This document shows positions 1 to 64,000 of a DNA stretch of 64,000 bases, piece by piece (position 1 is the stretch's first letter; the number at the start of each line of letters is the position of its first letter). The notes beneath the pieces are model-generated. The model was not told where the DNA came from. It searched no databases and saw nothing but the letters and a program-made list of their open reading frames with translations. The position numbers and the translations under genes are program-made. This DNA comes from Wickerhamiella versatilis. Its lineage: Eukaryota. The stretch covers positions 682,001-746,000 of the forward strand of contig JAQOWU010000001.1 in assembly GCA_030867685.1 (NCBI GenBank). The letters run 5' to 3'.

Positions 1-76
1 CCGTTGTAGGTGTGGTAGAGTTGGACCATCTTACGGTGGTCGATGCAATCACAGACGCTACAAAGAATATTATCAT
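1..76 (-). CDS. 5' end of a probable secreted/cell-surface protein running off the left edge (partial)
   Basis: ATG at 76 reads MIIFFVASVIASTTVRWSNSTTPTT with no stop to the edge: hydrophobic signal-peptide-like start, then Ser/Thr-rich with an NST sequon. Confidence 0.45.
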   Translation of the reverse strand, partial: MIIFFVASVIASTTVRWSNSTTPTT

Positions 77-343
77 GCGTGGTTTGAAGAGATTTTGAAC
101 ATCCCACCTTAGTATTTATGTATAACGGTTGGTGGTTCAGACAGTCATCCAACCCACCGCACCCTTAACTACATGCTATTTAAAACTATCCCCGATTGAA
201 CCGTAACCTGTAGCTTGAAAAGAAAGAGTAGGTGATTTAGATACCCATAATATAAACATAAATAACACAAGCAGGATACGTTCGTCCTACCTGGCTAAAC
301 ATAAAGGTACATTATTTTTACAATTGGCTCATTACGCTGCTCA

Positions 344-1225
344 CTACTTGACTTCCTGAGCATAAAATTCCTCAATTGACGATGGACCGCCTTCAATATT
401 GCAATCACTTTGCGCCGCTGGTCCAAACTCTGTAGCCCAAAATCTTTTCTCGTGACCCATGAGAATCTGCTGCTTGACTAGACTTTTGACCCAATCATCT
501 CTTTGTAGTTGCCGGGAAAGATCTGAAAGTCCCATCGGTGTATTTTCTAATGCTGAGCCTGCCGATGCTTGAGGCGCTACTGGTACGGATCCGGCCAGTG
601 TAGCACCCTGTGTAACTTGCTGCTGCTGAGGCTGTTGAATTGGTTGCTGTGATGGATTCTGCGATGGATGTGGTGGAATAAGCTGTTGCTGACCTTGTTG
701 CGATAAAGCTACCTGCTGGGCACCATCCGAGGTGGGCCGAGGTTGAGAACGTAATTGAGATGGCATACTTGGTGGTAATATTGGAGCTACGCCAGAGGGA
801 GGGGGACCAAGTAGTCCAGGAATATTAGGAGGAGGTATTCCAGCTATCGGAGCTCCAGCAGAAGCAGGTGCACCAAGACCAAGGGTGTTAATCTGGAACC
901 GCTGCATTCGTGCGGTTTGAAGTGCTCGCTGGTTTGCTGGCCCACGCAACCATTCAATGAATTCTTCCAGATCTTGTGCATCTTCATCAGGTAACCGGGC
1001 CCCAACAACTTGGCATTCCGTAAGGACCAAAACAGCATCCTCGAAACTAACGCTGCGCCCGCGCAATTCAGCTGCCTGTGCTGCTGTTGTGGCTACAAAT
1101 AGAAGGTGCCTAATCAAGACATCATTAAGACAGTCTAATGCATCCCGAGAAGAACGATCCAGTCCTGCTGCTCGGCATAGTTGAGCAGTTGTCACGCGGG
1201 CCACTGCCCGGTGCCAGTCGCTCAT
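344..1225 (-). CDS. TAF3: TFIID subunit Taf3-like (bromodomain-associated histone fold, Pro/Gln-rich linker)
   Basis: First ATG at 1225 gives MSDWHRAVARVTTAQLCRAAGLDRSSRDALDCLNDVLIRHL, typical of the fungal Taf3 histone fold; later EEFIEW and DDWVKSL blocks. Confidence 0.75.
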   Translation of the reverse strand: MSDWHRAVARVTTAQLCRAAGLDRSSRDALDCLNDVLIRHLLFVATTAAQAAELRGRSVSFEDAVLVLTECQVVGARLPDEDAQDLEEFIEWLRGPANQRALQTARMQRFQINTLGLGAPASAGAPIAGIPPPNIPGLLGPPPSGVAPILPPSMPSQLRSQPRPTSDGAQQVALSQQGQQQLIPPHPSQNPSQQPIQQPQQQQVTQGATLAGSVPVAPQASAGSALENTPMGLSDLSRQLQRDDWVKSLVKQQILMGHEKRFWATEFGPAAQSDCNIEGGPSSIEEFYAQEVK

Positions 1226-1361
1226 TTGAGTATTACTAAGATCACAGAAATCCAATGCATTCACTGACTTGTTTTCAAAGGTATCGACCAAGCCAGTGTG
1301 TATAAAAATACTCTAAATTGAAATATGAATGAAAATATTTATATAAAAATTACTCAAAAAA

Positions 1362-2405
1362 TTACTTTTGAGGTGCATTCTCCTGTAAGTTGAGGTCCCT
1401 GATTTTCTCTTCAAGGTCCTTTTCAAGCTTGTCATCAATCTTATCATCGGTAGTGTTCGGTTTTTCAGCCGGTTTGGGTTTACTCTCAACTTTAGCGTGT
1501 ACCTGATTGTCACCTCCTTCCTGTTTTTCCTTTGGCGCATCCTTCTTCTTGCTTGGTTTCGAAGGTGAAGATGACTCTGTTTCTGCATTGAATACATACT
1601 TCGCATTTCCATCTTTTTCAGTCACCAGGACACCCTCAATCTCAGGGAATTCACCCAATGAGCCGAGTACCAACGTGTCGTTTTTACGATCACCAAAAGA
1701 TCCCACTCTTTCCATGTTGAAAAGCCAACGCGGGACATGCGATTCAACTAATTCTGGGAGCTGAGCAAATGGAAACACTTGCAACGAAGTTCCTGCGACA
1801 ATGCACAGGTCGACATCATCATCGAAGTCTTCATCAATACAGTCAAAGTATCGAGCAGGCAATGCTTCACCAAAGAATACGATATCCGGCTTTACAAGGC
1901 CGCCGCATGCAGGACAACGACACGGCTTTTCCTCTTCCACAGCTTTTTTCACAGTGTCACCATCGACAGTCTTCCCACATTCTATACAATGATTCTCTGC
2001 GAATGAACCATGCGCCTCGACAATCTTGTCTGGATGAACGCCTGCAATTCGTTCAAGAGTATCAATGTTCTGGGTATAAACACGTCTCAGCACACCGAGC
2101 TCAGAGACCCATGAAATGAAGCGATGAAATGAGGTGGGATTAAAGTTCCCAGGGTAAAGTCCTTTAGCCAGTACATAGAAAGCCTCTGGCTTCTCTCTGA
2201 AATAGTCAATGTCGAATACTGCCTCAGGAAACGGGAGGTTCAGTTTCGCCAAATTGGCATATAGCCCTGTTCCAGGTGATCGAAAGTCGGGAATACCAGC
2301 GGCTGTAGAGATCCCTGCACCCACCATAATTACCACGTTCTTGTATTTCCCACTTGCTAAATCGCGTATTAACTTCTCTGCATTACCGGCTCCTACCGCT
2401 GGCAT
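1362..2405 (-). CDS. HST2: Sir2-family NAD-dependent deacetylase, Hst2/SIRT2 type
   Basis: GAGISTAAGIPDFRSP, YTQNIDTLER, HGSF, two CxxC Zn pairs, KPDIVFFGE, GTSLQVFPFA, C-terminal NES-like LEEKIRDLNL. Start is ATG 2405 (AAAATG) or 2432; the track start at 2522 is TTG. Confidence 0.92.
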   Translation of the reverse strand: MPAVGAGNAEKLIRDLASGKYKNVVIMVGAGISTAAGIPDFRSPGTGLYANLAKLNLPFPEAVFDIDYFREKPEAFYVLAKGLYPGNFNPTSFHRFISWVSELGVLRRVYTQNIDTLERIAGVHPDKIVEAHGSFAENHCIECGKTVDGDTVKKAVEEEKPCRCPACGGLVKPDIVFFGEALPARYFDCIDEDFDDDVDLCIVAGTSLQVFPFAQLPELVESHVPRWLFNMERVGSFGDRKNDTLVLGSLGEFPEIEGVLVTEKDGNAKYVFNAETESSSPSKPSKKKDAPKEKQEGGDNQVHAKVESKPKPAEKPNTTDDKIDDKLEKDLEEKIRDLNLQENAPQK

Positions 2406-2532
2406 TTTCTGCGGCGAGCTTGTCTTCTTCATAAAGCTTGTAGTTGCCCACTGCGGCAAATACGAACGTAGCGATTCCCAGACCAAGGCGAATTCGTGGC
2501 GGTAATGCTCGATACCGCTCAAACAAAGACAT
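2383..2532 (-). CDS. Unannotated 49-aa single-TM microprotein overlapping the HST2 start
   Basis: ATG 2532 to TAA 2383: MSLFERYRALPPRIRLGLGIATFVFAAVGNYKLYEEDKLAAENASGRSR; basic amphipathic N-terminus plus GxGxxxxxxxxxG TM helix; below the ORF-track length cutoff. Confidence 0.6.
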   Translation of the reverse strand: MSLFERYRALPPRIRLGLGIATFVFAAVGNYKLYEEDKLAAENASGRSR

Positions 2533-2555
2533 TATATAATCGGCAGGTTCTAGCC

Positions 2556-5435
2556 ATGAAGCAAAGATTCGGTTACCTAGATCTGCGGCTTGTCACACAT
2601 GAAGCTGAGCCGCAGCTTTTGAACTGTAGGCTGCAGAACATTTATAGTCTCGAGCAAAGCAGCCGTCATTTCATGCTGAAGTTCGATTCTCATGGTGAGG
2701 GAAAGCAATACGTTATTGTGGATCCGGGTCTTCGGTGCCATCTTACTCGATATCAACACCAAGTAACTCAGCAACCGAGCGGATTTGTCACTAAACTTCG
2801 CAAGCATTTGAAGACAAGACGAGTTACAGGTTTTTGGGTGGCACCGCAGTCCCGCCTATTGGTAATCACCTTCAGTGAAGGTCAATACCATTTGGTCCTG
2901 GAATTTTTTGCGGGAGGCAACATTATTCTCACAGACAGCTCTGGAAAGATATTGTCCTTGTTCCGTGTTGTTCAGCAGTCTAATTGCATGGTGGGGCAGG
3001 TATATCCACTTGACTTCACACCCACAAGTCCCCAGACTGCCCCCTCCTTGGAATATATCAAAGAAATAAAGGGTCCTATTGGTAAAGCACTATATACGAA
3101 ATTCTACGATCCGAGTGCTTCGTTGATTGAATATTACTTACGGGATGAAGGCATAGATCCAAAATCAACAGAGTACGATGTAGAGGCCGTTCAACGGGCC
3201 CTTACCCGAGCCCTTGACCACGCTCATCGTCTAATGAACCAGGCTTCGACACCAGGATTCGTTCTTCGTGCAGCAGATGAGCAATCAATTGAGTTCGAGC
3301 CTTTTCGCGAGTATTTCGATCTAACGAAGAAGGAAGGTCAAACTGTCACTGAGTATCCAACATATAACCAAACAGTGGACGAGTACTTTGGCGCTATCTT
3401 AAGCGATCGGCAAGTTAACCGGGTGGAACAATTGCACCAGGTAGCCTCTTCTCGCTTGGAAGCAGCTGAAAAGGAACGAGAAAAACGGTTGAAGGGACTT
3501 GAAGATATACAAGCAGAGAACGATCGGCGTGGGTACTCGATTCAAGCTTCTATTGACGTCGTTGACCAGGCGATACAGGCTGTTCGTGAATTGCTTCAAA
3601 CAGGAAGTGACTGGGGTGACATATGGGAATTAGTTAAAGTTGAACAGGAGAAGGGAAATACGATTGCTGAATATATTAAATCACTTGATCTTGGTAACGA
3701 ACAGATTGTGCTACGGTTGCCCAATCCTGATAATTTTGAAGAAGATGTGGATGTGAAAATCAACCTCAGTGAATCTGCATGGGCTAATGCACGCAGATAT
3801 TTTGAGGTGAGGAAGCAGGCTACTGAAAAGATGGATAAAACTGAGAAGCATGCTGCGAAGGCATATAAGTCTGCAGAGGCCAAAATCAAGCGGGATCTTC
3901 AAGCAAACCTTGCAAAGCAAAAGACTCAAAGTACTAGCTTGCAGTCCATCAGGGATCCCTATTGGTTTGAAAAGTTCTACTGGTTTTTATCCTCAGATTA
4001 CACGCTAGTCATTGGTGCTCGTGACGATATGCAAAACGAGATTTTGTTAAGACGTTACTTTGGTCCCTCTGATATTCTTGTTGGGTCAGACGCCCCTGGT
4101 GCTATGATAGTGCTTATAAAAACGCAACGCGATCCGATCCCACAAACACTGCTTCAAGCTGCAGCTTTCTGCGCGGCAACAAGCCAAAAGGCTTGGGAGT
4201 CTCGGACATCGACGCCTGCGTGGTACTTGCCAAGAGCAAAGGTACCCCGAAAAAATGCTATGGGAGACCCAATTACTGTTAATGACCTTTTATCTCTGAA
4301 TCGCGTTAGACTGCCACCTGTGCCATTAGATATGGGTGTTGCTATTCTCTGGCAAGTGGCGAAGCCTCAACAACAGGAAGCAGAGGATTCTGACGACTTC
4401 CCTGATACGCAATTCAACTCTGATGAAGAATTCCCTGATACGGCATTTGATTCTGATGCAGAACCCATAGACGAGAGTGATGCTGGTGAGGATCAAACTC
4501 CTTCTATTGGTGGACTTCACGTTTCAAATGGCTCTGAAACTGAAATTGCATCGAGCAGTGAGGAACGCGAAAATGATAAAGTGAACTTTTCGCCTTCCCA
4601 CGTCTCTCAGGTGGCACCAAAAGAGGCCGAGCGCTCGGAAGAAGATGAAAAAGTAGATAATGAAGAAAAAGCGGACAAAGTAGGGGAAGAAGATCAGAAG
4701 GAAGTAGATGAAGAGGAAGAGAAGGAAGAAGAGGAAAAATTAGAGGAGGATAAGGAAGAAGAACTAAAAGAGAACGCATCCGGGCCTAACAATGGAAATG
4801 CGCAGGGAAATAGCAGTTCTGTTCTCACGTCAAAGCTCAAGGGTAAGTCTAAAAGTGCCCAGAGAAAGTTACGCAAGTATATGGAGCAGGACGAGGATGA
4901 CAGGCAGCGTGCTATGGAGCGTCTGGGAACACTGAAGGGACTTGAACAGCAGGCTCGCGAGAAGCAAGAACAAGAAGATGCACGAAAGAAGCAACAGGAG
5001 ATACAAAGAGCACGTCAACAGCGGGCTAAAGAGGCCGAGATTAGGCGCATTGAGTCAGAGGAGGTCGAAGAGACGCCACTTCCGACTGATCTCGTGTTCG
5101 ACATTACCAAGGGTACCGAAGACTCCGAAATTAGGGGTGCTGTCGCTATGTTTGGTCCCTGGGCATCAATGCAACGCTCAAAACTACGGGTTAAGCTGGT
5201 TCCTGGTCAGCTAAAGAAGGGAAAAGCTTGTTCAGAGATTCTTAACGCGGTTGGGAAACCCAAAGAGGTGAACCTGACACCAAGACAAACCAACCTGATT
5301 AAGGGGATCCGTGCCGTGGACTTACAGGGATCTATATCTGTATCTCGCGTCCAGCTAGGTGGATCATCAGCGCAGAAGAAGGCTGCGCAATCTTCCAAAA
5401 AAGGTGCTTCTAACAGGGGCAGGAAACACAAATAA
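2556..5435 (+). CDS. RQC2: Ribosome quality control subunit Rqc2/NEMF
   Basis: MKQRFGYLDL start (cf. yeast MKQRISALDL), PSGFVTKLRKHLKTRR, LVLEFFAGGNIILTD, SAWANARRYF, WFEKFYWFLSSD, acidic middle region, C-terminal KLVPGQLKKGKA. Confidence 0.93.
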   Translation: MKQRFGYLDLRLVTHEAEPQLLNCRLQNIYSLEQSSRHFMLKFDSHGEGKQYVIVDPGLRCHLTRYQHQVTQQPSGFVTKLRKHLKTRRVTGFWVAPQSRLLVITFSEGQYHLVLEFFAGGNIILTDSSGKILSLFRVVQQSNCMVGQVYPLDFTPTSPQTAPSLEYIKEIKGPIGKALYTKFYDPSASLIEYYLRDEGIDPKSTEYDVEAVQRALTRALDHAHRLMNQASTPGFVLRAADEQSIEFEPFREYFDLTKKEGQTVTEYPTYNQTVDEYFGAILSDRQVNRVEQLHQVASSRLEAAEKEREKRLKGLEDIQAENDRRGYSIQASIDVVDQAIQAVRELLQTGSDWGDIWELVKVEQEKGNTIAEYIKSLDLGNEQIVLRLPNPDNFEEDVDVKINLSESAWANARRYFEVRKQATEKMDKTEKHAAKAYKSAEAKIKRDLQANLAKQKTQSTSLQSIRDPYWFEKFYWFLSSDYTLVIGARDDMQNEILLRRYFGPSDILVGSDAPGAMIVLIKTQRDPIPQTLLQAAAFCAATSQKAWESRTSTPAWYLPRAKVPRKNAMGDPITVNDLLSLNRVRLPPVPLDMGVAILWQVAKPQQQEAEDSDDFPDTQFNSDEEFPDTAFDSDAEPIDESDAGEDQTPSIGGLHVSNGSETEIASSSEERENDKVNFSPSHVSQVAPKEAERSEEDEKVDNEEKADKVGEEDQKEVDEEEEKEEEEKLEEDKEEELKENASGPNNGNAQGNSSSVLTSKLKGKSKSAQRKLRKYMEQDEDDRQRAMERLGTLKGLEQQAREKQEQEDARKKQQEIQRARQQRAKEAEIRRIESEEVEETPLPTDLVFDITKGTEDSEIRGAVAMFGPWASMQRSKLRVKLVPGQLKKGKACSEILNAVGKPKEVNLTPRQTNLIKGIRAVDLQGSISVSRVQLGGSSAQKKAAQSSKKGASNRGRKHK

Positions 5436-5507
5436 GTAAGTCAGTCATAGACAAAACTCCAACATCGATGTTCTTTTACGTCTAGCAGGTTTAGGCTAAT
5501 TATATGC

Positions 5508-6035
5508 TCAGTTAAATTGTTGGCGTACCGCTTTAGCGAGTCTCCCCTTGGCAAAATCGAACATGTTCCGAATTCCGCGTTCTGAGAGATCCAAATTCTG
5601 GATAGATGGTTCGTCAACCGCTTCCTTGGTCACACGAGATGCTATGACCTGAGGTTCGGTCTCAAGAATAATTCCTCTGTCTATGCATTCATCTGCAGCC
5701 AGTGTAACACGATCGTAATATTCTAGAATGGTCGACTTATCAACACCATGACCCAGCAATATATCAAGTGCGTCACGATATCCAGTCAAAACCTGATATA
5801 AAAGAGCCTCATTTTCTTCGATGTCAGCCACAATATACAGCATCACGTCTGCAAGTTGTTTGTATACAACCAGCTTTTTGTCGACAATAATCACATCTCC
5901 GTTGACGCGATGCGTTTTCGAGAATAGATGCTTCTCAAAAGATTTCGCATTATCGAAATCCGTGTAATACTTAGCTAGAAGTCGTGACCCCTCACCATCC
6001 AACAGCAGTAACGCTTGGACAGCGTACAAGCTCAT
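5508..6035 (-). CDS. RET3: Coatomer zeta subunit
   Basis: MSLYAVQALLLLDGEGSRLLAKYY longin fold; ENEALLY, DECIDRGIILET. Confidence 0.93.
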   Translation of the reverse strand: MSLYAVQALLLLDGEGSRLLAKYYTDFDNAKSFEKHLFSKTHRVNGDVIIVDKKLVVYKQLADVMLYIVADIEENEALLYQVLTGYRDALDILLGHGVDKSTILEYYDRVTLAADECIDRGIILETEPQVIASRVTKEAVDEPSIQNLDLSERGIRNMFDFAKGRLAKAVRQQFN

Positions 6036-6171
6036 GATCGTACTTAGTAATATGCACTATGTGCTGGACACGTTCAAGCGACCATTAACGATATCAGGCA
6101 AAATAATTTCATTAAATTGAATCATACACTATGCTAATTATTTAAATCATTCCATACATCAAGTCAATACT

Positions 6172-7419
6172 TTAGCTAGCCATGGCACCTGTGACCTTAG
6201 CCTGCCGGTCAGAGTCATGACGTTTAGCCGCGTATTCCTCAATCTTCTCAGGATGATTTTGAAGAGCGTCCATTGCAGCTCTGAGGCCCGCTAATCTTCT
6301 ATTGTTGTCTTTACCGATACCCAAAATGTCATTTCCAACTCGGGCCTCCATTACAAAAGGGTTTTGGCTTTTCTCAACGTAAATGATCTTCTGTTGCGCA
6401 GAACCAATCTTGCGATAGAGCTCTGTTTTGGCATTCTTGTCTACCAAAATGCCTGAGTCTTTCCGGGAAAATGCGTCAACGTCAGGTTTCAATAACTTAT
6501 CCAACCAGCACTTGGTCGTTGAAATACCAGATTCATTCGTGACAGCTGCCACATATGCCTCGAAGGTATCACCCCATGCTTTATTGTGAATATCATGACG
6601 CTTTGAAACCTCCGCTGACGCACGCAGTCTCTTTGGAAAATTGTAAGCCAGGGCATATTTCCATAAATTGCTGTTGCAGACTAACCTGGATTTCCATTCA
6701 CTCAGACGACCTTCATCAGCATCTGGGAACGTGTCATAAAGTACATTTGAAACGATAAAATTAAGAATAGTATCTCCCTGAAATTCGAGTCGGTCGTTAT
6801 GAAACTCAGCATTTGCTGATCGGTGGGTAAACACTTGCTGAAGCAGCTGTTGGTTCTTGATTATTGGTAGTTCAGGTGGCCAGCTCGTATTGTCGACTTT
6901 ATGCTCAATAAGATTCATCTGCTCTATATGTTCTAGCATCGACTTAGCTTCTGCCAACTCATAGGCGGTCTTACTCTCCTCGCCAAGATTCAGAGATTCA
7001 ACCCACCCTTGGGCATATTGCAACCATTTTGCAAACTCCTCTGGACTTGAGTATGCCTGATAACTACCACCAATAGGTAGAGAGGTAGTATATATTATAG
7101 CGTCGATTAGTGGAAGCCGCCCACTCCAATAATTCCGAATGATTGACTGTGCAAGTTGAATTCGGGCCCTTGATACACCTCCCCTGTCGTAGAATTCTTC
7201 CATAAAGTCCAAATCCGCGTGCAGCAGTGGCTGAAATTTTCTTATGAGCTGTTCGAAGAGGGAGCCAACTCGAAACATATTGTCTTCAATTTCGTCGAAA
7301 CATCTATAGTCTGGCATTATATTATCATGCTTCTGATCTTTATTTTGATTCTTTGAACTACACGTTTGCTGCGAATTTGTCTTTCGTTTTTTTTCAGACG
7401 GCGCTAAGTTCCTTTCCAT
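6172..7419 (-). CDS. RNT1: RNase III (Rnt1 type: N-terminal domain, RNase III domain, one dsRBD)
   Basis: VFTHRS, signature variant NDRLEFQGD, GDTFEAY, dsRBD start DKNAKTELYRKIG, AGLRAAMDAL. Confidence 0.8.
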   Translation of the reverse strand: MERNLAPSEKKRKTNSQQTCSSKNQNKDQKHDNIMPDYRCFDEIEDNMFRVGSLFEQLIRKFQPLLHADLDFMEEFYDRGGVSRARIQLAQSIIRNYWSGRLPLIDAIIYTTSLPIGGSYQAYSSPEEFAKWLQYAQGWVESLNLGEESKTAYELAEAKSMLEHIEQMNLIEHKVDNTSWPPELPIIKNQQLLQQVFTHRSANAEFHNDRLEFQGDTILNFIVSNVLYDTFPDADEGRLSEWKSRLVCNSNLWKYALAYNFPKRLRASAEVSKRHDIHNKAWGDTFEAYVAAVTNESGISTTKCWLDKLLKPDVDAFSRKDSGILVDKNAKTELYRKIGSAQQKIIYVEKSQNPFVMEARVGNDILGIGKDNNRRLAGLRAAMDALQNHPEKIEEYAAKRHDSDRQAKVTGAMAS

Positions 7420-7450
7420 TCCCAGTTATTATCACCAATGATATAATCAT

Positions 7451-7459
7451 TCACGTGAC
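7451..7459. promoter_or_regulatory. Cbf1-type E-box TCACGTGAC in the RNT1/CNT divergent promoter (second copy TCACGTGAT at 7767-7775)
   Basis: Two exact RTCACGTG (reverse) bHLH sites in one 693-bp intergenic region. Confidence 0.4.
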
Positions 7460-8112
7460 ATGAATGTCCTCGAAGTCACCAGGTACTTGACAAAAAGAAT
7501 ACATAAGGAGTCTAAAATTTCTCGGACCAACAAAAAAAGTAAATACCTAGCGCACCTGATGTTTATATTCACAAGAAGTCCAAGAAAATAAAAATCTCTA
7601 ATCCTTAAAGAATTTGGGTGTTGCTGCCGTGGAATGATGTACTATTACTAGCGGATTACCTTTATAGGGTGGAATATACTGGTTACTTGGTTTAAAGTCG
7701 TATTTTATTATTTTTAGGGAGTTTGCCAGATTACTTTTTCACGCATAGGGTTAGGATAAAAAACACTCACGTGATGAAAACTTATTTCCACGGGAGAGGG
7801 TTCAAGTCTTTAAGGGAGAGGTGGTTAAAAATACTCAAGGATTATCTCTCATTCAGAAATAAGATAGTGGGCCAATCTTGTAGATGATATACCTGTCGGC
7901 AGTCATGAGCCTTAGGACACTGCTAAAGTAAATTGAAATAATGAAGCTCTATTCAGTTTTGATTCAGTGGTTGAATAGCAGAAATATTAGCAATGATGCT
8001 GCAGTGCTACGGTTACTACACGAGATAAAGCGATAGATGCCTTCTCCCAACATATGTTACATAATAATTAGGTCCAAATTGAAAGAAATATTCTGGTGTG
8101 CACACAGCGCCG

Positions 8113-10131
8113 ATGTCGGATGATCTCAGCCCCATTAGGAGCGCTGCGCATTCTGCAAAAGAGGATCTAAAAAAAATCGACATTGCTCAGAGTCATGCAC
8201 CAAAATTTTACGATCCTGCACTTAATCCGGCTAATCAGCACGAATATCAAGAGCCTGCTCGTGGATTAAAGCCGCCTGGACCACCTCAACTTGAAGTTCC
8301 ACCAAGCACAGGGTCGCGGATTGAATTTGGAAAGGATGATATAGGAAAGGTGCGCGAAAAGGTAGAGAGTAATGACACCATTTCAACTCCAACTAATACG
8401 GAAGAAAATAATGAAAAACTTTTTCAGGAAGCATCTGACTCGATTGATGAAGCACAAGTTCGAGACATTGAGAGCCAAGAAAAGTCGCAACACTTGACAC
8501 CGCGTGATCGTCTCAAGCGATTGTACCGCCGGTATACCTGGGTGGTTGTTACATTTTGGGGTATCTTTTTCACAGCTTGGTGGGTATCTATCATAGCTCA
8601 AGATGATATGCGCCATAAATGGCTAATTCCTACGGTTCTATGGATTCTTTTCGAAATTCGCTTGATCACGTTGTACGTTCCTACACGCCCTTTACTTATG
8701 TGTGTTAATTGGGTGTGGAAACGTACGTTCATTGCGTGCCGTGACAAAATTCCGCGCAAATTTTGGACCCCTATTGAAGCTGTACTTGTTCTGATGACTA
8801 TTCTCGTTACGACATTTGCATCACCAGAAACAGATTCGTCCACGCTTAAGGATCGTGGTATCTCTTTCTTTGGCTATGTTGTATTTTATTTTGGATTTTT
8901 CTTGGCTTCCAATAATAAGAGTAAGATACAGTGGCACACGGTACTTGTCTGTATTTGGCTACAGTTTATCATTGGATTATTCGTACTCCGTACTAAAGCT
9001 GGTTATGACTTCTTCAATTGGATATCATTCATCGCTAGACGGCTTCTTCAATTTTCGCAAAATGGTGTCACCTTCCTTTCGAGTGAGGCATTTGCTAAAG
9101 GTGAAAAGCCATTCACTGCCGAATGGTTTATTGTCTCCACTCTTGCTTCACTGGTGTTTTTCGTTGCCTTTGTCCACATACTGTACTATTTTCATATTAT
9201 TCAGTGGTGTGTACGGAAAATTGGTGGCATTTGCTTCTGGCTTCTACGGATATCGGGATCGGAATCACTTGTGGTTGCGGCAACTCCTTTCTTTGGCCAG
9301 GGTGAGTGTGCTGTTCTAATCAAGCCTTTCCTTCCTCATGCAACAGAAGCAGAAATCTTCCAGTTTTCTGTGAGCTCATTTGCAACAATTGCGGGATCTG
9401 TACTCAACGGTTATATGTCCATGGGGGTACCCGGTCAAGCGTTGATCACTTCATGTGTGATGTCTATCCCGGCATCAGTTGCTGCTTCCAAGCTTGCCTA
9501 CCCGGAAACTGAAGAATCGTTGACAATGGACCAGGTTGTAATGCCTGAAGATCCGACAGAGGATTGTTATAACGTGATTCATGCTTTTTCAAATGGAGCT
9601 TGGCTGGGACTTCAGATTGCTTTTTCCATGGCGACAAACGTAATGTGCACAATTGCTATAGTGGCTCTCATTGACACCCTTCTTACATGGTTCGGCGGTT
9701 TCTGGAAGATTTACGACCCGGATCTCACACTTGAAGTCATCGGCGAATACTTATTTTACCCCGTCGCATGGCTTGTAGGTGTACAAGGGGGAGATATTTT
9801 GAAGACAGGCAAACTCATGGCTTACAAGATGGTTCAGAATGAATTTGTTGCCTATGCTCAATTGACAGCTAAAGACGGTGAATTCACTGGGATGGGGTTG
9901 AGATCCAAGATTCTGACGATGTATGCCATTTGCGGATTCTCGAACTTTGGTTCGATGGGTATTCAAATTGGTGTTCTTTCAGGGATGGCACCCAAACGTA
10001 AGGCGTCTATAGCGAAAGTCGTATTGCCTGCACTTTTCGTAGGTATGTTCTCCACTTTTTCATCAGCTGCTGTTGCTGGAATGGTAATGACAAACATATC
10101 GCAATATGCTGATACACTGGGTTTCAATTAG
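8113..10131 (+). CDS. CNT: Concentrative nucleoside transporter (CNT/SLC28), copy 1
   Basis: LQFIIGLFVLRTKAGYDFF, PFFGQGE, FATIAGSVL, SCVMSIPAS, NEFVAY, YAICGFSNFGSMGIQIG; ATG at 8113. Confidence 0.93.
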   Translation: MSDDLSPIRSAAHSAKEDLKKIDIAQSHAPKFYDPALNPANQHEYQEPARGLKPPGPPQLEVPPSTGSRIEFGKDDIGKVREKVESNDTISTPTNTEENNEKLFQEASDSIDEAQVRDIESQEKSQHLTPRDRLKRLYRRYTWVVVTFWGIFFTAWWVSIIAQDDMRHKWLIPTVLWILFEIRLITLYVPTRPLLMCVNWVWKRTFIACRDKIPRKFWTPIEAVLVLMTILVTTFASPETDSSTLKDRGISFFGYVVFYFGFFLASNNKSKIQWHTVLVCIWLQFIIGLFVLRTKAGYDFFNWISFIARRLLQFSQNGVTFLSSEAFAKGEKPFTAEWFIVSTLASLVFFVAFVHILYYFHIIQWCVRKIGGICFWLLRISGSESLVVAATPFFGQGECAVLIKPFLPHATEAEIFQFSVSSFATIAGSVLNGYMSMGVPGQALITSCVMSIPASVAASKLAYPETEESLTMDQVVMPEDPTEDCYNVIHAFSNGAWLGLQIAFSMATNVMCTIAIVALIDTLLTWFGGFWKIYDPDLTLEVIGEYLFYPVAWLVGVQGGDILKTGKLMAYKMVQNEFVAYAQLTAKDGEFTGMGLRSKILTMYAICGFSNFGSMGIQIGVLSGMAPKRKASIAKVVLPALFVGMFSTFSSAAVAGMVMTNISQYADTLGFN

Positions 10132-11369
10132 ACGATCATCACATCACATCACAGCACCAAATCTCTCGCATGTAAATATTAAGTATTTGTTCGAAACCTA
10201 TGTCAATTTTTTTAAGGTGTCAAGGCAGAGTGACTTAACTTTTAATGAAGACATGTATACAAGATCGCCCACTGTCTTGGCACAACTGTAGTTACTAACT
10301 TTACAACCACATTGGCTTGTAACGACATTCGGCAAGCCAGACTGGACCAGATGACCTGGTATAATATTTATGATATAGTCGCTAAACGTTTAATCTTTTG
10401 TTAAATTCTTCTGGACTCGAAAATTCTTAACATTTCCCATTTATAGTGCTTGTAAGATTTAAATTGTAGTGTTAACGAGTGGAAGCCGACCATTTCAATT
10501 AATTTGGATGATTTTGTAGAATCTAAATCGGAGTGCTGCAGTGGCTGGAATTTCATTATGAGCTAACCAAAGAGAAGACGGAAAAAATAACTCGGAAGCA
10601 TGCTAACCTCGCATTTCTGCTCTTTCTTTTTGATATCACAATTGGAAGCTTTTTTCGCGTAGCATTAAGTTCTGCTTCATCTCCTAAAAGTCGCCTGTGA
10701 AGCGTAAGTGCACATTTGACGTAAATGCGCAACTAAGAGTTATGAAGCGCTTGCTGATTTTAGATGTTGGAAACATTTGAGTTTCTCTCAGTCAGTATAA
10801 GAGATCTCTACTTTCCATTTTTTTTTGTCGATGATAATAATTGCCGCACAAAAAAATTGGAAATCCAATCTTTTACGAAATTTAATCTTTTACGAACTAT
10901 TACCTACAATTGCTATAGCGGTATAGACTGTAATTTAAGGGAATCATACGGCGAAGCGGCTTTAAGTGATGTTTTACATCTTTTGACTTGTCCAGATTGG
11001 ATTCTTTATCTATAGGGTTTGGGTATTTTATATTAGGTGATAACAGATTACCCACGGAAAATGGGCCACCCTCCCCCCTCCTCCGGCGAGACGGGGTTCT
11101 GTCTATAACTTCTAATACAAATGTTGTTCGTTGTGTCCGTAGATAAATGGCCTAGGAAATTAATATCAACCATGTGAGAGTGCTTCGGATAAACTGGAAT
11201 AGTAGCTTCCCATGGCTCTTGTACGGTGTCACAGTATAGAATCGCATTAGCAATGCCTTAACTACAATATGAGATAATGCGGTAGACACCCTTTCCCCAA
11301 TTATCTCATATCATTACTTAGACGCAGATTGATTGTAATAGAAATATTCCCTACGTCGCCTTTAGACCG

Positions 11370-13379
11370 ATGCCGGAAAATATCAGTCCCATCAAGAGTG
11401 CTGCGCATTCTGTAAAAGAGGATTTAAAAAAGCTCGACATTGCTCAGAGTCATACGGCAAAATCCTACGATCCGGCACTTAATCCGGCTAATCAGCACGA
11501 ATATCACGAGCCTGCTCATGGATTAAAGCCGCCTGGACCACCTGAACTTGAAGTTCCACCAAGTACTGGGTCGCGGATTGAATTTGGAAAGGATAATATA
11601 GGAGAATTACGTCGCCAAGATGAAGAGAGTGGTGGTTCATCTAATACAAAAAGCAGTGATGAAAAGAATCTTCGAGTAACAACTAGCTCGTTTGATGAAG
11701 GACAAGTTGGAGATATTGAGAGCCAAGAAAAGTCGCAACAGTTGACACCGCGTGATCGTCTCAAGCGGTTGTACCGCCGGTATACCTGGGTGGTTGTTAC
11801 ATTTTGGGGTATCTTTTTCACAGCTTGGTGGGTATCTATCATAGCTCAAGATGATATGCGCCATAAATGGCTAATTCCTACAGTTCTATGGATTCTTTTC
11901 GAAATTCGCTTGATCACGTTTTACGTTCCTACACGTCCTTTACTTATGTGTGTTAATTGGGTGTGGAAACGTACGTTCATTGCGTGCCGTGACAAAATTC
12001 CGCGCAAATTTTGGATTCCTATTGAAGCTGTCCTTGTTCTGATGACTATTCTCGTTACGACATTTGCATCACCAGAAACAGATTCGTCAACGCTTAAGGA
12101 TCGTGGTATCTCTTTCTTTGGCTATGTTGTATTTTATTTTGGATTTTTCTTGGCTTCCAATAATAAGAGTAAGATACAGTGGCACACGGTACTTGTCTGT
12201 ATTTGGCTACAGTTTATCATTGGATTATTCGTACTCCGTACTAAAGCTGGTTATGACTTCTTCAATTGGATATCATTCATCGCTAGACGGCTTCTTCAAT
12301 TTTCGCAAAATGGTGTCACCTTCCTTTCAAGTGAGGCATTTGCTAAAGGTGAAAAGCCATTCACTGCCGAATGGTTTGTTGTTTCTACCCTTGCTTCACT
12401 GGTGTTTTTCGTTGCCTTCGTCCACATACTGTACTATTTTCATATTATTCAGTGGTGTGTACGGAAAATTGGTGCTATTTGCTTCTGGCTGCTGCGGATA
12501 TCGGGGTCGGAATCACTTGTGGTTGCGGCAACTCCTTTCTTTGGCCAGGGTGAGTGTGCTGTTTTGATCAAGCCTTTCCTTCCTCATGCAACAGAAGCAG
12601 AAATCTTCCAGTTTTCTGTGAGCTCATTTGCAACAATTGCGGGATCTGTACTCAACGGTTATATGTCTATGGGGGTACCCGGTCAAGCGTTGATCACTTC
12701 ATGTGTGATGTCTATCCCGGCATCAGTTGCTGCTTCCAAGCTTGCTTACCCGGAAACTGAAGAATCGTTAACAATGGACCAGCTTGTAATGCCTGAAGAT
12801 CCGACAGAGGACTGTTATAACGTGGTTCATGCTTTTTCAAATGGAGCTTGGCTGGGACTTCAGATTGCTTTTTCCATGGCGACAAACGTAATGTGCACAA
12901 TTGCTATAGTGGCTCTCATTGACACTCTTCTTACGTGGTTTGGTGGTTTCTGGAAGATTTACGACCCGGACCTCACACTTGAAGTCATCGGCGAATACTT
13001 ATTTTACCCCGTCGCATGGCTTGTAGGTGTCCAAGGGGGAGATCTTTTGAAGACAGGCAAACTCATGGCTTACAAGATGGTTCAGAATGAATTTGTTGCC
13101 TATTCTCTGTTGACAGCTAAAGACGGTGAATTCACTGGGATGGGGTTGAGATCCAAGATTCTGACGATGTATGCCATTTGTGGATTCTCGAACTTTGGTT
13201 CGATGGGTATTCAAATTGGTGTTCTTTCAGGGATGGCACCCAAACGTAAGGCGTCTATAGCAGCAGTCGTACTGCCTGCACTTTTCGTAGGTATGTTCTC
13301 CACTTTTTCATCAGCTGCTGTTGCTGGAATGGTAATGACAAACCTATCGCAATATGCTGATACCCTCGGTTTCCATTAG
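11370..13379 (+). CDS. CNT: Concentrative nucleoside transporter (CNT/SLC28), copy 2 (tandem paralog)
   Basis: Same motifs as copy 1; near-identical DNA over the membrane domain. Confidence 0.93.
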   Translation: MPENISPIKSAAHSVKEDLKKLDIAQSHTAKSYDPALNPANQHEYHEPAHGLKPPGPPELEVPPSTGSRIEFGKDNIGELRRQDEESGGSSNTKSSDEKNLRVTTSSFDEGQVGDIESQEKSQQLTPRDRLKRLYRRYTWVVVTFWGIFFTAWWVSIIAQDDMRHKWLIPTVLWILFEIRLITFYVPTRPLLMCVNWVWKRTFIACRDKIPRKFWIPIEAVLVLMTILVTTFASPETDSSTLKDRGISFFGYVVFYFGFFLASNNKSKIQWHTVLVCIWLQFIIGLFVLRTKAGYDFFNWISFIARRLLQFSQNGVTFLSSEAFAKGEKPFTAEWFVVSTLASLVFFVAFVHILYYFHIIQWCVRKIGAICFWLLRISGSESLVVAATPFFGQGECAVLIKPFLPHATEAEIFQFSVSSFATIAGSVLNGYMSMGVPGQALITSCVMSIPASVAASKLAYPETEESLTMDQLVMPEDPTEDCYNVVHAFSNGAWLGLQIAFSMATNVMCTIAIVALIDTLLTWFGGFWKIYDPDLTLEVIGEYLFYPVAWLVGVQGGDLLKTGKLMAYKMVQNEFVAYSLLTAKDGEFTGMGLRSKILTMYAICGFSNFGSMGIQIGVLSGMAPKRKASIAAVVLPALFVGMFSTFSSAAVAGMVMTNLSQYADTLGFH

Positions 13380-13475
13380 ACAGCCACTACATCAATAATC
13401 GCCTATATAAAATATTAAGTATTTTTTTTTGTTGAAAGCCTGAACCATTATTTTTAAAGTAGAAATGCAACGTTA

Positions 13476-13694
13476 TTAAAGTACTTGCAAAGATAATACT
13501 GATACTCCTCGAATGACTGTCGTTCCTAGTTTTGCGGGTGTGCTTGACGTCTCATCATAAGCGTCTTCCAGGACTACATTAAGGAACAAGTCAAAGCCCT
13601 TGAGAACACCTACCACCACTCTTGACCCCCCTATTTGCAACGACACACGCTTGCTGAGATATTGAGCGAGATCTGGGCCAGGTGACTTGGCCAT
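13476..13694 (-). CDS. SMX2: snRNP core protein SmG
   Basis: PDLAQYLSKRVSLQIGGSRVVVGVLKGFDLFLNVVLEDA...VIRG: Sm1 and Sm2 motifs of SmG type. Confidence 0.8.
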   Translation of the reverse strand: MAKSPGPDLAQYLSKRVSLQIGGSRVVVGVLKGFDLFLNVVLEDAYDETSSTPAKLGTTVIRGVSVLSLQVL

Positions 13695-14044
13695 AATATG
13701 CTTATGTCATGCACGCGATTTGTCCTTTAACCCTCAGGCGAGGCATATCATATCTGGTACTGGAATTAGACTGAACTGGTTTCAGGTTTTTAATTATCTT
13801 CTACACTAAGTATCTAGTTTCAATTTCACTTTATATTTCCAGTAAAAATAATGAAAGAAGAAAGATTAAAGCATTCGTCTTTGAACCAAATGTCAAGTTC
13901 ACTAAATATTATAGCTCATAAGTGGAGAGTCTTCGACTGATGCTGATTCCTGCGAACTTTTGCCTAATTCAATCCAGATGAACAAAGAAGCCAGTTTAAC
14001 CTCAGCTTATTCAGCCGCGTTTCGTTGAACCCTGTGGGACTGTG

Positions 14045-16300
14045 ATGAGGCTGACCCACTGGCTGTGTAGCATTAAACTTATATGCGCGAGTCAGTCTAT
14101 TTGGGAACGCTCGTATGAAGCACATCCTTTCTCCTCTCCGCGTGATGAGGATAAAGATTATTTTGTTGCTGATATTTCTGACCCAGCAAATGCTCCGGAC
14201 TGGCAGCTTGAAGAGCCTATGCCTATTCGTGATCATTGGCTCTTCAGTGTAAAGAAGGGGACAGTACGTAGGAGCCTACCTGACTGTAGAATATACGATG
14301 TGCGTCAGAAGCGTCTTCAAAAACGGGCCCCTGTTCCATCTGTGGAGCAAGTGATGGAGGAATTCAATATAACAGACCCTTTATTCAGAGATCAGTGGCA
14401 CATTGTAAATAGTAATGAGCCAGGACATGACATGAACGTCGTGGAATTATGGCGTCGTAATATTACGGGTAATGGTGTAACTGTGGCTATTGTCGATGAC
14501 GGGCTAGACTTTCGGCACCCAGATTTTGCTCGCAGCTTCAGCAAGGAAGGCTCTTGGGACTATAACGTGCATCGAAATCTGCCGGATCCTGAGTTAGATG
14601 TTGATTCCCATGGAACAAGATGCGCTGGTGAGATATCAGCTGATGAGAACTCATTTTGCGGGGTGGGTATTGCTCCAAACGCAAAAGTCTCCGGTATCAG
14701 GATATTGAGTGGAACGCTACTTGAAAGTGACGAGGCACGGGCACTTTTGCATGCAATGCAAGTCAACTACATCTACTCTTGTTCATGGGGTCCTTCCGAC
14801 GATGGGAAAACTATAGAGGGTCCACCCAGTATTGTGAAGCGGGCTGAGGTTGCGGGAATAGAAGAAGGAAGAGGTGGTTTAGGATCTATCTATGTTGTGG
14901 CGAGTGGAAATGGCGCCTTCAATGGTGACAACTGCAACTACGATGGTTATACGAATTCAATTTACTCAATAACTGTTGGTGCGATTGATCGGAAAAACAA
15001 ACTTCCTTATTATGCGGAGTCATGCTCCGCAAATATGGTTGTAACATACTCATCGAACTATGTGGATAAAATAACGACTTCAGACAGGAATGATCCACTT
15101 CATCCAGAAGATATCAAATGCACGAATCAGCATAGTGGTACCTCTGCAGCGGCACCAATAGCAGCTGGAGTTCTGGCACTGCTATTAGAGTATCGCCCTG
15201 ACCTCACTTGGAGGGATGTGCAATATCTCGTTCGTAACTCAGCGAAAGAATTTGATACTGATTCGAAATGGCAAACTACGGCAGATGGAAAAAAATACCA
15301 TAATTCTTTCGGTTATGGATTACTTGATGGTGTTTCCTTGATTGAAAATGCTAAGGACTGGAAACTTGTAAAACCCCAGACTTGGCTAATAGGTGGCAGG
15401 AATGAAGTAAATCTACCCATAAAGAATGAATGGCAAGAAGTAGAGTATGAAGTCACAAAAGAAGCATGGGATAGTCAAGATTTGGAAAGGATAGAGCATG
15501 TTCGTGTACTTGTGGATTATCAACATGATGTCCGGGGTTCACTAACATTCCAATTGCAGAGCCCATCAGGGATTGTAAGTGAACTTGTTGCTCCTCGGGG
15601 CAGAGATAGGTACTCTGACCCTGTGAAAAACTGGTATTTTATGAGTCTTGTGCATTGGGGTGAGAATGGGGTTGGTACGTGGAAACTTCGCATTCATAGC
15701 TTGTCAGATGCTAGTGGTACTCTGAACGCATGGCAACTCAAGCTTTTCGGGGAGGCCCGTGATCCTTCGAAGGTGAGAAGATACTCAGACGTTTGGGATG
15801 AATATGAGCCGCCTGCACAGTACATTCCTGATGATTTTACTTATAGCACTACGGCTACGGCCGGAGAGAAGGAACCAGAAAGTTCTTCGGTGCAGATAGA
15901 GAGCTCTGTTTATACTCCTATTGTCACGAGTGCTAGAAGCAGCCCATCTCTACCCACTGCCACCAGCCCCGAAAAACCGAGCTCTGGTTCAGAGGAGGAG
16001 GAACATGAATCTTCTCATCACAGCTTACTTTTCTACTTAACTGTCTCGGCTATCGGAATCGCAATTATTGCAATCGTTGTGCTACCAATTTTATGGTGCT
16101 TAGCTCGTCGACGGACAGACAACCTCGTCGATCCTAGCGATTTCGCGCTGATGCCTGAGGATGTTGAGTTAGATAACTATAACGACGATAATTATTCTAT
16201 TGCTGACTCGGAGGATGATGATGGGGGTCGTCATGATGATACAAATCATGACAGATCTAACCTTTTAGCTTCAAATGACCATCTGGATGCAACACCATAG
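14045..16300 (+). CDS. KEX2: Kexin proprotein convertase
   Basis: Propeptide ending LQKR; catalytic VDDG, HGTRCAGE, GTSAAAP; P domain, Ser/Thr stalk, TM helix, acidic tail. Confidence 0.95.
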   Translation: MRLTHWLCSIKLICASQSIWERSYEAHPFSSPRDEDKDYFVADISDPANAPDWQLEEPMPIRDHWLFSVKKGTVRRSLPDCRIYDVRQKRLQKRAPVPSVEQVMEEFNITDPLFRDQWHIVNSNEPGHDMNVVELWRRNITGNGVTVAIVDDGLDFRHPDFARSFSKEGSWDYNVHRNLPDPELDVDSHGTRCAGEISADENSFCGVGIAPNAKVSGIRILSGTLLESDEARALLHAMQVNYIYSCSWGPSDDGKTIEGPPSIVKRAEVAGIEEGRGGLGSIYVVASGNGAFNGDNCNYDGYTNSIYSITVGAIDRKNKLPYYAESCSANMVVTYSSNYVDKITTSDRNDPLHPEDIKCTNQHSGTSAAAPIAAGVLALLLEYRPDLTWRDVQYLVRNSAKEFDTDSKWQTTADGKKYHNSFGYGLLDGVSLIENAKDWKLVKPQTWLIGGRNEVNLPIKNEWQEVEYEVTKEAWDSQDLERIEHVRVLVDYQHDVRGSLTFQLQSPSGIVSELVAPRGRDRYSDPVKNWYFMSLVHWGENGVGTWKLRIHSLSDASGTLNAWQLKLFGEARDPSKVRRYSDVWDEYEPPAQYIPDDFTYSTTATAGEKEPESSSVQIESSVYTPIVTSARSSPSLPTATSPEKPSSGSEEEEHESSHHSLLFYLTVSAIGIAIIAIVVLPILWCLARRRTDNLVDPSDFALMPEDVELDNYNDDNYSIADSEDDDGGRHDDTNHDRSNLLASNDHLDATP

Positions 16301-16522
16301 AAAATACAGTATATCAGTAGCATTTCATGGGGTAATTAGATTATTTAGCAGGAAAATAAGAATTGAAGTCATGCGCGCGATACAGGCTACTGATGCAATT
16401 ACTTTTATTACTTCCTCATCTGGATGGTTTATCTATTCTGGGAATGCATATTGTTTGTAATATGTAGCGCGGTTTGGATCTATTACATAATCCAAATTCA
16501 CGTGGGTGAGCAACATTTGATC

Positions 16523-18586
16523 ATGCTGTTTTCTTCGAAGTTAAGCCAAGGTATTTATCCACCGTGGCGGAAGCAATATCTTGCTTATGATAAAATTAAG
16601 CGACTTTTGAAAGACAGTGATGATGAATGGTCCGAAAATGATGAGAGCCACTTTGTGCAGGAGCTTGACCAAGAATTGGACAAGGTTTACGGCTTTGAAA
16701 AAAGCACTTACGAAAAATTATCAAAGCGACTCGAGGCAATAGATAATACTATTGATACCTCCGAACATTTTGATCGTGCGGACATTGAACAGCGACTTGA
16801 GGAGATTCTGGAGGAGGCCACTCAACTCGATCGTTTCCGTCGCTTAAATTACACTGGTTTCTCCAAGATTGTGAAGCTGCATGACAAGCATCATGCTAGG
16901 TATCAGGTGCGCCCGCTGCTGCGTGCAAGACTTAATGCGCAGCCTCACCATACTGAAGACTACTCGCCGCTACTCCATCATATAAGCCAGCTATATACAC
17001 AGATTGGATCTGATGCTGGGGCACAATCAGTCCAATCATTAAGAAATGGAGAGCAGCCTCAAGATGGCTTTACAACATTGCAGTTCTGGGTTCATCCCGA
17101 CAATCTCATGGAAGTGAAAACCCGAATCTTGCGACGTCTCCCAGTACTTGTATATAATACTGAGGAAAATGACGAAGATTCCAGTGGTAGAGATCCTACA
17201 GTAACTTCTCTTTATCTGGATAACAGCCACTTTGAACTCTATGAGAGCCAACTGATGAAGCGGCAAACTGTTCCAACTTCACTGCGGTTTAGATGGTATG
17301 GCCATCTTTATGAGAAGCCTGATATTGTACTGGAGCAGCAAAATGAAGAAGATGGCCGTATCACTCGTATCACACTCAAGGACAAGACAATCGATTCATT
17401 TTTGGCTGGAGATACGAAACTGATAAAGCGTCAGGGCGCCAAATTGCAGCAGCGTAATGTGCCAGAAAGTGAAATAAAAAACTATGAGGACAGTGCTAAT
17501 GAGCTGCAGGAGTTTGTTACGAACCACAAGTTGGAACCAATGCTTCGGACTGTTTATAGGCGTGCTGCCTTTGAAATTCCAGGTGATGATCGGGTGCGTA
17601 TGATTCTCGACTCAGATATCCTGTTTATTCGGGAAGATACACTCAATAAATCACTCCCTATTCGTGACCCAGCTCATTGGCGACGAACTGACCTTGACCA
17701 ACCGAATGTTAATCTTGCCAGTTTGTTGCGAAAAGGTGAGTACGCACGATTCCCTTACTCGGTATTAGAGGTAAGGCTTCATAACAAGGTGAATGAGAGA
17801 CCGACCTGGATTGAGGAATTGAAAGCGTCTGGTCTAGTTCGCGAGGTTCCACATTTCACCAAGTTCTTGCAGGGTGTTGCTGTACTGTATGGCGAGGATG
17901 AGCGACTAGATAGTCTGCCTTTCTGGCTCAACGATCTGGAAGAGGCTGGAAGTGGGTCTGCACATGGCCATCAACATGGTGGTGACCCGAGCCAACAGGG
18001 CCAGAGTACAACAAAGTACCCAGTAACAACTTACAGATTCGATGAGGATTTGGATGAAGATGAGGATTTTGAGGAGTCAGAGGACTCAGGTATTGTGGAA
18101 GACGAATCACCGGGACCCGTTGACCCTGAGCAAACTGTCGGATTGCCTACTTGGACTAACTCAAAACTTGACCAGGATTCCGAAGACGAAGAGGTTGTAT
18201 TGCCACCAGGAGTTCATAGTCCCAGTGAATGGCTTAAGAACAGTACACCAGTCAAGATCGAGGCTAAGGTATGGCTTGCAAATGAAAGAACATTCAACAA
18301 GTGGCTCCATATTACGGTTCTTCTAAGCGCGTTGACGTTCACTCTCTATTCATCCGTCTCGAAAGCTGCTTCTCCCCATACTGCAACAATAGTGGCCTAC
18401 ATTTTGTTTGCGTTGACGTTATTTAGTGGGGCATGGGGCTATACCCAGTACTTGACCCGTATGCACTATATCAGAGAGCGCAGTGAGCGCCCATTGGATA
18501 ATCCTCTTGGTCCTCTTATAGTTTCCGGAGGACTCCTTTTCGCACTAATCGTGAATTTCTCGTCTAAGTATTGGGTAATGACATAG
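16523..18586 (+). CDS. VTC2: Vacuolar transporter chaperone Vtc2/Vtc3 (SPX-VTC-TM)
   Basis: MLFSSKL...YLAYDKIK SPX domain, LNYTGFSKIVK, FWVHPDNLMEVKTRILRRLP, KIEAKVWLANERTF. Confidence 0.88.
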   Translation: MLFSSKLSQGIYPPWRKQYLAYDKIKRLLKDSDDEWSENDESHFVQELDQELDKVYGFEKSTYEKLSKRLEAIDNTIDTSEHFDRADIEQRLEEILEEATQLDRFRRLNYTGFSKIVKLHDKHHARYQVRPLLRARLNAQPHHTEDYSPLLHHISQLYTQIGSDAGAQSVQSLRNGEQPQDGFTTLQFWVHPDNLMEVKTRILRRLPVLVYNTEENDEDSSGRDPTVTSLYLDNSHFELYESQLMKRQTVPTSLRFRWYGHLYEKPDIVLEQQNEEDGRITRITLKDKTIDSFLAGDTKLIKRQGAKLQQRNVPESEIKNYEDSANELQEFVTNHKLEPMLRTVYRRAAFEIPGDDRVRMILDSDILFIREDTLNKSLPIRDPAHWRRTDLDQPNVNLASLLRKGEYARFPYSVLEVRLHNKVNERPTWIEELKASGLVREVPHFTKFLQGVAVLYGEDERLDSLPFWLNDLEEAGSGSAHGHQHGGDPSQQGQSTTKYPVTTYRFDEDLDEDEDFEESEDSGIVEDESPGPVDPEQTVGLPTWTNSKLDQDSEDEEVVLPPGVHSPSEWLKNSTPVKIEAKVWLANERTFNKWLHITVLLSALTFTLYSSVSKAASPHTATIVAYILFALTLFSGAWGYTQYLTRMHYIRERSERPLDNPLGPLIVSGGLLFALIVNFSSKYWVMT

Positions 18587-18617
18587 TAAAATGTAGGTAG
18601 GCTTACAGTGTGATACA

Positions 18618-19715
18618 TCATCTTCGTTTATACAGACAAGGCTTTAGTAGTGGCTTCTCGGGAAGTTCGGACTGGGTCTTAGGTTTACCCATGTTGGTAA
18701 ATTCAAACCTCACAAACATTTTGTTGCTATCATCTGTGCTTTTGTGTTTGAGTCCAAGGGATTGAAGCACGGCAATAAAATTAGAGTAATCTTCATCATC
18801 GAACCTAGACTTGATTTCAGCAATCCACATTTCTCCTCGAGGCTTTAAAATTCGGAGACCCTCCTTAAGAAAGTCAATGGTGTTTGTGCCCATCAAAGCA
18901 AGGCAATACACAACCAAGTGGCAACTCATTGGTGGCAGGGGCACATTCGCGATGTCTGCAACAGTAATTCGGTCATTGCCCTTTGCCAAGTCAAAGCTGT
19001 GAGTTGTAAACTTAGCCTTTTTAGATTTTGAGGATCCCTTAACGCGAGAAAGTTGCAAAGCCAACTCAGCCTCTCCACATCCCATGTCGGCAACAACAAT
19101 TTCACCTGACTTTTCGGCGGGGAGACCACCTGGGGCATTCAAAGGCTTTAAAAGGCGCTGCTTAAATTCAGTCACCATTGTGTCAATTGGATTTTCGGGC
19201 CATGTTTCCACTTGATGACGAAACCCTTGATGGTACTCCGCGAAAACCTCAGGCTGCTTCTTGAATAGTTCAAGTGCCTGAGGGCTCTGCGTTGTGTAAA
19301 GCTGCTCATTAATCCACCGGAACCTTGCACCATGCAGCTTTTGCTGCATCTTCTGTTGCAGAGGGGTGAGCTTTTTAGCAGGCTGCTGGGCCACCGCCGT
19401 CTGTTTTACACTAGTCTCCCCTGGACTACCAGCCTGTTGATTGTGTGTGGCCTTAGGCTTTGAATTCTCTACTGGAACATTCTTCTTTCTCTTCTTTTTA
19501 TCTTTGCTTGGAATATCAGGAGGTTGCGATGACGGTTGTGTCTCCCGTGGATGTTTCTTGCCAGAACTAACATTGCCAGCGCTTGGCGCACCCTTTAATT
19601 CTTTCATGAGACCTTGGATCTCATCTGAAGAAATTTCAGGTGGCCGCTGGCTTTTTGGTGTTCTCTGTCCACCCTTTTTTATCTGAGTCGGCAGCTCGAG
19701 ATCAACTTTGAACAT
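18618..19715 (-). CDS. RRP8: 25S rRNA m1A methyltransferase Rrp8
   Basis: GARFRWINEQLYT, YHQGFRHQV, VADMGCGEA, CLALMGTN, LLKPCLYKRR. Confidence 0.95.
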   Translation of the reverse strand: MFKVDLELPTQIKKGGQRTPKSQRPPEISSDEIQGLMKELKGAPSAGNVSSGKKHPRETQPSSQPPDIPSKDKKKRKKNVPVENSKPKATHNQQAGSPGETSVKQTAVAQQPAKKLTPLQQKMQQKLHGARFRWINEQLYTTQSPQALELFKKQPEVFAEYHQGFRHQVETWPENPIDTMVTEFKQRLLKPLNAPGGLPAEKSGEIVVADMGCGEAELALQLSRVKGSSKSKKAKFTTHSFDLAKGNDRITVADIANVPLPPMSCHLVVYCLALMGTNTIDFLKEGLRILKPRGEMWIAEIKSRFDDEDYSNFIAVLQSLGLKHKSTDDSNKMFVRFEFTNMGKPKTQSELPEKPLLKPCLYKRR

Positions 19716-19752
19716 AAATTATATAAATTAAGTAATTCATTATTAACTGACA

Positions 19753-20112
19753 ATGAGTTCTCGAGACTACGTTACCTGCCATGTATTGGACACGGTTAAT
19801 GGCTTGCCCGCACCAGGCATTAGATGTGAGCTGAAGGCCATCGATGGTACCAAGGAATCAAGCTTGGCGTCGGGTGTCACTGACAAAGATGGTCGTGTCA
19901 GTAACTGGCAGTCCGGGGCCGTGGTGTCAGTAAATCCGGGAGTACACAAATTGAAGTTTGAGACTGGGCCTTATTTATCTGCGCGCAACAACGGTGAGTG
20001 CTTCTTTCCCGTAGTTGAGGTTGTGTTTGTAGTGAGTGACCCCCCTCAGCCACACTATCATATCCCACTTTTACTATCAAATTATTCGTATAGTACCTAC
20101 AGAGGGTCCTAA
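19753..20112 (+). CDS. 5-hydroxyisourate hydrolase (transthyretin-like)
   Basis: VTCHVLDT, TDKDGR, FFPVVEV, HYHIPLLLSNYSYSTYRGS signature end. Confidence 0.95.
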   Translation: MSSRDYVTCHVLDTVNGLPAPGIRCELKAIDGTKESSLASGVTDKDGRVSNWQSGAVVSVNPGVHKLKFETGPYLSARNNGECFFPVVEVVFVVSDPPQPHYHIPLLLSNYSYSTYRGS

Positions 20113-20519
20113 AAGTGTCATTAGTATCATACATAAATGCAAAAAAACTGAACTTTTTTTATACGGGCATTTATGTGAAACAGAAAGGACTCGACTCGAA
20201 ATTTTAGGGAAGTTACTAGGATGCGCGTCATCTGGTTCCTTTCATCGAGTTATACATGAGTCACACAATCTGTGAAGATAGAAATACTATGCACAAAATA
20301 TAACTAAAAAGCCTTATACGCGGGTAAGGGCAAACTCCGATCAGACTGTCCTACGCTATCATGGAGTTGATAACAATAAACCCAAAATTCTTATTTTTTT
20401 TTAAAAAAAAAGTAGATTTATGTATGCATACTCATGCTATTTGGATAAAAATCGTCATTTCATCCCACAGCCTATTCCGCGTCGCTGTGTGTGTCAGCTT
20501 ATTTCACCTCCTGAATTAG

Positions 20520-21449
<930 letters not shown>

Positions 21450-21723
21450 GATTCGTAGATAATGACTTCGAATCTTGTCAAATGAATTTCCTCCACAGTT
21501 GAAAATGATAATAACGAGGATATGAACACATTGTATAGTATGTGAAAGACAGTCGGCAATAGTCACAGGCTTTAAGAATGCTTGTATTGGTAAACAATCG
21601 CTTCGACATATTAGGATTCTTAGAGCAAATTATGTTAAGTTATATATTGACAACGTGTTGCTCAAAATTTACAAGACATGCAATTATTTACAGACAAAAA
21701 AAGATAGTAGTCACCATAGAATC

Positions 21724-22833
21724 TCATGCAGAAAGCCCAAGTTTCTTGGAAATTTCAGAATCCACAGGCTGCTTCCAAAATTTAGACAAATGTCTGACAC
21801 CACTATCGCAGAGAATTGTGACAATTACATGGCCTGGGCCTAGTTTTTGAGCTGTCCGCAATGCACCAACACAATTGACTCCTGATGAACTTCCGACAAA
21901 AAGACCCTCCTTTTGCACCAAATAGTGGGCCATAGCCAAAGCCTCCGCGTCTGAAACAGCAAATGCATCGTCAATTAGCGGCAGTCCGTGATCCAGGTTT
22001 CGCGTAATGCGAGTCGATCCAATTCCCTCTATGATCGTGTCCACCTGATGACGTCTCCGCGTACCCTCTTTTTCTTTAGTGTTGAACATGACTCCATATC
22101 GAACTTTGTTAAATAGCCCACTTCCTGGAGGATCAGCCAAAATAATTTGGATTTTGTCTGTACGGCTTTTTAAATAACTTGCAACGCCTGTAATTGTACC
22201 CCCCGTACCTGCACCGGTAACAAAAGCGTCAATGTGATGTCCAGTCTGCCTCCATATTTCTGGTCCAGTCGTCTTTGCATGAGCTTGCCAGTTTACGGTT
22301 GTTTCAAATTGATCGGCAAAAATTCCATGCTCGTGCTCTGATGCCAGCTTCCTCGCAACGTTAACATAGTGGTTGGAATCGGCAATTCCGGCTGGCCTTG
22401 TAAGGTGGACTTGAGCACCCAGCTGATGCAACAAATTTACTTTTTCCTCACTTGTATCATCTGGAACAACAATGTGTGCCTGGTACCCTCGTGCTTGGCA
22501 AACAAGGGCAAGTGAAATACCAGTGGATCCACTTGTGCCCTCAAAAACACAATCTGGATGGCCAGGTCGCAAGTGACCTTCTTTTTCAGCATTCTCGACT
22601 ATGGCACGAGCAACCCGATCCTTTGCACTCCCACCTGGATTAGCCATTTCTAACTTCCCTAATATCCGACACCCTGTGAGCTCCGATAGCGAGGAGATCT
22701 CGACCATTGGTGTATTTCCTATGAGCTCGCTAACGTCTTTGGCCACCTCATCCTTGGTTCTTTTAAAAATTTTCCAGAGCGTTAGCGAAACGATAGTGAC
22801 ACCGACTAGAGACCAAACACACTCCTTCCCCAT
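21724..22833 (-). CDS. MCY1: Cysteine-synthase-like PLP enzyme with N-terminal anchor (Mcy1/YGR012W type)
   Basis: KLEMANPGGSAKDRVA, EGTSGSTG, GAGTGGT, EGTRRRHQVDTIIEGIG, LCDSGVRHLSKFW. Confidence 0.85.
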   Translation of the reverse strand: MGKECVWSLVGVTIVSLTLWKIFKRTKDEVAKDVSELIGNTPMVEISSLSELTGCRILGKLEMANPGGSAKDRVARAIVENAEKEGHLRPGHPDCVFEGTSGSTGISLALVCQARGYQAHIVVPDDTSEEKVNLLHQLGAQVHLTRPAGIADSNHYVNVARKLASEHEHGIFADQFETTVNWQAHAKTTGPEIWRQTGHHIDAFVTGAGTGGTITGVASYLKSRTDKIQIILADPPGSGLFNKVRYGVMFNTKEKEGTRRRHQVDTIIEGIGSTRITRNLDHGLPLIDDAFAVSDAEALAMAHYLVQKEGLFVGSSSGVNCVGALRTAQKLGPGHVIVTILCDSGVRHLSKFWKQPVDSEISKKLGLSA

Positions 22834-23181
22834 GGCTTACTAGAGCATTTAACGCCAGATCTGCCATATGCAAGCTCCCCGCTATTAATTCTAACACAGT
22901 GTGCTCGGACCAGTCCTCAGACATATCGATGGCAAAAAGAAGCCAGCTTGTGTCTCTTGATGGCAAATGTACGTAACAGAAAATTTATGATCTATCTATA
23001 CGCTACATGAAGATGATGCTATATATAAGTTAATTAAAATAGGGAGCAATTTGTGTTGTGAGAGATATTTCCTAATTTTCATATATAATTGTGGTATGTA
23101 CTCTTTTCTGCTAGTGCCAATTTTTTGGCTGGCTAGCACCAATGACATATCTCTAGGAGACCGACGTAGTAAGCCACACAA

Positions 23182-24738
23182 ATGTGGGTGTCGCGGCTTT
23201 TGGCATTGACTACTGCAGTTCAAGCGCTTCCAACACCTGAAGATACGGATGACAATTCAAAGGGTGAAGAATTTACACTCTCTAATGTTCGTCACCAGGT
23301 TTGTGGAGGTGTGTATAGCTCCAAGGATAGACCTGGTCCTCACGAATCCAAGATCGAGATAGAATTCGAGAAGCAACCTGATAGCAACAGAGATGTCACT
23401 CTAGTAGTATATGCCTACCGCGATATTGATCATATTGGTCATCCCGACAAGTATGGCGGATATCGGCGTCAATATTTATGTAACGCCGAGGCTATAGCCG
23501 ACCAGTTTTGTAAAGAGGAGGAATGGGGGCAAATCATTGTTGATGATAGGGCTGGCTTGGCGGAAGACATTGTGTCTAAAAAGATCTCTCTCAATGATCC
23601 CGAAAAAATATCATATCCTGTGGCAGGAACGGACTACTACTGCGTTGCTACTTTGCCTCTCAATGGAGATTTTAAGTATGCTGCCAATATTTACTTTCAA
23701 AATTCTTATGGTTATCTTCCTGGCACAGAAGTTCATTTGGTCTGGTTCTACGCCATTCAGGCCATCTTTTACGTCGTCCTTTGCCTCGCGTGGGGATTCT
23801 TTTTTTGGCGTTATCGTCATGATTCTCTTCCAGTACAACGCTACCTTAGTACACTTGCTATAGTGATGGTTATTGAGAGTCTCGTGGTCTGGGGATATTA
23901 TCTTGCGTTCAATAAGTCAGGCTCGGTTCCTGGTACCAAGGTATTGCTTGGATTTACTGCTTTAACTGGAGCTGCACGTCTTGCCTATACATTCCTGATG
24001 CTGCTCATTGTATGCCACGGGTATTCTGTTGTCTACCCGAGTCTTGGCCGTTTGATGCTATATATCAGGTTGTTGAGTGGAGTGATATTTGCTACTGCCT
24101 TCATTTATCTCTTGAATAACTACTACTCTTCAAATGGAACCGATACAGATCTCTTTGGACTTTTTGCATTACTTCCACTTGTTATATCTGTGGGTGCTGC
24201 ATATATGTGGACATTAACATCTCTTCGGCACACAACAGAATATCTAGCAAGCCGAAAGCAGCATATGAAAGTACTGATGTACAAAAGGGTATTTTGGGTC
24301 TTATTGGGTTCTGCCGTAGCTATCCTTTTCTTTGATGTGTTGCAGATGCTCGAAATGCTCACTCAGTCGATGAAGGACATGATATCGAACCATTGGCGAT
24401 ACAAGTGGGTTTACACTGATCTCTGGCCAAATTTTGTATATTTCTGTGCCTTAACGCTTATAATGGCGTTATGGTGGCCTTCAGATAACAACCGAATTTT
24501 TGCCATGTCTCAGCAGCTTTCTCAAGATGACTCGGCAGCTGATGAATTTGAAATTGGATCTCTGGGTGGTAGTGATGATGAGCGTGAACCCTCTCCACCG
24601 CCTGGACCGCCACCAAATTTATCCTCTGGTCCCGCGGATACCGTATTTGATGCGGATGCGGATCATCAGTTATCCGACCTTGAAGGGGATGATACTTTGC
24701 ATAGCGCACCCACACATACTCTACGTAAAGATCGCTAG
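23182..24738 (+). CDS. PTM1: Ptm1/TMEM87-like seven-TM (GOST) protein
   Basis: Signal peptide, luminal domain with YYCV and FQNSYGYLP, 7 TM, LPVQRY, NRIFAMSQQLSQD. Confidence 0.85.
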   Translation: MWVSRLLALTTAVQALPTPEDTDDNSKGEEFTLSNVRHQVCGGVYSSKDRPGPHESKIEIEFEKQPDSNRDVTLVVYAYRDIDHIGHPDKYGGYRRQYLCNAEAIADQFCKEEEWGQIIVDDRAGLAEDIVSKKISLNDPEKISYPVAGTDYYCVATLPLNGDFKYAANIYFQNSYGYLPGTEVHLVWFYAIQAIFYVVLCLAWGFFFWRYRHDSLPVQRYLSTLAIVMVIESLVVWGYYLAFNKSGSVPGTKVLLGFTALTGAARLAYTFLMLLIVCHGYSVVYPSLGRLMLYIRLLSGVIFATAFIYLLNNYYSSNGTDTDLFGLFALLPLVISVGAAYMWTLTSLRHTTEYLASRKQHMKVLMYKRVFWVLLGSAVAILFFDVLQMLEMLTQSMKDMISNHWRYKWVYTDLWPNFVYFCALTLIMALWWPSDNNRIFAMSQQLSQDDSAADEFEIGSLGGSDDEREPSPPPGPPPNLSSGPADTVFDADADHQLSDLEGDDTLHSAPTHTLRKDR

Positions 24739-25065
24739 TCTCTGATAAAAGACAATTATCGGAGGCTTTTTATGCGGCCGTCCTTTCTTAGATAAAAAAC
24801 ATATTCTTAGTCTCCTCTCTTCTTTGCACTATATGGGAAAGGAGAGGACCTAGAGGAAACATGTGATAAGTAGAAGCACAGACATACCTAATGGGCCCGA
24901 GCTATTTATTTTTTGTTTTTGTGATTATGGGTCCACTCGTCAGTTACAATGGATACTGGATTACCTCCCATTGGCCAGTCAGTAGTAGAGTTGCACTTAT
25001 GTGGATATAATATATTTGAATGATTCGGTTATTATTATGACCAGCTTTATCGCTTTCATTTAAAC

Positions 25066-26139
25066 TTAATAATTTGAATATATTACGGCACAAAGCGCAT
25101 CAAGTTCGGGTACTTCAACCATGGCATCAACGTATTCATTTGTCATTGGGCTACCTGCAGCAATTTGGTGGGCTTGACGGCTAATCAAGCCAAGTATCTG
25201 AGCTAGTTTAACCGGCTTTCCAGGTTCTTGATACACTTGTGACATCCTTGCCATTAGCGTAGTTATTCCGGCATGTACTAGACGTCTAACCACCTCAATA
25301 ACATTTGGAGATTCCATCAAATCAGCAGTTTCATCCAGAAGCGTGCGCAAAACTGAATTTACTTCCACGGGCCCACCCGAGTGTTGGCCTAGCACCATGG
25401 GCTCTTCCTCAACAGTAGGTAGCACTTCAGCTAAGAAGGACTTCTCAACACCTTCGGGATAATCAATATATCTTTGAATTTTCCCCACAAGGTCAGAGAG
25501 CCCATCATAGTCAACTTCGCTACGAGCGTCGACAACTTGTGCCACTTTCGTAACTGCTGCCTCTACTCTCATCCCGAGCGTCTTCCACCCTTGGTGCAAA
25601 AGCCACCAGCTAAAAGTCAAATAATCCCTGTTAGTCTCATCTTCAGTTCCACTAGTCTCAGCATAAGACGAGTCGCCTGGTAGCGCCATTTGCTTGATGC
25701 TACTAACATAAGAACGGCGACCGAGTATGTTCAATTGAACTCGAGTGAAGACAACGAGCAAGGCACTTGCATATAGGAGTGTGAAAGCACGGACTAGTGA
25801 TTTCACCTTCATTTCTTCCCAAAGCTCTTGCTTCCGCTGATCTGCATCTTCCTGACCCCTCAGAGCCTGTAACTGCCGCCTAATGTCTTCGACATCGTAT
25901 TCCTCTAAAATTGGCACACTCATCGTAGATAAAAGTGCCATGATGGTGAAAGTCGCATCGTTTTGATTCTGCTCAAATCGTCTTTCGAGATTATCCTTTG
26001 CCATTTGCTCCAGCAGGAGCCGCTCCTGAAGATCAAGAATTTTATTCTTGGCATACTTAAGTGCCCAATAACCCAGACCTACTACCGCGGCAGCTCCCAG
26101 CAACTTGCCCTTATGGCGACGAAGAAAGCTGGGTGCCAT
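25066..26139 (-). CDS. PEX3: Peroxin Pex3
   Basis: FLRRHKGK plus TM, AKDNLERRFEQNQND, KQELWEEMK, RVQLNILGRRSY, YLTFSWWLLHQGW; ATG at 26139. Confidence 0.93.
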   Translation of the reverse strand: MAPSFLRRHKGKLLGAAAVVGLGYWALKYAKNKILDLQERLLLEQMAKDNLERRFEQNQNDATFTIMALLSTMSVPILEEYDVEDIRRQLQALRGQEDADQRKQELWEEMKVKSLVRAFTLLYASALLVVFTRVQLNILGRRSYVSSIKQMALPGDSSYAETSGTEDETNRDYLTFSWWLLHQGWKTLGMRVEAAVTKVAQVVDARSEVDYDGLSDLVGKIQRYIDYPEGVEKSFLAEVLPTVEEEPMVLGQHSGGPVEVNSVLRTLLDETADLMESPNVIEVVRRLVHAGITTLMARMSQVYQEPGKPVKLAQILGLISRQAHQIAAGSPMTNEYVDAMVEVPELDALCAVIYSNY

Positions 26140-26375
26140 ATCGACCCTGCTGACTGTGCGGCGCTGTCGAACGTGGAGAAAGAGAGTTCGTAGGTGATGT
26201 GACCCTAACACATATTTCACTTGCTTTACGAGGTCTAATACGAACTGAACGACTCTTTCATGTTTTTTTGGGCCGATGGCTACAGCGTCATGATTTAATT
26301 GAATTCTCCTATAAAGTACGAGAGGGTGGATAAACCCCTAACCGCGTTTTCATTACGTGCGACAACGCGAATAGG

Positions 26376-27482
26376 ATGGATCAGCTTGAGGAGTTGCTCA
26401 GAGCTGAGGAAGAGCAGCAGGTTGAGACCGATAAGGAGAATGTTGACATAGTAATTGGCACCTCTCTGTTCCATCCGGATTTTATTTATCCTATATATGG
26501 CGATACCGAGAGGATTCAAGGCTATACGAATCCTCATCTTACGATTACCTTTGATGAAAGCACGCTTTTACCTCTTGTCGAGTTCAAGTATGAAGGGGAG
26601 CCGGAGCCGAATGCTGAAGATCCAGTGAAGATTCTACTCGATCATATGTCAAAGGACACGGTGACATCTAAGGACGAGTGGCTAAAGATACGGGATACCG
26701 AAATCAAAGACTTCGTGGTCCCAGGAACACAGATTGGTGAGTTTGGTGATTATACTGTTCAGAAGGCCACTCTTAGTGAGTGTGCTGATCTGCTCGAGCG
26801 CTTCAAAATATTTATTCTATTTCTGATTGAAGCAGGCTCTTATATCGACCTTGGTGAGAAAGGCTGGGAAATTTATTTACTGTACACCAAAAGCCAGAAG
26901 TTTGCTGGCTTTGCCACCGTGCATTCCTTCCTATATTATTCGACGGGTGCTCAATTTGAAGCCACCCCGAATCTGACTCGTGCCAGGATTTCCCAATTCG
27001 CGATTCTCCCACCGTATCAGCATCAAAGGGTGGGTCAGGGGCTCTACAGCGTCATTATGGACTACTTGACAGCTCAGGATACCGTAAAGCAGGTGAGCGT
27101 TGAGGACCCTAATGAAGGCTTCGATGACATGCGAGATCGTGCTGACCTTGCCCGATTGTCGAGTGACAAGGAGTTCCAAAGTCTCGAGCTGCCTATTGAC
27201 AAAACACAACTCGAGACATTAGCGGAGAAATTCAAAATGGTACAGCGGCAGTTCAGCCGTTGCGTGGAGATGTCCCAACTCCAAAAGCATCCAGATGAGC
27301 CCCAAGACTTCCGCAAGCTAGTGAAGGAGCGTATGTGGGCCAAAAACTACCATAAGGTTGATGATCAAGATCCGGCTATGCTCAAAGAATTATTTAAGGA
27401 CGGCTACGCCAGTGTTGTTGATGACTATCGCCGAATTCTGCATCTCGAGGATAATCCGAGAAAGAGACGGAGAGTTCAGTAG
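26376..27482 (+). CDS. HAT1: Histone acetyltransferase type B catalytic subunit
   Basis: FIYPIYGDTERIQGY, FLIEAGSYID, RISQFAILPPYQ, VEDPNEGFDDMRDRAD. Confidence 0.93.
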   Translation: MDQLEELLRAEEEQQVETDKENVDIVIGTSLFHPDFIYPIYGDTERIQGYTNPHLTITFDESTLLPLVEFKYEGEPEPNAEDPVKILLDHMSKDTVTSKDEWLKIRDTEIKDFVVPGTQIGEFGDYTVQKATLSECADLLERFKIFILFLIEAGSYIDLGEKGWEIYLLYTKSQKFAGFATVHSFLYYSTGAQFEATPNLTRARISQFAILPPYQHQRVGQGLYSVIMDYLTAQDTVKQVSVEDPNEGFDDMRDRADLARLSSDKEFQSLELPIDKTQLETLAEKFKMVQRQFSRCVEMSQLQKHPDEPQDFRKLVKERMWAKNYHKVDDQDPAMLKELFKDGYASVVDDYRRILHLEDNPRKRRRVQ

Positions 27483-27513
27483 GTAACTTAGCGAGCTTAG
27501 ATGTATATACAAT

Positions 27514-28662
27514 TTAGTTTGCGCCTTGGCGTCCTCTAGGTCTGCCCCGGATGAGAAGCCGGTTCTGATTCTTGCCACGACGTGTCTTATACCCTCCTTT
27601 GGCAATAACACCCCAAGGACTAACGGGAATCTTATTACCCTTTGACTTACCACGGCCACCTCCCAATGGGTGGTCCACTTTATTCATGGCAACACCACGC
27701 ACAGTGGGTCGAATACCCAGGTTACGCGATCTTCCGGCTTTACCAAATGAGCGGTGCTCATGGTCTGGATTTGAGACAATACCAATGGTGGCACAAGCCT
27801 CTAGACTCACATAGCGAGTTTCACCAGACTGCAAACGAACTACGGCCATATTTTTTGCTGGAACTTTTTCATAAAGACGACCATATGTGCCGGCAGACCG
27901 GCAGAATTTGGCGGGACCTTGAGGTGTGATGCCAATGTTGTGAATTACTGTTCCCAGAGGAATCATATGCATAGGTAGACAATTCCCCCGCTTGGCAGTC
28001 AATCCTGCCAGAATACCGGGATCAAGAGATCCACCCATTGCATCTGTAACACGCTGCGGTATCCCAGATCTGAAGGACTCTATTTCGTCGCCCTCTCGCA
28101 TACCCACTGTCGCAGGGATGTAAGATAGGGCATTTTCTTCATTTTTAAGAAGAGCAAGGTGGCTGCTTCTATTCGGATCATGCTCTATCCGCAGAACTTT
28201 CTGAATGCCAGGATTAATACGAAACAAATCAACGATACGAATTCTTCGTTGCTTACCACCACCTTGGTGACGTACGGTGATCCTACCGCTATAATTACGA
28301 CCCGAGTGGGGATGCCTGGTCACGGTAAGAGCTTTAATAGGCTTGCCTTTGTACAAGTACGGATATATCGGCCATCTATACCAACGCATACTCGGTGAAA
28401 TGGGCCGAGGAGCCTTCATCCGGACCTGAGTTTTAACCACATTAAGCTGTTCACGCAAGGTAGCATCCTGTTTCTCGAGGTCTGTCATGTTTGTATTTTG
28501 TCCTAGGGGTACAAGCTGGAGACTCTCAAGCTCATCATGCAGTCTGCGAGAAACTTCACTCTGAGGATTTCTAACTGCAGACGCAGCCTTCTCCGCCCCA
28601 TTTGGTCCTTCCGTAGCATAGTACCGCCTAAGGACTCTGATGAATCCTCGCGACACTTGCAT
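27514..28662 (-). CDS. RML2: Mitochondrial ribosomal protein uL2m
   Basis: [49 protein letters not shown]; presequence from ATG 28662. Confidence 0.93.
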
Positions 28663-29058
28663 CGAAGTAAAGTTGACTAAGCAAATTTCTTCATGTGGGA
28701 CCCGATTAGGCTCACTAGTCCAGGTCAAGTTAATGGAGATTGTAAGTATTCTACTCGCGAAGGGCGTAAGTGGAACTCATACCTTTTAATACGGTATCGA
28801 ATGATGTTTCTCGTCTCCAATGAAATAATAACCACATTATTTTTTTACCAAACTAAAACTTATTAGAAAGGCACAAATTTAGTTATTGAAGAAAATAAAT
28901 TAAGGTAAGCTAAAATAAAGCGGCAAAGTCTATCCGAGAAAAAGCCTCGTTAAATCGGAATTCTCCAACAAGCGTTGATTAAAAGTCAGGTATGTGGTAA
29001 GGAAGCACGTCCCAAGCACCCATTGGTCAGCTCTCTGTTCACACTAAGCTTTGCCTCA

Positions 29059-29694
29059 ATGTTCCGTAGAACCGCACCATCCCTGCTACGGGCTGCCAAG
29101 CGCGGTTATGCTACTGATGCAGTGGTCACTCCGCCTCTTCAGCTCTATGGGCTTCCTGGTACTTATGCGTCTGCCCTCTATACCGCGTCTGTGAAGGCAT
29201 CCAGCATTGCCAACACCGAGAAGACGATGGAGAAGCTTAAGAACCTCGTTACTTCGGACCCAAAGGTTGGCGTTGTACTAATGGATCCAAGCCTCGGCCA
29301 GGGTGATAAGGATGCTGCAATCAAAATCGTCACGGACAGTATTGGTGGAGACAAAGTTTTCACTGGTTTCTTGGATGTGCTTGCCGCGAACAACCGCCTT
29401 GCACTTCTCAATGAAATTGCTGCAGACTTCCAGAAGCTTGCAGATGCCGAGAAGGGACTGGTTGAAGCTTCTGTCACATCCGCAAAGCCCCTTGATAAGT
29501 CCAGTCTTTCTCGTATTGAAAAGGCTGTGTCGGGCTCTAAATATGTTGGGAAGGGTAAGACTTTGAAGCTTGAAAACATCGTGCAGCCGGATATTAAGGG
29601 TGGTCTGGTCGTTACCGTTGGAGACAGAACTGTTGACCTCTCTGTGGCTAGCAAGCTGCAAAAATACAACCAGCTGCTCACTGAGGCTGCTTAA
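29059..29694 (+). CDS. ATP5: ATP synthase OSCP subunit
   Basis: Presequence MFRRTAPSLLRAAKRGYA, PPLQLYGLPGTYASALY, GGLVVTVGDRTVDLS. Confidence 0.95.
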   Translation: MFRRTAPSLLRAAKRGYATDAVVTPPLQLYGLPGTYASALYTASVKASSIANTEKTMEKLKNLVTSDPKVGVVLMDPSLGQGDKDAAIKIVTDSIGGDKVFTGFLDVLAANNRLALLNEIAADFQKLADAEKGLVEASVTSAKPLDKSSLSRIEKAVSGSKYVGKGKTLKLENIVQPDIKGGLVVTVGDRTVDLSVASKLQKYNQLLTEAA

Positions 29695-29919
29695 ATCTAA
29701 CTAGATATGTGAATTCTAAGAGACTTTAGGCGCTTTATGATTATTGCGTTGCCTGGCAATATTATTTTCTCAAGATTGCTGTCAGTTGTAATAGAGGTTT
29801 GATGCCCTTTAGTTATGACACTTTTAGATTGGAGACAGACAAAAAATATCAAATAAACGCAGGCTATTTTTTACATATTCGACCAAGTCTATATATTTCG
29901 CATAAGCCTGCTTTTGCTT

Positions 29920-29951
29920 AACTTCCCAAACTTCCCAAACTTCCCAAACTT
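29920..29951. repeat. 9-bp tandem repeat (AACTTCCCA) x3.5 upstream of the SPO71-like gene
   Basis: aacttccca aacttccca aacttccca aactt seen directly. Confidence 0.9.
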
Positions 29952-29987
29952 GGAATATACCAGGTCAGGTAAGCAACAACATGAGAG

Positions 29988-32012
29988 ATGTCTTCGAGTC
30001 TTGATGCAAGTTTGGCCATGTCCGCAAAGGCCCATGTGATTAATTCTCACAGTGAACACACTCAGTCCACTCTGGAAATAGAGAGAAGAAGGCTTTTGCT
30101 TGGTGAGGTGCCAGACAATTGGAGACAGACATATTCACCTTCCAGGCATTGCGCCTGGCTACCCCGTTATTCACAAAAAAAATCTCAAGCAGAGCCACAA
30201 GAGACACAGAAGCCACTAGATATGTTGATCACAAATGAAGATGGGGCGTCAGTGGTCCAGCATAATGATGATGAGCCCCTATTTTGTGAACGAATGTTGG
30301 TTCAAACACGTGAATTTGCAAGTCGAGTGGATCGCCCAGGGGATGTTAGGGCAGTCTATGAAGGTGGTAGTCCAACAAGGCTCGATAAAAGATGGAAGGA
30401 GTATCTCGTACTTATTCGTGCACGCCCTTCTGGGGGGGTCAGGCTATACCTTTATGAATACAAAGGCGAGGCTAAAATGCAGAGACGTCTACAGCGTAAA
30501 TGGACACATAGTCTTGAGTACAAGATTTCTTTTGATGAGAATCATGCTTTTTCGATATATCATCCACTTGACTTCAGCATCGCTGTCTGGAATCGTGGAT
30601 CACACAAATCTCCTACAGTATATGTTTTTGTTGCCAGTTCAATATGGTCAGTGGCCAGGTTTATAAGAACACTTTTGATAGCTCAAGGCAGACCTATTGG
30701 TGGTCCTACCACAGTTCACGTGGGAAAGGACTTGGCTGTTCGGATTCCAAATTCAACGCCTAAACCCGTCACTTTAGCAACTTTGGGGGAGGCAAAAACC
30801 ATAAGTCACCCGGTTTTATCATTGAAAAAGCTTATTTGGCAATCAGTCGAACATTTAGTCCCATTTGACCAAAGACCTGGAAGGCATGCGTTAACTTTCG
30901 GCTTTCCGGGGCTTATATACTGGGTGATAGATTCAGTTCTGCCAGTGGTTGATGACTATCTACTTCGTGACCTTGGCTTACAGTTGTCGTTGCTTCCAGC
31001 CCCGGAACCCAGTCTTGATGAGCCGTGGCCAGTGGAGGGCTTTGTTGTGTTTCTAGCGACATTTGGCTTGAAGCGCGACTGTCCACGTTATATATATTCG
31101 CATGAGCATCTTTTATTTTATTGCGATGCGTCTAAAGCATCACCTCCCCCGCAATTAACGCATGAAAGTATTGAAACGAGAATAAATCCATTCACATGGA
31201 GTGACAATATTTCAATAATTAATGAGTGGCATCGAAATCTTGAACTGATTCGAAGGAGCAACGGTGTCATTGATCTCACGATGATAATTAATATTGTCAG
31301 TGAGGAAGACACTATACTTGCACTTGAGTTTGAAAATACTCGATTTCGTCTTGGGTTTCCCACAATGTCAATCAGAGACCTGTGGTCTCTACGACTACGT
31401 GATCTTCTAGATTTTTGGAAGGATATCAGACAGAAACGCACGGATGATCTTCTATCTAAGGCGCTCAATGGTGAGTTCCCTTCAACAGAAAACATTCCTT
31501 ATTCTAGTTCTGAGCGATCAGTGTCTTTTAGTGGTTTTGTCTACATGAAGGGTCATAAATTCTCTTCATTCCGCCATTACCTTGCAATTCTTACAGTGGA
31601 TGCACATATACTTTTCTATCAACGTTCAGATGCTCGGCGGCTTCGTCGCTCAAAACAGGGAATTGTGAGCAGCTCGCCGTTCTGGGAGCTTGCTGACACT
31701 TTTGAACTAGCGCATGGGTATGTTTTCACTGGTCTTACGACGTCTGATATACTTATGGACCGGGATCGAAACTTTGATTCGCAGAATCCCGGAGTTCGCT
31801 CACTACCTCGAGTATATGCAGACGGCTGGCGCTCCGAAGACACAGAACTGGACAGATGCTTTGTATTAATCTCAAAAAGGAAACCTTCAATGTTCAAAAC
31901 CAATGATCACATACGGGTCTTACTGGCACGGTCACAACTGGAACGTAATGCTTGGGTTCGTACCATTCGGCAGGTTATGTCGCGCAAAGACAATTTATTA
32001 ACCGTAATATAG
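29988..32012 (+). CDS. SPO71: Spo71/Mug56-like PH-domain prospore membrane protein (short form)
   Basis: ERMLV, HPLDFSIAVW, EPWPVEGF, LPRVYADGWRSED..DRCFVL, LARSQLERNAWV. Confidence 0.72.
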   Translation: MSSSLDASLAMSAKAHVINSHSEHTQSTLEIERRRLLLGEVPDNWRQTYSPSRHCAWLPRYSQKKSQAEPQETQKPLDMLITNEDGASVVQHNDDEPLFCERMLVQTREFASRVDRPGDVRAVYEGGSPTRLDKRWKEYLVLIRARPSGGVRLYLYEYKGEAKMQRRLQRKWTHSLEYKISFDENHAFSIYHPLDFSIAVWNRGSHKSPTVYVFVASSIWSVARFIRTLLIAQGRPIGGPTTVHVGKDLAVRIPNSTPKPVTLATLGEAKTISHPVLSLKKLIWQSVEHLVPFDQRPGRHALTFGFPGLIYWVIDSVLPVVDDYLLRDLGLQLSLLPAPEPSLDEPWPVEGFVVFLATFGLKRDCPRYIYSHEHLLFYCDASKASPPPQLTHESIETRINPFTWSDNISIINEWHRNLELIRRSNGVIDLTMIINIVSEEDTILALEFENTRFRLGFPTMSIRDLWSLRLRDLLDFWKDIRQKRTDDLLSKALNGEFPSTENIPYSSSERSVSFSGFVYMKGHKFSSFRHYLAILTVDAHILFYQRSDARRLRRSKQGIVSSSPFWELADTFELAHGYVFTGLTTSDILMDRDRNFDSQNPGVRSLPRVYADGWRSEDTELDRCFVLISKRKPSMFKTNDHIRVLLARSQLERNAWVRTIRQVMSRKDNLLTVI

Positions 32013-32258
32013 AGTGTTCTTGACCACTCAACAGACATTTCTAATACTAATCCTAATATCAAACTTCTTCCCTTATTGAGAGATAACTCTATATTAAATT
32101 ATATGAATTTAACAAGGTACTGGTCTAGATTATTCTTAGAACCTCGCTGTAGTTAATGAAAAACACGCGGCATTCATGATTTCTGATTTTCGAGACCCAT
32201 AGTGCTTGCGAAAGCCAGTCCGCAGATTACCAATTCCCGAGACCATGAATATCATGGG

Positions 32259-34526
32259 CTAAGAGATATAAACATAATGATCTTGACCAAAACGCCTAAG
32301 GTAAGCCTTTTCAAGTAAAGCGGTGATAGTTCGTTTGATGTCGCGAACTGTCGGTTGAAATCGCTTATGTGCCTGCTGTGCAGTCTCTTCAACGAGTTGT
32401 GCGTGAGAAAGTTCACGTCGTGCCTTCATAATACGCACAATACAAGCTTCAAGAAACATCCGACGATCCTCCGTGAGTTGCTTCTCCTGCTCATGCTGTT
32501 CGACGCGTTGTTCAGTTTTCAGGGGTAAATTCAAATTCACTCTAGTTTTGCGGCTTTGGAAATTCTCATTAATACGATATGTCGTGCCATCATCACCAGG
32601 TTGACTATCAGAAGGCTCTTGAAGTAGGACTTTCGACTTAACGATATAACCTAGTGATGCTGAAAATATGTCATGCGGCATGTCTCCAACGGATTGCTTT
32701 AAAAAGCTCACATCAAGTTCAGGTGCAGCATTAAATGCGTCTAAAATTGCCATCTGATATATACTCACCAACAGTGTATATCGACCTTTCGCAAAATTCA
32801 TGCGCATTTCTCCTTTTCCGAAGTTCCACAGCCACTTCAAGCGGCGCCCTGAGTGCTGCTTTCCATAGAACTCGCTGTATGCATCGAAAGTGGGGCGGAG
32901 GGAAGATGGGAGATTGAAAGGCACCGACCTATTAGGCAAGGGCCAGAAAGCTTCAGCCAGGACATAGGGCTGGAATTCTGGGCCTTGTGTGTTGACTTCT
33001 TTAAAATGTGCTTGACTATCCGCAGACGTAGCCATGTCTTGAAACATACGTTGTAGCTTGTTTGTGTATTCGAAGCCACATAAATCACTGAGTTTAGTGA
33101 CCATAGCCTGCTCTAGGTCAGAATTAGCAGACGCACCAAGAACTAACCGGCGAGACAATAAGCGGGAATAATTTGCCTCGAATGCATCCTTTTCCTCCAC
33201 AAACCGCAATACTCTTATTATACCATCCAATTGTGAGTTCACATCATTATACTCCGCATTCCTTGAAGACTTTTTAAGAAGCTGGTCACTGAACTTAGCG
33301 AGTAGCTCAGGTGTTTTAGATGGATGAGTCGCAACCGCATTAGAATTAATCACCACGGTACAACCTCGTGCCACAGCCTTTGCCAAGCCTTGATCACCGT
33401 CAAAGGGATCATCAATAAGATTCTCAGAACTATCGTTGATATCCAATAGAGTTCCGATATAACCTCGGGGATCTGGGGGGCCATCGGCCACAAGGCTATT
33501 TATGCGAGATTGACCGATCTCGACGACATATGATTCAAGTTTTTGGGCCACAGGAACCAATGCCCCCTCGACTTTTTGAAGCAGACTATATAGCACATGC
33601 AGGTCATCAATTCTGTTAGCAGCAAGAAGATCAAGAAACTCATTTTGTATAGCTTCCTTGTGATCCTTAATGAGTAGAGATTCGCATTCACTTATTAAAG
33701 CATCCTCAGTGGAAGGATGCAGATAGCGCTTAACGCGGTCAGCCTCTTCCTGAAGTCGTTGGTGTACCCTGCGCATGTAGCTAACAACCCCATGCCCTTC
33801 AAGGTAGATCTGAGATTCGCGGGCATAATAGGTCCGAGTGGCTTCCAAAAATGGTTTCTCGAAATGGGTAGCGTAAAACAACAAGTTGGTTCGTTTGGAG
33901 TTCTGATCATCAAGCCCCACGGCCACCATAGACTGAATACATTCATTCAATGCTGCTGCATCAACAGCCTCACCATTGCGCTCTCGTTCAATCTCATTTA
34001 GAAGGCTCTGGACAATTTGAGGGGCTAGCGGCAGGAAAAAGTGATCCCTCCACAGAACTAAGCAGAGAACACTGACCTCATAAATACCTCTTTGCTTTCC
34101 ACCCTCGTCACGCTCATGCTTCACCCAATGACGATTCAGATAGCTGAATATATGGTCAATGTAGCGTGCACCCACTGTGTAACGGCGCCAGCACCGATTA
34201 TAGTATGCGACTAAGAGGTCATTTTCGCCAGGCGCCTGCGCCAAGAGCGACGCTAGATGGTCCTGCAAATACTGTGCGAGTTGTGAATAGAGTTCTCCAC
34301 CTAGTAGCAGAGCCCCACCATTAGCTGAGGTAGAATCAGGATGACGAGATACCGACGAGGTTGGACCCTGTGTAGCCACACAAAAGTTATGAATGGCTGT
34401 GTACATATTCATATAAACCTCGGGTGTTAGAATACCCTTTTCGAGATCTTTGACCATCAGGATCTCTACGCCATGACGAATATAATGCCATGTGGCGGCG
34501 CCATCTGACGGTCGCGGAAACGACAT
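32259..34526 (-). CDS. CDC53: Cullin 1
   Basis: YMNMYTAIHNFC, YLNRHWVK, KTPELLAK, CGFEYTNKLQRMFQD, HSGRRLKWLW, neddylation site ACIVRIMKAR. Confidence 0.93.
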   Translation of the reverse strand: MSFPRPSDGAATWHYIRHGVEILMVKDLEKGILTPEVYMNMYTAIHNFCVATQGPTSSVSRHPDSTSANGGALLLGGELYSQLAQYLQDHLASLLAQAPGENDLLVAYYNRCWRRYTVGARYIDHIFSYLNRHWVKHERDEGGKQRGIYEVSVLCLVLWRDHFFLPLAPQIVQSLLNEIERERNGEAVDAAALNECIQSMVAVGLDDQNSKRTNLLFYATHFEKPFLEATRTYYARESQIYLEGHGVVSYMRRVHQRLQEEADRVKRYLHPSTEDALISECESLLIKDHKEAIQNEFLDLLAANRIDDLHVLYSLLQKVEGALVPVAQKLESYVVEIGQSRINSLVADGPPDPRGYIGTLLDINDSSENLIDDPFDGDQGLAKAVARGCTVVINSNAVATHPSKTPELLAKFSDQLLKKSSRNAEYNDVNSQLDGIIRVLRFVEEKDAFEANYSRLLSRRLVLGASANSDLEQAMVTKLSDLCGFEYTNKLQRMFQDMATSADSQAHFKEVNTQGPEFQPYVLAEAFWPLPNRSVPFNLPSSLRPTFDAYSEFYGKQHSGRRLKWLWNFGKGEMRMNFAKGRYTLLVSIYQMAILDAFNAAPELDVSFLKQSVGDMPHDIFSASLGYIVKSKVLLQEPSDSQPGDDGTTYRINENFQSRKTRVNLNLPLKTEQRVEQHEQEKQLTEDRRMFLEACIVRIMKARRELSHAQLVEETAQQAHKRFQPTVRDIKRTITALLEKAYLRRFGQDHYVYIS

Positions 34527-34598
34527 GCTGAGTCAATACAGAAAACAACGGAATTAGAAAAAAACAATTAGGCCTAATAAATATACATTTTAATATTG

Positions 34599-35393
34599 TC
34601 AATGCTGCGCACGGTCTACCATTCGAAATAGAGATACCATGAATGTTGAAAACCACAATACCAACTGAAGCAGTAAAAAGGACACAAGACATTTCTCGCG
34701 GTTGCATAGGCCTCCAGGAGCGTGGCATACCCAAGAAGTGTGTATCATAGTGTCAAAATTGAGAGCCAGGCAAGCTCCCAACAAACACAAAAGTACAGTG
34801 TCTATCATAATAAGCTTCATCTTAGACACCGATGTTCTTAGACCTAGAGGCTGCCCGAAAAACTCATCCCATATACTATAAGTAAGATATGGCACCGCTA
34901 TGCAAGAAATTACGATAGCCATTACAATACTTGCCTGAATTTTTGGGGATTCGACGAAAACGTTGCATGCCAATCCCAGAGAAATGATAGAGAACGACCA
35001 GGCACTGCCACGCAAAATCAGTGGAACGTATGGGTTTTTTCGGAGGTATGAGATGATATGTCGCTTCTTTCTCTCCAGATCAAACAAGTTCGCAACGTAC
35101 GCAGCCTCTGGGGACTTTGCAGGTTCAAGTTCGTTAGTCCATTTCTCATTAAGGTTATAAGCCTGTAGTAGATTGGCATCAGTACTCACACCATCATTTC
35201 CACGGCGTTGAGAGTGCATAAACGTATTCCAGCGACCTCTTTCGCGGTCGTCAAACCGGTCTGCTAAGTCGGGTCCTCTCCCCGGAGGGGTTGAGGTAGG
35301 CCTGAAAAACGAAGGCAAAGACCCCGGATCCACAATAACAGGGCGAATATTATCTGCCCATGGCGGCACTGGAGTTAGGACTTCGTTGCTCAT
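34599..35393 (-). CDS. SRF1: Srf1-like phospholipase D regulator (4 TM)
   Basis: VPPW near start, NPYVPLILR, WDEFFGQPLGLR..SKMKLIMID, four TM helices; ATG at 35393. Confidence 0.7.
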   Translation of the reverse strand: MSNEVLTPVPPWADNIRPVIVDPGSLPSFFRPTSTPPGRGPDLADRFDDRERGRWNTFMHSQRRGNDGVSTDANLLQAYNLNEKWTNELEPAKSPEAAYVANLFDLERKKRHIISYLRKNPYVPLILRGSAWSFSIISLGLACNVFVESPKIQASIVMAIVISCIAVPYLTYSIWDEFFGQPLGLRTSVSKMKLIMIDTVLLCLLGACLALNFDTMIHTSWVCHAPGGLCNREKCLVSFLLLQLVLWFSTFMVSLFRMVDRAQH

Positions 35394-35797
35394 AGCACTA
35401 GCCCTATCTGATTTCCTGTCCGAGATCCGTCGAGTGACTAAGGGCTGTTTACCAGTACACCAAACAGAGTCACTCACTATTCTAGGAAGTCGATGACACA
35501 CGAACGGCAATTAGAGTAATATTCACCGTAATGGCAGTTGCCATATCGTTACCCTTAATATATGTCTTTTTTTCTTTTTTTTTGGTTACCAAGGTTAGAC
35601 GAGAGGTCCAAGAATGCTTGCTGACTTGAAACTCTGTTTTCAGAAAGACAAGCATCTTGATATAACTCAATAGCGGGAAAGAATACCTTCTAGCCATTTC
35701 AACCTAACTGACGTGGCCAATCTTCGATGCCCGCACGTGGTTGAATGCGTGTGGTTCCTATAGTGATTAGTCATCGTACTGCGGGACCTGCGCCTGG

Positions 35798-36088
35798 ATG
35801 GAAGTTGAAAACCTTTCACAGCTCGTGGAGGATCTACGCACCGAAATTGATGTGGCAGAAAGCGAAGTAGATAAGTTCGTGGCTACCTCGGTGGAAGAGC
35901 GTGCTTTAGATGCCGCTGGTAACCCTCGGAAAGCAGCGGGGCAATATGCAGTGGCAGCGTACACTCTAGGCTCCACCCTCTTTGCATACCTTCGTAGTGA
36001 GGGCAGTGATCCCAGCAAAGTGACCGGAGAGTTGGGGCGCGTAAGGGATGAGTTGGAGAAGTTGAAGGCTTTATCAAACAAGCAGTAA
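35798..36088 (+). CDS. LRP1: Exosome cofactor Lrp1/Rrp47 (Sas10/C1D domain), minimal 96 aa
   Basis: AYTLGSTLFAYLRSEGSDP...ELGRVR C1D motif. Confidence 0.75.
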   Translation: MEVENLSQLVEDLRTEIDVAESEVDKFVATSVEERALDAAGNPRKAAGQYAVAAYTLGSTLFAYLRSEGSDPSKVTGELGRVRDELEKLKALSNKQ

Positions 36089-36296
36089 TATAATAAGATT
36101 ATGAAGACGACCCCTCTCCCCCTTCCAAAAAAGTTAGGCTATATATTGAATATGCTATTCCCAATTGCTAATGTGAATTCAAAATAATATTATTTCGCTC
36201 ATAGCTTAATTATTGCCTCCGCAACTGCCTGAAGAATTCACTTTCGAATCTGCGGAAAAAAATTTTTGACTAAGACCAATTATTCTGAACCGGCCA

Positions 36297-37286
36297 ATGT
36301 TTAGGCCAGGTGCGACTTCTGGTCGAGCTAGGTCGGGCGTGTTTTCCGTTGGTTCGGTAGAAATACCCACACCTAGCTATATCGTTCCAACCCGGCGGGG
36401 AGCCATTCCACATTTAACCCCAGATCACTCCCCAGTGGTTCCCATCGCTGCGATATACGTTGAGGACTTTTGGCGGGCACCACCAGCATCCTGGAAGAGC
36501 CTGCCGCTCTCAGCAGCACTTAAGTTGAGTGTCACGAGACGGCCAGGAGGCAACTCAAGGCCAGCAAATATGGAAACAATGGGGATCACCACCCATCAAG
36601 GAAAGAAATCTGCGAAAATTACGGAACTGTCTACCATACTACCTGAGCTTGGTGATATTCTTGCAGTACCATATGATGATCCTCAAAAATGGCCGCCAGG
36701 TTCAAACCGGCTACAAAAATTGCGCAAACGATCGGCGGCATGGGCCCCCACCTTTTACCGGGAACGGCAAGGAAAGCCCGTTTTTGCGGCATACGCTAAG
36801 GATGTAATTGATACTGACGACATATATGCGGTAGACGGAACGGCGGGATGGGTTATCTCAGAGCCCTACCCTTTCGAGCAATTACCCGCTGATGACGAAA
36901 AGGTGCGAGTTTTTGGTTTCAATTTTATAAGCAGTCCAGTTGAGGCTGTGCAGCTAATAGAGAATGGTGCAGACTTCATCCATTTGTGTTTGGATGAATT
37001 AGCAAGCCTGGGCCATGCACTGGATGTGGATTGGATTCACCCCAAAAAAGGAAGCATGCATCTGGACCTGAATGATCCCCAATATAAATGTGACATGAAT
37101 CTTATCAATGGCCACGCACGTGCATACATTCACCACATGCTTGAATGCCACGAAATGACTGCGCAAGTTATCCTGCAGCAGCACAATTTACAGGTTTTCG
37201 CAAAGCTATTTGCAGATATACAGTCAAGTCTTGAGCATGGGACGTTTGCTGCAGATTGTGAAAGGTTTTACACGGCATATTCTTAA
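36297..37286 (+). CDS. QTRT2: Queuine tRNA-ribosyltransferase accessory subunit (QTRT2-like)
   Basis: RSG..TPSYIVPTRRGAIPHLTPD and RAYIHHMLECHEMTAQVILQQHNL; lacks the catalytic DSGG motif of QTRT1. Confidence 0.78.
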   Translation: MFRPGATSGRARSGVFSVGSVEIPTPSYIVPTRRGAIPHLTPDHSPVVPIAAIYVEDFWRAPPASWKSLPLSAALKLSVTRRPGGNSRPANMETMGITTHQGKKSAKITELSTILPELGDILAVPYDDPQKWPPGSNRLQKLRKRSAAWAPTFYRERQGKPVFAAYAKDVIDTDDIYAVDGTAGWVISEPYPFEQLPADDEKVRVFGFNFISSPVEAVQLIENGADFIHLCLDELASLGHALDVDWIHPKKGSMHLDLNDPQYKCDMNLINGHARAYIHHMLECHEMTAQVILQQHNLQVFAKLFADIQSSLEHGTFAADCERFYTAYS

Positions 37287-37521
37287 TTTACCTAGACTGA
37301 ACTTAGCTTAGATTGTTCTTTTCTTTAGTTTTATCATCGCCCCTATATTCCTGAAAACTCCGTAGTTAAGCGGCCGTAGCTCACATGTAAACCCCTGCTC
37401 CCTGACCCGCGCCATGCAGGTCAAATGTTTCTAATTCAAGCCCCGCTGAACAATGAGCCCACCTCTCCTTGGTCGCCTATAATACCCTAACCCCACTCTG
37501 GAAGCCTATTCCGTTCGAGGA

Positions 37522-39213
37522 ATGCACTTGAGTACGCTCCGAAAGGCCCTGGTTCGTGAGCCCTCAGTGGATGATTCTGAGGACGAGAACATAGGCACAA
37601 GCATTGAGGACGACGATAGCGTGAGCTCTGGCGCCAGTATAGCGGACGCTTCAATTGCTACCTGGAGCTCACCATCCAGCATCGGGTACCATAGCGGGTC
37701 TACCATGAGCAGCATAGCCACATCTGTGACAAGCGAAGCAGAGATGGACTCTGATCTACCGGAAGAGGACAAGGATGATCTGCGGCAATCTTCCCGGAAG
37801 CACGATAAAGAGTTTCATAAGTTATTCCCAAATGTTCCTGAGGACGAGCGACTTGTTAAGTTCTATACTTGTGCTCTTGCCAGTGATATCCTACTTCAAG
37901 GCCGGTTTTTTGTTACATCCAAGCACATAGGCTTTCACAGCAACATCTTTGGATGGATCACGCACAAGGTGTTTAAACTATCTGATATTGAGGCATTTGA
38001 ACCAAAATCTACTGCAGGGATATTTCCTAACGCAATTCTTGTAAAAATGCGGGATGGCGAACGCTACACATTTGCTACTTTCGTAAACCGAGACGAGGCT
38101 CTTGCCTTACTAAACAAGGTACATCGGTCGGTTGTGCCATATCTGTCGGAACCCGCGGCACAAAGCTCCCCGGAAATTGACCGGATGAGTATAGACGACA
38201 CGGCCCCTGGAATGCGGAGCCACAAGAGCTCCATTAGCCACACGGGAGCAGCGCCACCCCAAAACACTACCACCGAAGAGGACATTCCCCAAACGCATGC
38301 ACCCACAAAATTGCCTCCTGTTGATGAGAAGGAAAATGTTATCATAGATGAGACCGTGGAAGCGCCGATGTCACGGGTTGCGAATCTTTTGTTCGACAAA
38401 AATACTGAGTTTTATCATCACTTTCTGGTTGAAGTCGAGGGAAATCGCGACCTCGACAAGATACCTGCATTTAAGGACAAGAAACGCTATTTCGAGTATA
38501 TCAAGCCCTTGAATGGACCAGTGGGCCCCAAGGAAACAAAATGTAAGTGCACCGAGACTATCGAGTCATGGGATCTTTATGATTCTGCCTCCATCCTACA
38601 AGCAACCGTCACGCCTGATGTGCCGTCAGGCAATGCATTCACAACCATGACGCGTATATGCCTAGCCTGGGCCCCCGAAAATAAAACGGCGCTTAGGATG
38701 AGTACCTGGATCGATTGGACCGGAAAATCATGGTTAAAGGGTCCTATTGAGAAGGGCGCCATCGATGGCCAGACGAGTTTCGCTCAGGATCTTGTCCAGG
38801 AACTGCACGCTAAGCTGGTATCAGGCGAGAGTACCTCGAAGCCCGTGGTTCAGGCACCGCCTAAGAAAGCTAAAGTAAGAAAGTCAAAGAAGGCGCCCCC
38901 AAGCTCGAGCATTCCTGTAAGTGTTCTCGTTGGTACCTTTGCGGTGCTCCTCCTGCTGGGTGCTATATATTTGGGCTTTTGTCATGCTAAGGACAGCCAT
39001 CCATCGAGAGATGTGCACCAAGATAGTCTCACTCTATTGGACCAGGAGCTCAAGTTGTGGGAATGGATTTATGATAGGTCTGCGGTTAATGCTGTCACAC
39101 GCCGCACAATGAATGAAAAGGAAGTTGAAGAAGCAATTCGTATCACGGAAATGAAACTCAAGCATTTGAAAGATGCGCTGGCTATTCCCTCGCGAGAGGG
39201 GAATTTTATTTAA
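37522..39213 (+). CDS. LAM/Ltc/Aster sterol transfer protein (GRAM + one VASt + TM + coiled coil)
   Basis: CALASDILLQGRFFV..FHSNIFGW GRAM domain; KPLNGPVGPK, TPDVPSGNAF, WTGKSWLKGPIEKG VASt domain. Confidence 0.88.
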   Translation: MHLSTLRKALVREPSVDDSEDENIGTSIEDDDSVSSGASIADASIATWSSPSSIGYHSGSTMSSIATSVTSEAEMDSDLPEEDKDDLRQSSRKHDKEFHKLFPNVPEDERLVKFYTCALASDILLQGRFFVTSKHIGFHSNIFGWITHKVFKLSDIEAFEPKSTAGIFPNAILVKMRDGERYTFATFVNRDEALALLNKVHRSVVPYLSEPAAQSSPEIDRMSIDDTAPGMRSHKSSISHTGAAPPQNTTTEEDIPQTHAPTKLPPVDEKENVIIDETVEAPMSRVANLLFDKNTEFYHHFLVEVEGNRDLDKIPAFKDKKRYFEYIKPLNGPVGPKETKCKCTETIESWDLYDSASILQATVTPDVPSGNAFTTMTRICLAWAPENKTALRMSTWIDWTGKSWLKGPIEKGAIDGQTSFAQDLVQELHAKLVSGESTSKPVVQAPPKKAKVRKSKKAPPSSSIPVSVLVGTFAVLLLLGAIYLGFCHAKDSHPSRDVHQDSLTLLDQELKLWEWIYDRSAVNAVTRRTMNEKEVEEAIRITEMKLKHLKDALAIPSREGNFI

Positions 39214-39448
39214 TCACTATATTGCCTGCATTGTGGTCTCTCCATAGTTATTTTACTTTAAATTATGAACCAATATGAATGATGCAACTACTATATCCTA
39301 CTGCAGAGTTACAGGCACCTACAGGCACCTGGAGAGCAAGCAAGTAAGTACGTGAAACAGGTAGGTAGGTGAGTTCCTTATCTCTCCTAAATCATAGCTT
39401 TGAGATCTATGCATCTACTGAGCGTCTTAATTTAAGTACTACACCTTC

Positions 39449-39793
39449 TCACTTCCCTTGGGCAAAATTGGAAGCTAACGAAGCGAGACTCGATGCGTCT
39501 TCACCTTGAAGCCCCGTTTTAAGCGCACCCAGAGTATCTCCGCTATCAACTTGGTCCGACACCAGCGCTGCTTTCGCTTCCCTACCAATGTCTGACTTCA
39601 TAGCCTCTTTGCCTAGGTCTGATTTTAGGAATTTCTGACCCATGTCGCTGTTCATTGAATCGACGACGTGCCCTCGAATCTCAGATTTGTGTTCCATAAC
39701 TTTCTCACCAAATTCCGAGTGAACTACACGTTGCCCTAGGTCGCTGTTATAGGCATCGTATAGTTCCTTAGCAACGTTGCTGTCAGAGCCCAT
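39449..39793 (-). CDS. Small hydrophilic orphan protein with 9-aa repeats
   Basis: ATG-initiated 114-aa ORF in its own intergenic slot; repeated xS(D/E)hG unit. Confidence 0.65.
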   Translation of the reverse strand: MGSDSNVAKELYDAYNSDLGQRVVHSEFGEKVMEHKSEIRGHVVDSMNSDMGQKFLKSDLGKEAMKSDIGREAKAALVSDQVDSGDTLGALKTGLQGEDASSLASLASNFAQGK

Positions 39794-39915
39794 TCTATAA
39801 GAAAATGATGTTAATAACCCCCGCTTTATGGCGGGGGAGGTGGCTCAATAATAATAAGTCAAGGCTTACGTCTGAAACAGCCTTTCGTCACCTGGGCAAC
39901 TGCATGAATATTACA

Positions 39916-40431
39916 CTACCAAAGCCAGAGTTTCAACACCTTTCTGTGTTCCAGCGGTTCATAACGGACAATATTGCGCTGGATAAGCCAGATTACTAGC
40001 GGATTATCCGATGGTGCATACATAGGTTCATTTTGAAGAGATAAATGCACTAATTTCTCTAATACGCCAGCTCTCATTTCACTTGTTGCACCTCCTCCCT
40101 CGATGTGTCTCGAAATCACTTGAATTCGTGCTGGCAATTGCCTTAATACCTCATCGACGTGCACATGCCCCTGTGGAGTGGCTTCCTGCGTATGCAAACT
40201 TTCCTCCATTTCGGTGATGGCCTGCTGACGGTGTTTGATTTCCTCTCTTAGATTCTCGCGCTCCCTGGCTAATTCTCGTACACTGGTCTCCAAGACAGAA
40301 CGACCCCTCCGCGTGTAATCGTCACCTATAAGATCAGGGTCGAAGGCTTGACATAATTTCTCTACCCATTTTGTCGAGATATCCTCAGATTGCAACTCTT
40401 TCAATAGCCTAAGCTTAGCGCCAATGTCCAT
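39916..40431 (-). CDS. Coiled-coil protein, possibly kinetochore CENP-K/Mcm22/Sim4-like
   Basis: Central coiled coil; C-terminus PMY..SDNPLVIWLIQRNIVRYEPLEHRKVLKL resembles the CENP-K head as I recall it. Confidence 0.45.
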   Translation of the reverse strand: MDIGAKLRLLKELQSEDISTKWVEKLCQAFDPDLIGDDYTRRGRSVLETSVRELARERENLREEIKHRQQAITEMEESLHTQEATPQGHVHVDEVLRQLPARIQVISRHIEGGGATSEMRAGVLEKLVHLSLQNEPMYAPSDNPLVIWLIQRNIVRYEPLEHRKVLKLWLW

Positions 40432-40483
40432 GCATGCCGCGACAGACCACTTAGTCCTATTGTGTCTTTGTAAGCAGAAATTG

Positions 40484-40999
40484 ATGTTTCTTCGAAGAAT
40501 CTTGTCTGCTAATAGTATTCGGAGGTTTGGAACCTTTCCGCCGCGTTTAGGACTCTTGAAAGTTCCAAAGCTCGATGTAAAGCCTGCTGCCAGTGAGGAT
40601 ATAGTGCGCTGGCGTAGTGGATACCTTTCGCCAGATGCCGCATCATTAAAACCGCTTGAGGAGGCAGATGCACTCTATGCACGGCTGCACATCCATAACT
40701 GGAATCTACTTGTTACACAAGGTGACATCATTAAGCTCCCGGTGAACATGAAGGATGTCAAAGTAGGGGACAAAATAGTGTTTAACGAGGTTTCACAAAT
40801 AGGAAGTCGGACACACACATTAACAGGCTCTCCTCGCATTGATCCTGGCCTTTTCACTGTAAAAGGAGTTGTTATGGAGAAAACTCGGGTGAAGCGAGCG
40901 GTAGATCACGTTACACGACGAAGACGTCGCCACGTCAGAAATGTTGTATCGAATAATTGCCTTACGGTTATTCGCGTGTCAGAACTACGGCTTAATTAA
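40484..40999 (+). CDS. MRPL49: Mitochondrial ribosomal protein bL21m
   Basis: YARLHIHNWNLLVTQGD, IGSRTHTLTG, RRRRRHVR, TVIRVSEL; presequence from ATG 40484. Confidence 0.88.
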   Translation: MFLRRILSANSIRRFGTFPPRLGLLKVPKLDVKPAASEDIVRWRSGYLSPDAASLKPLEEADALYARLHIHNWNLLVTQGDIIKLPVNMKDVKVGDKIVFNEVSQIGSRTHTLTGSPRIDPGLFTVKGVVMEKTRVKRAVDHVTRRRRRHVRNVVSNNCLTVIRVSELRLN

Positions 41000-41300
41000 T
41001 GTACATAAAAGTATGGGAATGCTACAGAAGTCTTATGATGGGAGAAACAAGCTCTTAGCTTGCTATCATTTTTTTTGAGAGCACCTGTTAAAATCTAAGC
41101 ATAAATTTTTTAGAACACTTGTCAGAGATATATCACAGCTGAATTTGGAGTCAAATTATTTGAAAAAAAGAGACTGGAAAGCACTTTATAGGACTGTGGA
41201 GAATTTGCCAGGCCGGTGAAATGATCAATGATGACACATATATCGCGGACACTCTCGCACACACACATTACAAATTACCTCCAAGTAACCACCATATATC

Positions 41301-42578
41301 ATGGCTTGGAAGATTGCTCTCTACAGTGTCGCTATTGCTGATGTAGCCTTCGGTGCTTACATGCGGTATCGTCAGAACAGAGCTCTTCAAAAGCATTCTG
41401 CGAGTGCGCTTGGAAAGGAAGAGCACAAGGATTCTGAGAAACGAACGTCCTATAATGTGGCTAAGCTTACCTTCAGCTCCATTTCTAGCATTTATGGCCT
41501 CGCATGGTCACTTGTCGAAACAAAATACAACTGGACGCACCTAATATACACGTATGCGACCACCCGAGTACTCGCGCCGAGTGCTGGTGTGTTCAAGACA
41601 TCTGCTGTTTTCACGGCAATAACGTCTCTCATTGGCCAGTTGCAATCTCTACCAATCTCTTACTGGTCTACCTTTGTTCTTGAGGAAAAATTCGGTTTCA
41701 ACAAAACTACATATGGTAGATTTGTGAAGGATGAAGTCCTTGGGTGCATTGTGTCGACCGTTGTTAGTGCTGGGTTATTTGCAGTCCTGGCAAAAGTAAC
41801 ACAGCATGTAACAGTATGGTTCCCGATACAAATGGCTGCTGTGCTCTTTTCCTTCATGGTTGTTTTGCAGTATTCTTTCCCCGCACTGATCCTGCCACTT
41901 TTTAACAAATTCACTCCCCTGGAGGAAGGAAAGCTAAGAACCGAGATTGAGAAGCTTGCTGAGTCTCAAGGCTTCCCCTCCGACAAAATCTATGTTATCG
42001 ATGGCTCAACTCGGTCGTCGCACTCCAACGCCTTTTTCGTGGGGCTCCCCGGCTATAAGCAGATCTGCCTTTACGATACTTTACTTAAAACTGATAATGA
42101 TGGAGAAATCCTCGCAATCCTCTCACATGAACTTGGTCATTGGAAAATGAACCACATTCCGAAGGCGCTGTTCCTCAACGTGGCAGCCTTTAGTTCCATT
42201 CTAGCCCTCGCCCCTCCACTGCTAAAGAGTCAAGGTTTCTTCACCGAACTAGGATTTGGGCCGAATGAGCGACCACCGCTTGTTGCATTGATGGTATTTT
42301 TCCAGCTAGCGCAGTCATTGTTTACTGCTTTGACCTTCATCCAGCACTGGCTTTCACAGACTAACGAATACCAGGCTGATGCATTCGCAGCGAAACTGGG
42401 AAGAGGAAAAGAGCTTATTGCAGCGCTTGCAACGCTTGACAAGGAGAATCTGGGTGCCGAAGTTGTTGATCCTATTTATTCTGTTTATGCTCGATCGCAT
42501 CCTGTCACAAAAGACCGATTCGCTGCCATTGAAAAAGAAATGGCAGCTCTCGAGGAAAGCAAAAAAAAGTCTGATTAG
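41301..42578 (+). CDS. STE24: CAAX prenyl protease (M48 zinc metalloprotease)
   Basis: FVLEEKFGFNK, PLFNKFTPL, DGSTRSSHSNAF, HELGH, EYQADAFA, SHP. Confidence 0.9.
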   Translation: MAWKIALYSVAIADVAFGAYMRYRQNRALQKHSASALGKEEHKDSEKRTSYNVAKLTFSSISSIYGLAWSLVETKYNWTHLIYTYATTRVLAPSAGVFKTSAVFTAITSLIGQLQSLPISYWSTFVLEEKFGFNKTTYGRFVKDEVLGCIVSTVVSAGLFAVLAKVTQHVTVWFPIQMAAVLFSFMVVLQYSFPALILPLFNKFTPLEEGKLRTEIEKLAESQGFPSDKIYVIDGSTRSSHSNAFFVGLPGYKQICLYDTLLKTDNDGEILAILSHELGHWKMNHIPKALFLNVAAFSSILALAPPLLKSQGFFTELGFGPNERPPLVALMVFFQLAQSLFTALTFIQHWLSQTNEYQADAFAAKLGRGKELIAALATLDKENLGAEVVDPIYSVYARSHPVTKDRFAAIEKEMAALEESKKKSD

Positions 42579-42627
42579 CTGAAACCTAACTTAGAGTAAA
42601 TATGCGTAACTCGTAAATACAATAGCC

Positions 42628-43191
42628 CTATTGGTCAAAGAAAACCGCTTTAGGATCCTGTGGACGGCCATCTTGGCCAATGTTATGATAAGAAAATTTA
42701 TTCTGTACGTACCGTGTACGTGCCTCATCGAAAGATTCTCGATACCATAGCATATAAATCCAAACTCGAATTTTTGACAATGTCTCCAAGCCTTTGCGCG
42801 AGTCTTGGCTTTCTATATTATCCGAAAGATCGAAAGACTCCGAAGAAAGTCCCATAGCTTCATCTGAGCGGAAAGAATTGCTATTTCTGAGAAGTCGCCG
42901 AGTGGCGTGATAAACGAAGCGCGAAGCCTTCCAGATAATCATAAAAGTCACATAGAGCAATACAATTGTTACTGCAACAGTCAATCCTAGCAATGTCAGG
43001 TATCCTACTATCAAAAATACCTGCTTCAGGATGTGCGCGAGCCACTTCATTAGCATCTCCATTGTTCCTTCCTCATGATCTGGTGGGTTCCTGTGCGACG
43101 TCACAGAGCTCGCATAGCTCGAAACGTATCTCCAAAAGCTCCCCACAGTATCTTTAGATTGTTTATAGATAGAAGACAGATTGCACCTCAT
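42628..43191 (-). CDS. DUF2015/UPF0357-type small fungal membrane protein
   Basis: GLSSESFDLSDN..DSRKGL, FDEAR, NIGQDGRPQDPKAVFF C-terminus; N-terminal TM; true start may be a later Met. Confidence 0.72.
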   Translation of the reverse strand: MRCNLSSIYKQSKDTVGSFWRYVSSYASSVTSHRNPPDHEEGTMEMLMKWLAHILKQVFLIVGYLTLLGLTVAVTIVLLYVTFMIIWKASRFVYHATRRLLRNSNSFRSDEAMGLSSESFDLSDNIESQDSRKGLETLSKIRVWIYMLWYRESFDEARTRYVQNKFSYHNIGQDGRPQDPKAVFFDQ

Positions 43192-43863
43192 TTCTGTGGA
43201 ACGTATAATTTGTCATCTCCTGTAATCTGTTATAAATTGTCACAGAATGATCACTAAGTATAGGTGCCTAGGCGGGACGGGATAGGACAAGAAGGAAAGG
43301 AAAATTCTCATAATTTTTTGAGAGTCTAGAGACTACCAATTTTATTGTAGTATGATTTAGAGCTCGACATCACGGACTTGCTTCGCACTATGAATTTGGG
43401 TATCACTAGTGTCAAGTTTTGTTAAACATGTCTTAAATGGATACATCTAGATGTTATTTCAACTGGAAATTATCACTAATGACACTAAAAGGTTCACACT
43501 TTATACTCCGTAGTCTTGGGACACTGCAACATATGCGTTTTGATTAGTGTTCCTATCTGGAGCAACAGCGGTAAGGATGCCTTCAGAACCCAATTACTCT
43601 ACTAAAATGAAAGCGAATTATCTGAAAAAGAAGAAGAATACTCTATTCTGCCTCTATGGGCGTTTAAGGGAAATTCATAATTAGTGTAGTAGTTTCAACC
43701 CAGAACTATACATGAGTGGCAGGTAAGGACAACCAAAGAAATATCCTAGGTATTAAAAGGACAAACTCAATAATAACCGTAACCACAAACCATTCTTTTT
43801 TTCACGTCTTGGATTGCATTTAATTTACATGCATGTGTTAGTAATAGGAACGCGTCTACCGAA

Positions 43864-45018
43864 ATGGAGCTGTCGGCTCAGGGACCCGTCGAGGGAGCTA
43901 CGGAAGAGGCACTGAGATATCTAGCTTGGAAGAAGAACTCTCCCTTCTTATATGAGACCATGTTGACTTTTGAATTGCCGTGGCCATCTCTGACCGTGGA
44001 GTGGCATCCGGAAGTCAATTATTCGCGTCATGAACAGCAGCTTATTTTGGGAACCACTACTTCAGGCGAAGCACCAGAATATTTGAGGATGACGAAGCTG
44101 ACGCTCCCGAATCCCCAGTTCAAAAATATCGATACTTTTAATGGAGAAACTGGTACTTTAGGAGGTTATTATCCAGAGCATTCCGAAATGAAAATAACAC
44201 AATGCATCGACTTCAGTGGTGGAGTCAACAAGGCTCGTTATATGCCACAAAATCCTAATATTCTTGCTGCAATTTCATCGACAGGCCAAGCTGGGGTATG
44301 GGACGTCACCAAGTTTTCGTCGCATCCATCTGGCAAGTTCAATCCTAGTATTACGCTCTCGGGGCACGAAGTCGAAGGGCTTGGGCTTGATTGGTCGGAG
44401 AAGACAGAGGGGATTCTAGCTACTGCCGACAACTCTGGCCGAGTTTTGATATGGGATATTCAAAACTTCAACCCTGAGCAACATTTCAAACCGACATGGG
44501 AGGTCAAAACTGCAGCAGTTGCAGATATAGAGTGGAATCCACACCATGACGCCATACTTGCAACTGTTTCTGATGACGCGACTATGTCAATATTTGATTA
44601 CCGGGCAAGACAAACTCAGCAACAGACCCCTCTCGGTTATACACCATCTGCATTTGCATGGAATAAGTCAAATCCCTATCTCGCTGCTATCGGTTTTGAA
44701 AGTGGAGCTATCGAGCTCTGGGATATTAGACAAAACTCCTATGTCCTGGGAAAATGGCAAAATCATGAAGGTGCCGTATCAGCTATTGACTGGAATTTGC
44801 ATCACCCTGCCGTATTGTCCTCAGGATCTGATGACTGCACAGTGTGTATTTGGGACGCTTCGTTGATCGAGGACCCATTACGGTTTTGTCATGGTGGGCA
44901 TACCGCTCCAGTCGGAGACATAAGTTGGAATCCAGCGGAACCTGCAATGCTGGCGTCTGTGTCAACGGATAATGCACTTCACGTATTCAGACCCGGTCTG
45001 GATATAATAGGATTTTAA
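43864..45018 (+). CDS. HAT2: RbAp46/48-family WD40 histone chaperone (Hat2/Msi1)
   Basis: YLAWKKNSPFLYE, WPSLTVEW, VNKARYMPQNP, FCHGGHTAPVGDISWNP; could instead be MSI1. Confidence 0.75.
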   Translation: MELSAQGPVEGATEEALRYLAWKKNSPFLYETMLTFELPWPSLTVEWHPEVNYSRHEQQLILGTTTSGEAPEYLRMTKLTLPNPQFKNIDTFNGETGTLGGYYPEHSEMKITQCIDFSGGVNKARYMPQNPNILAAISSTGQAGVWDVTKFSSHPSGKFNPSITLSGHEVEGLGLDWSEKTEGILATADNSGRVLIWDIQNFNPEQHFKPTWEVKTAAVADIEWNPHHDAILATVSDDATMSIFDYRARQTQQQTPLGYTPSAFAWNKSNPYLAAIGFESGAIELWDIRQNSYVLGKWQNHEGAVSAIDWNLHHPAVLSSGSDDCTVCIWDASLIEDPLRFCHGGHTAPVGDISWNPAEPAMLASVSTDNALHVFRPGLDIIGF

Positions 45019-45297
45019 ATTCCTAAATATTTGTTTCTTAATATTTATATGCTCGTCCTAATCCGCATCATCCAATTGTTAACAAAAATGTTCGATAGGA
45101 CAGTTCATTGAAAAATAGCTTAGTCGACGCTTACAGTTATATATATATTACGTATTATGCAGCGCATGATCGCGACAAGCATTTTTGGCCCTCTCATTTG
45201 CTATTTAGCTGCAGAATAAAAAAATCGGCTCAACTCAGCTTGGCTCCATAACCAGGTCTATGAGATAACCGGTGTGCCGTATCTTCCTTGCTGACAC

Positions 45298-47754
45298 ATG
45301 TCGCGGAGTCGGGAGGAGCGTGAGGATGTCCCTAAATTTTTGGTGAATGATATCCCTCGTTGGAGTGAAGTTCCTAAAACTCCAGGTACAGGTAAAAATG
45401 GTCCATATCCAACCATACCGCGGCGCACTCCTCGCCAAAGTCCAGATACCACCAAAAATTCAAGCATAAGCACAGCTGACGAGTCAGAATTCTTCACCGC
45501 ACCGGATAGCATACCTGAGGGAGCTGAATCTTTCAGACGCAGGCAAAACCAAGCAAATCTCCGACCTAGTGCAAAACCGCTTCAGGTGCCTTGGACTGTC
45601 AGCGACCCACAAGCTTGGACTAATGAACGAGTGATCCAATGGTTGAAATTAAATGGGTTTAGTTCTAATTGGATTGAGGTATTTCGTGAAAAAAACATAG
45701 AAAAGGATGAATTCTTTTCTCTTTCTAGCTACCCGAAGCTAAAGAAACTTGGAATTCCAGAATCTCCTGCGAAGTTTATGCGGCTGTTGCGGGTATTCGC
45801 ACCTGTGGCTCATACTGAACCACCCCAGAGGCCCCAACCCAACTCGCAGTCTTCCCCACCTGGTTCTACACAAGGTCAAGCGTCGCAAGGACAACAGCTT
45901 ACAGGTACAAAGCGGACTTCCTTGGAGAAGCTGCTCTTTTTGGATAGGCGGTTTCGTCCCCGTAGACCCTTTTTGCCCGGTGCATCTGTGCTAATCACGA
46001 CAGACAACAAGAACTTTAGCCTGGTTAATGTTGGACGATGCTTCAGTGGGGAAGCTGTTCGTACCCGGGTTATGGAAGAATTAGATTCAAGTGGAGCCGT
46101 GATGCATTTAACCGACTATTTTTGCACTGCGGGAGATCCGCTCAGTAATGAACTCCTCTGGAATGTGCTTTGTGCTGCTGCGGGAGATATTCTTAAATTT
46201 TATGTCGAAGTGCCGAACCAAGACTCGTCTGAAGACACTCTGAGCCCTTCAGCGACTGGTCGCTATCCGTCGACGCCATCATATCTTATGGTGGGTGCGG
46301 CAGGCACAAATAATGCTGGCGACTACTTCAATCAGACCCAGCCTAGGACAGGGCTGGTTCCACTGAGAACAGCACCAAAACCTCCGCTGGCCAGATCGGC
46401 ATCATCTCGATATCGTCCTGAGCTGAGTCCAGTCTTACCCAGCCCAAGAGTAAACACTGATGATGAGAGTGCAGATGCAGATGAGAGTGATTGGGCAGAT
46501 GCACCATCGCTGGAAGAAGAGTCTCCCACGGCTCAAGGAGGTATTTGGGCTCGTAGGCCTGAAAGCCAAGTTGGTGAGTTAATGTCACCATCATTACCCC
46601 CAACACGACCTCCAGCAGAGGTAGTTTATGAGAACCTTGAGAAATTCTTCCCCGATACTGATCTAGACAAGCCAGCGCCAGCCCAGCCACGAGGACAAGC
46701 TGGCTTATCAAGAGCTAAGTCCATTCGAGTCGTTGCCCGTGAAGCGTCACGCAAGTCTGGAGCCTTAGTTCGACGGAAATCAACTAAAATGTGGGGACGC
46801 CCGGTCGTTGAAATGCGAAATGTCACCACTCTTCGCGACCGTAAACAGTATGTTTGGGTGAGAGGTGAGATTTTAGGTCATGGATCGTTTGGGCGAGTTT
46901 ACCTGGGTTTGAATGCTACTACTGGAGATATGATGGCCGTGAAACAGGTTCAGAACAATGGCCGTGCGTCAAAAGAATATATGGGAGCCTTATATGCGGA
47001 AGTTGAAAATATGAAGGATCTCGATCACCCAAACATTGTACAATACCTTGGATTTGAAGTCTTGGAGGACGCTTCCAATCTATTCCTTGAGTATGTGCCA
47101 GGTGGCTCTGTAAAATCGCTCTTACTTCACTTTGGCCGCTTCACGGAATCGACAATTCAGTTTTTTACCAAGCAAATACTGGAAGGCTTATCCTATCTGC
47201 ATTATAGAGGAATTCTTCATCGTGATCTAAAGTCAGACAACCTGCTTTTAGACATTGACGGTACAGTGAAGATTAGTGATTTTGGTATTTCTAAACGATC
47301 GCGAGATATTTATGCAAACAATGCAGAAATGAGTATGCAAGGGACTATATTTTGGATGGCACCTGAGGTAATCCACAACGTCATAAAAAATCAACGGCAA
47401 GGTTATTCGGCTAAAGTTGATATCTGGTCTCTGGGATGCGTGATTCTTGAAATGTTTGTGGGTCAGCGTCCATGGTCTACAGAGGAGGCTATTGGGGCGA
47501 TGTACAAGTTAGGATCTGATAGACAGGCGCCGCCTATTCCAGAGAGTGCTCAAGTGAGTGACGCAGGCCGCTCGTTCTTAGACGATTGCTTTACCGTCGA
47601 GCCAGAAAAGAGACCGACTGCTCGTCAATTGCTATTACATCCATTTTGTTTGACTCTGACGCCCACTTATGATTTCACAAAAACTCAACTCGGTCGCATT
47701 TTGGCCAGTTCTGCTTCAAAACGCCACTTCGATTCTTCAGCTCTTTCAGCTTAG
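45298..47754 (+). CDS. BCK1: Cell-wall-integrity MAPKKK
   Basis: SAM-like WTNERVIQWL, RPPAEVVYENLEKFFP, RRKSTKMWG, kinase domain GHGSFG/HRDLKSDN/DFG, QGYSAKVDIWSLGC. Confidence 0.92.
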   Translation: MSRSREEREDVPKFLVNDIPRWSEVPKTPGTGKNGPYPTIPRRTPRQSPDTTKNSSISTADESEFFTAPDSIPEGAESFRRRQNQANLRPSAKPLQVPWTVSDPQAWTNERVIQWLKLNGFSSNWIEVFREKNIEKDEFFSLSSYPKLKKLGIPESPAKFMRLLRVFAPVAHTEPPQRPQPNSQSSPPGSTQGQASQGQQLTGTKRTSLEKLLFLDRRFRPRRPFLPGASVLITTDNKNFSLVNVGRCFSGEAVRTRVMEELDSSGAVMHLTDYFCTAGDPLSNELLWNVLCAAAGDILKFYVEVPNQDSSEDTLSPSATGRYPSTPSYLMVGAAGTNNAGDYFNQTQPRTGLVPLRTAPKPPLARSASSRYRPELSPVLPSPRVNTDDESADADESDWADAPSLEEESPTAQGGIWARRPESQVGELMSPSLPPTRPPAEVVYENLEKFFPDTDLDKPAPAQPRGQAGLSRAKSIRVVAREASRKSGALVRRKSTKMWGRPVVEMRNVTTLRDRKQYVWVRGEILGHGSFGRVYLGLNATTGDMMAVKQVQNNGRASKEYMGALYAEVENMKDLDHPNIVQYLGFEVLEDASNLFLEYVPGGSVKSLLLHFGRFTESTIQFFTKQILEGLSYLHYRGILHRDLKSDNLLLDIDGTVKISDFGISKRSRDIYANNAEMSMQGTIFWMAPEVIHNVIKNQRQGYSAKVDIWSLGCVILEMFVGQRPWSTEEAIGAMYKLGSDRQAPPIPESAQVSDAGRSFLDDCFTVEPEKRPTARQLLLHPFCLTLTPTYDFTKTQLGRILASSASKRHFDSSALSA

Positions 47755-47828
47755 AAACTGCGGGGCAGTAGTGTAGTTTAATCTCTTAATTATTTTTAAT
47801 GAATCTTCAATAATTGATTTCGATAGCC

Positions 47829-47835
47829 AAAAAAA
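47829..47835 (-). terminator. Pol III oligo-T terminator of tRNA-Tyr
   Basis: A7 run on + strand (T7 on -) immediately after the discriminator base. Confidence 0.85.
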
Positions 47836-47920
47836 TCTCACGGGTGTGACTCGAACACACGATCCTAGGATGACTTGCTGACATTACAGTCCTATGCCTT
47901 ACCAGCTTGGCCACCGTGAG
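47836..47920 (-). tRNA. tRNA-Tyr(GTA) with 12-nt intron (47872-47883)
   Basis: Acceptor CTCACGG/CCGTGAG+A, D-arm GCC-AAGCTGGTAA-GGC, anticodon stem TAGGA/TCCTA with CTGTAA then intron after position 37, T-arm GTGTG-TTCGAGT-CACAC. Confidence 0.97.
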
Positions 47921-47968
47921 TGAATAATCGATATGTGAACTCTCCCGGAATTACTTCCACCCTATGTT

Positions 47969-48985
47969 CTAAGGACTAGTATCTCTGATTTTCAAAACAA
48001 TTTTACCGTAGTGGAGGTTTGAGTCCATCAATGCATGCGCATCTCTCACATTCTCCAATCGGAAAGTACTATGTATAACAGGGCGTATCTCGCCATGCTC
48101 GATTTTAGGCCATACTTGCTCCTCTAAGTCGCGAGCTACAAGCGCCTTCTCCTCAACAGTTCTAGCCCGCAATGTTGATCCTGTGTGTTGAAGCCTTTTT
48201 ATCATCAATGGAAAGAGGTTGACCTCTTTTGCAGGTCCCATCAAACTTGCGATCTGCACAATGCGGCCAAATTTCGCCGCTGCTTGATAATTGAGGTTAA
48301 CATATTCGCCTCCGACCATATCCAATATCAGATTGACACCAGTGCCATCCGTAAGTTTCGATACAGATTCAGCAAAATTCTCTTCATGGTAATTTATGGA
48401 GAGTGCACCTAGCTTCTCGCATACAGAAGCCTTTGCTGAAGACCCTACCGTTACAATGACGTGGGACGCTCCAAATGCCTTCGCTAGCTGAATTGCAGCA
48501 GTGCCTATACCAGAACTTCCACCATGGATGAGTATTTTTTCGCCCTTCGACAAACCTCCATCCTGAAAAACATTCGTCCAGACAGTCATGAACGTCTCAG
48601 GAATGGCGGCAGCTTCTGTCATACTGAGACCTGCTGGTACAGGAAGTGCGCTCTGTTCGTGGATCACACAATACTCGGCATATCCGCCTCCAGCAACAAG
48701 TCCACAAATCCTGCTACCAACAGAGAACCTCTTAACATCAGGTCCCGTAGCTACTACCTCTCCAGATATTTCTAGCCCAGGGATATCAGAGGCTCCTGGG
48801 GGAGGTGGATATTTACCCTGTCTCTGCATGACATCTGGTCGGTTTATACCTGCAGCAGATACTAGGACAAGCAATTCTCCCTTACCTGGCTTTGGTACAG
48901 GTCTTTCTTCGCACACTATGACTTCGGGTCCTCCAGCTCCCTTAAAAACCGCAGCTTTCATTTGCGATGGCAGGTTCTGCGTCAT
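47969..48985 (-). CDS. NAD(P)H quinone oxidoreductase, PIG3 family, bacterial-type
   Basis: INRPDVMQRQGKYPPPPGASDIPGLE, PETFMTVWTNVF, LIHGGSSGIG, TGSTLRAR, GKIVL; ATG at 48985. Confidence 0.9.
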   Translation of the reverse strand: MTQNLPSQMKAAVFKGAGGPEVIVCEERPVPKPGKGELLVLVSAAGINRPDVMQRQGKYPPPPGASDIPGLEISGEVVATGPDVKRFSVGSRICGLVAGGGYAEYCVIHEQSALPVPAGLSMTEAAAIPETFMTVWTNVFQDGGLSKGEKILIHGGSSGIGTAAIQLAKAFGASHVIVTVGSSAKASVCEKLGALSINYHEENFAESVSKLTDGTGVNLILDMVGGEYVNLNYQAAAKFGRIVQIASLMGPAKEVNLFPLMIKRLQHTGSTLRARTVEEKALVARDLEEQVWPKIEHGEIRPVIHSTFRLENVRDAHALMDSNLHYGKIVLKIRDTSP

Positions 48986-49166
48986 GTTACAGTATCCAGA
49001 CAGGCTAACTAAGCGATAAACGATTTGGTCTAGAACAGAGCAACTACTTGCGGGCAAACAGGGAAGCAATCATCATGCAATTCGAAGCTTAAGCGAAGGA
49101 AAAGAAAAATAAGAGATATATTATAATTTTAAACAACACCTACATATAATAATGCCAGAGACGTCG

Positions 49167-51440
49167 CTAAGGACGGTCTCCTGCCAGGTACCTCATAAAG
49201 CCGGTCTGCGCGGTACGTGGCGAGGTTACAGGTGTATCGCTAGACTTGACTTCTAATTTGGAGAGGAGTGGGTGGACGATATCTGGTGATACACGGTCAT
49301 ATTTCCGCATTCGCACTTGCGGATTGTTATATTCTTCTGGAGTATCACTCAATAGTAAATCGACCACTTGCTTAACTTCAGTCAAGGTATCATCTAAACT
49401 TTGGTTTTGTGACTCCACTGCTATTTGGGTCACAAAATTCTGTAAGAAATCAATGTCTAGACGAAAGGTCTGCAATGCTTCCCGCGTTATCCCATTCGGC
49501 GCCTCCTGAAGAATGTTCATCAACCCAAGACTGAGCTGATCAGCGAGGCCCAAATATACAAACGAAGAAACATCAACAGGAAGTCTTACCAAAGTATTGT
49601 TCGTAAGAGTAAATAAGTACGTAGTCATTTCAAGAACATACGTACTGCGGTCCTCCGAAACGTCACGCCGTTGCCACTCATAATCTGCAATGGAAAAGAA
49701 ATCTTGCATAGACATTTCGATTAATTGGAAGACCCGCTCTTCAGCCTTTTTGGTTGTTTCTCGTAACTTAGTGGTTCCATCAAGTGCCATATGGCCTCGT
49801 CGACGTCCAGACATTCGCAATCGATCAAGCTCTTTCTCAAGCCTTCGAGCACCCTGACAAAAATACTGGAGGTCTATTAAGGTTTGGACAATAAGTTCAC
49901 GATTGGTTAGCTTGAGAGTGGCCTCAGCCTGACGTACTATTTCACCTAGGACTGTCTCGACTGCGTGAACAAGAGGGTCCTCTACAACCCCTGGATCCTG
50001 TTGAAATTGATCGAAAAACTGGGCGTGGCAGTTTAAGAGATTTCTGAGGTCTGCGCATGTCAACGGGTAAACTTCAGAAAACGGTAGAGGTCGGGGAAAA
50101 GGCTGTTTGTCCGCAGTCGCTGGTATGTCACTCCATAAAACAGTTTCTAAGACAGAATCCCAAGTTTCTTGCTTGTCTAGAACAAGCTGCATGCGGTCGC
50201 CATGTTTCCAGCATTCGTCAAAGTCATTTATGACGGTTTTAACAAGATTTTGGCTGAATTTTTTCAACAAAACTTCCAACAAGCGTTGGATCGATCCCAC
50301 GTTGAACTGGAAATTTACTAGAGTTTCCATAACCATGCATAAGTCATTCTTGAGGGCCATTATGTCCTTCTTCTCTCTGAGATCAAGAGTTGTACTGAAA
50401 GACACAACACCCTGCGCTATTCTCTCCCAGGCATCATCAACCTTTTTTGCAGGGCGCAATGAGGGAACATGATCACTGATGATACGATCCAACAGGCAAA
50501 AACCTGTCATTGTACGAAGATCGTGTAAATTAACGACTTTGTGAAGTAAAGAGTCGATCTGTTTTTCCAGCCATAATTCTAATTGCGGAAGTCTCTCCAG
50601 GCGAGAAAAAACCAGCTCTGCTTCATAGAGAGGGCCTAAATCAACCGTGAGGCCAGAGTCTGTCAGATAATTAGTCCCCGAGTGACGATACGCACGCTCA
50701 ACAGAACTATTAAACCGGAAACTCTTCAAATGTGGGCTATGTGCCACTATGTCACTCCATACAGCTCTCTGCTGTGACAACAGGTCGTAAGCACGTCGAC
50801 CTAAATCATCGATAGATTCAGCAAGCTTTGTGAAATGTGTCTCCAAGGCCTGTGTGGTTGAAGTGATAATTAAAGACGTCAGGGCAGGCAATGCTCGTTG
50901 TATCATATTTGTGAGACCTAAATGCTTCAATTTTTCCAAGCCCATGGATTGCAAGTCATGTAAGTTCTGTACCGCAGCTACTCTGTGTTGAGCCTTCAGA
51001 AGCTGATGGACCTGATTTGTATGCTCTAATGCTTGCAGGCAAAGCGTGACAGTATCCAAAGTCTCCTCAATATTGCTTCTGGTACGTCCCAGTGATGCTT
51101 GACGAGATGCATGCTCAATGTATGCAAGTGTAGGTCGGTCCATTTGAGATGAAACTTCCTGGATGGTTTTGGATATCTCGCCACTTCTTCGTTCAATATT
51201 ATCTAGATGTCCCGATGCCATGATGAAAGGATTATCACTGGCTTCACAAATCTTTTGAATCTCCATTTCTCGCGACTCACGGAGATCAGCTATGTTATCC
51301 AGAAGATCCTCTGTCTTGCCTTGCTGCAAGGCTGCTTTCACTAGAGGTGCCAGCTGATCAACATATCCTCCGTCACTTATGCTAAAGTTGGAGTCATTCA
51401 CTAGCAATAAATGCGCTAGCTGGACCTTCAGGTCCTCCAT
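49167..51440 (-). CDS. SEC15: Exocyst subunit Sec15
   Basis: YVDQLAPLV, EIQKIC, FPRPLPFSEVYPLTC, IVQTLIDLQYF, ADYEW, EYNNPQVRMRKYDRV. Confidence 0.9.
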   Translation of the reverse strand: MEDLKVQLAHLLLVNDSNFSISDGGYVDQLAPLVKAALQQGKTEDLLDNIADLRESREMEIQKICEASDNPFIMASGHLDNIERRSGEISKTIQEVSSQMDRPTLAYIEHASRQASLGRTRSNIEETLDTVTLCLQALEHTNQVHQLLKAQHRVAAVQNLHDLQSMGLEKLKHLGLTNMIQRALPALTSLIITSTTQALETHFTKLAESIDDLGRRAYDLLSQQRAVWSDIVAHSPHLKSFRFNSSVERAYRHSGTNYLTDSGLTVDLGPLYEAELVFSRLERLPQLELWLEKQIDSLLHKVVNLHDLRTMTGFCLLDRIISDHVPSLRPAKKVDDAWERIAQGVVSFSTTLDLREKKDIMALKNDLCMVMETLVNFQFNVGSIQRLLEVLLKKFSQNLVKTVINDFDECWKHGDRMQLVLDKQETWDSVLETVLWSDIPATADKQPFPRPLPFSEVYPLTCADLRNLLNCHAQFFDQFQQDPGVVEDPLVHAVETVLGEIVRQAEATLKLTNRELIVQTLIDLQYFCQGARRLEKELDRLRMSGRRRGHMALDGTTKLRETTKKAEERVFQLIEMSMQDFFSIADYEWQRRDVSEDRSTYVLEMTTYLFTLTNNTLVRLPVDVSSFVYLGLADQLSLGLMNILQEAPNGITREALQTFRLDIDFLQNFVTQIAVESQNQSLDDTLTEVKQVVDLLLSDTPEEYNNPQVRMRKYDRVSPDIVHPLLSKLEVKSSDTPVTSPRTAQTGFMRYLAGDRP

Positions 51441-51651
51441 AACCCACCTGGTGCTTAGATAAGTCGGGCGTTTATCTTATTCTTTCAAAAAATGTATGAG
51501 ACAAAAAGTCTAGTTTGTGTAAATGGTTTAAGGAATAGTCACTTCTGAAGCTACTATCCTAAACTCCTCTTTAGAAATAGTTTGCCTCTTCATGGCTTTG
51601 CCTGCCTACTAACATCGTAGATATGTGTGACTAAGTATCCCTGTCCGGCCA

Positions 51652-53016
51652 ATGGTCGTGGGCTTGTCCGATCTTCCTTGCGAGGTAGTATCCCTAATTA
51701 GTTCCTATTGCGGACAAGCAGATACCGTGAACTTTTCTTTAACGACTCCCTTGTTCCATGAGATAATCATAAGTCAGCTGTATCGCTCAATCTTTATAGA
51801 CACAGGTCCATGCTCACTTGCTCGACCTTACAAGAATATCGAGGGAAGGTTGGTTCCCTGCACTGTATTAAGGACGGTGGCAGGAATAAATCAATTCCTT
51901 CATGTCGTGAGCTCCAACAAGGCTCTTGCAGCTAAGGTTTGGGCATTTGAGTGTCGTTCCAATGTCGGCCTAAGTGATATCCAATTCTTTTCTAACTTAC
52001 ATGCGGCATTTGAGAACCTAAGTTGTTTGTCAATACTAGAATGGTCTGCTTGCCCTGAACTTCCACCTGATTTGTTCTGCGTACTTCCACACCCTGAACG
52101 ACTGCAACTCCTTCGGGCTGATCTGGCAGTTCGTCCTTGGCAGTCTTATCCGACTGTAGACTTTTCAAACCTTAGAGTCCTAGAAGTTCGACCTTTCCTA
52201 AATGCACAGTTTTTGCAATGGCTGAGCGAAGCTACTGCAGTGGCACCCCTTGAGGCAGTTATGCTGGGGAGATTTCTAGATTCAAAACAGGAAATTGGCA
52301 GTGGATACAGGTTCGTTGGGTTATCTGCTCCTGGATATGTCGATGTAGCGTCTTTTTTTCGTGACAAGAGCCTTAAACCATACAAATTTGGGGTAATGGG
52401 GGCTGGGCTCAGCGCAAAAGTGATGGAGAATGTGGACTTTAGGCAAGTTGAAGAACTCGTGTTAGCAGGATGTGATGCTGCTGGTTCCAGTATAATCAAT
52501 ACTTTGACTGGTAGACTTCCAAACGTGACATCTCTCCGTCTCGACTGGCCTCATTGGACGCCAGCTTTTGTAAAGCAATTAAATCTTCGAAACCTGGATC
52601 TAACAGTGAAGCACTCACCAGAAGAAGCAATGAAAATTGTAAGTAACCAACTGGAACTGCAATCTTTAGCCATAACGATGGATTGTTCCTTCTCTACGTC
52701 AGACTTAGAGTCACTACGGGTATTGACTGGGCTAAGGAAGTTGACAATACCTTTCGATTACTATTCAAGGACCTGGGAAATCGCATTGATGCTTCCAAGA
52801 CTGGAAGTCCTCATCTTGAATTATCAAACATTTGTAACAGGAAGACCCAGTCGTGCTCACGTGGGTCTTCTGAATACTGGGATATATGATGGCTGGAGCG
52901 ACAGGGATGTTTCCCCGCTTCAGAATTCAGCTATTCTTGAATCTCTTAAATCACACCCATCTCTGAAAACTGTCATAATAGATGGAAGAACTACGACCTT
53001 CAAATTACATGAATAA
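51652..53016 (+). CDS. F-box protein with LRR-like C-terminal region
   Basis: LSDLPCEVVSLISSY...LYRSI F-box; repeated LxxLxL units. Confidence 0.7.
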   Translation: MVVGLSDLPCEVVSLISSYCGQADTVNFSLTTPLFHEIIISQLYRSIFIDTGPCSLARPYKNIEGRLVPCTVLRTVAGINQFLHVVSSNKALAAKVWAFECRSNVGLSDIQFFSNLHAAFENLSCLSILEWSACPELPPDLFCVLPHPERLQLLRADLAVRPWQSYPTVDFSNLRVLEVRPFLNAQFLQWLSEATAVAPLEAVMLGRFLDSKQEIGSGYRFVGLSAPGYVDVASFFRDKSLKPYKFGVMGAGLSAKVMENVDFRQVEELVLAGCDAAGSSIINTLTGRLPNVTSLRLDWPHWTPAFVKQLNLRNLDLTVKHSPEEAMKIVSNQLELQSLAITMDCSFSTSDLESLRVLTGLRKLTIPFDYYSRTWEIALMLPRLEVLILNYQTFVTGRPSRAHVGLLNTGIYDGWSDRDVSPLQNSAILESLKSHPSLKTVIIDGRTTTFKLHE

Positions 53017-53098
53017 CGAATAACGAATTAGCTCTACTAGCTGGGCACTTGGTACTTCTTCGATATCTCTATAAAAGTCATTAGGAATACTATAGTAG

Positions 53099-53959
53099 TC
53101 ACAGATTTTTATGGACACGAATCATATGACGTTTGACCGCGTCTGGCCGTTTGAACATCTTCGGACAAACTAGGCAATTGAACTTAGCAAGGGAGTGCAC
53201 AGTATCCATATGGCGTGTGCAATCTGCTGTTTTATGGAAACCAATAATGGACCAAATACAATGCTCGTCAGAGCATTTATGAGGTCTGAAATTTGCAGGA
53301 TGGCTAAGGTCCAAGTGCTCTTCTAATGACCCAAGAGTTTCAAATTTTTTGCTACATTGACGCCCACATGTTTGGGTTCCTTTGATTGTCTTTAAGGCAG
53401 CTTTGGTTATGATAGAAGACTTGGATATTGCGATAGAGCGGGGACCAACAATAGCTAGTTGATGGAAAGTTCTGTCGCATTGTTTTCCTCTTATTCTCTC
53501 AGTAGTCTCCGTGATGGAATCGGGTGAAGATGGAATTGAACATGCAGATGATAGAGGACTGACAGGAGGGGATAATGGGTGTGGGGCTGACAATGGCTTC
53601 TGGTCACACTCGTTCCCGTTAATTGGCTGCTTCGTGATTGTCTCATTGTTTGATGTAATATCATTAATGCATAGCACAGACGATGAAACGGTATGCTCTG
53701 GCCTTTCAGAAATCTCGTTGATGTGCGTTTTCTCGTCGTATACCTTAAAGTCAGGTAATACATGTGATGCACTGTCACAGCTATAAAGCTCTTCATCATA
53801 ATTCCAGCATAGAGAAAAACTGTCTGTGTCGATAAGTGGAGATATTGGGGGCATAGGGTCCAGAGTCTCATAGCTTTCGACTTCTCCTAGAAATTGCCTT
53901 CGAACCTCATCTACAGTCACAAGTCCAGGATAAATTAGGTCAATTGGTGACATACTCAT
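53099..53959 (-). CDS. RME1: C2H2 zinc-finger transcription factor, Rme1-like
   Basis: Three C-terminal fingers, including the atypical CxxxxCxWxIxGF..RH finger and FKRPDAVKRHMIRVH end. Confidence 0.6.
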   Translation of the reverse strand: MSMSPIDLIYPGLVTVDEVRRQFLGEVESYETLDPMPPISPLIDTDSFSLCWNYDEELYSCDSASHVLPDFKVYDEKTHINEISERPEHTVSSSVLCINDITSNNETITKQPINGNECDQKPLSAPHPLSPPVSPLSSACSIPSSPDSITETTERIRGKQCDRTFHQLAIVGPRSIAISKSSIITKAALKTIKGTQTCGRQCSKKFETLGSLEEHLDLSHPANFRPHKCSDEHCIWSIIGFHKTADCTRHMDTVHSLAKFNCLVCPKMFKRPDAVKRHMIRVHKNL

Positions 53960-54356
53960 TTATAGGAAGCGAAGAAATACGGCGCTGCTTGAGCTTTTAT
54001 GTACTATGCGTGTGCTATACCGCGGTGGGAGAGCACCCACCTCAGGTAAACCACCGGGCTAGTCACCATGGGCAACTATGAAAGTATAAAACTCGCTATA
54101 TCAGACAAAGCTCAAGCAATAATAAGACCTTTTAGGAAAATAAAGTATTGTCATAAAAGAGGATTCATTATTGCGGAATACTATGCCTTGCTTCTCTATG
54201 ATAAAATAAATCAGAATAGTAATACTGATATCAATTAAATGTGCTTTTACGTTATTAAAAAGGTTATCTATAAAAAAAAACACCAGGTCTTGTCAATTTA
54301 AAATTCTCGTAAGTCTTTCATATGACTAAGCTTCCGACAGTGTGCCGTGTTGCCGA

Positions 54357-54929
54357 ATGGGAAAAGCTTCCAGCAAACTGTCTAAGGAAGAACTCCGTGA
54401 GCTGAAGACCAATACTTATTTTGAAGGGAAGGAGCTTCAACAATGGTATAAGGGCTTTCTGAAGGATTGTCCCTCGGGGCATCTTACACGAGACTCTTTG
54501 CGAGAAGTTTATAAACAGTTTTTTCCTTTTGGTGATCCCACGACGTTCAGTGATCTAGTGTTTAACATTTATGATACCGACAACAGCGGCACAGTTGACT
54601 TTAAGGAGTTTATAACCGCACTATCTATTTCAAGTCGTGGCACAATCGACGAAAAGCTCCGGTGGGCGTTTAAATTGTACGACCAGAATGGTGATGGAAA
54701 AATCAGCGCCCAGGAAATGCTTCGTATAGTAGAGGCAATATACAAGTTAATTGGGTCGATGATGAAGGTTCCAGAAGATGAGTCTACCCCAGAGAAAAGA
54801 GTAAACAAACTATTCTCAATGATGGATGTGGACCATGATGGGCAGATTACTTTTGATGAATTCTGCGAAGGTTCTAAGAAGGACCAGAGTATAGTTTCAG
54901 CCTTAAATCTTTATGATGGTTTGGTATAG
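54357..54929 (+). CDS. FRQ1: Frequenin / neuronal calcium sensor
   Basis: [10 protein letters not shown] myristoylation start, [16 protein letters not shown]-hands, [18 protein letters not shown]. Confidence 0.97.
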
Positions 54930-54953
54930 CATAAATGTAGTTAAATTTTCATT

Positions 54954-55823
54954 TCATAGCAACTCGTCATCTTTAGGAGCAAAGACTTCCTTAATCTTCA
55001 AACTAACTGCAATGCAAAACTTATCCAGCTTTGCGAATTGATCATATTCATAGAGGCGATTTGTGAAAGCTTGTTCGTCTTGTTCCTTGACAGCCTCTAC
55101 CAGGCCATTGAGGAATGGGTACTCTCGGGTTGACTCGAATGATGGGTCCCACTCAACATACTTCTCCAAAGCTAGTCCAGCATCAATAGCATCGCCTTCA
55201 GCGAGGTGACAAAGTGTGGCTTTCAAGAAGTACTCCTTTAACGACCATTTAGACAAATTAGAATTAAGCGACTGTCGAGCTACGCGCTCAAAGTTTTGCA
55301 CAGCCAGCTTATAGTTCCTTTGTAGCCCAGCTAGTTCCGCCACCTTCAAAAATGCCTTATTGCTCAGTGACTCCGCCCGATCGTTAAAGTACCAGTCACC
55401 TGCATTCTCATAAGCCTCCAAAGCCTTAGCAAAGTCCTCAAGCTCCTCATAAATGGACCCGAGATCCATTTCATATTGAGCTGCTCTGCGAAATTGACCC
55501 CTTAGAGTGAACAAATGGATTGCTTCTTGAAGAGATACAGCAGCTTGCGCTGGATCAACACCTCTGTAAGCCTTGTAGGCTTCGATAAGCGTGTTTGATG
55601 CTTCATCGCGCGCGTCGCTTTCTTTTTGCAATTTAGCAGCGGTTTCAAAAGCCTTCCCCGCAGACTTAGCATCCTTCTGAAGCCGGAAGGCATTACCCGC
55701 TTGGATATAGAGGTCTGCCGCATCACTCTTCTCATCACCAGATGTTCCCATCCATCGATTAAGAAAACTGGTGCTTCCACTAGCCTTTTTGGCCGCTTGC
55801 TTCAAAAGCTCTTGTGGGTCCAT
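54954..55823 (-). CDS. SEC17: alpha-SNAP
   Basis: AADLYIQAGNAFRL, GQFRRAA, SKWSLKEYFLKA, DPSFESTRE, C-terminal DDELL. Confidence 0.95.
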   Translation of the reverse strand: MDPQELLKQAAKKASGSTSFLNRWMGTSGDEKSDAADLYIQAGNAFRLQKDAKSAGKAFETAAKLQKESDARDEASNTLIEAYKAYRGVDPAQAAVSLQEAIHLFTLRGQFRRAAQYEMDLGSIYEELEDFAKALEAYENAGDWYFNDRAESLSNKAFLKVAELAGLQRNYKLAVQNFERVARQSLNSNLSKWSLKEYFLKATLCHLAEGDAIDAGLALEKYVEWDPSFESTREYPFLNGLVEAVKEQDEQAFTNRLYEYDQFAKLDKFCIAVSLKIKEVFAPKDDELL

Positions 55824-55988
55824 TCCCAGGAACGTTAGTAATACAGACTAGGATTGCCCTTGGTTAGTAGCCTGGTGCGAAGTACCCGGTGAAGAGATTT
55901 TGACCTTAGAAGTAGAATCATATAAAAAATACTGATACAATTCCTAACTTAGTGTTTTTAGAACTAACAAGTCTGTCCAGCAGACTTC

Positions 55989-58037
55989 TCAATGTACGTA
56001 TCGTGCCACATCTTCAAAATTGAACGGTCCTAATAAATCTGTCAAGCATTCCGAGGCAGGACGTGCACCACCCCACTTGAGAACAGCATTTTGAAACTTA
56101 TCGCCCGCTTCTCTGCTAAGAGGATCCGCCTCAAACAGACGGTTCCAGGTCATATTAGAGAGACAACGGTCGAACAAGTAGCTGTAGTAAGTAGCACCAT
56201 ACGAGACTAGATGGCCGAATTGAGCGTATACATCGTCATGCGAATCAGGCAACACTGCAAATTTTTGAACCACGTTAAAGTATTCCTTTGCTGGATCGAA
56301 ATCATCGTTTCTAGCCGCAACACCATGGAGGACCTGGTCTACAAATGATAAACAGATTTGCTGAGACATTTCCCAGTTCTGGGTGAACTTTGTTTGTCGA
56401 CAGTAGCGCTCAAACAAAGGATAGGGCAATGGTTCTCCCGTACTATGATGATGTGCAAAGATGCTGAGCACCCGAGGGTCGGTGGCAAATTTCTCCATTA
56501 TTATAGAAGGTAGCTCGACAAAGTCTGTGGCGCAGCGTGTTCCACCAACGTTATGGAGCTGAGTGCGGCCTATCATCGAGTGAATGGCGTGTCCCATCTC
56601 ATGGAAAAGTGTCTTCACCTCTTCTGGAGATAGTAAACACTCTCCCTCAAGCTCAACAAAATCGCATACTAATGCTATAATGGGCATTTGGTAGCCATCT
56701 TCGCCTTCGAATTCCCAAAACCGGCGCGAACACTGTATTGTGAAATGTGCGGGGTTGGGTGCTTTACCTGCCCTGCTGAAAAGATCACAATAGATGACAC
56801 CAACACGCTCAGTGCCCTGGAATACATCTAGCCTTCTCACATCAGGGTCCCAGACTTCACCCCGTTTTAGAGTCCCAGGTTTAAAGTGTAAGCCGTATAA
56901 CTTATAGCAGAGGTCACTAATACCCTGGAAGACATTTGCAAGTGGAAAATAGTTTGATATAACGGAAAGACCACCAGTCCGACTACGACCAGCTGCACGT
57001 CGATGCGCAATAGCATATGCGATATCCCATGGTTTCTTGATTCCCAGGCTATTCAATTCCTGCCGGGCAAGTCCTTTGCTAGACGCGCTGAGTGTCTCTA
57101 AAAATTTGGCCACATTTTCGGGTGTTTGCATTACTTTGTCGCTGAGCTCATAAGCAGCAAAACTTGGAGAGCCCTCTATAGCCGCGATTCGTGCCCTATC
57201 CATTAATATAGATCGTATGCATTGCTTCTGCTCTGGAGAAGCGCTATGTAGAGCTCGCCAAACTTTTTCACGTATCTCAGGTCGCTGGGCAGAGGAGAGG
57301 ACATGCTCAGCGATACCAGAATTATCGAGAGGAAACTGAACTTTACCGGTGAATGTAGTGTATGCTTTCAAGAACATGGGGTTTACTCCCTCCATATGGG
57401 AAGCGGATGGAAAGGTGAGGTGTGTGAGTGCTGGGCGTATGTTGTCTAGGAAATTTTGGCCCTCAATGGAAATCCTAGAGGATATTCTAACGAACTCGGT
57501 ACGCACATCTGCCGGAAATTGAATACCTGATCTTTCAAAATCATGTTTAAGAATAATCCCCACCCTGCGTTCCTCGGCCGAAAGACTCGTTTCATGATCC
57601 AGGGCTTCACAAACTCGTTCATAGAGTTCCGTACTCGTATTCAACTCGTTCATAAAATCAAACATAAGTTCGTGCGCCTGCTGAGCAGCAAAAACCATTG
57701 CATGCTCCGGATGAGAAACCCGAACGAAAGCTGCCATATCAACCACTTTACATATGGTATCACTCAGAACGTCTAGGCGCTTAATCCACTCATTTCGGGG
57801 GGATTTTCCGGAGACTATGTTGTCATTCATTTCTTTCGCGCGTAATAACGAGTCCATCGCAAATTGAAGCAGGCTATGTGGATTGGCCAATCTAGGATTT
57901 CCGAAAAGGCCTGTTACTTCTGCAGAAGAATCAACCCGAGGGCTAAGAAACTTCCTACCTGATGCACATGTCTGCATGAGGCGTTTGGATACAACCCTTT
58001 TACAGGCATATTGTGCTATCTGGAGGCCTCGCCTCAT
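55989..58037 (-). CDS. OCT1: Mitochondrial intermediate peptidase (M3)
   Basis: LDVLSDTICKVVD, AHFTIQCSR, TLFHEMGHAIHSM, GTRCATDFVELPS, FGHLVSYGATYYSYL. Confidence 0.95.
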   Translation of the reverse strand: MRRGLQIAQYACKRVVSKRLMQTCASGRKFLSPRVDSSAEVTGLFGNPRLANPHSLLQFAMDSLLRAKEMNDNIVSGKSPRNEWIKRLDVLSDTICKVVDMAAFVRVSHPEHAMVFAAQQAHELMFDFMNELNTSTELYERVCEALDHETSLSAEERRVGIILKHDFERSGIQFPADVRTEFVRISSRISIEGQNFLDNIRPALTHLTFPSASHMEGVNPMFLKAYTTFTGKVQFPLDNSGIAEHVLSSAQRPEIREKVWRALHSASPEQKQCIRSILMDRARIAAIEGSPSFAAYELSDKVMQTPENVAKFLETLSASSKGLARQELNSLGIKKPWDIAYAIAHRRAAGRSRTGGLSVISNYFPLANVFQGISDLCYKLYGLHFKPGTLKRGEVWDPDVRRLDVFQGTERVGVIYCDLFSRAGKAPNPAHFTIQCSRRFWEFEGEDGYQMPIIALVCDFVELEGECLLSPEEVKTLFHEMGHAIHSMIGRTQLHNVGGTRCATDFVELPSIIMEKFATDPRVLSIFAHHHSTGEPLPYPLFERYCRQTKFTQNWEMSQQICLSFVDQVLHGVAARNDDFDPAKEYFNVVQKFAVLPDSHDDVYAQFGHLVSYGATYYSYLFDRCLSNMTWNRLFEADPLSREAGDKFQNAVLKWGGARPASECLTDLLGPFNFEDVARYVH

Positions 58038-58153
58038 AGACTCTTTTCAGAGGGTTAGTAAGCAAACTCTTGATACTTTAAATTGTATATTCCATCCTGA
58101 GCTTTATAGGATAAGAAATAATCAATAAAACAGAATGCTGCTATCACTATAAT

Positions 58154-59932
58154 TCACTTCTTTCTTTTATCAGAATTATTCAAGCCCAAGTTGAATTCTC
58201 GTCTGAGCGACTTGTCCCTGGAAAATGGCACCACCCGTCTCTTCTTTTTTGAGGAACTTTTAGCATTCATAATCTTTTTACCGCTGGAAGAATTATTCGG
58301 TGTCTCATTCGGCGTTTCATGCTGGTTACTGATGATTGGAAACTGTTCGATATTTTCTCCTTGACTTGTGACAGTTTTGACTTTCTCCTGGGTTGGACTC
58401 TTAGAGCTTTTGGATGCTGGGCTAGATGATATCTCTTGGGCATCAAAAACAGTAGCTGCAATGGACTCAATATTAGGCCCGCCGACGTTGGCTCTATCAC
58501 GAAAGACTGGTGAAAAATTCACAGAACAGTCGCCTTTGTCCTCTTCGTATCCTATTATTTCGGATTGGAGACCTTCCTTATGGAATCGCTGCTCAGCACC
58601 AATGGCATTTTTCGGTGAATCTGAGGGTCTTCTTTCTGCATAGCTGTTTTTTCGCGTGCGTTCTTCATGGAAACTTTCTTGCGATGAGGCTGAATTGTAA
58701 TACGATCTTTGATTTTCGATAATTTCGAAATTTTCATGAGCTATAGAGGAGTTTGCAGGGACATCTTTTCCTGGAATATAAATATCAGGAGGCCATTGGC
58801 AAGGAAGAAAATACGGTATTTCAGCATCATAAATACACATATTTGTAGATATTTTTGAATGTTTCTCTATGAATACCCCAGCATTCCAAGATAGTATCCG
58901 CCAATGATCATCTACACCATGGCCACTGAGTTCATTGCGCCCTGTCTCAGGGTGAAATCCCCAGCTTTCCCGAGATAAGGGGGCAGATGTCACTATTGCC
59001 CACTCAGCAGTCTCAGAGAGCTCATCAGTCATTCCAACATACAAATTTCCAATGCATGGTCCACGCCCAGGAGGTGGGTTTGCGGGACATAGCGATTCAG
59101 TAATCCGCGGATCAGTTGCAAAGCAACCTTCCAATTTTACCGACATGCTCCTGGATTCATCAAGCGTAGGGTAGACGATATAAGTATCTACTTGCGGCTG
59201 AGAAGACACCCAATCTTCTGAGACATACTTTCCAATTTTGTTTACCACAGCAAGAGGAGCAGCTGTTGATTGAGAGAGTAGCGACGGAAGCTGGACGTTA
59301 CCCCAGTCACCGGGTACAGACGCCACGAAATGCACAGGACCGATTTCACTGAAATCCACAGACTCAATTAACGATTTCAACTGGCATATGTCACTACGGC
59401 CAGGAGGGGAGATACCGTGAGTCTCATAAGCATCCATGAAGCGCATGAGCTGCTGCTGAAAATGATGAGGTGCTTTTAGGCTGTCACAATTCTCGTCCTT
59501 GAAGGGAAGTAGCGGGCTTGCCCATATTGGGTGTGTAACTGAGGGATCCCAATATGCTGGTTGTAATTTAGTGGTTAAGACAATAATTTGAAAGCCCGAA
59601 GCTCTTTTGAGAATAATTAAACGGGTATTATGGTTGCCGTCAGTATTAAGCTGAGGTATGCACCACGCAACAACTGGTCGTCGTTGGCGCCAAGTGCTCC
59701 GATATACACTTAGCCATTGGCGTTTAGCAGAATCTATTTCTGATTGCCGAGCACCGTATATTATACGAATTTTAATGTGTTCTGGTGCGTGCAAAAGATC
59801 TAGCAACCAATCCACATCAACATCGTCATTAAAAATCCATAGTTCGCGAAGGTCACTGTGACCAATTAAATCACCTAAAGAAAAAACAGAACCATGTGGC
59901 TCATCTTCTGATATTCGATTAAATCGGTACAT
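58154..59932 (-). CDS. Tdp1-like protein with degenerate catalytic motifs and low-complexity basic tail
   Basis: SLGDLIG, IFN..VDVDWLL, IWASPLLP, DFS...FVASVPG, IVYPT, WAIVTSAPLSRESWG match the Tdp1 scaffold; ATG at 59932. Confidence 0.72.
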   Translation of the reverse strand: MYRFNRISEDEPHGSVFSLGDLIGHSDLRELWIFNDDVDVDWLLDLLHAPEHIKIRIIYGARQSEIDSAKRQWLSVYRSTWRQRRPVVAWCIPQLNTDGNHNTRLIILKRASGFQIIVLTTKLQPAYWDPSVTHPIWASPLLPFKDENCDSLKAPHHFQQQLMRFMDAYETHGISPPGRSDICQLKSLIESVDFSEIGPVHFVASVPGDWGNVQLPSLLSQSTAAPLAVVNKIGKYVSEDWVSSQPQVDTYIVYPTLDESRSMSVKLEGCFATDPRITESLCPANPPPGRGPCIGNLYVGMTDELSETAEWAIVTSAPLSRESWGFHPETGRNELSGHGVDDHWRILSWNAGVFIEKHSKISTNMCIYDAEIPYFLPCQWPPDIYIPGKDVPANSSIAHENFEIIENQRSYYNSASSQESFHEERTRKNSYAERRPSDSPKNAIGAEQRFHKEGLQSEIIGYEEDKGDCSVNFSPVFRDRANVGGPNIESIAATVFDAQEISSSPASKSSKSPTQEKVKTVTSQGENIEQFPIISNQHETPNETPNNSSSGKKIMNAKSSSKKKRRVVPFSRDKSLRREFNLGLNNSDKRKK

Positions 59933-60130
59933 ATTGACCAAGCTTTGTCGAAAATATCCGAATAAAACAAGAAAGGAGGAGGTTGCGCCCAGGTAGTTCT
60001 CAGTCAGCAGGAATATCAAACTGCATTTGATGCTATTCTTCTAAATCTTTTCGAGATAATAAGTTATTTTCTACTATCTACAGCTATAAAACAATTAATT
60101 GGATAGGATGCTAGAGGCATGCGCATGAAT

Positions 60131-61873
60131 TTAATTACAGTCAACAAGACTCAGAACGACGAGCTGAATAGGTTCGCAATAGCTTGCTATCGATTCATCG
60201 TAAATGTTGAAGAAATCACCGGAACGGCACTGATAGAACGTATTCTGGTTTCCAAGATTGAGCATCCCATCGTAAATAGACCATCCTGCCGCGTAGATCG
60301 AGCCAGACTGAGGAGGTGGTCCATCGAATTGAAACTGCCTATTAGATACAATGGAACCAACTCTACCTTGCACATCATAAATAACAGAGTCATCTAGATG
60401 CAATTTCAGCACATCACCACCTTCACAAGCGTGCCATGGAGTATCGAGTGTGCTAGTTCCAGTTCCACTGTTCGCACGCTCAAGGGTAATAGAAAGAAAA
60501 GCACTTTCGTGCTCTATATTGAAACTTTGAACCGACGAAATCTCATCGTGCTTAACTTGAAGTCCTCTGTCGCTTCCCTCTATCTCTCCTAAATTTGAAA
60601 TAGCTTGAACAGGCAGAGCACTTGCCTGTGAGGCCTTTGAATTGGCATCTAAAGTCCTGACTCCAATTCCGAAAGTACCGTGAAATGCCTTAGTAGCGTC
60701 AGGTGGAGGGAGTGCTTGAGGAGTAAGTGTAGTCCAAGTTGATGGCAACTCTCTTCCAGATTGGGGTATTCCGCCAGATCCTTCGGGTGAAGCAGTTGAA
60801 GAATACGACGGTGGTTTTGTTCTGTGCTGAACCTGACCATCACTTAATTCATCAACACCTGTTGTCGACTTGAATGTAGGAGTGATGAATATTGTCTGTG
60901 TTTTGGAGATCGTCTTAGTTGTATCTACGTCATGAAAAATCGACTCGGTTGAGGTTGTGACATCATGCTTCATGACAGTGGTAGTTTGGCTTTGGGTAAC
61001 AGTATTAGTTCTGTTAAGAACATCTGTGACTGTAGAATATGCTGTTGTTGTATCGAATATCGACTTGAGCGCTGTCACTGTATCAGTGGTAGAATGTACA
61101 TCGTGAATAGTAGACAATAAGGTAGAGCGAAGTGTTTCCGGCACAGTGATTGAAAGGGTAACTGATTCAGTTGTGGCTACAGTAACAGCCGATGTACTTA
61201 CCACTGTAGTTGAATGAGTTGTCGTTTGAGTAGTTGGTACAGTAGTCGAAATAGTCATGTACTCTGTAGTGGGTTTTGTAACAGTCGTGGGGATTGTAAC
61301 GAAGCTCTCGATAAAACTAGATTTTGTGATCGGACTCGTACTTAGTTCAATGATGGTAGTAGGTTTCAATTCCGTACTCGTAGACCACCGAAGAAGGGTT
61401 CTCGTTAAGTAGTCTGTAGTTGGATACGGCTCCGAAATTGTTGTGGAAACGTAGAGAGACGTTGTCTTCAACTCTGTTGTCAGAAGAGTAGAGGAGATAA
61501 AATCAGTTGTTTTGGACTCAACAGTTACAGTGCTCGTAGGAATAGCTGTTGTAGCTTTGGATGATGGATCATCATCACATGTCACTATGGTATGACAATG
61601 TGGACATGTAGATTCTGTGACTGTTGATAATTCAGTCACTGAACGAGTTCTGTACAAAGTGGTTGGCAAAGGGCTCGTAGTACTTTTAGAACCTGTTGGG
61701 ATGTAAACAGTACGTGGTTCACTGATGGTTGCAACTTTATGAGCCGTATGTGTCTCTCCGGGTAGTGTGATAGTCACCAGATCTGCCCTGGCTAATTCTT
61801 CAGGTGATGAGTGCAAACCTTGGGCACTAACATGCACTAGCACTATGAATAAATAAGATAGTGACTGTAACAT
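60131..61873 (-). CDS. Secreted Thr-rich cell-wall protein with one Pir repeat and C-terminal Pir four-Cys domain
   Basis: Signal peptide, long Thr/Ser stalk, ELSDGQVQ, FHGTFGIGV, RVGSIVSNRQFQFDGPPPQSGSIYAAGWS, FYQCRSGDFFNIYD. Confidence 0.88.
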   Translation of the reverse strand: MLQSLSYLFIVLVHVSAQGLHSSPEELARADLVTITLPGETHTAHKVATISEPRTVYIPTGSKSTTSPLPTTLYRTRSVTELSTVTESTCPHCHTIVTCDDDPSSKATTAIPTSTVTVESKTTDFISSTLLTTELKTTSLYVSTTISEPYPTTDYLTRTLLRWSTSTELKPTTIIELSTSPITKSSFIESFVTIPTTVTKPTTEYMTISTTVPTTQTTTHSTTVVSTSAVTVATTESVTLSITVPETLRSTLLSTIHDVHSTTDTVTALKSIFDTTTAYSTVTDVLNRTNTVTQSQTTTVMKHDVTTSTESIFHDVDTTKTISKTQTIFITPTFKSTTGVDELSDGQVQHRTKPPSYSSTASPEGSGGIPQSGRELPSTWTTLTPQALPPPDATKAFHGTFGIGVRTLDANSKASQASALPVQAISNLGEIEGSDRGLQVKHDEISSVQSFNIEHESAFLSITLERANSGTGTSTLDTPWHACEGGDVLKLHLDDSVIYDVQGRVGSIVSNRQFQFDGPPPQSGSIYAAGWSIYDGMLNLGNQNTFYQCRSGDFFNIYDESIASYCEPIQLVVLSLVDCN

Positions 61874-62279
61874 GTGATATACCTCGTCCAGACTTTATCG
61901 CTTTATATACTCTTATAATAAATATTCTGATGCTAATTAGACAAAACTCTATTCTACCACCACACTTGTCTAGGAGCAATAGTCAGAATTTTGAAAAGTT
62001 TTAAGGAGAGATCAGTGCTTTCAGATAAAATAAAGCTGAGGTATTATATCCAATTACGCCACGGTCTAGAGGTATATTAATTCAAGAAAGATACTTGAAA
62101 CAGATTTATCGTTCTAGATTAGATTAGACAATAATCATTGGAAGAAACGAAATTGAGTTGTTTCAAAGAAATATGACCTAAAAAGGAATCCTTATATTTT
62201 CGAATATCTGAGGTAGCAGCAATTCACCGGAAAGACTGTTTATGACTTATTACTACTGAGAAACCCAATTTATTCACGA

Positions 62280-63137
62280 CTAAATCTTAAGAGTGTCAAA
62301 GTCGGACTCACTATGCCGTTCAGTCAGGCCAGGTGGATCACTAAATGGCTTGTTCACTGCTAGACCTTTCCTGACAGCCGGGCGCTTAAGAAGCTTATCA
62401 CTCCATGCTTTGACGTGTGGGTATTCATGGACGCTTAGGAACTCACCAGCTCCATAAAGACGACCTTCAACCAACTGACCAACCCACGGTACAGTTGCGA
62501 TATCAGCGATAGTGTACTCATCTCCTGCAATATAGGGAACTTCCTTAAGTCTTCTTTCGAGGACATCAAGTAATCTCTTTGTCTCAAGAGCATACCTGTT
62601 AATAGCATATTCAATTTTGACTGGAGCGTAGGCATAGAAATGACCGAAACCGCCACCAATGAAAGGCGCACTTCCTACCTGCCAGAAAAGCCAATTTAGC
62701 GTTTCCGTACGATTGGCTATATCCTTGGGCAGGAAAGCGCCAAACTTCTCTGCTAGATACAAGAGTATAGAGCCTGATTCGAATATGCGAAGAGGACTGT
62801 CAGTGTTGCTTCGATCAACCAAAGCTGGAATCTTTGAATTCGGATTGATATCCACAAATCCACTGCTAAATTGATCGCCCTGGCCGATGTTGATAAGCCA
62901 AGCATCATAATCTGCATCCTTGTATCCAAGAGAAAGTAGCTCCTCGAGGAGAATTGTCACTTTAGCACCATTAGGAGTCCCCAAAGAATACAATTGTAGA
63001 GGATGTTCTCCAATTGGCAGTTCTTTGTCGTGAGTGGGTCCAGCCGTAGGTCTGTTAATGTTGGCAAACTTACCGCCACCTGACTTGTCCCATTTCCAGA
63101 CCTTCGGTGGAACATATTCTCCGTGACTTGTACTCAT
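62280..63137 (-). CDS. yghU: YghU-type (Nu-class) GST / glutathione-dependent disulfide oxidoreductase, bacterial-type
   Basis: YVPPKVWKW, FANINRPTAG, HPLQLYSLGTPNG, GDQFSSGFVDINPNSKIPAL, GGGFGHFYAYAP, ERHSESDF; ATG at 63137. Confidence 0.92.
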   Translation of the reverse strand: MSTSHGEYVPPKVWKWDKSGGGKFANINRPTAGPTHDKELPIGEHPLQLYSLGTPNGAKVTILLEELLSLGYKDADYDAWLINIGQGDQFSSGFVDINPNSKIPALVDRSNTDSPLRIFESGSILLYLAEKFGAFLPKDIANRTETLNWLFWQVGSAPFIGGGFGHFYAYAPVKIEYAINRYALETKRLLDVLERRLKEVPYIAGDEYTIADIATVPWVGQLVEGRLYGAGEFLSVHEYPHVKAWSDKLLKRPAVRKGLAVNKPFSDPPGLTERHSESDFDTLKI

Positions 63138-63743
63138 GTTGGTTTTAGATATCAGGCTTCTTCCAACGAAACTGATCAGATATTTATGTCGAGTTGCTGT
63201 GCTGATGTGATTGCACGTTGGGACGATGATGTGATGTGGGCGTCTAAGCATTATATTAGCGATCTTAGACGTATATTGTGTAATCTGTAATCTGGCAGGC
63301 CCGAATGGTTAGTTAGCTTTATAGTTCAGCCAAAACTCAGCGGTGACTCCTTACAAATAATCCAAATAATCCACATTGTCAAGCCCACTACCGTAAGATG
63401 ACTTCACCCTTAGCGCTTGATTAGGTATACCATACTGAGACTGATAATTCCAAGATGTATCTCACATTTATATCAATGCTAGAAAATTTTGACAAAGTTC
63501 TTTCTCGAAATCACTTATCATAAGCAAGCTTGATAGTCCTAGTCATCTAAATATATTGCTGACTCATCATGTTTTACTGTGGCTAATATAAGACAAAGTT
63601 GCTAAACATTTCAAGGATATATAGGTTTTCCATCAAACGCACTGGCTGCTCTGAACTTTGTATCAGGTACTTCCGACACAATTTAACTATACAATTCTGT
63701 ATACGTAAACAAAACTCAGCAAATGTGTCATCAGGTGTGAGTA

Positions 63744-64000
63744 ATGGATTGGGCACGAGCGGACCGGTGGCATTCGCCATCATCACGCGAGGAGTCTGAG
63801 GAGCCTGTGCATCTAGGGAGGCATAGCGATGATTCCCTAGCAATTGAGCAAACGTTTTCCGACAATGCTAGGATTGAACGAATAGCATCAAATGCCTCCA
63901 GTGCCACAGGAAAGCTGTATCGACAACTTTCGCACCACCCTTTAGACGATTCTGGTGCACAAGACGCAAGAGAATTGGAAAAGCCAGGACATAATGAAGT
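63744..64000 (+). CDS. 5' end of a gene running off the right edge (hydrophilic N-terminus, partial)
   Basis: ATG 63744 stays open to the window end: MDWARADRWHSPSSREESEEP...IERIASNASS; resembles the cytosolic N-tails of transporters but is not identifiable. Confidence 0.5.
   Translation, partial: MDWARADRWHSPSSREESEEPVHLGRHSDDSLAIEQTFSDNARIERIASNASSATGKLYRQLSHHPLDDSGAQDARELEKPGHNE

Follow-up and report, generated by a model that had tools for sequence, protein, structure and literature searches.

A TKACTAA-type word beside the start codons of about a third of genes in a yeast genomic window looks like a general promoter element

In S. cerevisiae, Reb1, Abf1 and Rap1 are abundant sequence-specific proteins that bind a sizeable fraction of the TATA-less promoters of housekeeping genes. 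General regulatory factors of this kind have roadblock activity, including roadblock termination in yeast, and their sites are scarce in ORFs. At animal TATA-less promoters, YY1/TISU, DRE, Motif 1, ETS and CRE/ATF elements peak sharply near housekeeping transcription start sites (TSSs), and some of these start-proximal elements are tied to very short leaders. CAGE data from scanning-model yeasts place REB1 and ABF1 motifs at TATA-like positions, rarely with a TATA, and a pyrimidine–purine step at the TSS is general in yeasts (PMC7849388). The HomolD box of S. pombe (CAGTCACA/G) is a non-TATA octamer bound by Rrn7 that acts in either orientation to initiate transcription at TATA-less promoters, 39–52 bp upstream of the TSS (PMC10253590). 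The YRE-O site of Yap1p/Cap1p and Pap1 (consensus MTKASTMA for Yap1p/Cap1p) is a 7-bp pseudo-palindrome with TTA/TGA half-sites around a central C/G, and for Yap1p the sites TTACTAA, TTAGTCA, TTACTCA and TGACTCA have been characterised by experiment (PMC3111461).

The element described here has the same pseudo-palindrome as YRE-O. Known YREs belong to regulons for oxidative stress and drug response, whereas this element occurs on unrelated constitutive genes (∼30% of ORFs), within 50 nt of the ATG, with a fixed TAA half followed by G or C and with strong avoidance in ORFs. It has the GACT/AGTC core in common with HomolD. It is found in both orientations, and judged from sequence all 16 motif-type promoters lack a TATA within 60 nt. 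Unlike HomolD, it ends 0–20 nt before the mapped RNA 5′ ends and sits on varied genes; HomolD words themselves occur three times in the window, all in coding sequence (CDS) and none at promoters. Like the sites of general regulatory factors, it occupies many constitutive promoters and is avoided elsewhere, but Reb1, Abf1 and Rap1 belong to other DNA-binding families, have other motifs and lie further upstream of the TSS in S. cerevisiae, whereas this element abuts the start. The animal elements come from another kingdom and involve other factors. TISU follows the TSS and takes in the ATG, and neither is true of the element here.

All motif statistics refer to one very gene-dense 64-kb window, the whole stretch of DNA analysed, from a Wickerhamiella/Starmerella-clade yeast. 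The main set comprised 41 ORFs with a minimum length of 90 aa, to which a right-edge ORF (85 aa, running off the window end, no Pfam match) was added separately to give 42. TKACTMA is depleted in the window overall (20 matches versus 37.7 expected from whole-window shuffles), and 12 of the 20 fall within 50 nt upstream of an ATG, in 12 of the 41 ORFs. Eight of these lie 1–25 nt and four 26–50 nt from the ATG, with none at 51–125 nt upstream of the 41 ORFs. Dinucleotide shuffles of the 41 flanks gave a mean of 1.21 and a maximum of 5, and 12 was reached in 0 of 2000. With the right-edge ORF included, 13 matches are in 5′ flanks (13 of 42 ORFs, about a third), four in other intergenic DNA and three in CDS. 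Densities per kb were 6.5 in the 50-nt 5′ flanks, 0.58 in 3′ flanks (a single match), 0.51 in other intergenic DNA and 0.06 in CDS, so that 5′ flanks are ∼100-fold denser than CDS and, within non-coding DNA only, 11–13 times denser than 3′ flanks or other intergenic DNA. The first-pass annotation had counted ∼13 of 43 genes; its count is borne out, as is, within this window, enrichment over shuffled and 3′ controls, a check it had proposed on the genome-wide scale. A k-mer scan of 60-nt upstream flanks with no prior motif returned ACTAAG/CTTAGT as the top 6-mer (10 of 41 flanks versus 0.94 expected). The sequences flanking the sites are unrelated to each other and no repeat family was found overlapping them; therefore, the motif copies are independent.

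All 13 exact heptamers that the first-pass annotation had located are present, and their distances to the ATG were reproduced. The TAF3-like ORF (Bromo_TP, minus strand) has TTACTAAG at 1233–1240 (+), 7 nt upstream of its ATG at 1225, and the zeta-COP (RET3-like) gene has the same word at 6043–6050 (−), 8 nt from its ATG at 6035. The most frequent form, TGACTAAG, lies on the plus strand by mitochondrial L2 (RML2, a minus-strand ORF; 28674–28681, 11 nt from ATG 28662), the minus-strand ORF 34599–35393 (‘SRF1’; 35435–35442, 41 nt from ATG 35393), QTRT2 (36267–36274, 23 nt from ATG 36297), the ‘F-box’ gene (51628–51635, 17 nt from ATG 51652) and the FRQ1-like gene (54323–54330, 27 nt from ATG 54357). 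On the minus strand, TTACTAAC is found by the HAT2-like gene (43837–43844, 19 nt from ATG 43864), SEC17 (55834–55841, 11 nt from ATG 55823) and the M3-peptidase (OCT1-like) gene (58054–58061, 17 nt from ATG 58037). The CDC53/cullin gene has TGACTCAG (34528–34535, −) only 2 nt upstream of ATG 34526, in an intergenic region of 72 nt in total, and the C1D/LRP1-like gene has TGACTAAT (35766–35773, −; plus-strand reading TTAGTCA) 24 nt from ATG 35798. The TTACTCA of the right-edge ORF (63738–63744, −) overlaps the A of its ATG at 63744. A further word, CTACTAAC, occurs as an additional variant by the ‘F-box’ gene (51606–51613) and as a second copy by SEC17 (55863–55870).

One-mismatch variants were located at three of the places where near-matches had been proposed: ACACTAAG by ATP5/OSCP (29041–29048, +; 10–11 nt upstream of ATG 29059), GGACTAAG between a divergent ORF pair (40450–40457, −; 18 nt upstream of the minus-strand ATG at 40431, the other partner being the MRPL49-like gene, with its true ATG at 40484) and TAACTAAG by the minus-strand quinone-oxidoreductase (QOR)-like gene (49006–49013, +; 20 nt upstream of ATG 48985). 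The words by SMX2 and VTC2 that had been called CRE-like read TTATGTCA (13702) and TTACATAA (16483); canonical CRE or YRE-A sites are absent from the window, and both words were left out of the motif counts. Families were assigned by Pfam for 40 ORFs, by precomputed annotation for the cullin and by an Atlas match for the RBBP4-like protein. The gene names proposed at first fit these assignments for TAF3-like, zeta-COP, mitochondrial L2, C1D/Lrp1, QTRT2, the NCS-type EF-hand protein, SNAP/Sec17, M3 peptidase, cullin and RBBP4/Hat2-like, but ‘SRF1’ and the ‘F-box gene’ have no Pfam match.

The enrichment is carried by TKACTAA, and the Gcn4-type TKACTCA adds little. TGACTAA is 5′-proximal in all six copies and TTACTAA in five of seven, compared with one of four for TGACTCA and none of three for TTACTCA (one of three counting the edge ORF). 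In 11 of the 12 ATG-proximal sites the next base after the heptamer is G or C, and of the 11 copies of the refined consensus T[GT]ACTAA[GC] in the window, 10 are ATG-proximal. All 12 sites fit the pseudo-palindrome TKA(C/G)TMA and 11 have the TAA half, while the symmetric TGA(C/G)TCA core of the Gcn4 response element occurs in one. Hence the Yap1/Gcn4-type identity first proposed holds in so far as the sites fit the YRE-O consensus, but the Gcn4-type TGACTCA falls outside the enriched set. The base 5′ of the heptamer on the TKA side is A or C in seven of the 12 sites; next to the TAA half, taken on the opposite strand, it is C in eight, G in three and A in one. This asymmetry, with a fixed TAA half and G or C after it, appears to differ from the A/C flank reported for Yap1p/Cap1p and may count against a Yap reading. 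No bZIP family match was found among the 41 window ORFs and the right-edge ORF.

Coding DNA avoids the element. In 52.6 kb of CDS we found three TKACTMA heptamers versus 27.3 expected from synonymous-codon shuffling, which keeps protein and codon usage fixed (∼9-fold depletion; Poisson, 5e-9), and no copy of T[GT]ACTAA[GC]. The depletion is strand-symmetric (sense, 2 versus 14.1; antisense, 1 versus 13.7), and all four heptamers rank 138–169 of 8087 words by observed/expected ratio. Control words were not depleted, whether with a central A/T (0.63), reversed halves (1.22) or swapped halves (1.55), and for anagrams matched in TA content the ratio was 0.88–1.06.

RNA evidence came from four runs aligned over 34400–54399 (20 kb), with cap sites taken from template-switch reads. 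The read ends used are the best supported, with 202 further loose-end and 225 further begin/end positions beyond them, and among those used two of the seven exact-motif promoters in this interval have a precise TSS. Four promoters with the motif or a one-mismatch variant have RNA 5′ ends at the element or no more than ∼20 nt downstream. At the LRP1-like gene, the cap site (35773; 69 loose-end reads in X11 and 48 in X13) is the last base of the motif, and FRQ1-like 5′ ends fall at ∼54332–54336, 3–7 nt past that gene's own motif. The MRPL49-like plus-strand cap site (40477) lies 20 nt past the variant site, and X8 fragment ends at the QOR-like gene pile up at 48980, implying a start 6–14 nt past its variant. 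For ORF 34599–35393, reads with a 5′-end-type strand bias still cover 35411. At QTRT2, X8 depth is 27 at 36284 and has climbed to 157–158 at 36308, and plus-biased reads also occur upstream (36173–36229), which points to a TATA-driven start ∼100 nt upstream with the motif inside that leader. The only TKACTAA in CDS (38107–38113, +; a GRAM/VASt ORF) may mark an internal start: 25 X8 molecules start 14 nt past it, at 38127, where no loose end is among those listed and the pile-up could be duplicate molecules.

These positions bear on the idea that TFIID or Pol II itself recognises the word as a core element of initiator type, with no dedicated transcription factor, which we regard as possible but doubtful. 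The LRP1-like start is the A of ...GTCA, a C–A step within the motif that resembles Inr (YYANWYY); the same GTC-A-TC context recurs at 36893, the site of an unrelated antisense start, and the motif occupies promoters without a TATA. However, an initiator would fix the TSS inside the element, and the other three promoters start 3–20 nt beyond it. Moreover, the element occurs in both orientations relative to the gene, its pseudo-palindromic half-sites have the structure of a dimeric DNA binder, and the only feature common to three motif-less cap sites is a pyrimidine–A step. Two of the comparison ORFs illustrate the TATA-type promoters of the window, which start ∼30 nt after the TATA: ORF 39449–39793 has a cap site at 39798 (−) with ATAAAG at −31 and a 5-nt leader, and ORF 42628–43191 has cap sites at 43202–43204 (−) with TATAA at −30 and leaders of 11–13 nt. 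Unlike TATA or Inr, the motif-to-TSS spacing here varies over 0–20 nt, which counts against a fixed core element. The general core-promoter or TSS-positioning role proposed at the outset thus gains from the starts 0–20 nt downstream and from CDS avoidance, but not from the variable spacing or from QTRT2, which also starts upstream.

Relative to the gene, seven of the 12 sites are sense and five antisense; divergent and tandem intergenic regions hold six each, and convergent 3′–3′ regions hold none of the 12. Occurrence in both orientations, and exclusively in divergent or tandem regions, fits a DNA-level promoter signal rather than a terminator or RNA signal. The six divergent regions span 211–672 nt, yet each site is within 41 nt of its own ATG, and the motif stays ATG-proximal even where the intergenic DNA measures 400–670 nt. 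In the six tandem gaps (72–208 nt) it is at the ATG-proximal end. Sixteen promoters carry an ACTAA-type core no more than 50 nt from the ATG, and all of them lack a TATA-like word within 60 nt, a contrast that is not statistically significant in this sample.

The tandem placement would suit a bound factor acting mainly as a roadblock or insulator against upstream read-through or antisense transcription, with start proximity secondary. The likely poly(A) site of the gene upstream of CDC53 (34588) is 53 nt from the CDC53 motif, and strand-symmetric avoidance in ORFs suits an obstacle to polymerase. As the main role we think this unlikely, since the six sites in divergent regions have no upstream gene reading in, and a roadblock alone leaves the starts just downstream unexplained; it is nevertheless compatible with a factor-bound promoter element and does not exclude it.

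An ordinary upstream activating sequence of a stress or amino-acid regulon (Yap1/Gcn4), ATG-proximal merely through tiny promoters, is a somewhat poorer prospect. The sequence exactly matches known Yap1p sites (PMC3111461), and many intergenic regions in the window are just 72–136 nt. Against this, half of the sites keep their ATG proximity in the long divergent regions, with none at 51–125 nt. In addition, the Gcn4 form is unenriched, and 9-fold avoidance in ORFs is unexpected for a conditional activating sequence. The family matches agree with the earlier view that these are housekeeping genes unrelated in function: the motif genes encode a TAF, COPI zeta, mitochondrial ribosomal L2, a cullin, C1D (an exosome cofactor), QTRT2 (tRNA modification), an NCS protein, a SNAP and an M3 peptidase, and are not the oxidative-stress or drug-response genes that YRE-O marks. 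The one classical Yap-type target in the window, a GST gene (62280–63251), has only a one-mismatch site, at −62.

The remaining readings have very little probability. Intron branch points (TACTAAC) of 5′-proximal introns with misplaced ORF ATGs might be suggested by the three of 12 sites that read TTACTAAC in or against the gene sense and by a GTAAGT upstream of the FRQ1-like motif. However, the four RNA runs gave no spliced reads (joints) over 34400–54399, which excludes branch points, and SEC17 has no AG between motif and ATG; its SNAP profile also aligns from residue 2, the TAF3-like, zeta-COP and C1D N-termini are complete against Pfam profiles, five sites are antisense, and most read TGACTAAG, itself no branch-point word. 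Just as improbable is a TISU-like RNA element guiding translation from very short leaders: the mapped leaders are indeed short (5, 7, 11–13 and 25 nt) and the motif is close to the ATG, but at the LRP1-like and FRQ1-like genes it lies upstream of the mapped 5′ end and hence outside the mRNA, both orientations occur, and the antisense strand of ORFs is equally depleted. Chance, base composition or stop codons tolerated only outside ORFs is hardly credible, for although these AT-rich heptamers contain TAA, TAG or TGA and some non-coding excess is expected, the flank shuffles and synonymous-codon shuffling reject it, the 5′ flanks are denser even within non-coding DNA, and in eight distant fungal contigs one of 29 matches lies in a 5′ flank.

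We therefore favour, with moderate confidence, reading T[GT]ACTAA[GC] as the site of a high-occupancy factor, probably a Yap-type bZIP, that would serve as a start-proximal element of TATA-less promoters at about a third of genes. Two further observations sit awkwardly with it: one ACTAAG (43253) is 49 nt ahead of a start driven by a TATA, and a dimer centred 3–10 bp before the start would occupy part of the polymerase footprint. As a factor-bound promoter element, it would be a functional, orientation-independent DNA signal occupied by an abundant sequence-specific protein, with a Yap/AP-1-family bZIP dimer as the likeliest candidate, given that the word matches the YRE-O consensus. The bound factor may nucleate or delimit assembly of the pre-initiation complex, after which RNA polymerase II would start 0–20 nt downstream to give leaders of ∼5–40 nt, and it might additionally hold back polymerases reading through from the gene upstream. 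Such a site would be potent wherever present, and selection would purge it from both strands of CDS. Together, its ATG-proximal position in about a third of genes, its near-absence from CDS and its location at or just before transcript starts make TKACTAA followed by G or C look like a general promoter element of this yeast rather than a stress-response site.

The window is very gene-dense: non-overlapping ORFs, 41 in number and each ≥90 aa, take up 82% of it, with gaps of 24 to 1238 nt between them. All of our counts derive from this one 64-kb window, together with RNA reads over 20 kb of it (34400–54399). The four RNA runs (X8 and X11–X13) carry the same species label as the window and differ from it at ∼446 places in the 20 kb (∼2.2%), with alternative letters that are identical across all four runs. 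These shared differences indicate that the window and the RNA come from strains of distinct lineages. The cullin encoded at 32259–34526 has 52% identity to a Wickerhamiella sorbophila protein and 44–46% to Trichomonascus proteins, with further relatives at 89% and 50–54% identity. These identities place the host in the Wickerhamiella/Starmerella group of yeasts; a protein-atlas comparison resolved it to phylum level.

The first-pass annotation listed 13 AP-1/Yap-like TKACTMA heptamers beside start codons, and on re-checking all of their coordinates and distances to the ATG were correct. TKACTMA is rarer in the whole window than predicted by whole-window shuffling (20 found versus 37.7 expected), and 12 of the 20 matches lie within 50 nt upstream of an ATG, in 12 of the 41 ORFs; a 13th abuts the ORF left open at the right edge. 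The check proposed with that list, genome-wide positional enrichment against shuffled and 3′ controls, was applied to this window and revealed an excess: 5′ flanks (up to 50 nt upstream of the ATG) contain 6.5 matches per kb, compared with 0.58 per kb for 3′ flanks, 0.51 per kb for the remaining intergenic DNA and 0.06 per kb for CDS. Dinucleotide shuffles of the 41 flanks gave a mean of 1.21 matches and a maximum of 5 in 2000 trials. Eight matches are 1–25 nt from the ATG, four are at 26–50 nt and none is at 51–125 nt. A blind k-mer scan of 60-nt flanks returned ACTAAG/CTTAGT as the top word, present in 10 of 41 flanks versus 0.94 expected. The sequences flanking the sites are unrelated to one another, and a repeat origin was ruled out as no repeat family overlaps them. 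A metagenome scan with the cullin recovered eight distant fungal loci (29–37% identity, GC 51–63%), and on these contigs 1 of 29 TKACTMA matches fell in a 5′ flank, which serves as a weak negative control rather than an orthologue comparison. One intergenic copy, at 10292, stands alone, with neither a small ORF nor an RNA gene convincingly identified next to it. Separately, 8110–10131 and 11367–13379 encode tandem concentrative nucleoside transporter paralogues ∼3250 nt apart, ∼90% identical over aligned blocks, both with long upstream regions and without the motif.

In its refined form the enriched word is T[GT]ACTAA with G or C as the next base. The proposal that Yap1/Gcn4-type heptamers mark start codons held in part: the TKACTAA forms are concentrated near ATGs (TGACTAA 6/6 copies, TTACTAA 5/7), whereas the Gcn4-type TGACTCA is not (1/4); TTACTCA was found there in 0/3 cases, or 1/3 if the edge ORF is counted. 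The 8-mer T[GT]ACTAA[GC] occurs 11 times in the window; 10 of these copies are in 5′ flanks, the 52.6 kb of CDS contain no copy, and all seven copies of TKACTAAG are in 5′ flanks. One-mismatch variants are also enriched ∼3-fold in 5′ flanks, and the near-matches reported at the ATP5, MRPL49-pair and quinone-oxidoreductase promoters proved to be such variants. The elements described as 8-bp CRE-like variants depart from the canonical form, and no canonical CRE or YRE-A occurs anywhere in the window.

Depletion from ORFs was assessed by shuffling synonymous codons for 300 rounds, holding every protein and the codon usage of each gene constant. TKACTMA occurred 3 times in CDS versus 27 expected, with none of the 300 shuffles giving fewer than 13, and TKACTAA occurred once versus 13.6 expected. 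The loss was equal on the two strands (sense, 2 versus 14.1; antisense, 1 versus 13.7), and by observed/expected ratio all four heptamers ranked at 138–169 of 8087. Control words were not depleted, with values of 0.63 for the same halves around a central A/T, 1.22 for reversed halves, 1.55 for swapped halves and 0.88–1.06 for anagrams of equal TA content. This strand-symmetric loss points to an activity at the DNA level that would be harmful within transcription units, for example as a cryptic start or an obstacle to polymerase.

Reads in X11–X13 carry loose ends such as GTATCAACGCAGAGTACATGGG, which we take to be the tail of a template-switching oligo; these ends therefore mark capped 5′ ends. 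Starts were taken from the best-supported positions, and among those listed five exact-motif promoters in 34400–54399 have no precise start. The C1D/LRP1-like gene has a cap site at 35773 on the + strand (69 and 48 reads), which is the last A of its TTAGTCA motif. The MRPL49-like (L21p) gene has one at 40477 (+), 20 nt past a variant site. Mechanical ORF calls at 39916–40431 (−) and 40424–40999 (+) overlapped at their 5′ ends, and the cap site resets the MRPL49-like ATG to 40484, removing the overlap. A strain indel at 54347 causes clipping of the FRQ1-like reads, whose loose parts reach only 54332–54336, placing the start 3–7 nt past the motif; just 5 of 35 X11 reads extend further. Fragment ends in X8 lie 12–20 nt inside the X11–X13 cap sites, and with this offset a pile-up at 48980 puts the quinone-oxidoreductase-like start 6–14 nt past its variant site. 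In X8, 25 molecules begin at 38127, 14 nt past the sole CDS-internal TKACTAA, which hints at an internal start; no loose end was present there among the rows listed. QTRT2 counts against a simple picture: plus-biased reads lie at 36173–36229, ∼30 nt after a TATATAT, so some QTRT2 transcripts include the motif. Two further observations were made at this gene. Four X8 reads match the window from 36294 onward and carry ahead of this ∼80 letters found nowhere in it, which could derive from a paralogous locus, a chimeric molecule or a rearrangement in the strain immediately 5′ of the QTRT2 ATG. In addition, CCGGCCAATG is common to the start codons of QTRT2 (36288–36299) and ORF 51652 (51643–51654), two instances that are both in motif genes.

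Motif-less cap sites were found at 39798 (−), with ATAAAG at −31, and at 43202/43204 (−), with TATAA at −30. An antisense cap site inside QTRT2 (36893/36896, −) lies 27–36 nt downstream of TTATAAAA, suggesting that in this yeast any TATA word directs initiation at a constant spacing of ∼30 nt. Such spacing fits the classic, non-scanning mode of initiation. PMC7849388 places the origin of scanning after the Yarrowia split, and PMC8589449 puts scanning-mode starts 40–120 bp downstream. Leaders deduced from the cap sites are very short, at 5 nt (39798), 7 nt (40477), 11–13 nt (43202–43204) and 25 nt (35773), and likely poly(A) sites at 34588, 39248, 39409 and 41038 are 11–40 nt past stop codons; neighbouring transcription units nearly abut. 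Elsewhere in the RNA-covered region, a C2H2-finger ORF (53099–53959, −) is essentially silent in the four runs (bin depth 0–1.3), and an 85-nt tRNA gene (47836–47920, −; Rfam 54.8 bits) was given no anticodon by ARAGORN, so that it probably contains an intron.

Several other roles for the motif were considered. By sequence it matches the YRE-O of Yap1p/Cap1p, for which PMC3111461 gives the consensus MTKASTMA and includes TTACTAA, TTAGTCA, TTACTCA and TGACTCA as proven Yap1p sites. It nevertheless does not mark a stress regulon, since the motif genes encode a TAF, COPI zeta, mitochondrial L2, a cullin, C1D, QTRT2, an NCS protein, a SNAP and an M3 peptidase, and at the window's single GST gene the only copy, at −62, carries one mismatch. 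An element acting in RNA is argued against by the two genes at which the motif lies upstream of the mapped 5′ end. Intronic branch points were rejected because the four RNA runs contain no spliced joints over 34400–54399, 5 of the 12 sites are antisense to their own gene, SEC17 has no AG between site and ATG and its SNAP profile aligns from residue 2, and other N-termini are complete relative to Pfam profiles. A terminator function is discounted by the distribution of the sites, six of which lie in divergent gaps whereas convergent gaps contain none.

There is good support for T[GT]ACTAA[GC] as a promoter-proximal element under selection. Its putative binder is most likely a dimeric Yap-type bZIP, because the word equals the YRE-O consensus and occurs in either orientation. 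All 16 motif-type promoters lack a TATA-like word within 60 nt, although the genes are few and the contrast with TATA promoters is statistically unsupported. Taken with the start-adjacent position and the purge from ORFs, this lack of TATA suggests a factor of high occupancy, which at TATA-less promoters would nucleate initiation or set its limits. The candidate factor might also shield motif promoters from read-through in tandem gaps of 72–136 nt. Weak points of this mechanism are the variable spacing between motif and start, the fixed TAA half with its G or C, and overlap with the polymerase footprint.

In its behaviour the motif is similar to the sites of general regulatory factors and to the factor motifs found near the starts of animal housekeeping promoters. 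Of the four copies of CCCTAAC in the window, a telomere-repeat-like box, two lie within 50 nt of an ATG, at 26336–26342 (HAT1-like gene) and 37485–37491 (GRAM/VASt gene), and may represent a second start-proximal factor site, of Tbf1 type. The nearest functional parallel to T[GT]ACTAA[GC] is the HomolD box of fission yeast, described in PMC10253590 as a TATA substitute that works in either orientation and is recognised by Rrn7, 39–52 bp upstream of the start on ribosomal-protein genes. The HomolD word itself is absent from promoters of the window. In the literature searched, the 8-mers were not found as a motif, the sole hit being a paper on mouse ATF3, nor did we find a report of promoter motifs or start sites for Starmerella/Wickerhamiella.

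It is possible, if on balance doubtful, that in Wickerhamiella/Starmerella a Yap-type bZIP was re-used as a general initiator-binding TATA substitute, which on TKACTAAS alone would set the Pol II start within 0–20 nt at about a third of genes. This would permit promoters of ∼50 nt and leaders of 5–40 nt, with a site so autonomous that selection purged it from both strands of ORFs. Avoidance in ORFs offers a simple, testable mark of the cost of cryptic initiation or roadblocks in compact genomes. If true genome-wide, the motif would be the second clear fungal case, after HomolD, in which promoters are defined by a short word other than TATA, and one where the binding site of a stress factor has been turned to use in general promoter architecture. 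The motif would account for promoters in the 70–130 nt gaps of a budding-yeast relative, allow transcription starts in such genomes to be predicted from sequence alone, and provide the industrially used Starmerella group with a promoter part that is both minimal and portable.

Follow-up and report, generated by a model that had tools for sequence, protein, structure and literature searches.

Why does the coding sequence of a sirtuin begin inside another complete reading frame of the same strand, and is that frame a gene in its own right? This question is raised by the HST2 locus of Wickerhamiella versatilis in the window, the whole stretch of 64 kb analysed here. Budding yeasts are the reference organisms of upstream ORF (uORF) biology and, to our knowledge, few if any of their upstream ORFs encode a conserved protein of their own. 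In the open full texts of PMC and bioRxiv, no work was found that ties an ORF of this type to HST2 or to sirtuins. Gene callers miss ORFs of this kind; a collection of 15 billion proteins contains the adjoining HST2 but not the exact peptide. If translated, the frame would specify a conserved membrane microprotein that annotation has missed. It would further offer a test bed for the sharing of ribosomes between overlapping frames through a cap-proximal AUG and alternative starts, for a two-way promoter within a 23-nt head-to-head spacing of start codons, and for a possible functional link of a co-encoded protein to an NAD-dependent deacetylase.

Layout of the locus

The elements of the locus are as follows.

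2383..2532, minus strand: micro-ORF of 49 codons closed by TAA, its product predicted to be a microprotein with a single membrane pass
2530..2532, minus strand: micro-ORF start codon, context TATATAATGTCT, A at −3
1362..2432, minus strand: HST2 coding sequence, 356 aa, Sir2-family deacetylase of SIRT2 type (PF02146, E 1.4e-59)
2383..2432, minus strand: dual-coding overlap of 50 nt, in which codons 34-49 and the stop of the micro-ORF coincide with codons 1-17 of HST2, read in the +1 frame
2556..5435, plus strand: divergent gene of NFACT/RQC2 type, true start at ATG 2556 and not at the ORF-opening ATG 2505

The sequence-only reading had pointed out a complete ATG-to-TAA ORF of 49 aa on the HST2 strand at 2383-2532, and both coordinates and peptide were reproduced, with the A of the ATG at 2532 and the TAA at 2385-2383. 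This ATG is the earliest of the HST2-side transcript region. Between 2532 and 2432 no further ATG occurs in any frame, which leaves 97 AUG-free nucleotides ahead of the HST2 AUG. Both candidate HST2 ATGs, 2432 (T at −3) and 2405, were found on the sequence to lie in the +1 frame of the micro-ORF, as proposed, and the start M-K-K-T is common to the closest relative of the enzyme (P0002). Upstream of ATG 2432 the HST2 frame runs for 33 codons with neither stop nor ATG; it is open back to 2531, where a TAA (2534-2532) closes it, and the limit of 2522 given earlier has to be corrected. The geometry is that of an overlapping upstream ORF, with an upstream AUG on the same strand, another frame, and a stop past the HST2 AUG.

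The view that no intergenic room is left for a separate HST2 promoter proved even understated, as the RQC2 ATG at 2556 stands head-to-head with the micro-ORF ATG, 23 nt apart. The RQC2 start is supported by the NFACT_N profile, which begins 7 residues past ATG 2556, and by RNA reads, which show a coverage trough at 2506-2552 and left read ends at 2556-2562. A palindromic TATATA occupies 2533-2538 and the micro-ORF AUG is embedded in the TATATA string.

A homologue of the peptide

A homology search had been suggested for the peptide. Exhaustive phmmer comparison with 1,835,955,588 representative proteins returned two matches at E ≤ 0.001. One of them, P0122, is a protein of 646 aa with six repeats, and its match was dismissed as due to the repeats. 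The other, P0121, is a protein of 55 aa (E 2.3e-4) that aligns with 53% identity over 36 aa, residues 4-39 of the query against 2-37 of the target. The alignment is ungapped and colinear from the N-terminus (19/36 identical), and most replacements are conservative (R/K, I/V, A/S, F/V, E/Q), while the C-terminal tails differ in sequence and, by 8 residues, in length. The shared part was delimited as follows.

2416..2526, minus strand: conserved block, residues 3-39, comprising a short N-terminal helix, P-x-[RK]-[IV]-R-L, the hydrophobic helix and G-N-Y-x-L-Y-x-x-D-K

The Smith-Waterman score of the pair is 105, a value reached by none of 20,000 full shuffles (maximum 45) and by none of 20,000 block-preserving shuffles (maximum 69). 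With the search space limited to small proteins of the same layout, the block-shuffle P of 1e-8 would by itself be borderline. In the reciprocal direction, P0121 was compared with 1,907 six-frame segments of the window and recovered the micro-ORF only (35 bits, E 8.6e-10), the runner-up segment scoring 6.9 bits. Word-based searches, queried by the peptide or by a profile of the two sequences, gave nothing beyond P0121, and among metagenome contigs scanned with the profile and with P0121 no locus was confirmed by tblastn. The amino-acid conservation described here is therefore that with one other species.

In a protein atlas (ESM Atlas), the micro-ORF and P0121 fall to three Ascomycota clusters common to both, made up of hypothetical proteins of 61, 67 and 68 aa (90, 60 and 166 members), with scores of 0.89-0.91 and 184-203 of 256 features shared (recognition 2942). 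The micro-ORF contributes the score of 0.89 with 184-189 shared features and P0121 those of 0.90-0.91 with 197-203. These clusters are the nearest neighbours of both peptides by feature likeness alone and were not reached by phmmer at E ≤ 0.001; we take the kinship as a lead.

A deduced overlap in a second yeast

If the micro-ORF belongs with HST2, P0121 should be asked for the same company, and a back-translation test of co-encoding was run with 117 M-starting HST2 homologues, every codon of P0121 and two frames, 12,402 tests altogether. Only one was positive: from codon 42 to its stop, the 3′ end of P0121 can, read at +1, also encode residues 1-14 of the HST2 orthologue P0011. The window's own pair, used as positive control, was recovered with 16 residues, and the shuffled null gave 2 hits in 248,040, the longest of 6 residues against the 14 observed. 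The overlap of P0121 and P0011 is deduced from the two protein sequences, not from DNA, and on this deduction the arrangement recurs in a second yeast, the HST2 frame being +1 to that of the micro-ORF in both species. The position of the micro-ORF relative to the orthologous HST2 thus appears to have been kept between the two yeasts. Between P0011 and the window's HST2, identity is as low as 59% in local and 51% in global alignment, and the peptide is therefore about as conserved as the enzyme. The earlier judgement that this does not look like a random uORF is borne out, since, in a distant yeast, a homologue of like size and layout runs into the beginning of an HST2 orthologue.

Codon usage and differences between strains

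The window holds 170 ATG-initiated ORFs of 40-100 aa in its six frames. The size of the micro-ORF alone is therefore not beyond chance; its conservation is. Its codon log-likelihood is 0.156 per codon, to be compared with 0.184±0.095 for real coding chunks and −0.006±0.088 for the 170 small alternative-frame ORFs, five of which reach its score. Comparison of strains revealed 17 differences in the flanking HST2 and RQC2 codons, all of them synonymous (dS 0.061), and none at 2433-2555 where 7.5 were expected at the synonymous rate (P 5e-4). If only the synonymous sites of the micro-ORF were free to vary, the expectation falls to 1.6. The sole variant in the overlap, 2389 G>A in the contig of run X19, is synonymous for Ser48 of the micro-ORF and changes Ala15 of HST2 to Val.

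These numbers bear on the possibility that the frame is a chance, non-coding ORF of the HST2 leader or shared promoter, with its AUG upstream of every real transcription start and its likeness to P0121 due to chance or to conserved regulatory DNA. ORFs of such sizes are common in the 64 kb, the missing SNPs fit a dense 123-bp two-way promoter equally well, and the exact peptide is missing from the large protein collection. However, the peptide likeness stands far above the shuffle controls, the placement at HST2 is the same in a yeast whose enzyme has diverged to 51-59% identity, and codon usage is coding-like. Moreover, across such divergence 108 nt of neutral or purely regulatory DNA would be unlikely to keep an ungapped frame with mostly conservative replacements. 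We regard a chance ORF as unlikely; the position of the transcript ends, considered below, speaks for it.

Transcripts and their 5′ ends

Nineteen runs from 11 studies contain at least half of the sampled words of 1300-5500, which speaks against an assembly error; the index lists no RNA run among them. RNA reads were taken from runs X23 and X24, chosen by species label, which represent one unstranded sample of another strain in one growth state and placed 1,238 and 1,278 reads on 1801-3200; run X20 (share 0.05) covered 2994-3200 only. RNA depth over 2365-2505 is 134-236 and matches the depth of the HST2 body, the reads contain neither joints nor indels there, and transcription is continuous from HST2 through the body of the micro-ORF. 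A bump in depth at 2365-2411 is no larger than other bumps within HST2, and a separate short transcript of the micro-ORF was discarded on that ground.

The same reads dispose of a reading in which a 1-nt assembly or sequencing error, or a hidden intron, splits one gene for a membrane-anchored sirtuin. Only the geometry speaks for it, as the HST2 frame is open and ATG-free for the 33 codons above 2432. The assembly-error and intron-fusion readings fail because the reads show neither indel nor splice: 1801-3200 is free of both in the two runs at a depth of about 150-240x, and an independent contig of 1,833 nt is likewise without indel or joint. The two-frame arrangement recurs, in addition, in the second species. 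The error put forward from the sequence alone is refuted, and we consider a split gene of either kind practically negligible. An intron joining the micro-ORF to HST2 was dropped for want of joints in the RNA reads, and a Sir2 protein with an N-terminal membrane anchor was dropped with it, the frames being +1 apart without indel or joint and 0/120 HST2 homologues being fused to such a segment.

The 5′ ends of the transcripts are less simple, and two further features are needed.

2510..2528, minus strand: apparent 5′ ends of HST2-side transcripts, pile-ups at 2510/2511, 2518 and 2528, inside the micro-ORF
2529..2555, no strand: trough in RNA coverage, 27 nt, between the divergent transcripts, containing the micro-ORF ATG and the palindromic TATATA

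The outermost pile-up, at 2528, is 4 nt short of the micro-ORF AUG and the whole range lies 4-22 nt from it. Summed depth in X23/X24 drops from 139/134 (2459-2505) to 17/26 (2506-2552). In the first-mate-on-plus class of X23, depth goes down stepwise (43, 16, 8) and some two molecules extend beyond 2528, which means that about 5% or fewer of the molecules seen in this class cover the micro-ORF AUG. At face value this favours one of the earlier proposals, an HST2 transcription start inside the micro-ORF (2510, 2518, 2528), which stays viable. It also lends weight to the chance-ORF reading, as the apparent ends lie downstream of the AUG and the AUG is within TATATA. On the RQC2 side, X23 and X24 end at 2556-2562, at or after RQC2's own ATG. 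Because the RQC2 mRNA must contain its ATG, 5′ ends are under-reported by at least several nucleotides, and the argument against a transcribed micro-ORF AUG is softened, not removed. If TATATA were a working TATA box, the micro-ORF AUG would fall upstream of the transcription start.

Features of the predicted peptide

2440..2493, minus strand: hydrophobic, putative membrane-spanning segment, residues ~14-31, from the hydropathy of both homologues and the predicted helix 12-46

A basic amphipathic leader followed by a clean transmembrane helix had been read from the sequence. With a net charge of +3 in residues 1-15 the leader is indeed basic, but its amphipathicity is weak (moment 0.25-0.47) and it is interrupted by L-P-P. 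The hydrophobic stretch is present but moderate rather than clean, with Kyte-Doolittle means of 2.00 over 15 residues (14-28) and 1.37 over 19 residues; P0121 gives 1.79 and 1.53, respectively. The classical cut-off for 19 residues is about 1.6, and both peptides fall under it. The helix is flanked by +3 on its N-side and −1 in the first ten residues past it. AlphaFold2 predicts helices at residues 3-8 and 12-46 with a mean pLDDT of 85, and one face of the conserved helix carries small and polar residues.

No Pfam family was matched at E ≤ 1 by the micro-ORF or at E ≤ 10 by P0121. Among the sequences of solved structures in the PDB there was no relative; the best matches, FliR (E 0.31) and a light-harvesting protein (E 0.33), were judged to be chance. 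The nearest neighbours in a protein language model, with similarities of 0.75-0.79, are small proteins of the mitochondrial inner membrane, namely MITRAC7, COX6C, DUF4500 and ATP synthase k. As the micro-ORF does not match the profiles of these families, the likeness is one of feature space, and it hints weakly that the mitochondrial inner membrane may be the cellular site.

Proposed choice between two start codons

With moderate confidence, we read the micro-ORF as a conserved single-pass microprotein under selection, co-encoded with HST2 and forming the first cistron of the HST2 unit. What we infer from the observations above is that it is translated, that its product enters a membrane, and how the start site is chosen. 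The product would be a microprotein of ~50 aa that begins with basic residues, continues into a single helix of moderate hydrophobicity, one face of which is small, polar and conserved, and has an acidic stretch past the helix. Its AUG would be the first on the HST2 strand, in good context and ~0-25 nt from the mRNA 5′ end.

The 50-nt overlap includes 17 HST2 codons, so one scanning ribosome can give the microprotein or Hst2, never both. Reinitiation at HST2 is excluded, as the micro-ORF terminates (2383) only after both HST2 ATGs have been passed. From this either-or translation it follows that Hst2 would be made via leaky scanning or from transcripts that start inside the micro-ORF. In the first route, ribosomes would skip the cap-proximal AUG of a very short leader; in the second, alternative or additional, internal transcription starts would yield Hst2. 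Of the earlier idea of one mRNA giving two proteins, leaky scanning is thus viable, being compatible with the continuous transcription, and reinitiation is ruled out by geometry. Frequent skipping of cap-proximal AUGs in yeast is described in PMC10259493. In green algae, short 5′ UTRs and leaky scanning lead to bicistronic expression in which ORF 1 encodes small membrane proteins, according to PMC11892635.

The conserved peptide may also belong to an overlapping uORF that sets Hst2 output in cis only, by capturing scanning ribosomes and possibly by nascent-peptide or NMD effects, the peptide having no membrane role of its own. Conservation and a position upstream of HST2 in two species fit this equally well. 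However, the conservation resides in the N-terminal and hydrophobic residues 3-39 while the C-terminal tails diverge and differ by 8 residues. The opposite pattern, a conserved C-terminus, is expected for an exit-tunnel peptide acting at termination. A plain ribosome trap would not need 49-55 conserved codons either, and the small and polar helix face together with the annotated small-protein neighbours in the atlas looks like a folded membrane partner. On the other side, an upstream overlapping AUG in good context must repress HST2 on the mRNAs that carry it, and in the yeast reporters of PMC10259493, overlapping uORFs repressed ~10% more than those that terminate before the main AUG, and stronger repression was also seen for uORFs close to the cap. 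We hold a purely cis-acting role to be possible but rather improbable. Cis-regulatory and microprotein roles are mutually compatible.

Among fungi, the classic uORF with a conserved peptide is the one for the arginine attenuator peptide of CPA1/arg-2. Like overlapping and conserved-peptide uORFs, the micro-ORF has an upstream AUG, both peptide and position are conserved, and its translation would compete with that of HST2. Unlike typical regulatory uORFs, it is longer (49-55 codons), hydrophobic and ends inside the main ORF, and its conservation is N-terminal and membrane-helix-like rather than C-terminal. The human SLC35A4 alternative protein and STREMI, mitochondrial or membrane microproteins encoded by uORFs, are reported to be likewise one-helix small proteins encoded upstream on a dual-coding mRNA; their ORFs are in tandem, whereas the yeast micro-ORF overlaps out of frame and has no sequence relation to them. 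The algal test loci, with TOM22 and OST4 as ORF 1, have among their hallmarks a short 5′ UTR and fewer AUGs ahead of ORF 2 (PMC11892635). The micro-ORF resembles them in a leader of ≤ ~25 nt, if its AUG is transcribed, and in the 97 nt devoid of AUG. It differs in that the ORFs overlap and that the contexts, weak for ORF 1 and strong for ORF 2 in the algae, are reversed here (A versus T at −3).

Possible coupling to Hst2 and frameshifting

A broader proposal would be that across distant budding yeasts the cytosolic sirtuin Hst2 is obligately co-encoded and functionally coupled with the microprotein; we consider it unlikely. In one version, the microprotein would regulate Hst2 or be its partner at the membrane, and start-site choice would trade its synthesis off against that of Hst2. 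In the other, a +1 shift at the micro-ORF stop would give a membrane-anchored Hst2 isoform.

As a programmed event at the micro-ORF end that yields a minor anchored isoform beside the free enzyme, the +1 shift is very improbable in our view. Shifting at the stop, ribosomes would fuse the peptide to Hst2 15-19 residues ahead of the Rossmann motif, and the HST2 frame is +1 in both species, though this has one chance in two. Against this, both species keep an own HST2 AUG, P0002 shares the start of the window's HST2, and among 120 HST2 homologues not one begins with a fused segment resembling the micro-ORF (best E 7.6). The site in the window, CGG-TAA-T, is not among known shift sites, and CGG is not rare there (152/968 Arg codons). 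The frameshift fusion proposed from the sequence alone thus finds no support in the window, given the own HST2 start, the unfused homologues and a stop context unlike shift sites. The second species' micro-ORF is, by deduction, forced to end in GCG-TGA plus a pyrimidine; this GCG-TGA follows from the Arg-Asp encoded in the overlapping HST2 frame and may be accidental. GCG followed by UGA is the +1 shift site of S. cerevisiae OAZ1 (PMC3113565). Compared with this OAZ1 site, CGG-TAA-T of the window differs, while the deduced ending in the second species matches, which we note as a lead.

Structure of the HST2–RQC2 locus

The 49-codon frame that the sequence-only reading had described on the HST2 strand, here called the micro-ORF, is present with the peptide quoted, and both candidate ATGs of the sirtuin gene HST2 (2432 and 2405) sit in its +1 frame. 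No further ATG occurs in any frame from 2532 to 2432. The HST2 frame is indeed open upstream of its ATG; the limit was placed at 2522, and it is 2531, where TAA 2534–2532 closes the frame.

ATG with A at 2532, TAA at 2385–2383, minus strand: micro-ORF, 49 codons
1362–2432, minus strand: HST2, Sir2 family (PF02146, E 1.4e-59)
ORF-opening ATG 2505, assigned start ATG 2556, plus strand: NFACT/RQC2-type gene (RQC2), from NFACT_N profile and RNA coverage

The RQC2 start was assigned to 2556, the ATG next after 2505, because the NFACT_N profile begins 7 residues past it and RNA coverage over 2506–2552 is almost nil. The start codons of the micro-ORF and RQC2 therefore stand head to head with 23 nt between them. 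The spacer between the HST2 and RQC2 ATGs (2433–2555) spans 123 bp, less than at any other clear divergent pair in the window; by first-ATG ORF coordinates the remaining divergent pairs are 211–903 bp apart, a doubtful overlapping pair (40424–40431) excepted. The promoter of each gene must fall within the transcribed region of the other. The genes of the window are intron-poor, and the best named relatives of HST2 come from Wickerhamiella, Lipomyces, Sugiyamaella and Blastobotrys (59–67%), which places the window in a budding yeast of an early-branching lineage. A 12-codon ATG ORF (2519–2557, minus strand) overlaps the RQC2 start codon in antisense and stops a little way into the micro-ORF; it is relevant only if transcripts begin that far upstream.

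A homologue of the micro-ORF peptide

Over its six frames the window has 170 ATG ORFs of 40–100 aa; size alone is no argument against chance, and the case for the micro-ORF rests on conservation. An exhaustive phmmer search of 1,835,955,588 representative proteins gave two matches at E ≤ 0.001. One, P0122, is a 646-aa repeat protein with six weak matching stretches and was rejected as an artefact. The other, P0121 (55 aa), shares the size of the micro-ORF peptide and, from the N-terminus on, its layout, and aligns without gaps over 36 residues (query 4–39, target 2–37) with 53% identity and E 2.3e-4. Identities lie in the hydrophobic stretch and beyond it (E, Y, L, P and R-L before, G-N-Y-x-L-Y-x-x-D-K after), and replacements are mostly conservative. 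The Smith-Waterman score of 105 was reached by none of 20,000 full shuffles of the query (maximum 45) and by none of 20,000 shuffles that kept N-flank, helix and C-flank as blocks (maximum 69, Gumbel P ~1e-8). A reverse search with P0121 against the window's 1,907 six-frame segments matched the micro-ORF alone, at 35 bits; the runner-up scored 6.9 bits. By itself the match is strong, not overwhelming, its weight depending on how many small proteins of the same layout the library contains.

Probable conservation of the overlap with HST2

Whether any HST2 homologue could be encoded in a different frame over the 3′ part of P0121 was examined by enumerating all codon choices for 117 M-starting homologues, every P0121 codon and two frames (12,402 tests). 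A single combination succeeded: P0011, a distant HST2 orthologue (59% local and 51% global identity to HST2 of the window), with its start within P0121 codon 42 in the +1 frame. In these back-translated proteins the first 14 residues of P0011 fit up to the P0121 stop and residue 15 fixes that stop as TGA. As a positive control, the pair in the window itself was recovered (codon 34, +1 frame, 16 residues), while with shuffled N-termini 2 of 248,040 tests succeeded, the longest over 6 residues. The result indicates that a homologous small ORF would enter the HST2 start of a second, distant yeast in the same frame relation, and this predicted recurrence is the decisive addition. The peptide is conserved about as much as the sirtuin, and neutral or merely regulatory DNA would be unlikely to hold an ungapped 36-codon frame over such divergence. 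With P0121 homology and the recurring position at HST2, the earlier view that this is not a random uORF is borne out; given that conserved position, a chance ORF is unlikely. The arrangement works like overlapping conserved-peptide uORFs, and a purely cis-acting role of that kind is a plausible, if not very probable, reading, compatible with a dual role.

A +1 frameshift giving a membrane-anchored sirtuin had also been suggested. It finds no support in the window, where the site is CGG-TAA-T and CGG is used for 152 of the 968 Arg codons; of 120 HST2 homologues, none is fused. The P0121/P0011 overlap offers a lead in the second species, since it would force the micro-ORF to end in GCG-TGA plus a pyrimidine, and the +1 site of S. 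cerevisiae OAZ1 is described as a GCG codon followed by UGA (PMC3113565). The Arg-Asp codons of HST2 may simply dictate this ending.

The N-terminal tails of HST2 homologues are highly variable. The closest relative of the window's HST2 (P0002) and HST2 itself both have M-K-K-T...P-x-K-x-P, and M-K-K-T forces x-E-[K/E]-[N/D] in the micro-ORF frame, which corresponds to the conserved L-Y-E-E-D-K motif. The tail may be shaped by a dual-coding constraint.

RNA evidence and proposed mode of expression

Two unstranded raw-read runs, X23 and X24, representing one sample and one condition from a different strain with the same species label, were analysed over 1801–3200. Joints and inserted or missing letters were absent from the 1,238 and 1,278 RNA reads and from an independent contig, which refutes both the 1-nt assembly error put forward earlier and an intron joining the micro-ORF to HST2.

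Summed RNA depth around the HST2 and RQC2 starts
2365–2411: X23 236, X24 196
2412–2458: X23 190, X24 172
2459–2505: X23 139, X24 134
2506–2552: X23 17, X24 26
2553–2599: X23 47, X24 82

Pile-ups of molecule ends occur at 2510/2511, 2518 and 2528 towards HST2 and at 2556–2562 towards RQC2. For first-mate-on-minus molecules the right-hand end was taken as the beginning, because the opposite reading predicts a depth over 2506–2552 above that observed. At face value, HST2-side transcripts start 4–22 nt downstream of the micro-ORF AUG, and one class has about 2 of its 43 molecules extending past 2528. These 5′ ends are the main evidence against translation of the micro-ORF. Their weight is limited by the single sample and condition and by the same libraries ending at or after the RQC2 ATG, which RQC2 mRNA must contain, so that the reads fall at least several nt short of the true 5′ ends. 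A palindromic TATATA (2533–2538) directly precedes the micro-ORF AUG; if it functions as a TATA box, the start sites would lie downstream of the AUG.

We propose that the HST2 transcription unit would have the micro-ORF as its first cistron. Reinitiation is ruled out because the micro-ORF stop (2383) lies beyond both HST2 AUGs (2432 and 2405). As a ribosome initiating at 2532 would be unable to make Hst2, the sirtuin would come either from ribosomes passing the micro-ORF AUG very near the cap or from transcripts starting within the micro-ORF. Frequent skipping of cap-proximal AUGs is described in yeast (PMC10259493), which bears on the former route. The −3 position is A for the micro-ORF AUG and T for HST2 ATG 2432, the upstream context being the better, which speaks for position or TSS choice rather than leakiness driven by context. 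Conserved bicistrons described in green algae are expressed by leaky scanning; their 5′ UTRs are short and few AUGs intervene, ORF 1 at the two test loci being TOM22 and OST4 (PMC11892635). The present arrangement works like these algal dual-coding mRNAs for small membrane proteins and like those outlined for mammals; unlike in the algae, the upstream start here has the better context. Open full-text literature yielded nothing relevant linking HST2 or a sirtuin to a uORF, upstream ORF or microprotein. Evidence of its translation, or of a functional tie to Hst2, would add to the importance of the micro-ORF.

Coding signals within the species

The codon usage score of the micro-ORF is 0.156 per codon, against 0.184 ± 0.095 for real 49-codon coding chunks and −0.006 ± 0.088 for 170 small alternative-frame ORFs, five of which reach its value. 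Outside the HST2 overlap it scores 0.103, versus −0.012 and −0.087 in the other two frames. Between the RNA-run strain and the window, all 17 differences in 1801–3200 are synonymous in HST2 or RQC2 (dS 0.061, 278 synonymous sites). None falls in 2433–2555, where the synonymous rate predicts 7.5 (P 5e-4), or 1.6 were only synonymous sites of the micro-ORF free; a dense promoter could be an alternative source of this constraint. The sole variant within the micro-ORF, 2389 G>A in the contig of run X19, is synonymous there and Ala15Val in HST2, a single event that was given no weight.

Synonymous differences cluster at 1896, 1899 and 1902 (HST2 codons 177–179, window 1895–1903). Reads of X23 and X24 have short loose ends on either side and X19 contigs break there too. 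In this zinc-ribbon part of HST2 a haplotype may diverge locally, or a small block may have been substituted.

Predicted protein

AlphaFold2 on the two-sequence alignment gave helices at 3–8 and 12–46 (mean pLDDT 85). The hydrophobic core is moderate, with Kyte-Doolittle values of 2.00 over 15 residues and 1.37 over 19 (1.79 and 1.53 for P0121). Acidic residues directly follow the helix. The N-flank, earlier termed a basic amphipathic leader, is basic (+3) and only weakly amphipathic (moment ≤0.47, interrupted by L-P-P). G19, T22, A26, G29 and N30, conserved in P0121, would share one helix face, which suggests helix–helix packing. Neither a Pfam family nor a relative among solved structures was found, and the predicted product is outside every named protein family tested. 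Protein-atlas comparisons take the micro-ORF and P0121 to the same three Ascomycota clusters of 61–68-aa hypothetical proteins (0.89–0.91) and, more remotely, small mitochondrial inner-membrane families (0.75–0.79); these alignment-free likenesses serve as leads.

Gene neighbourhood

344–1225, minus strand: Bromo_TP-domain protein, TAF3-like, first of the gene order 344–6035, followed by HST2 and NFACT/RQC2
5508–6035, minus strand: small clathrin-adaptor-type chain, zeta-COP-like, after NFACT/RQC2
6172–7419, minus strand: RNase III with dsRBD, Rnt1-like, an ordinary neighbour
8113–10131, plus strand: concentrative nucleoside transporter, an ordinary neighbour

The order over 344–6035 presumably resembles YPL009C–YPL015C on S. 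cerevisiae chromosome XVI and would then be old conserved synteny. At 39916–40999 two opposite-strand ORFs overlap head to head by 8 nt, one of 171 aa with no Pfam family and one of 191 aa that carries a ribosomal L21 domain of bacterial type and is probably a mitochondrial ribosomal protein; probably one start is wrongly placed, or else the 171-aa ORF is no gene.
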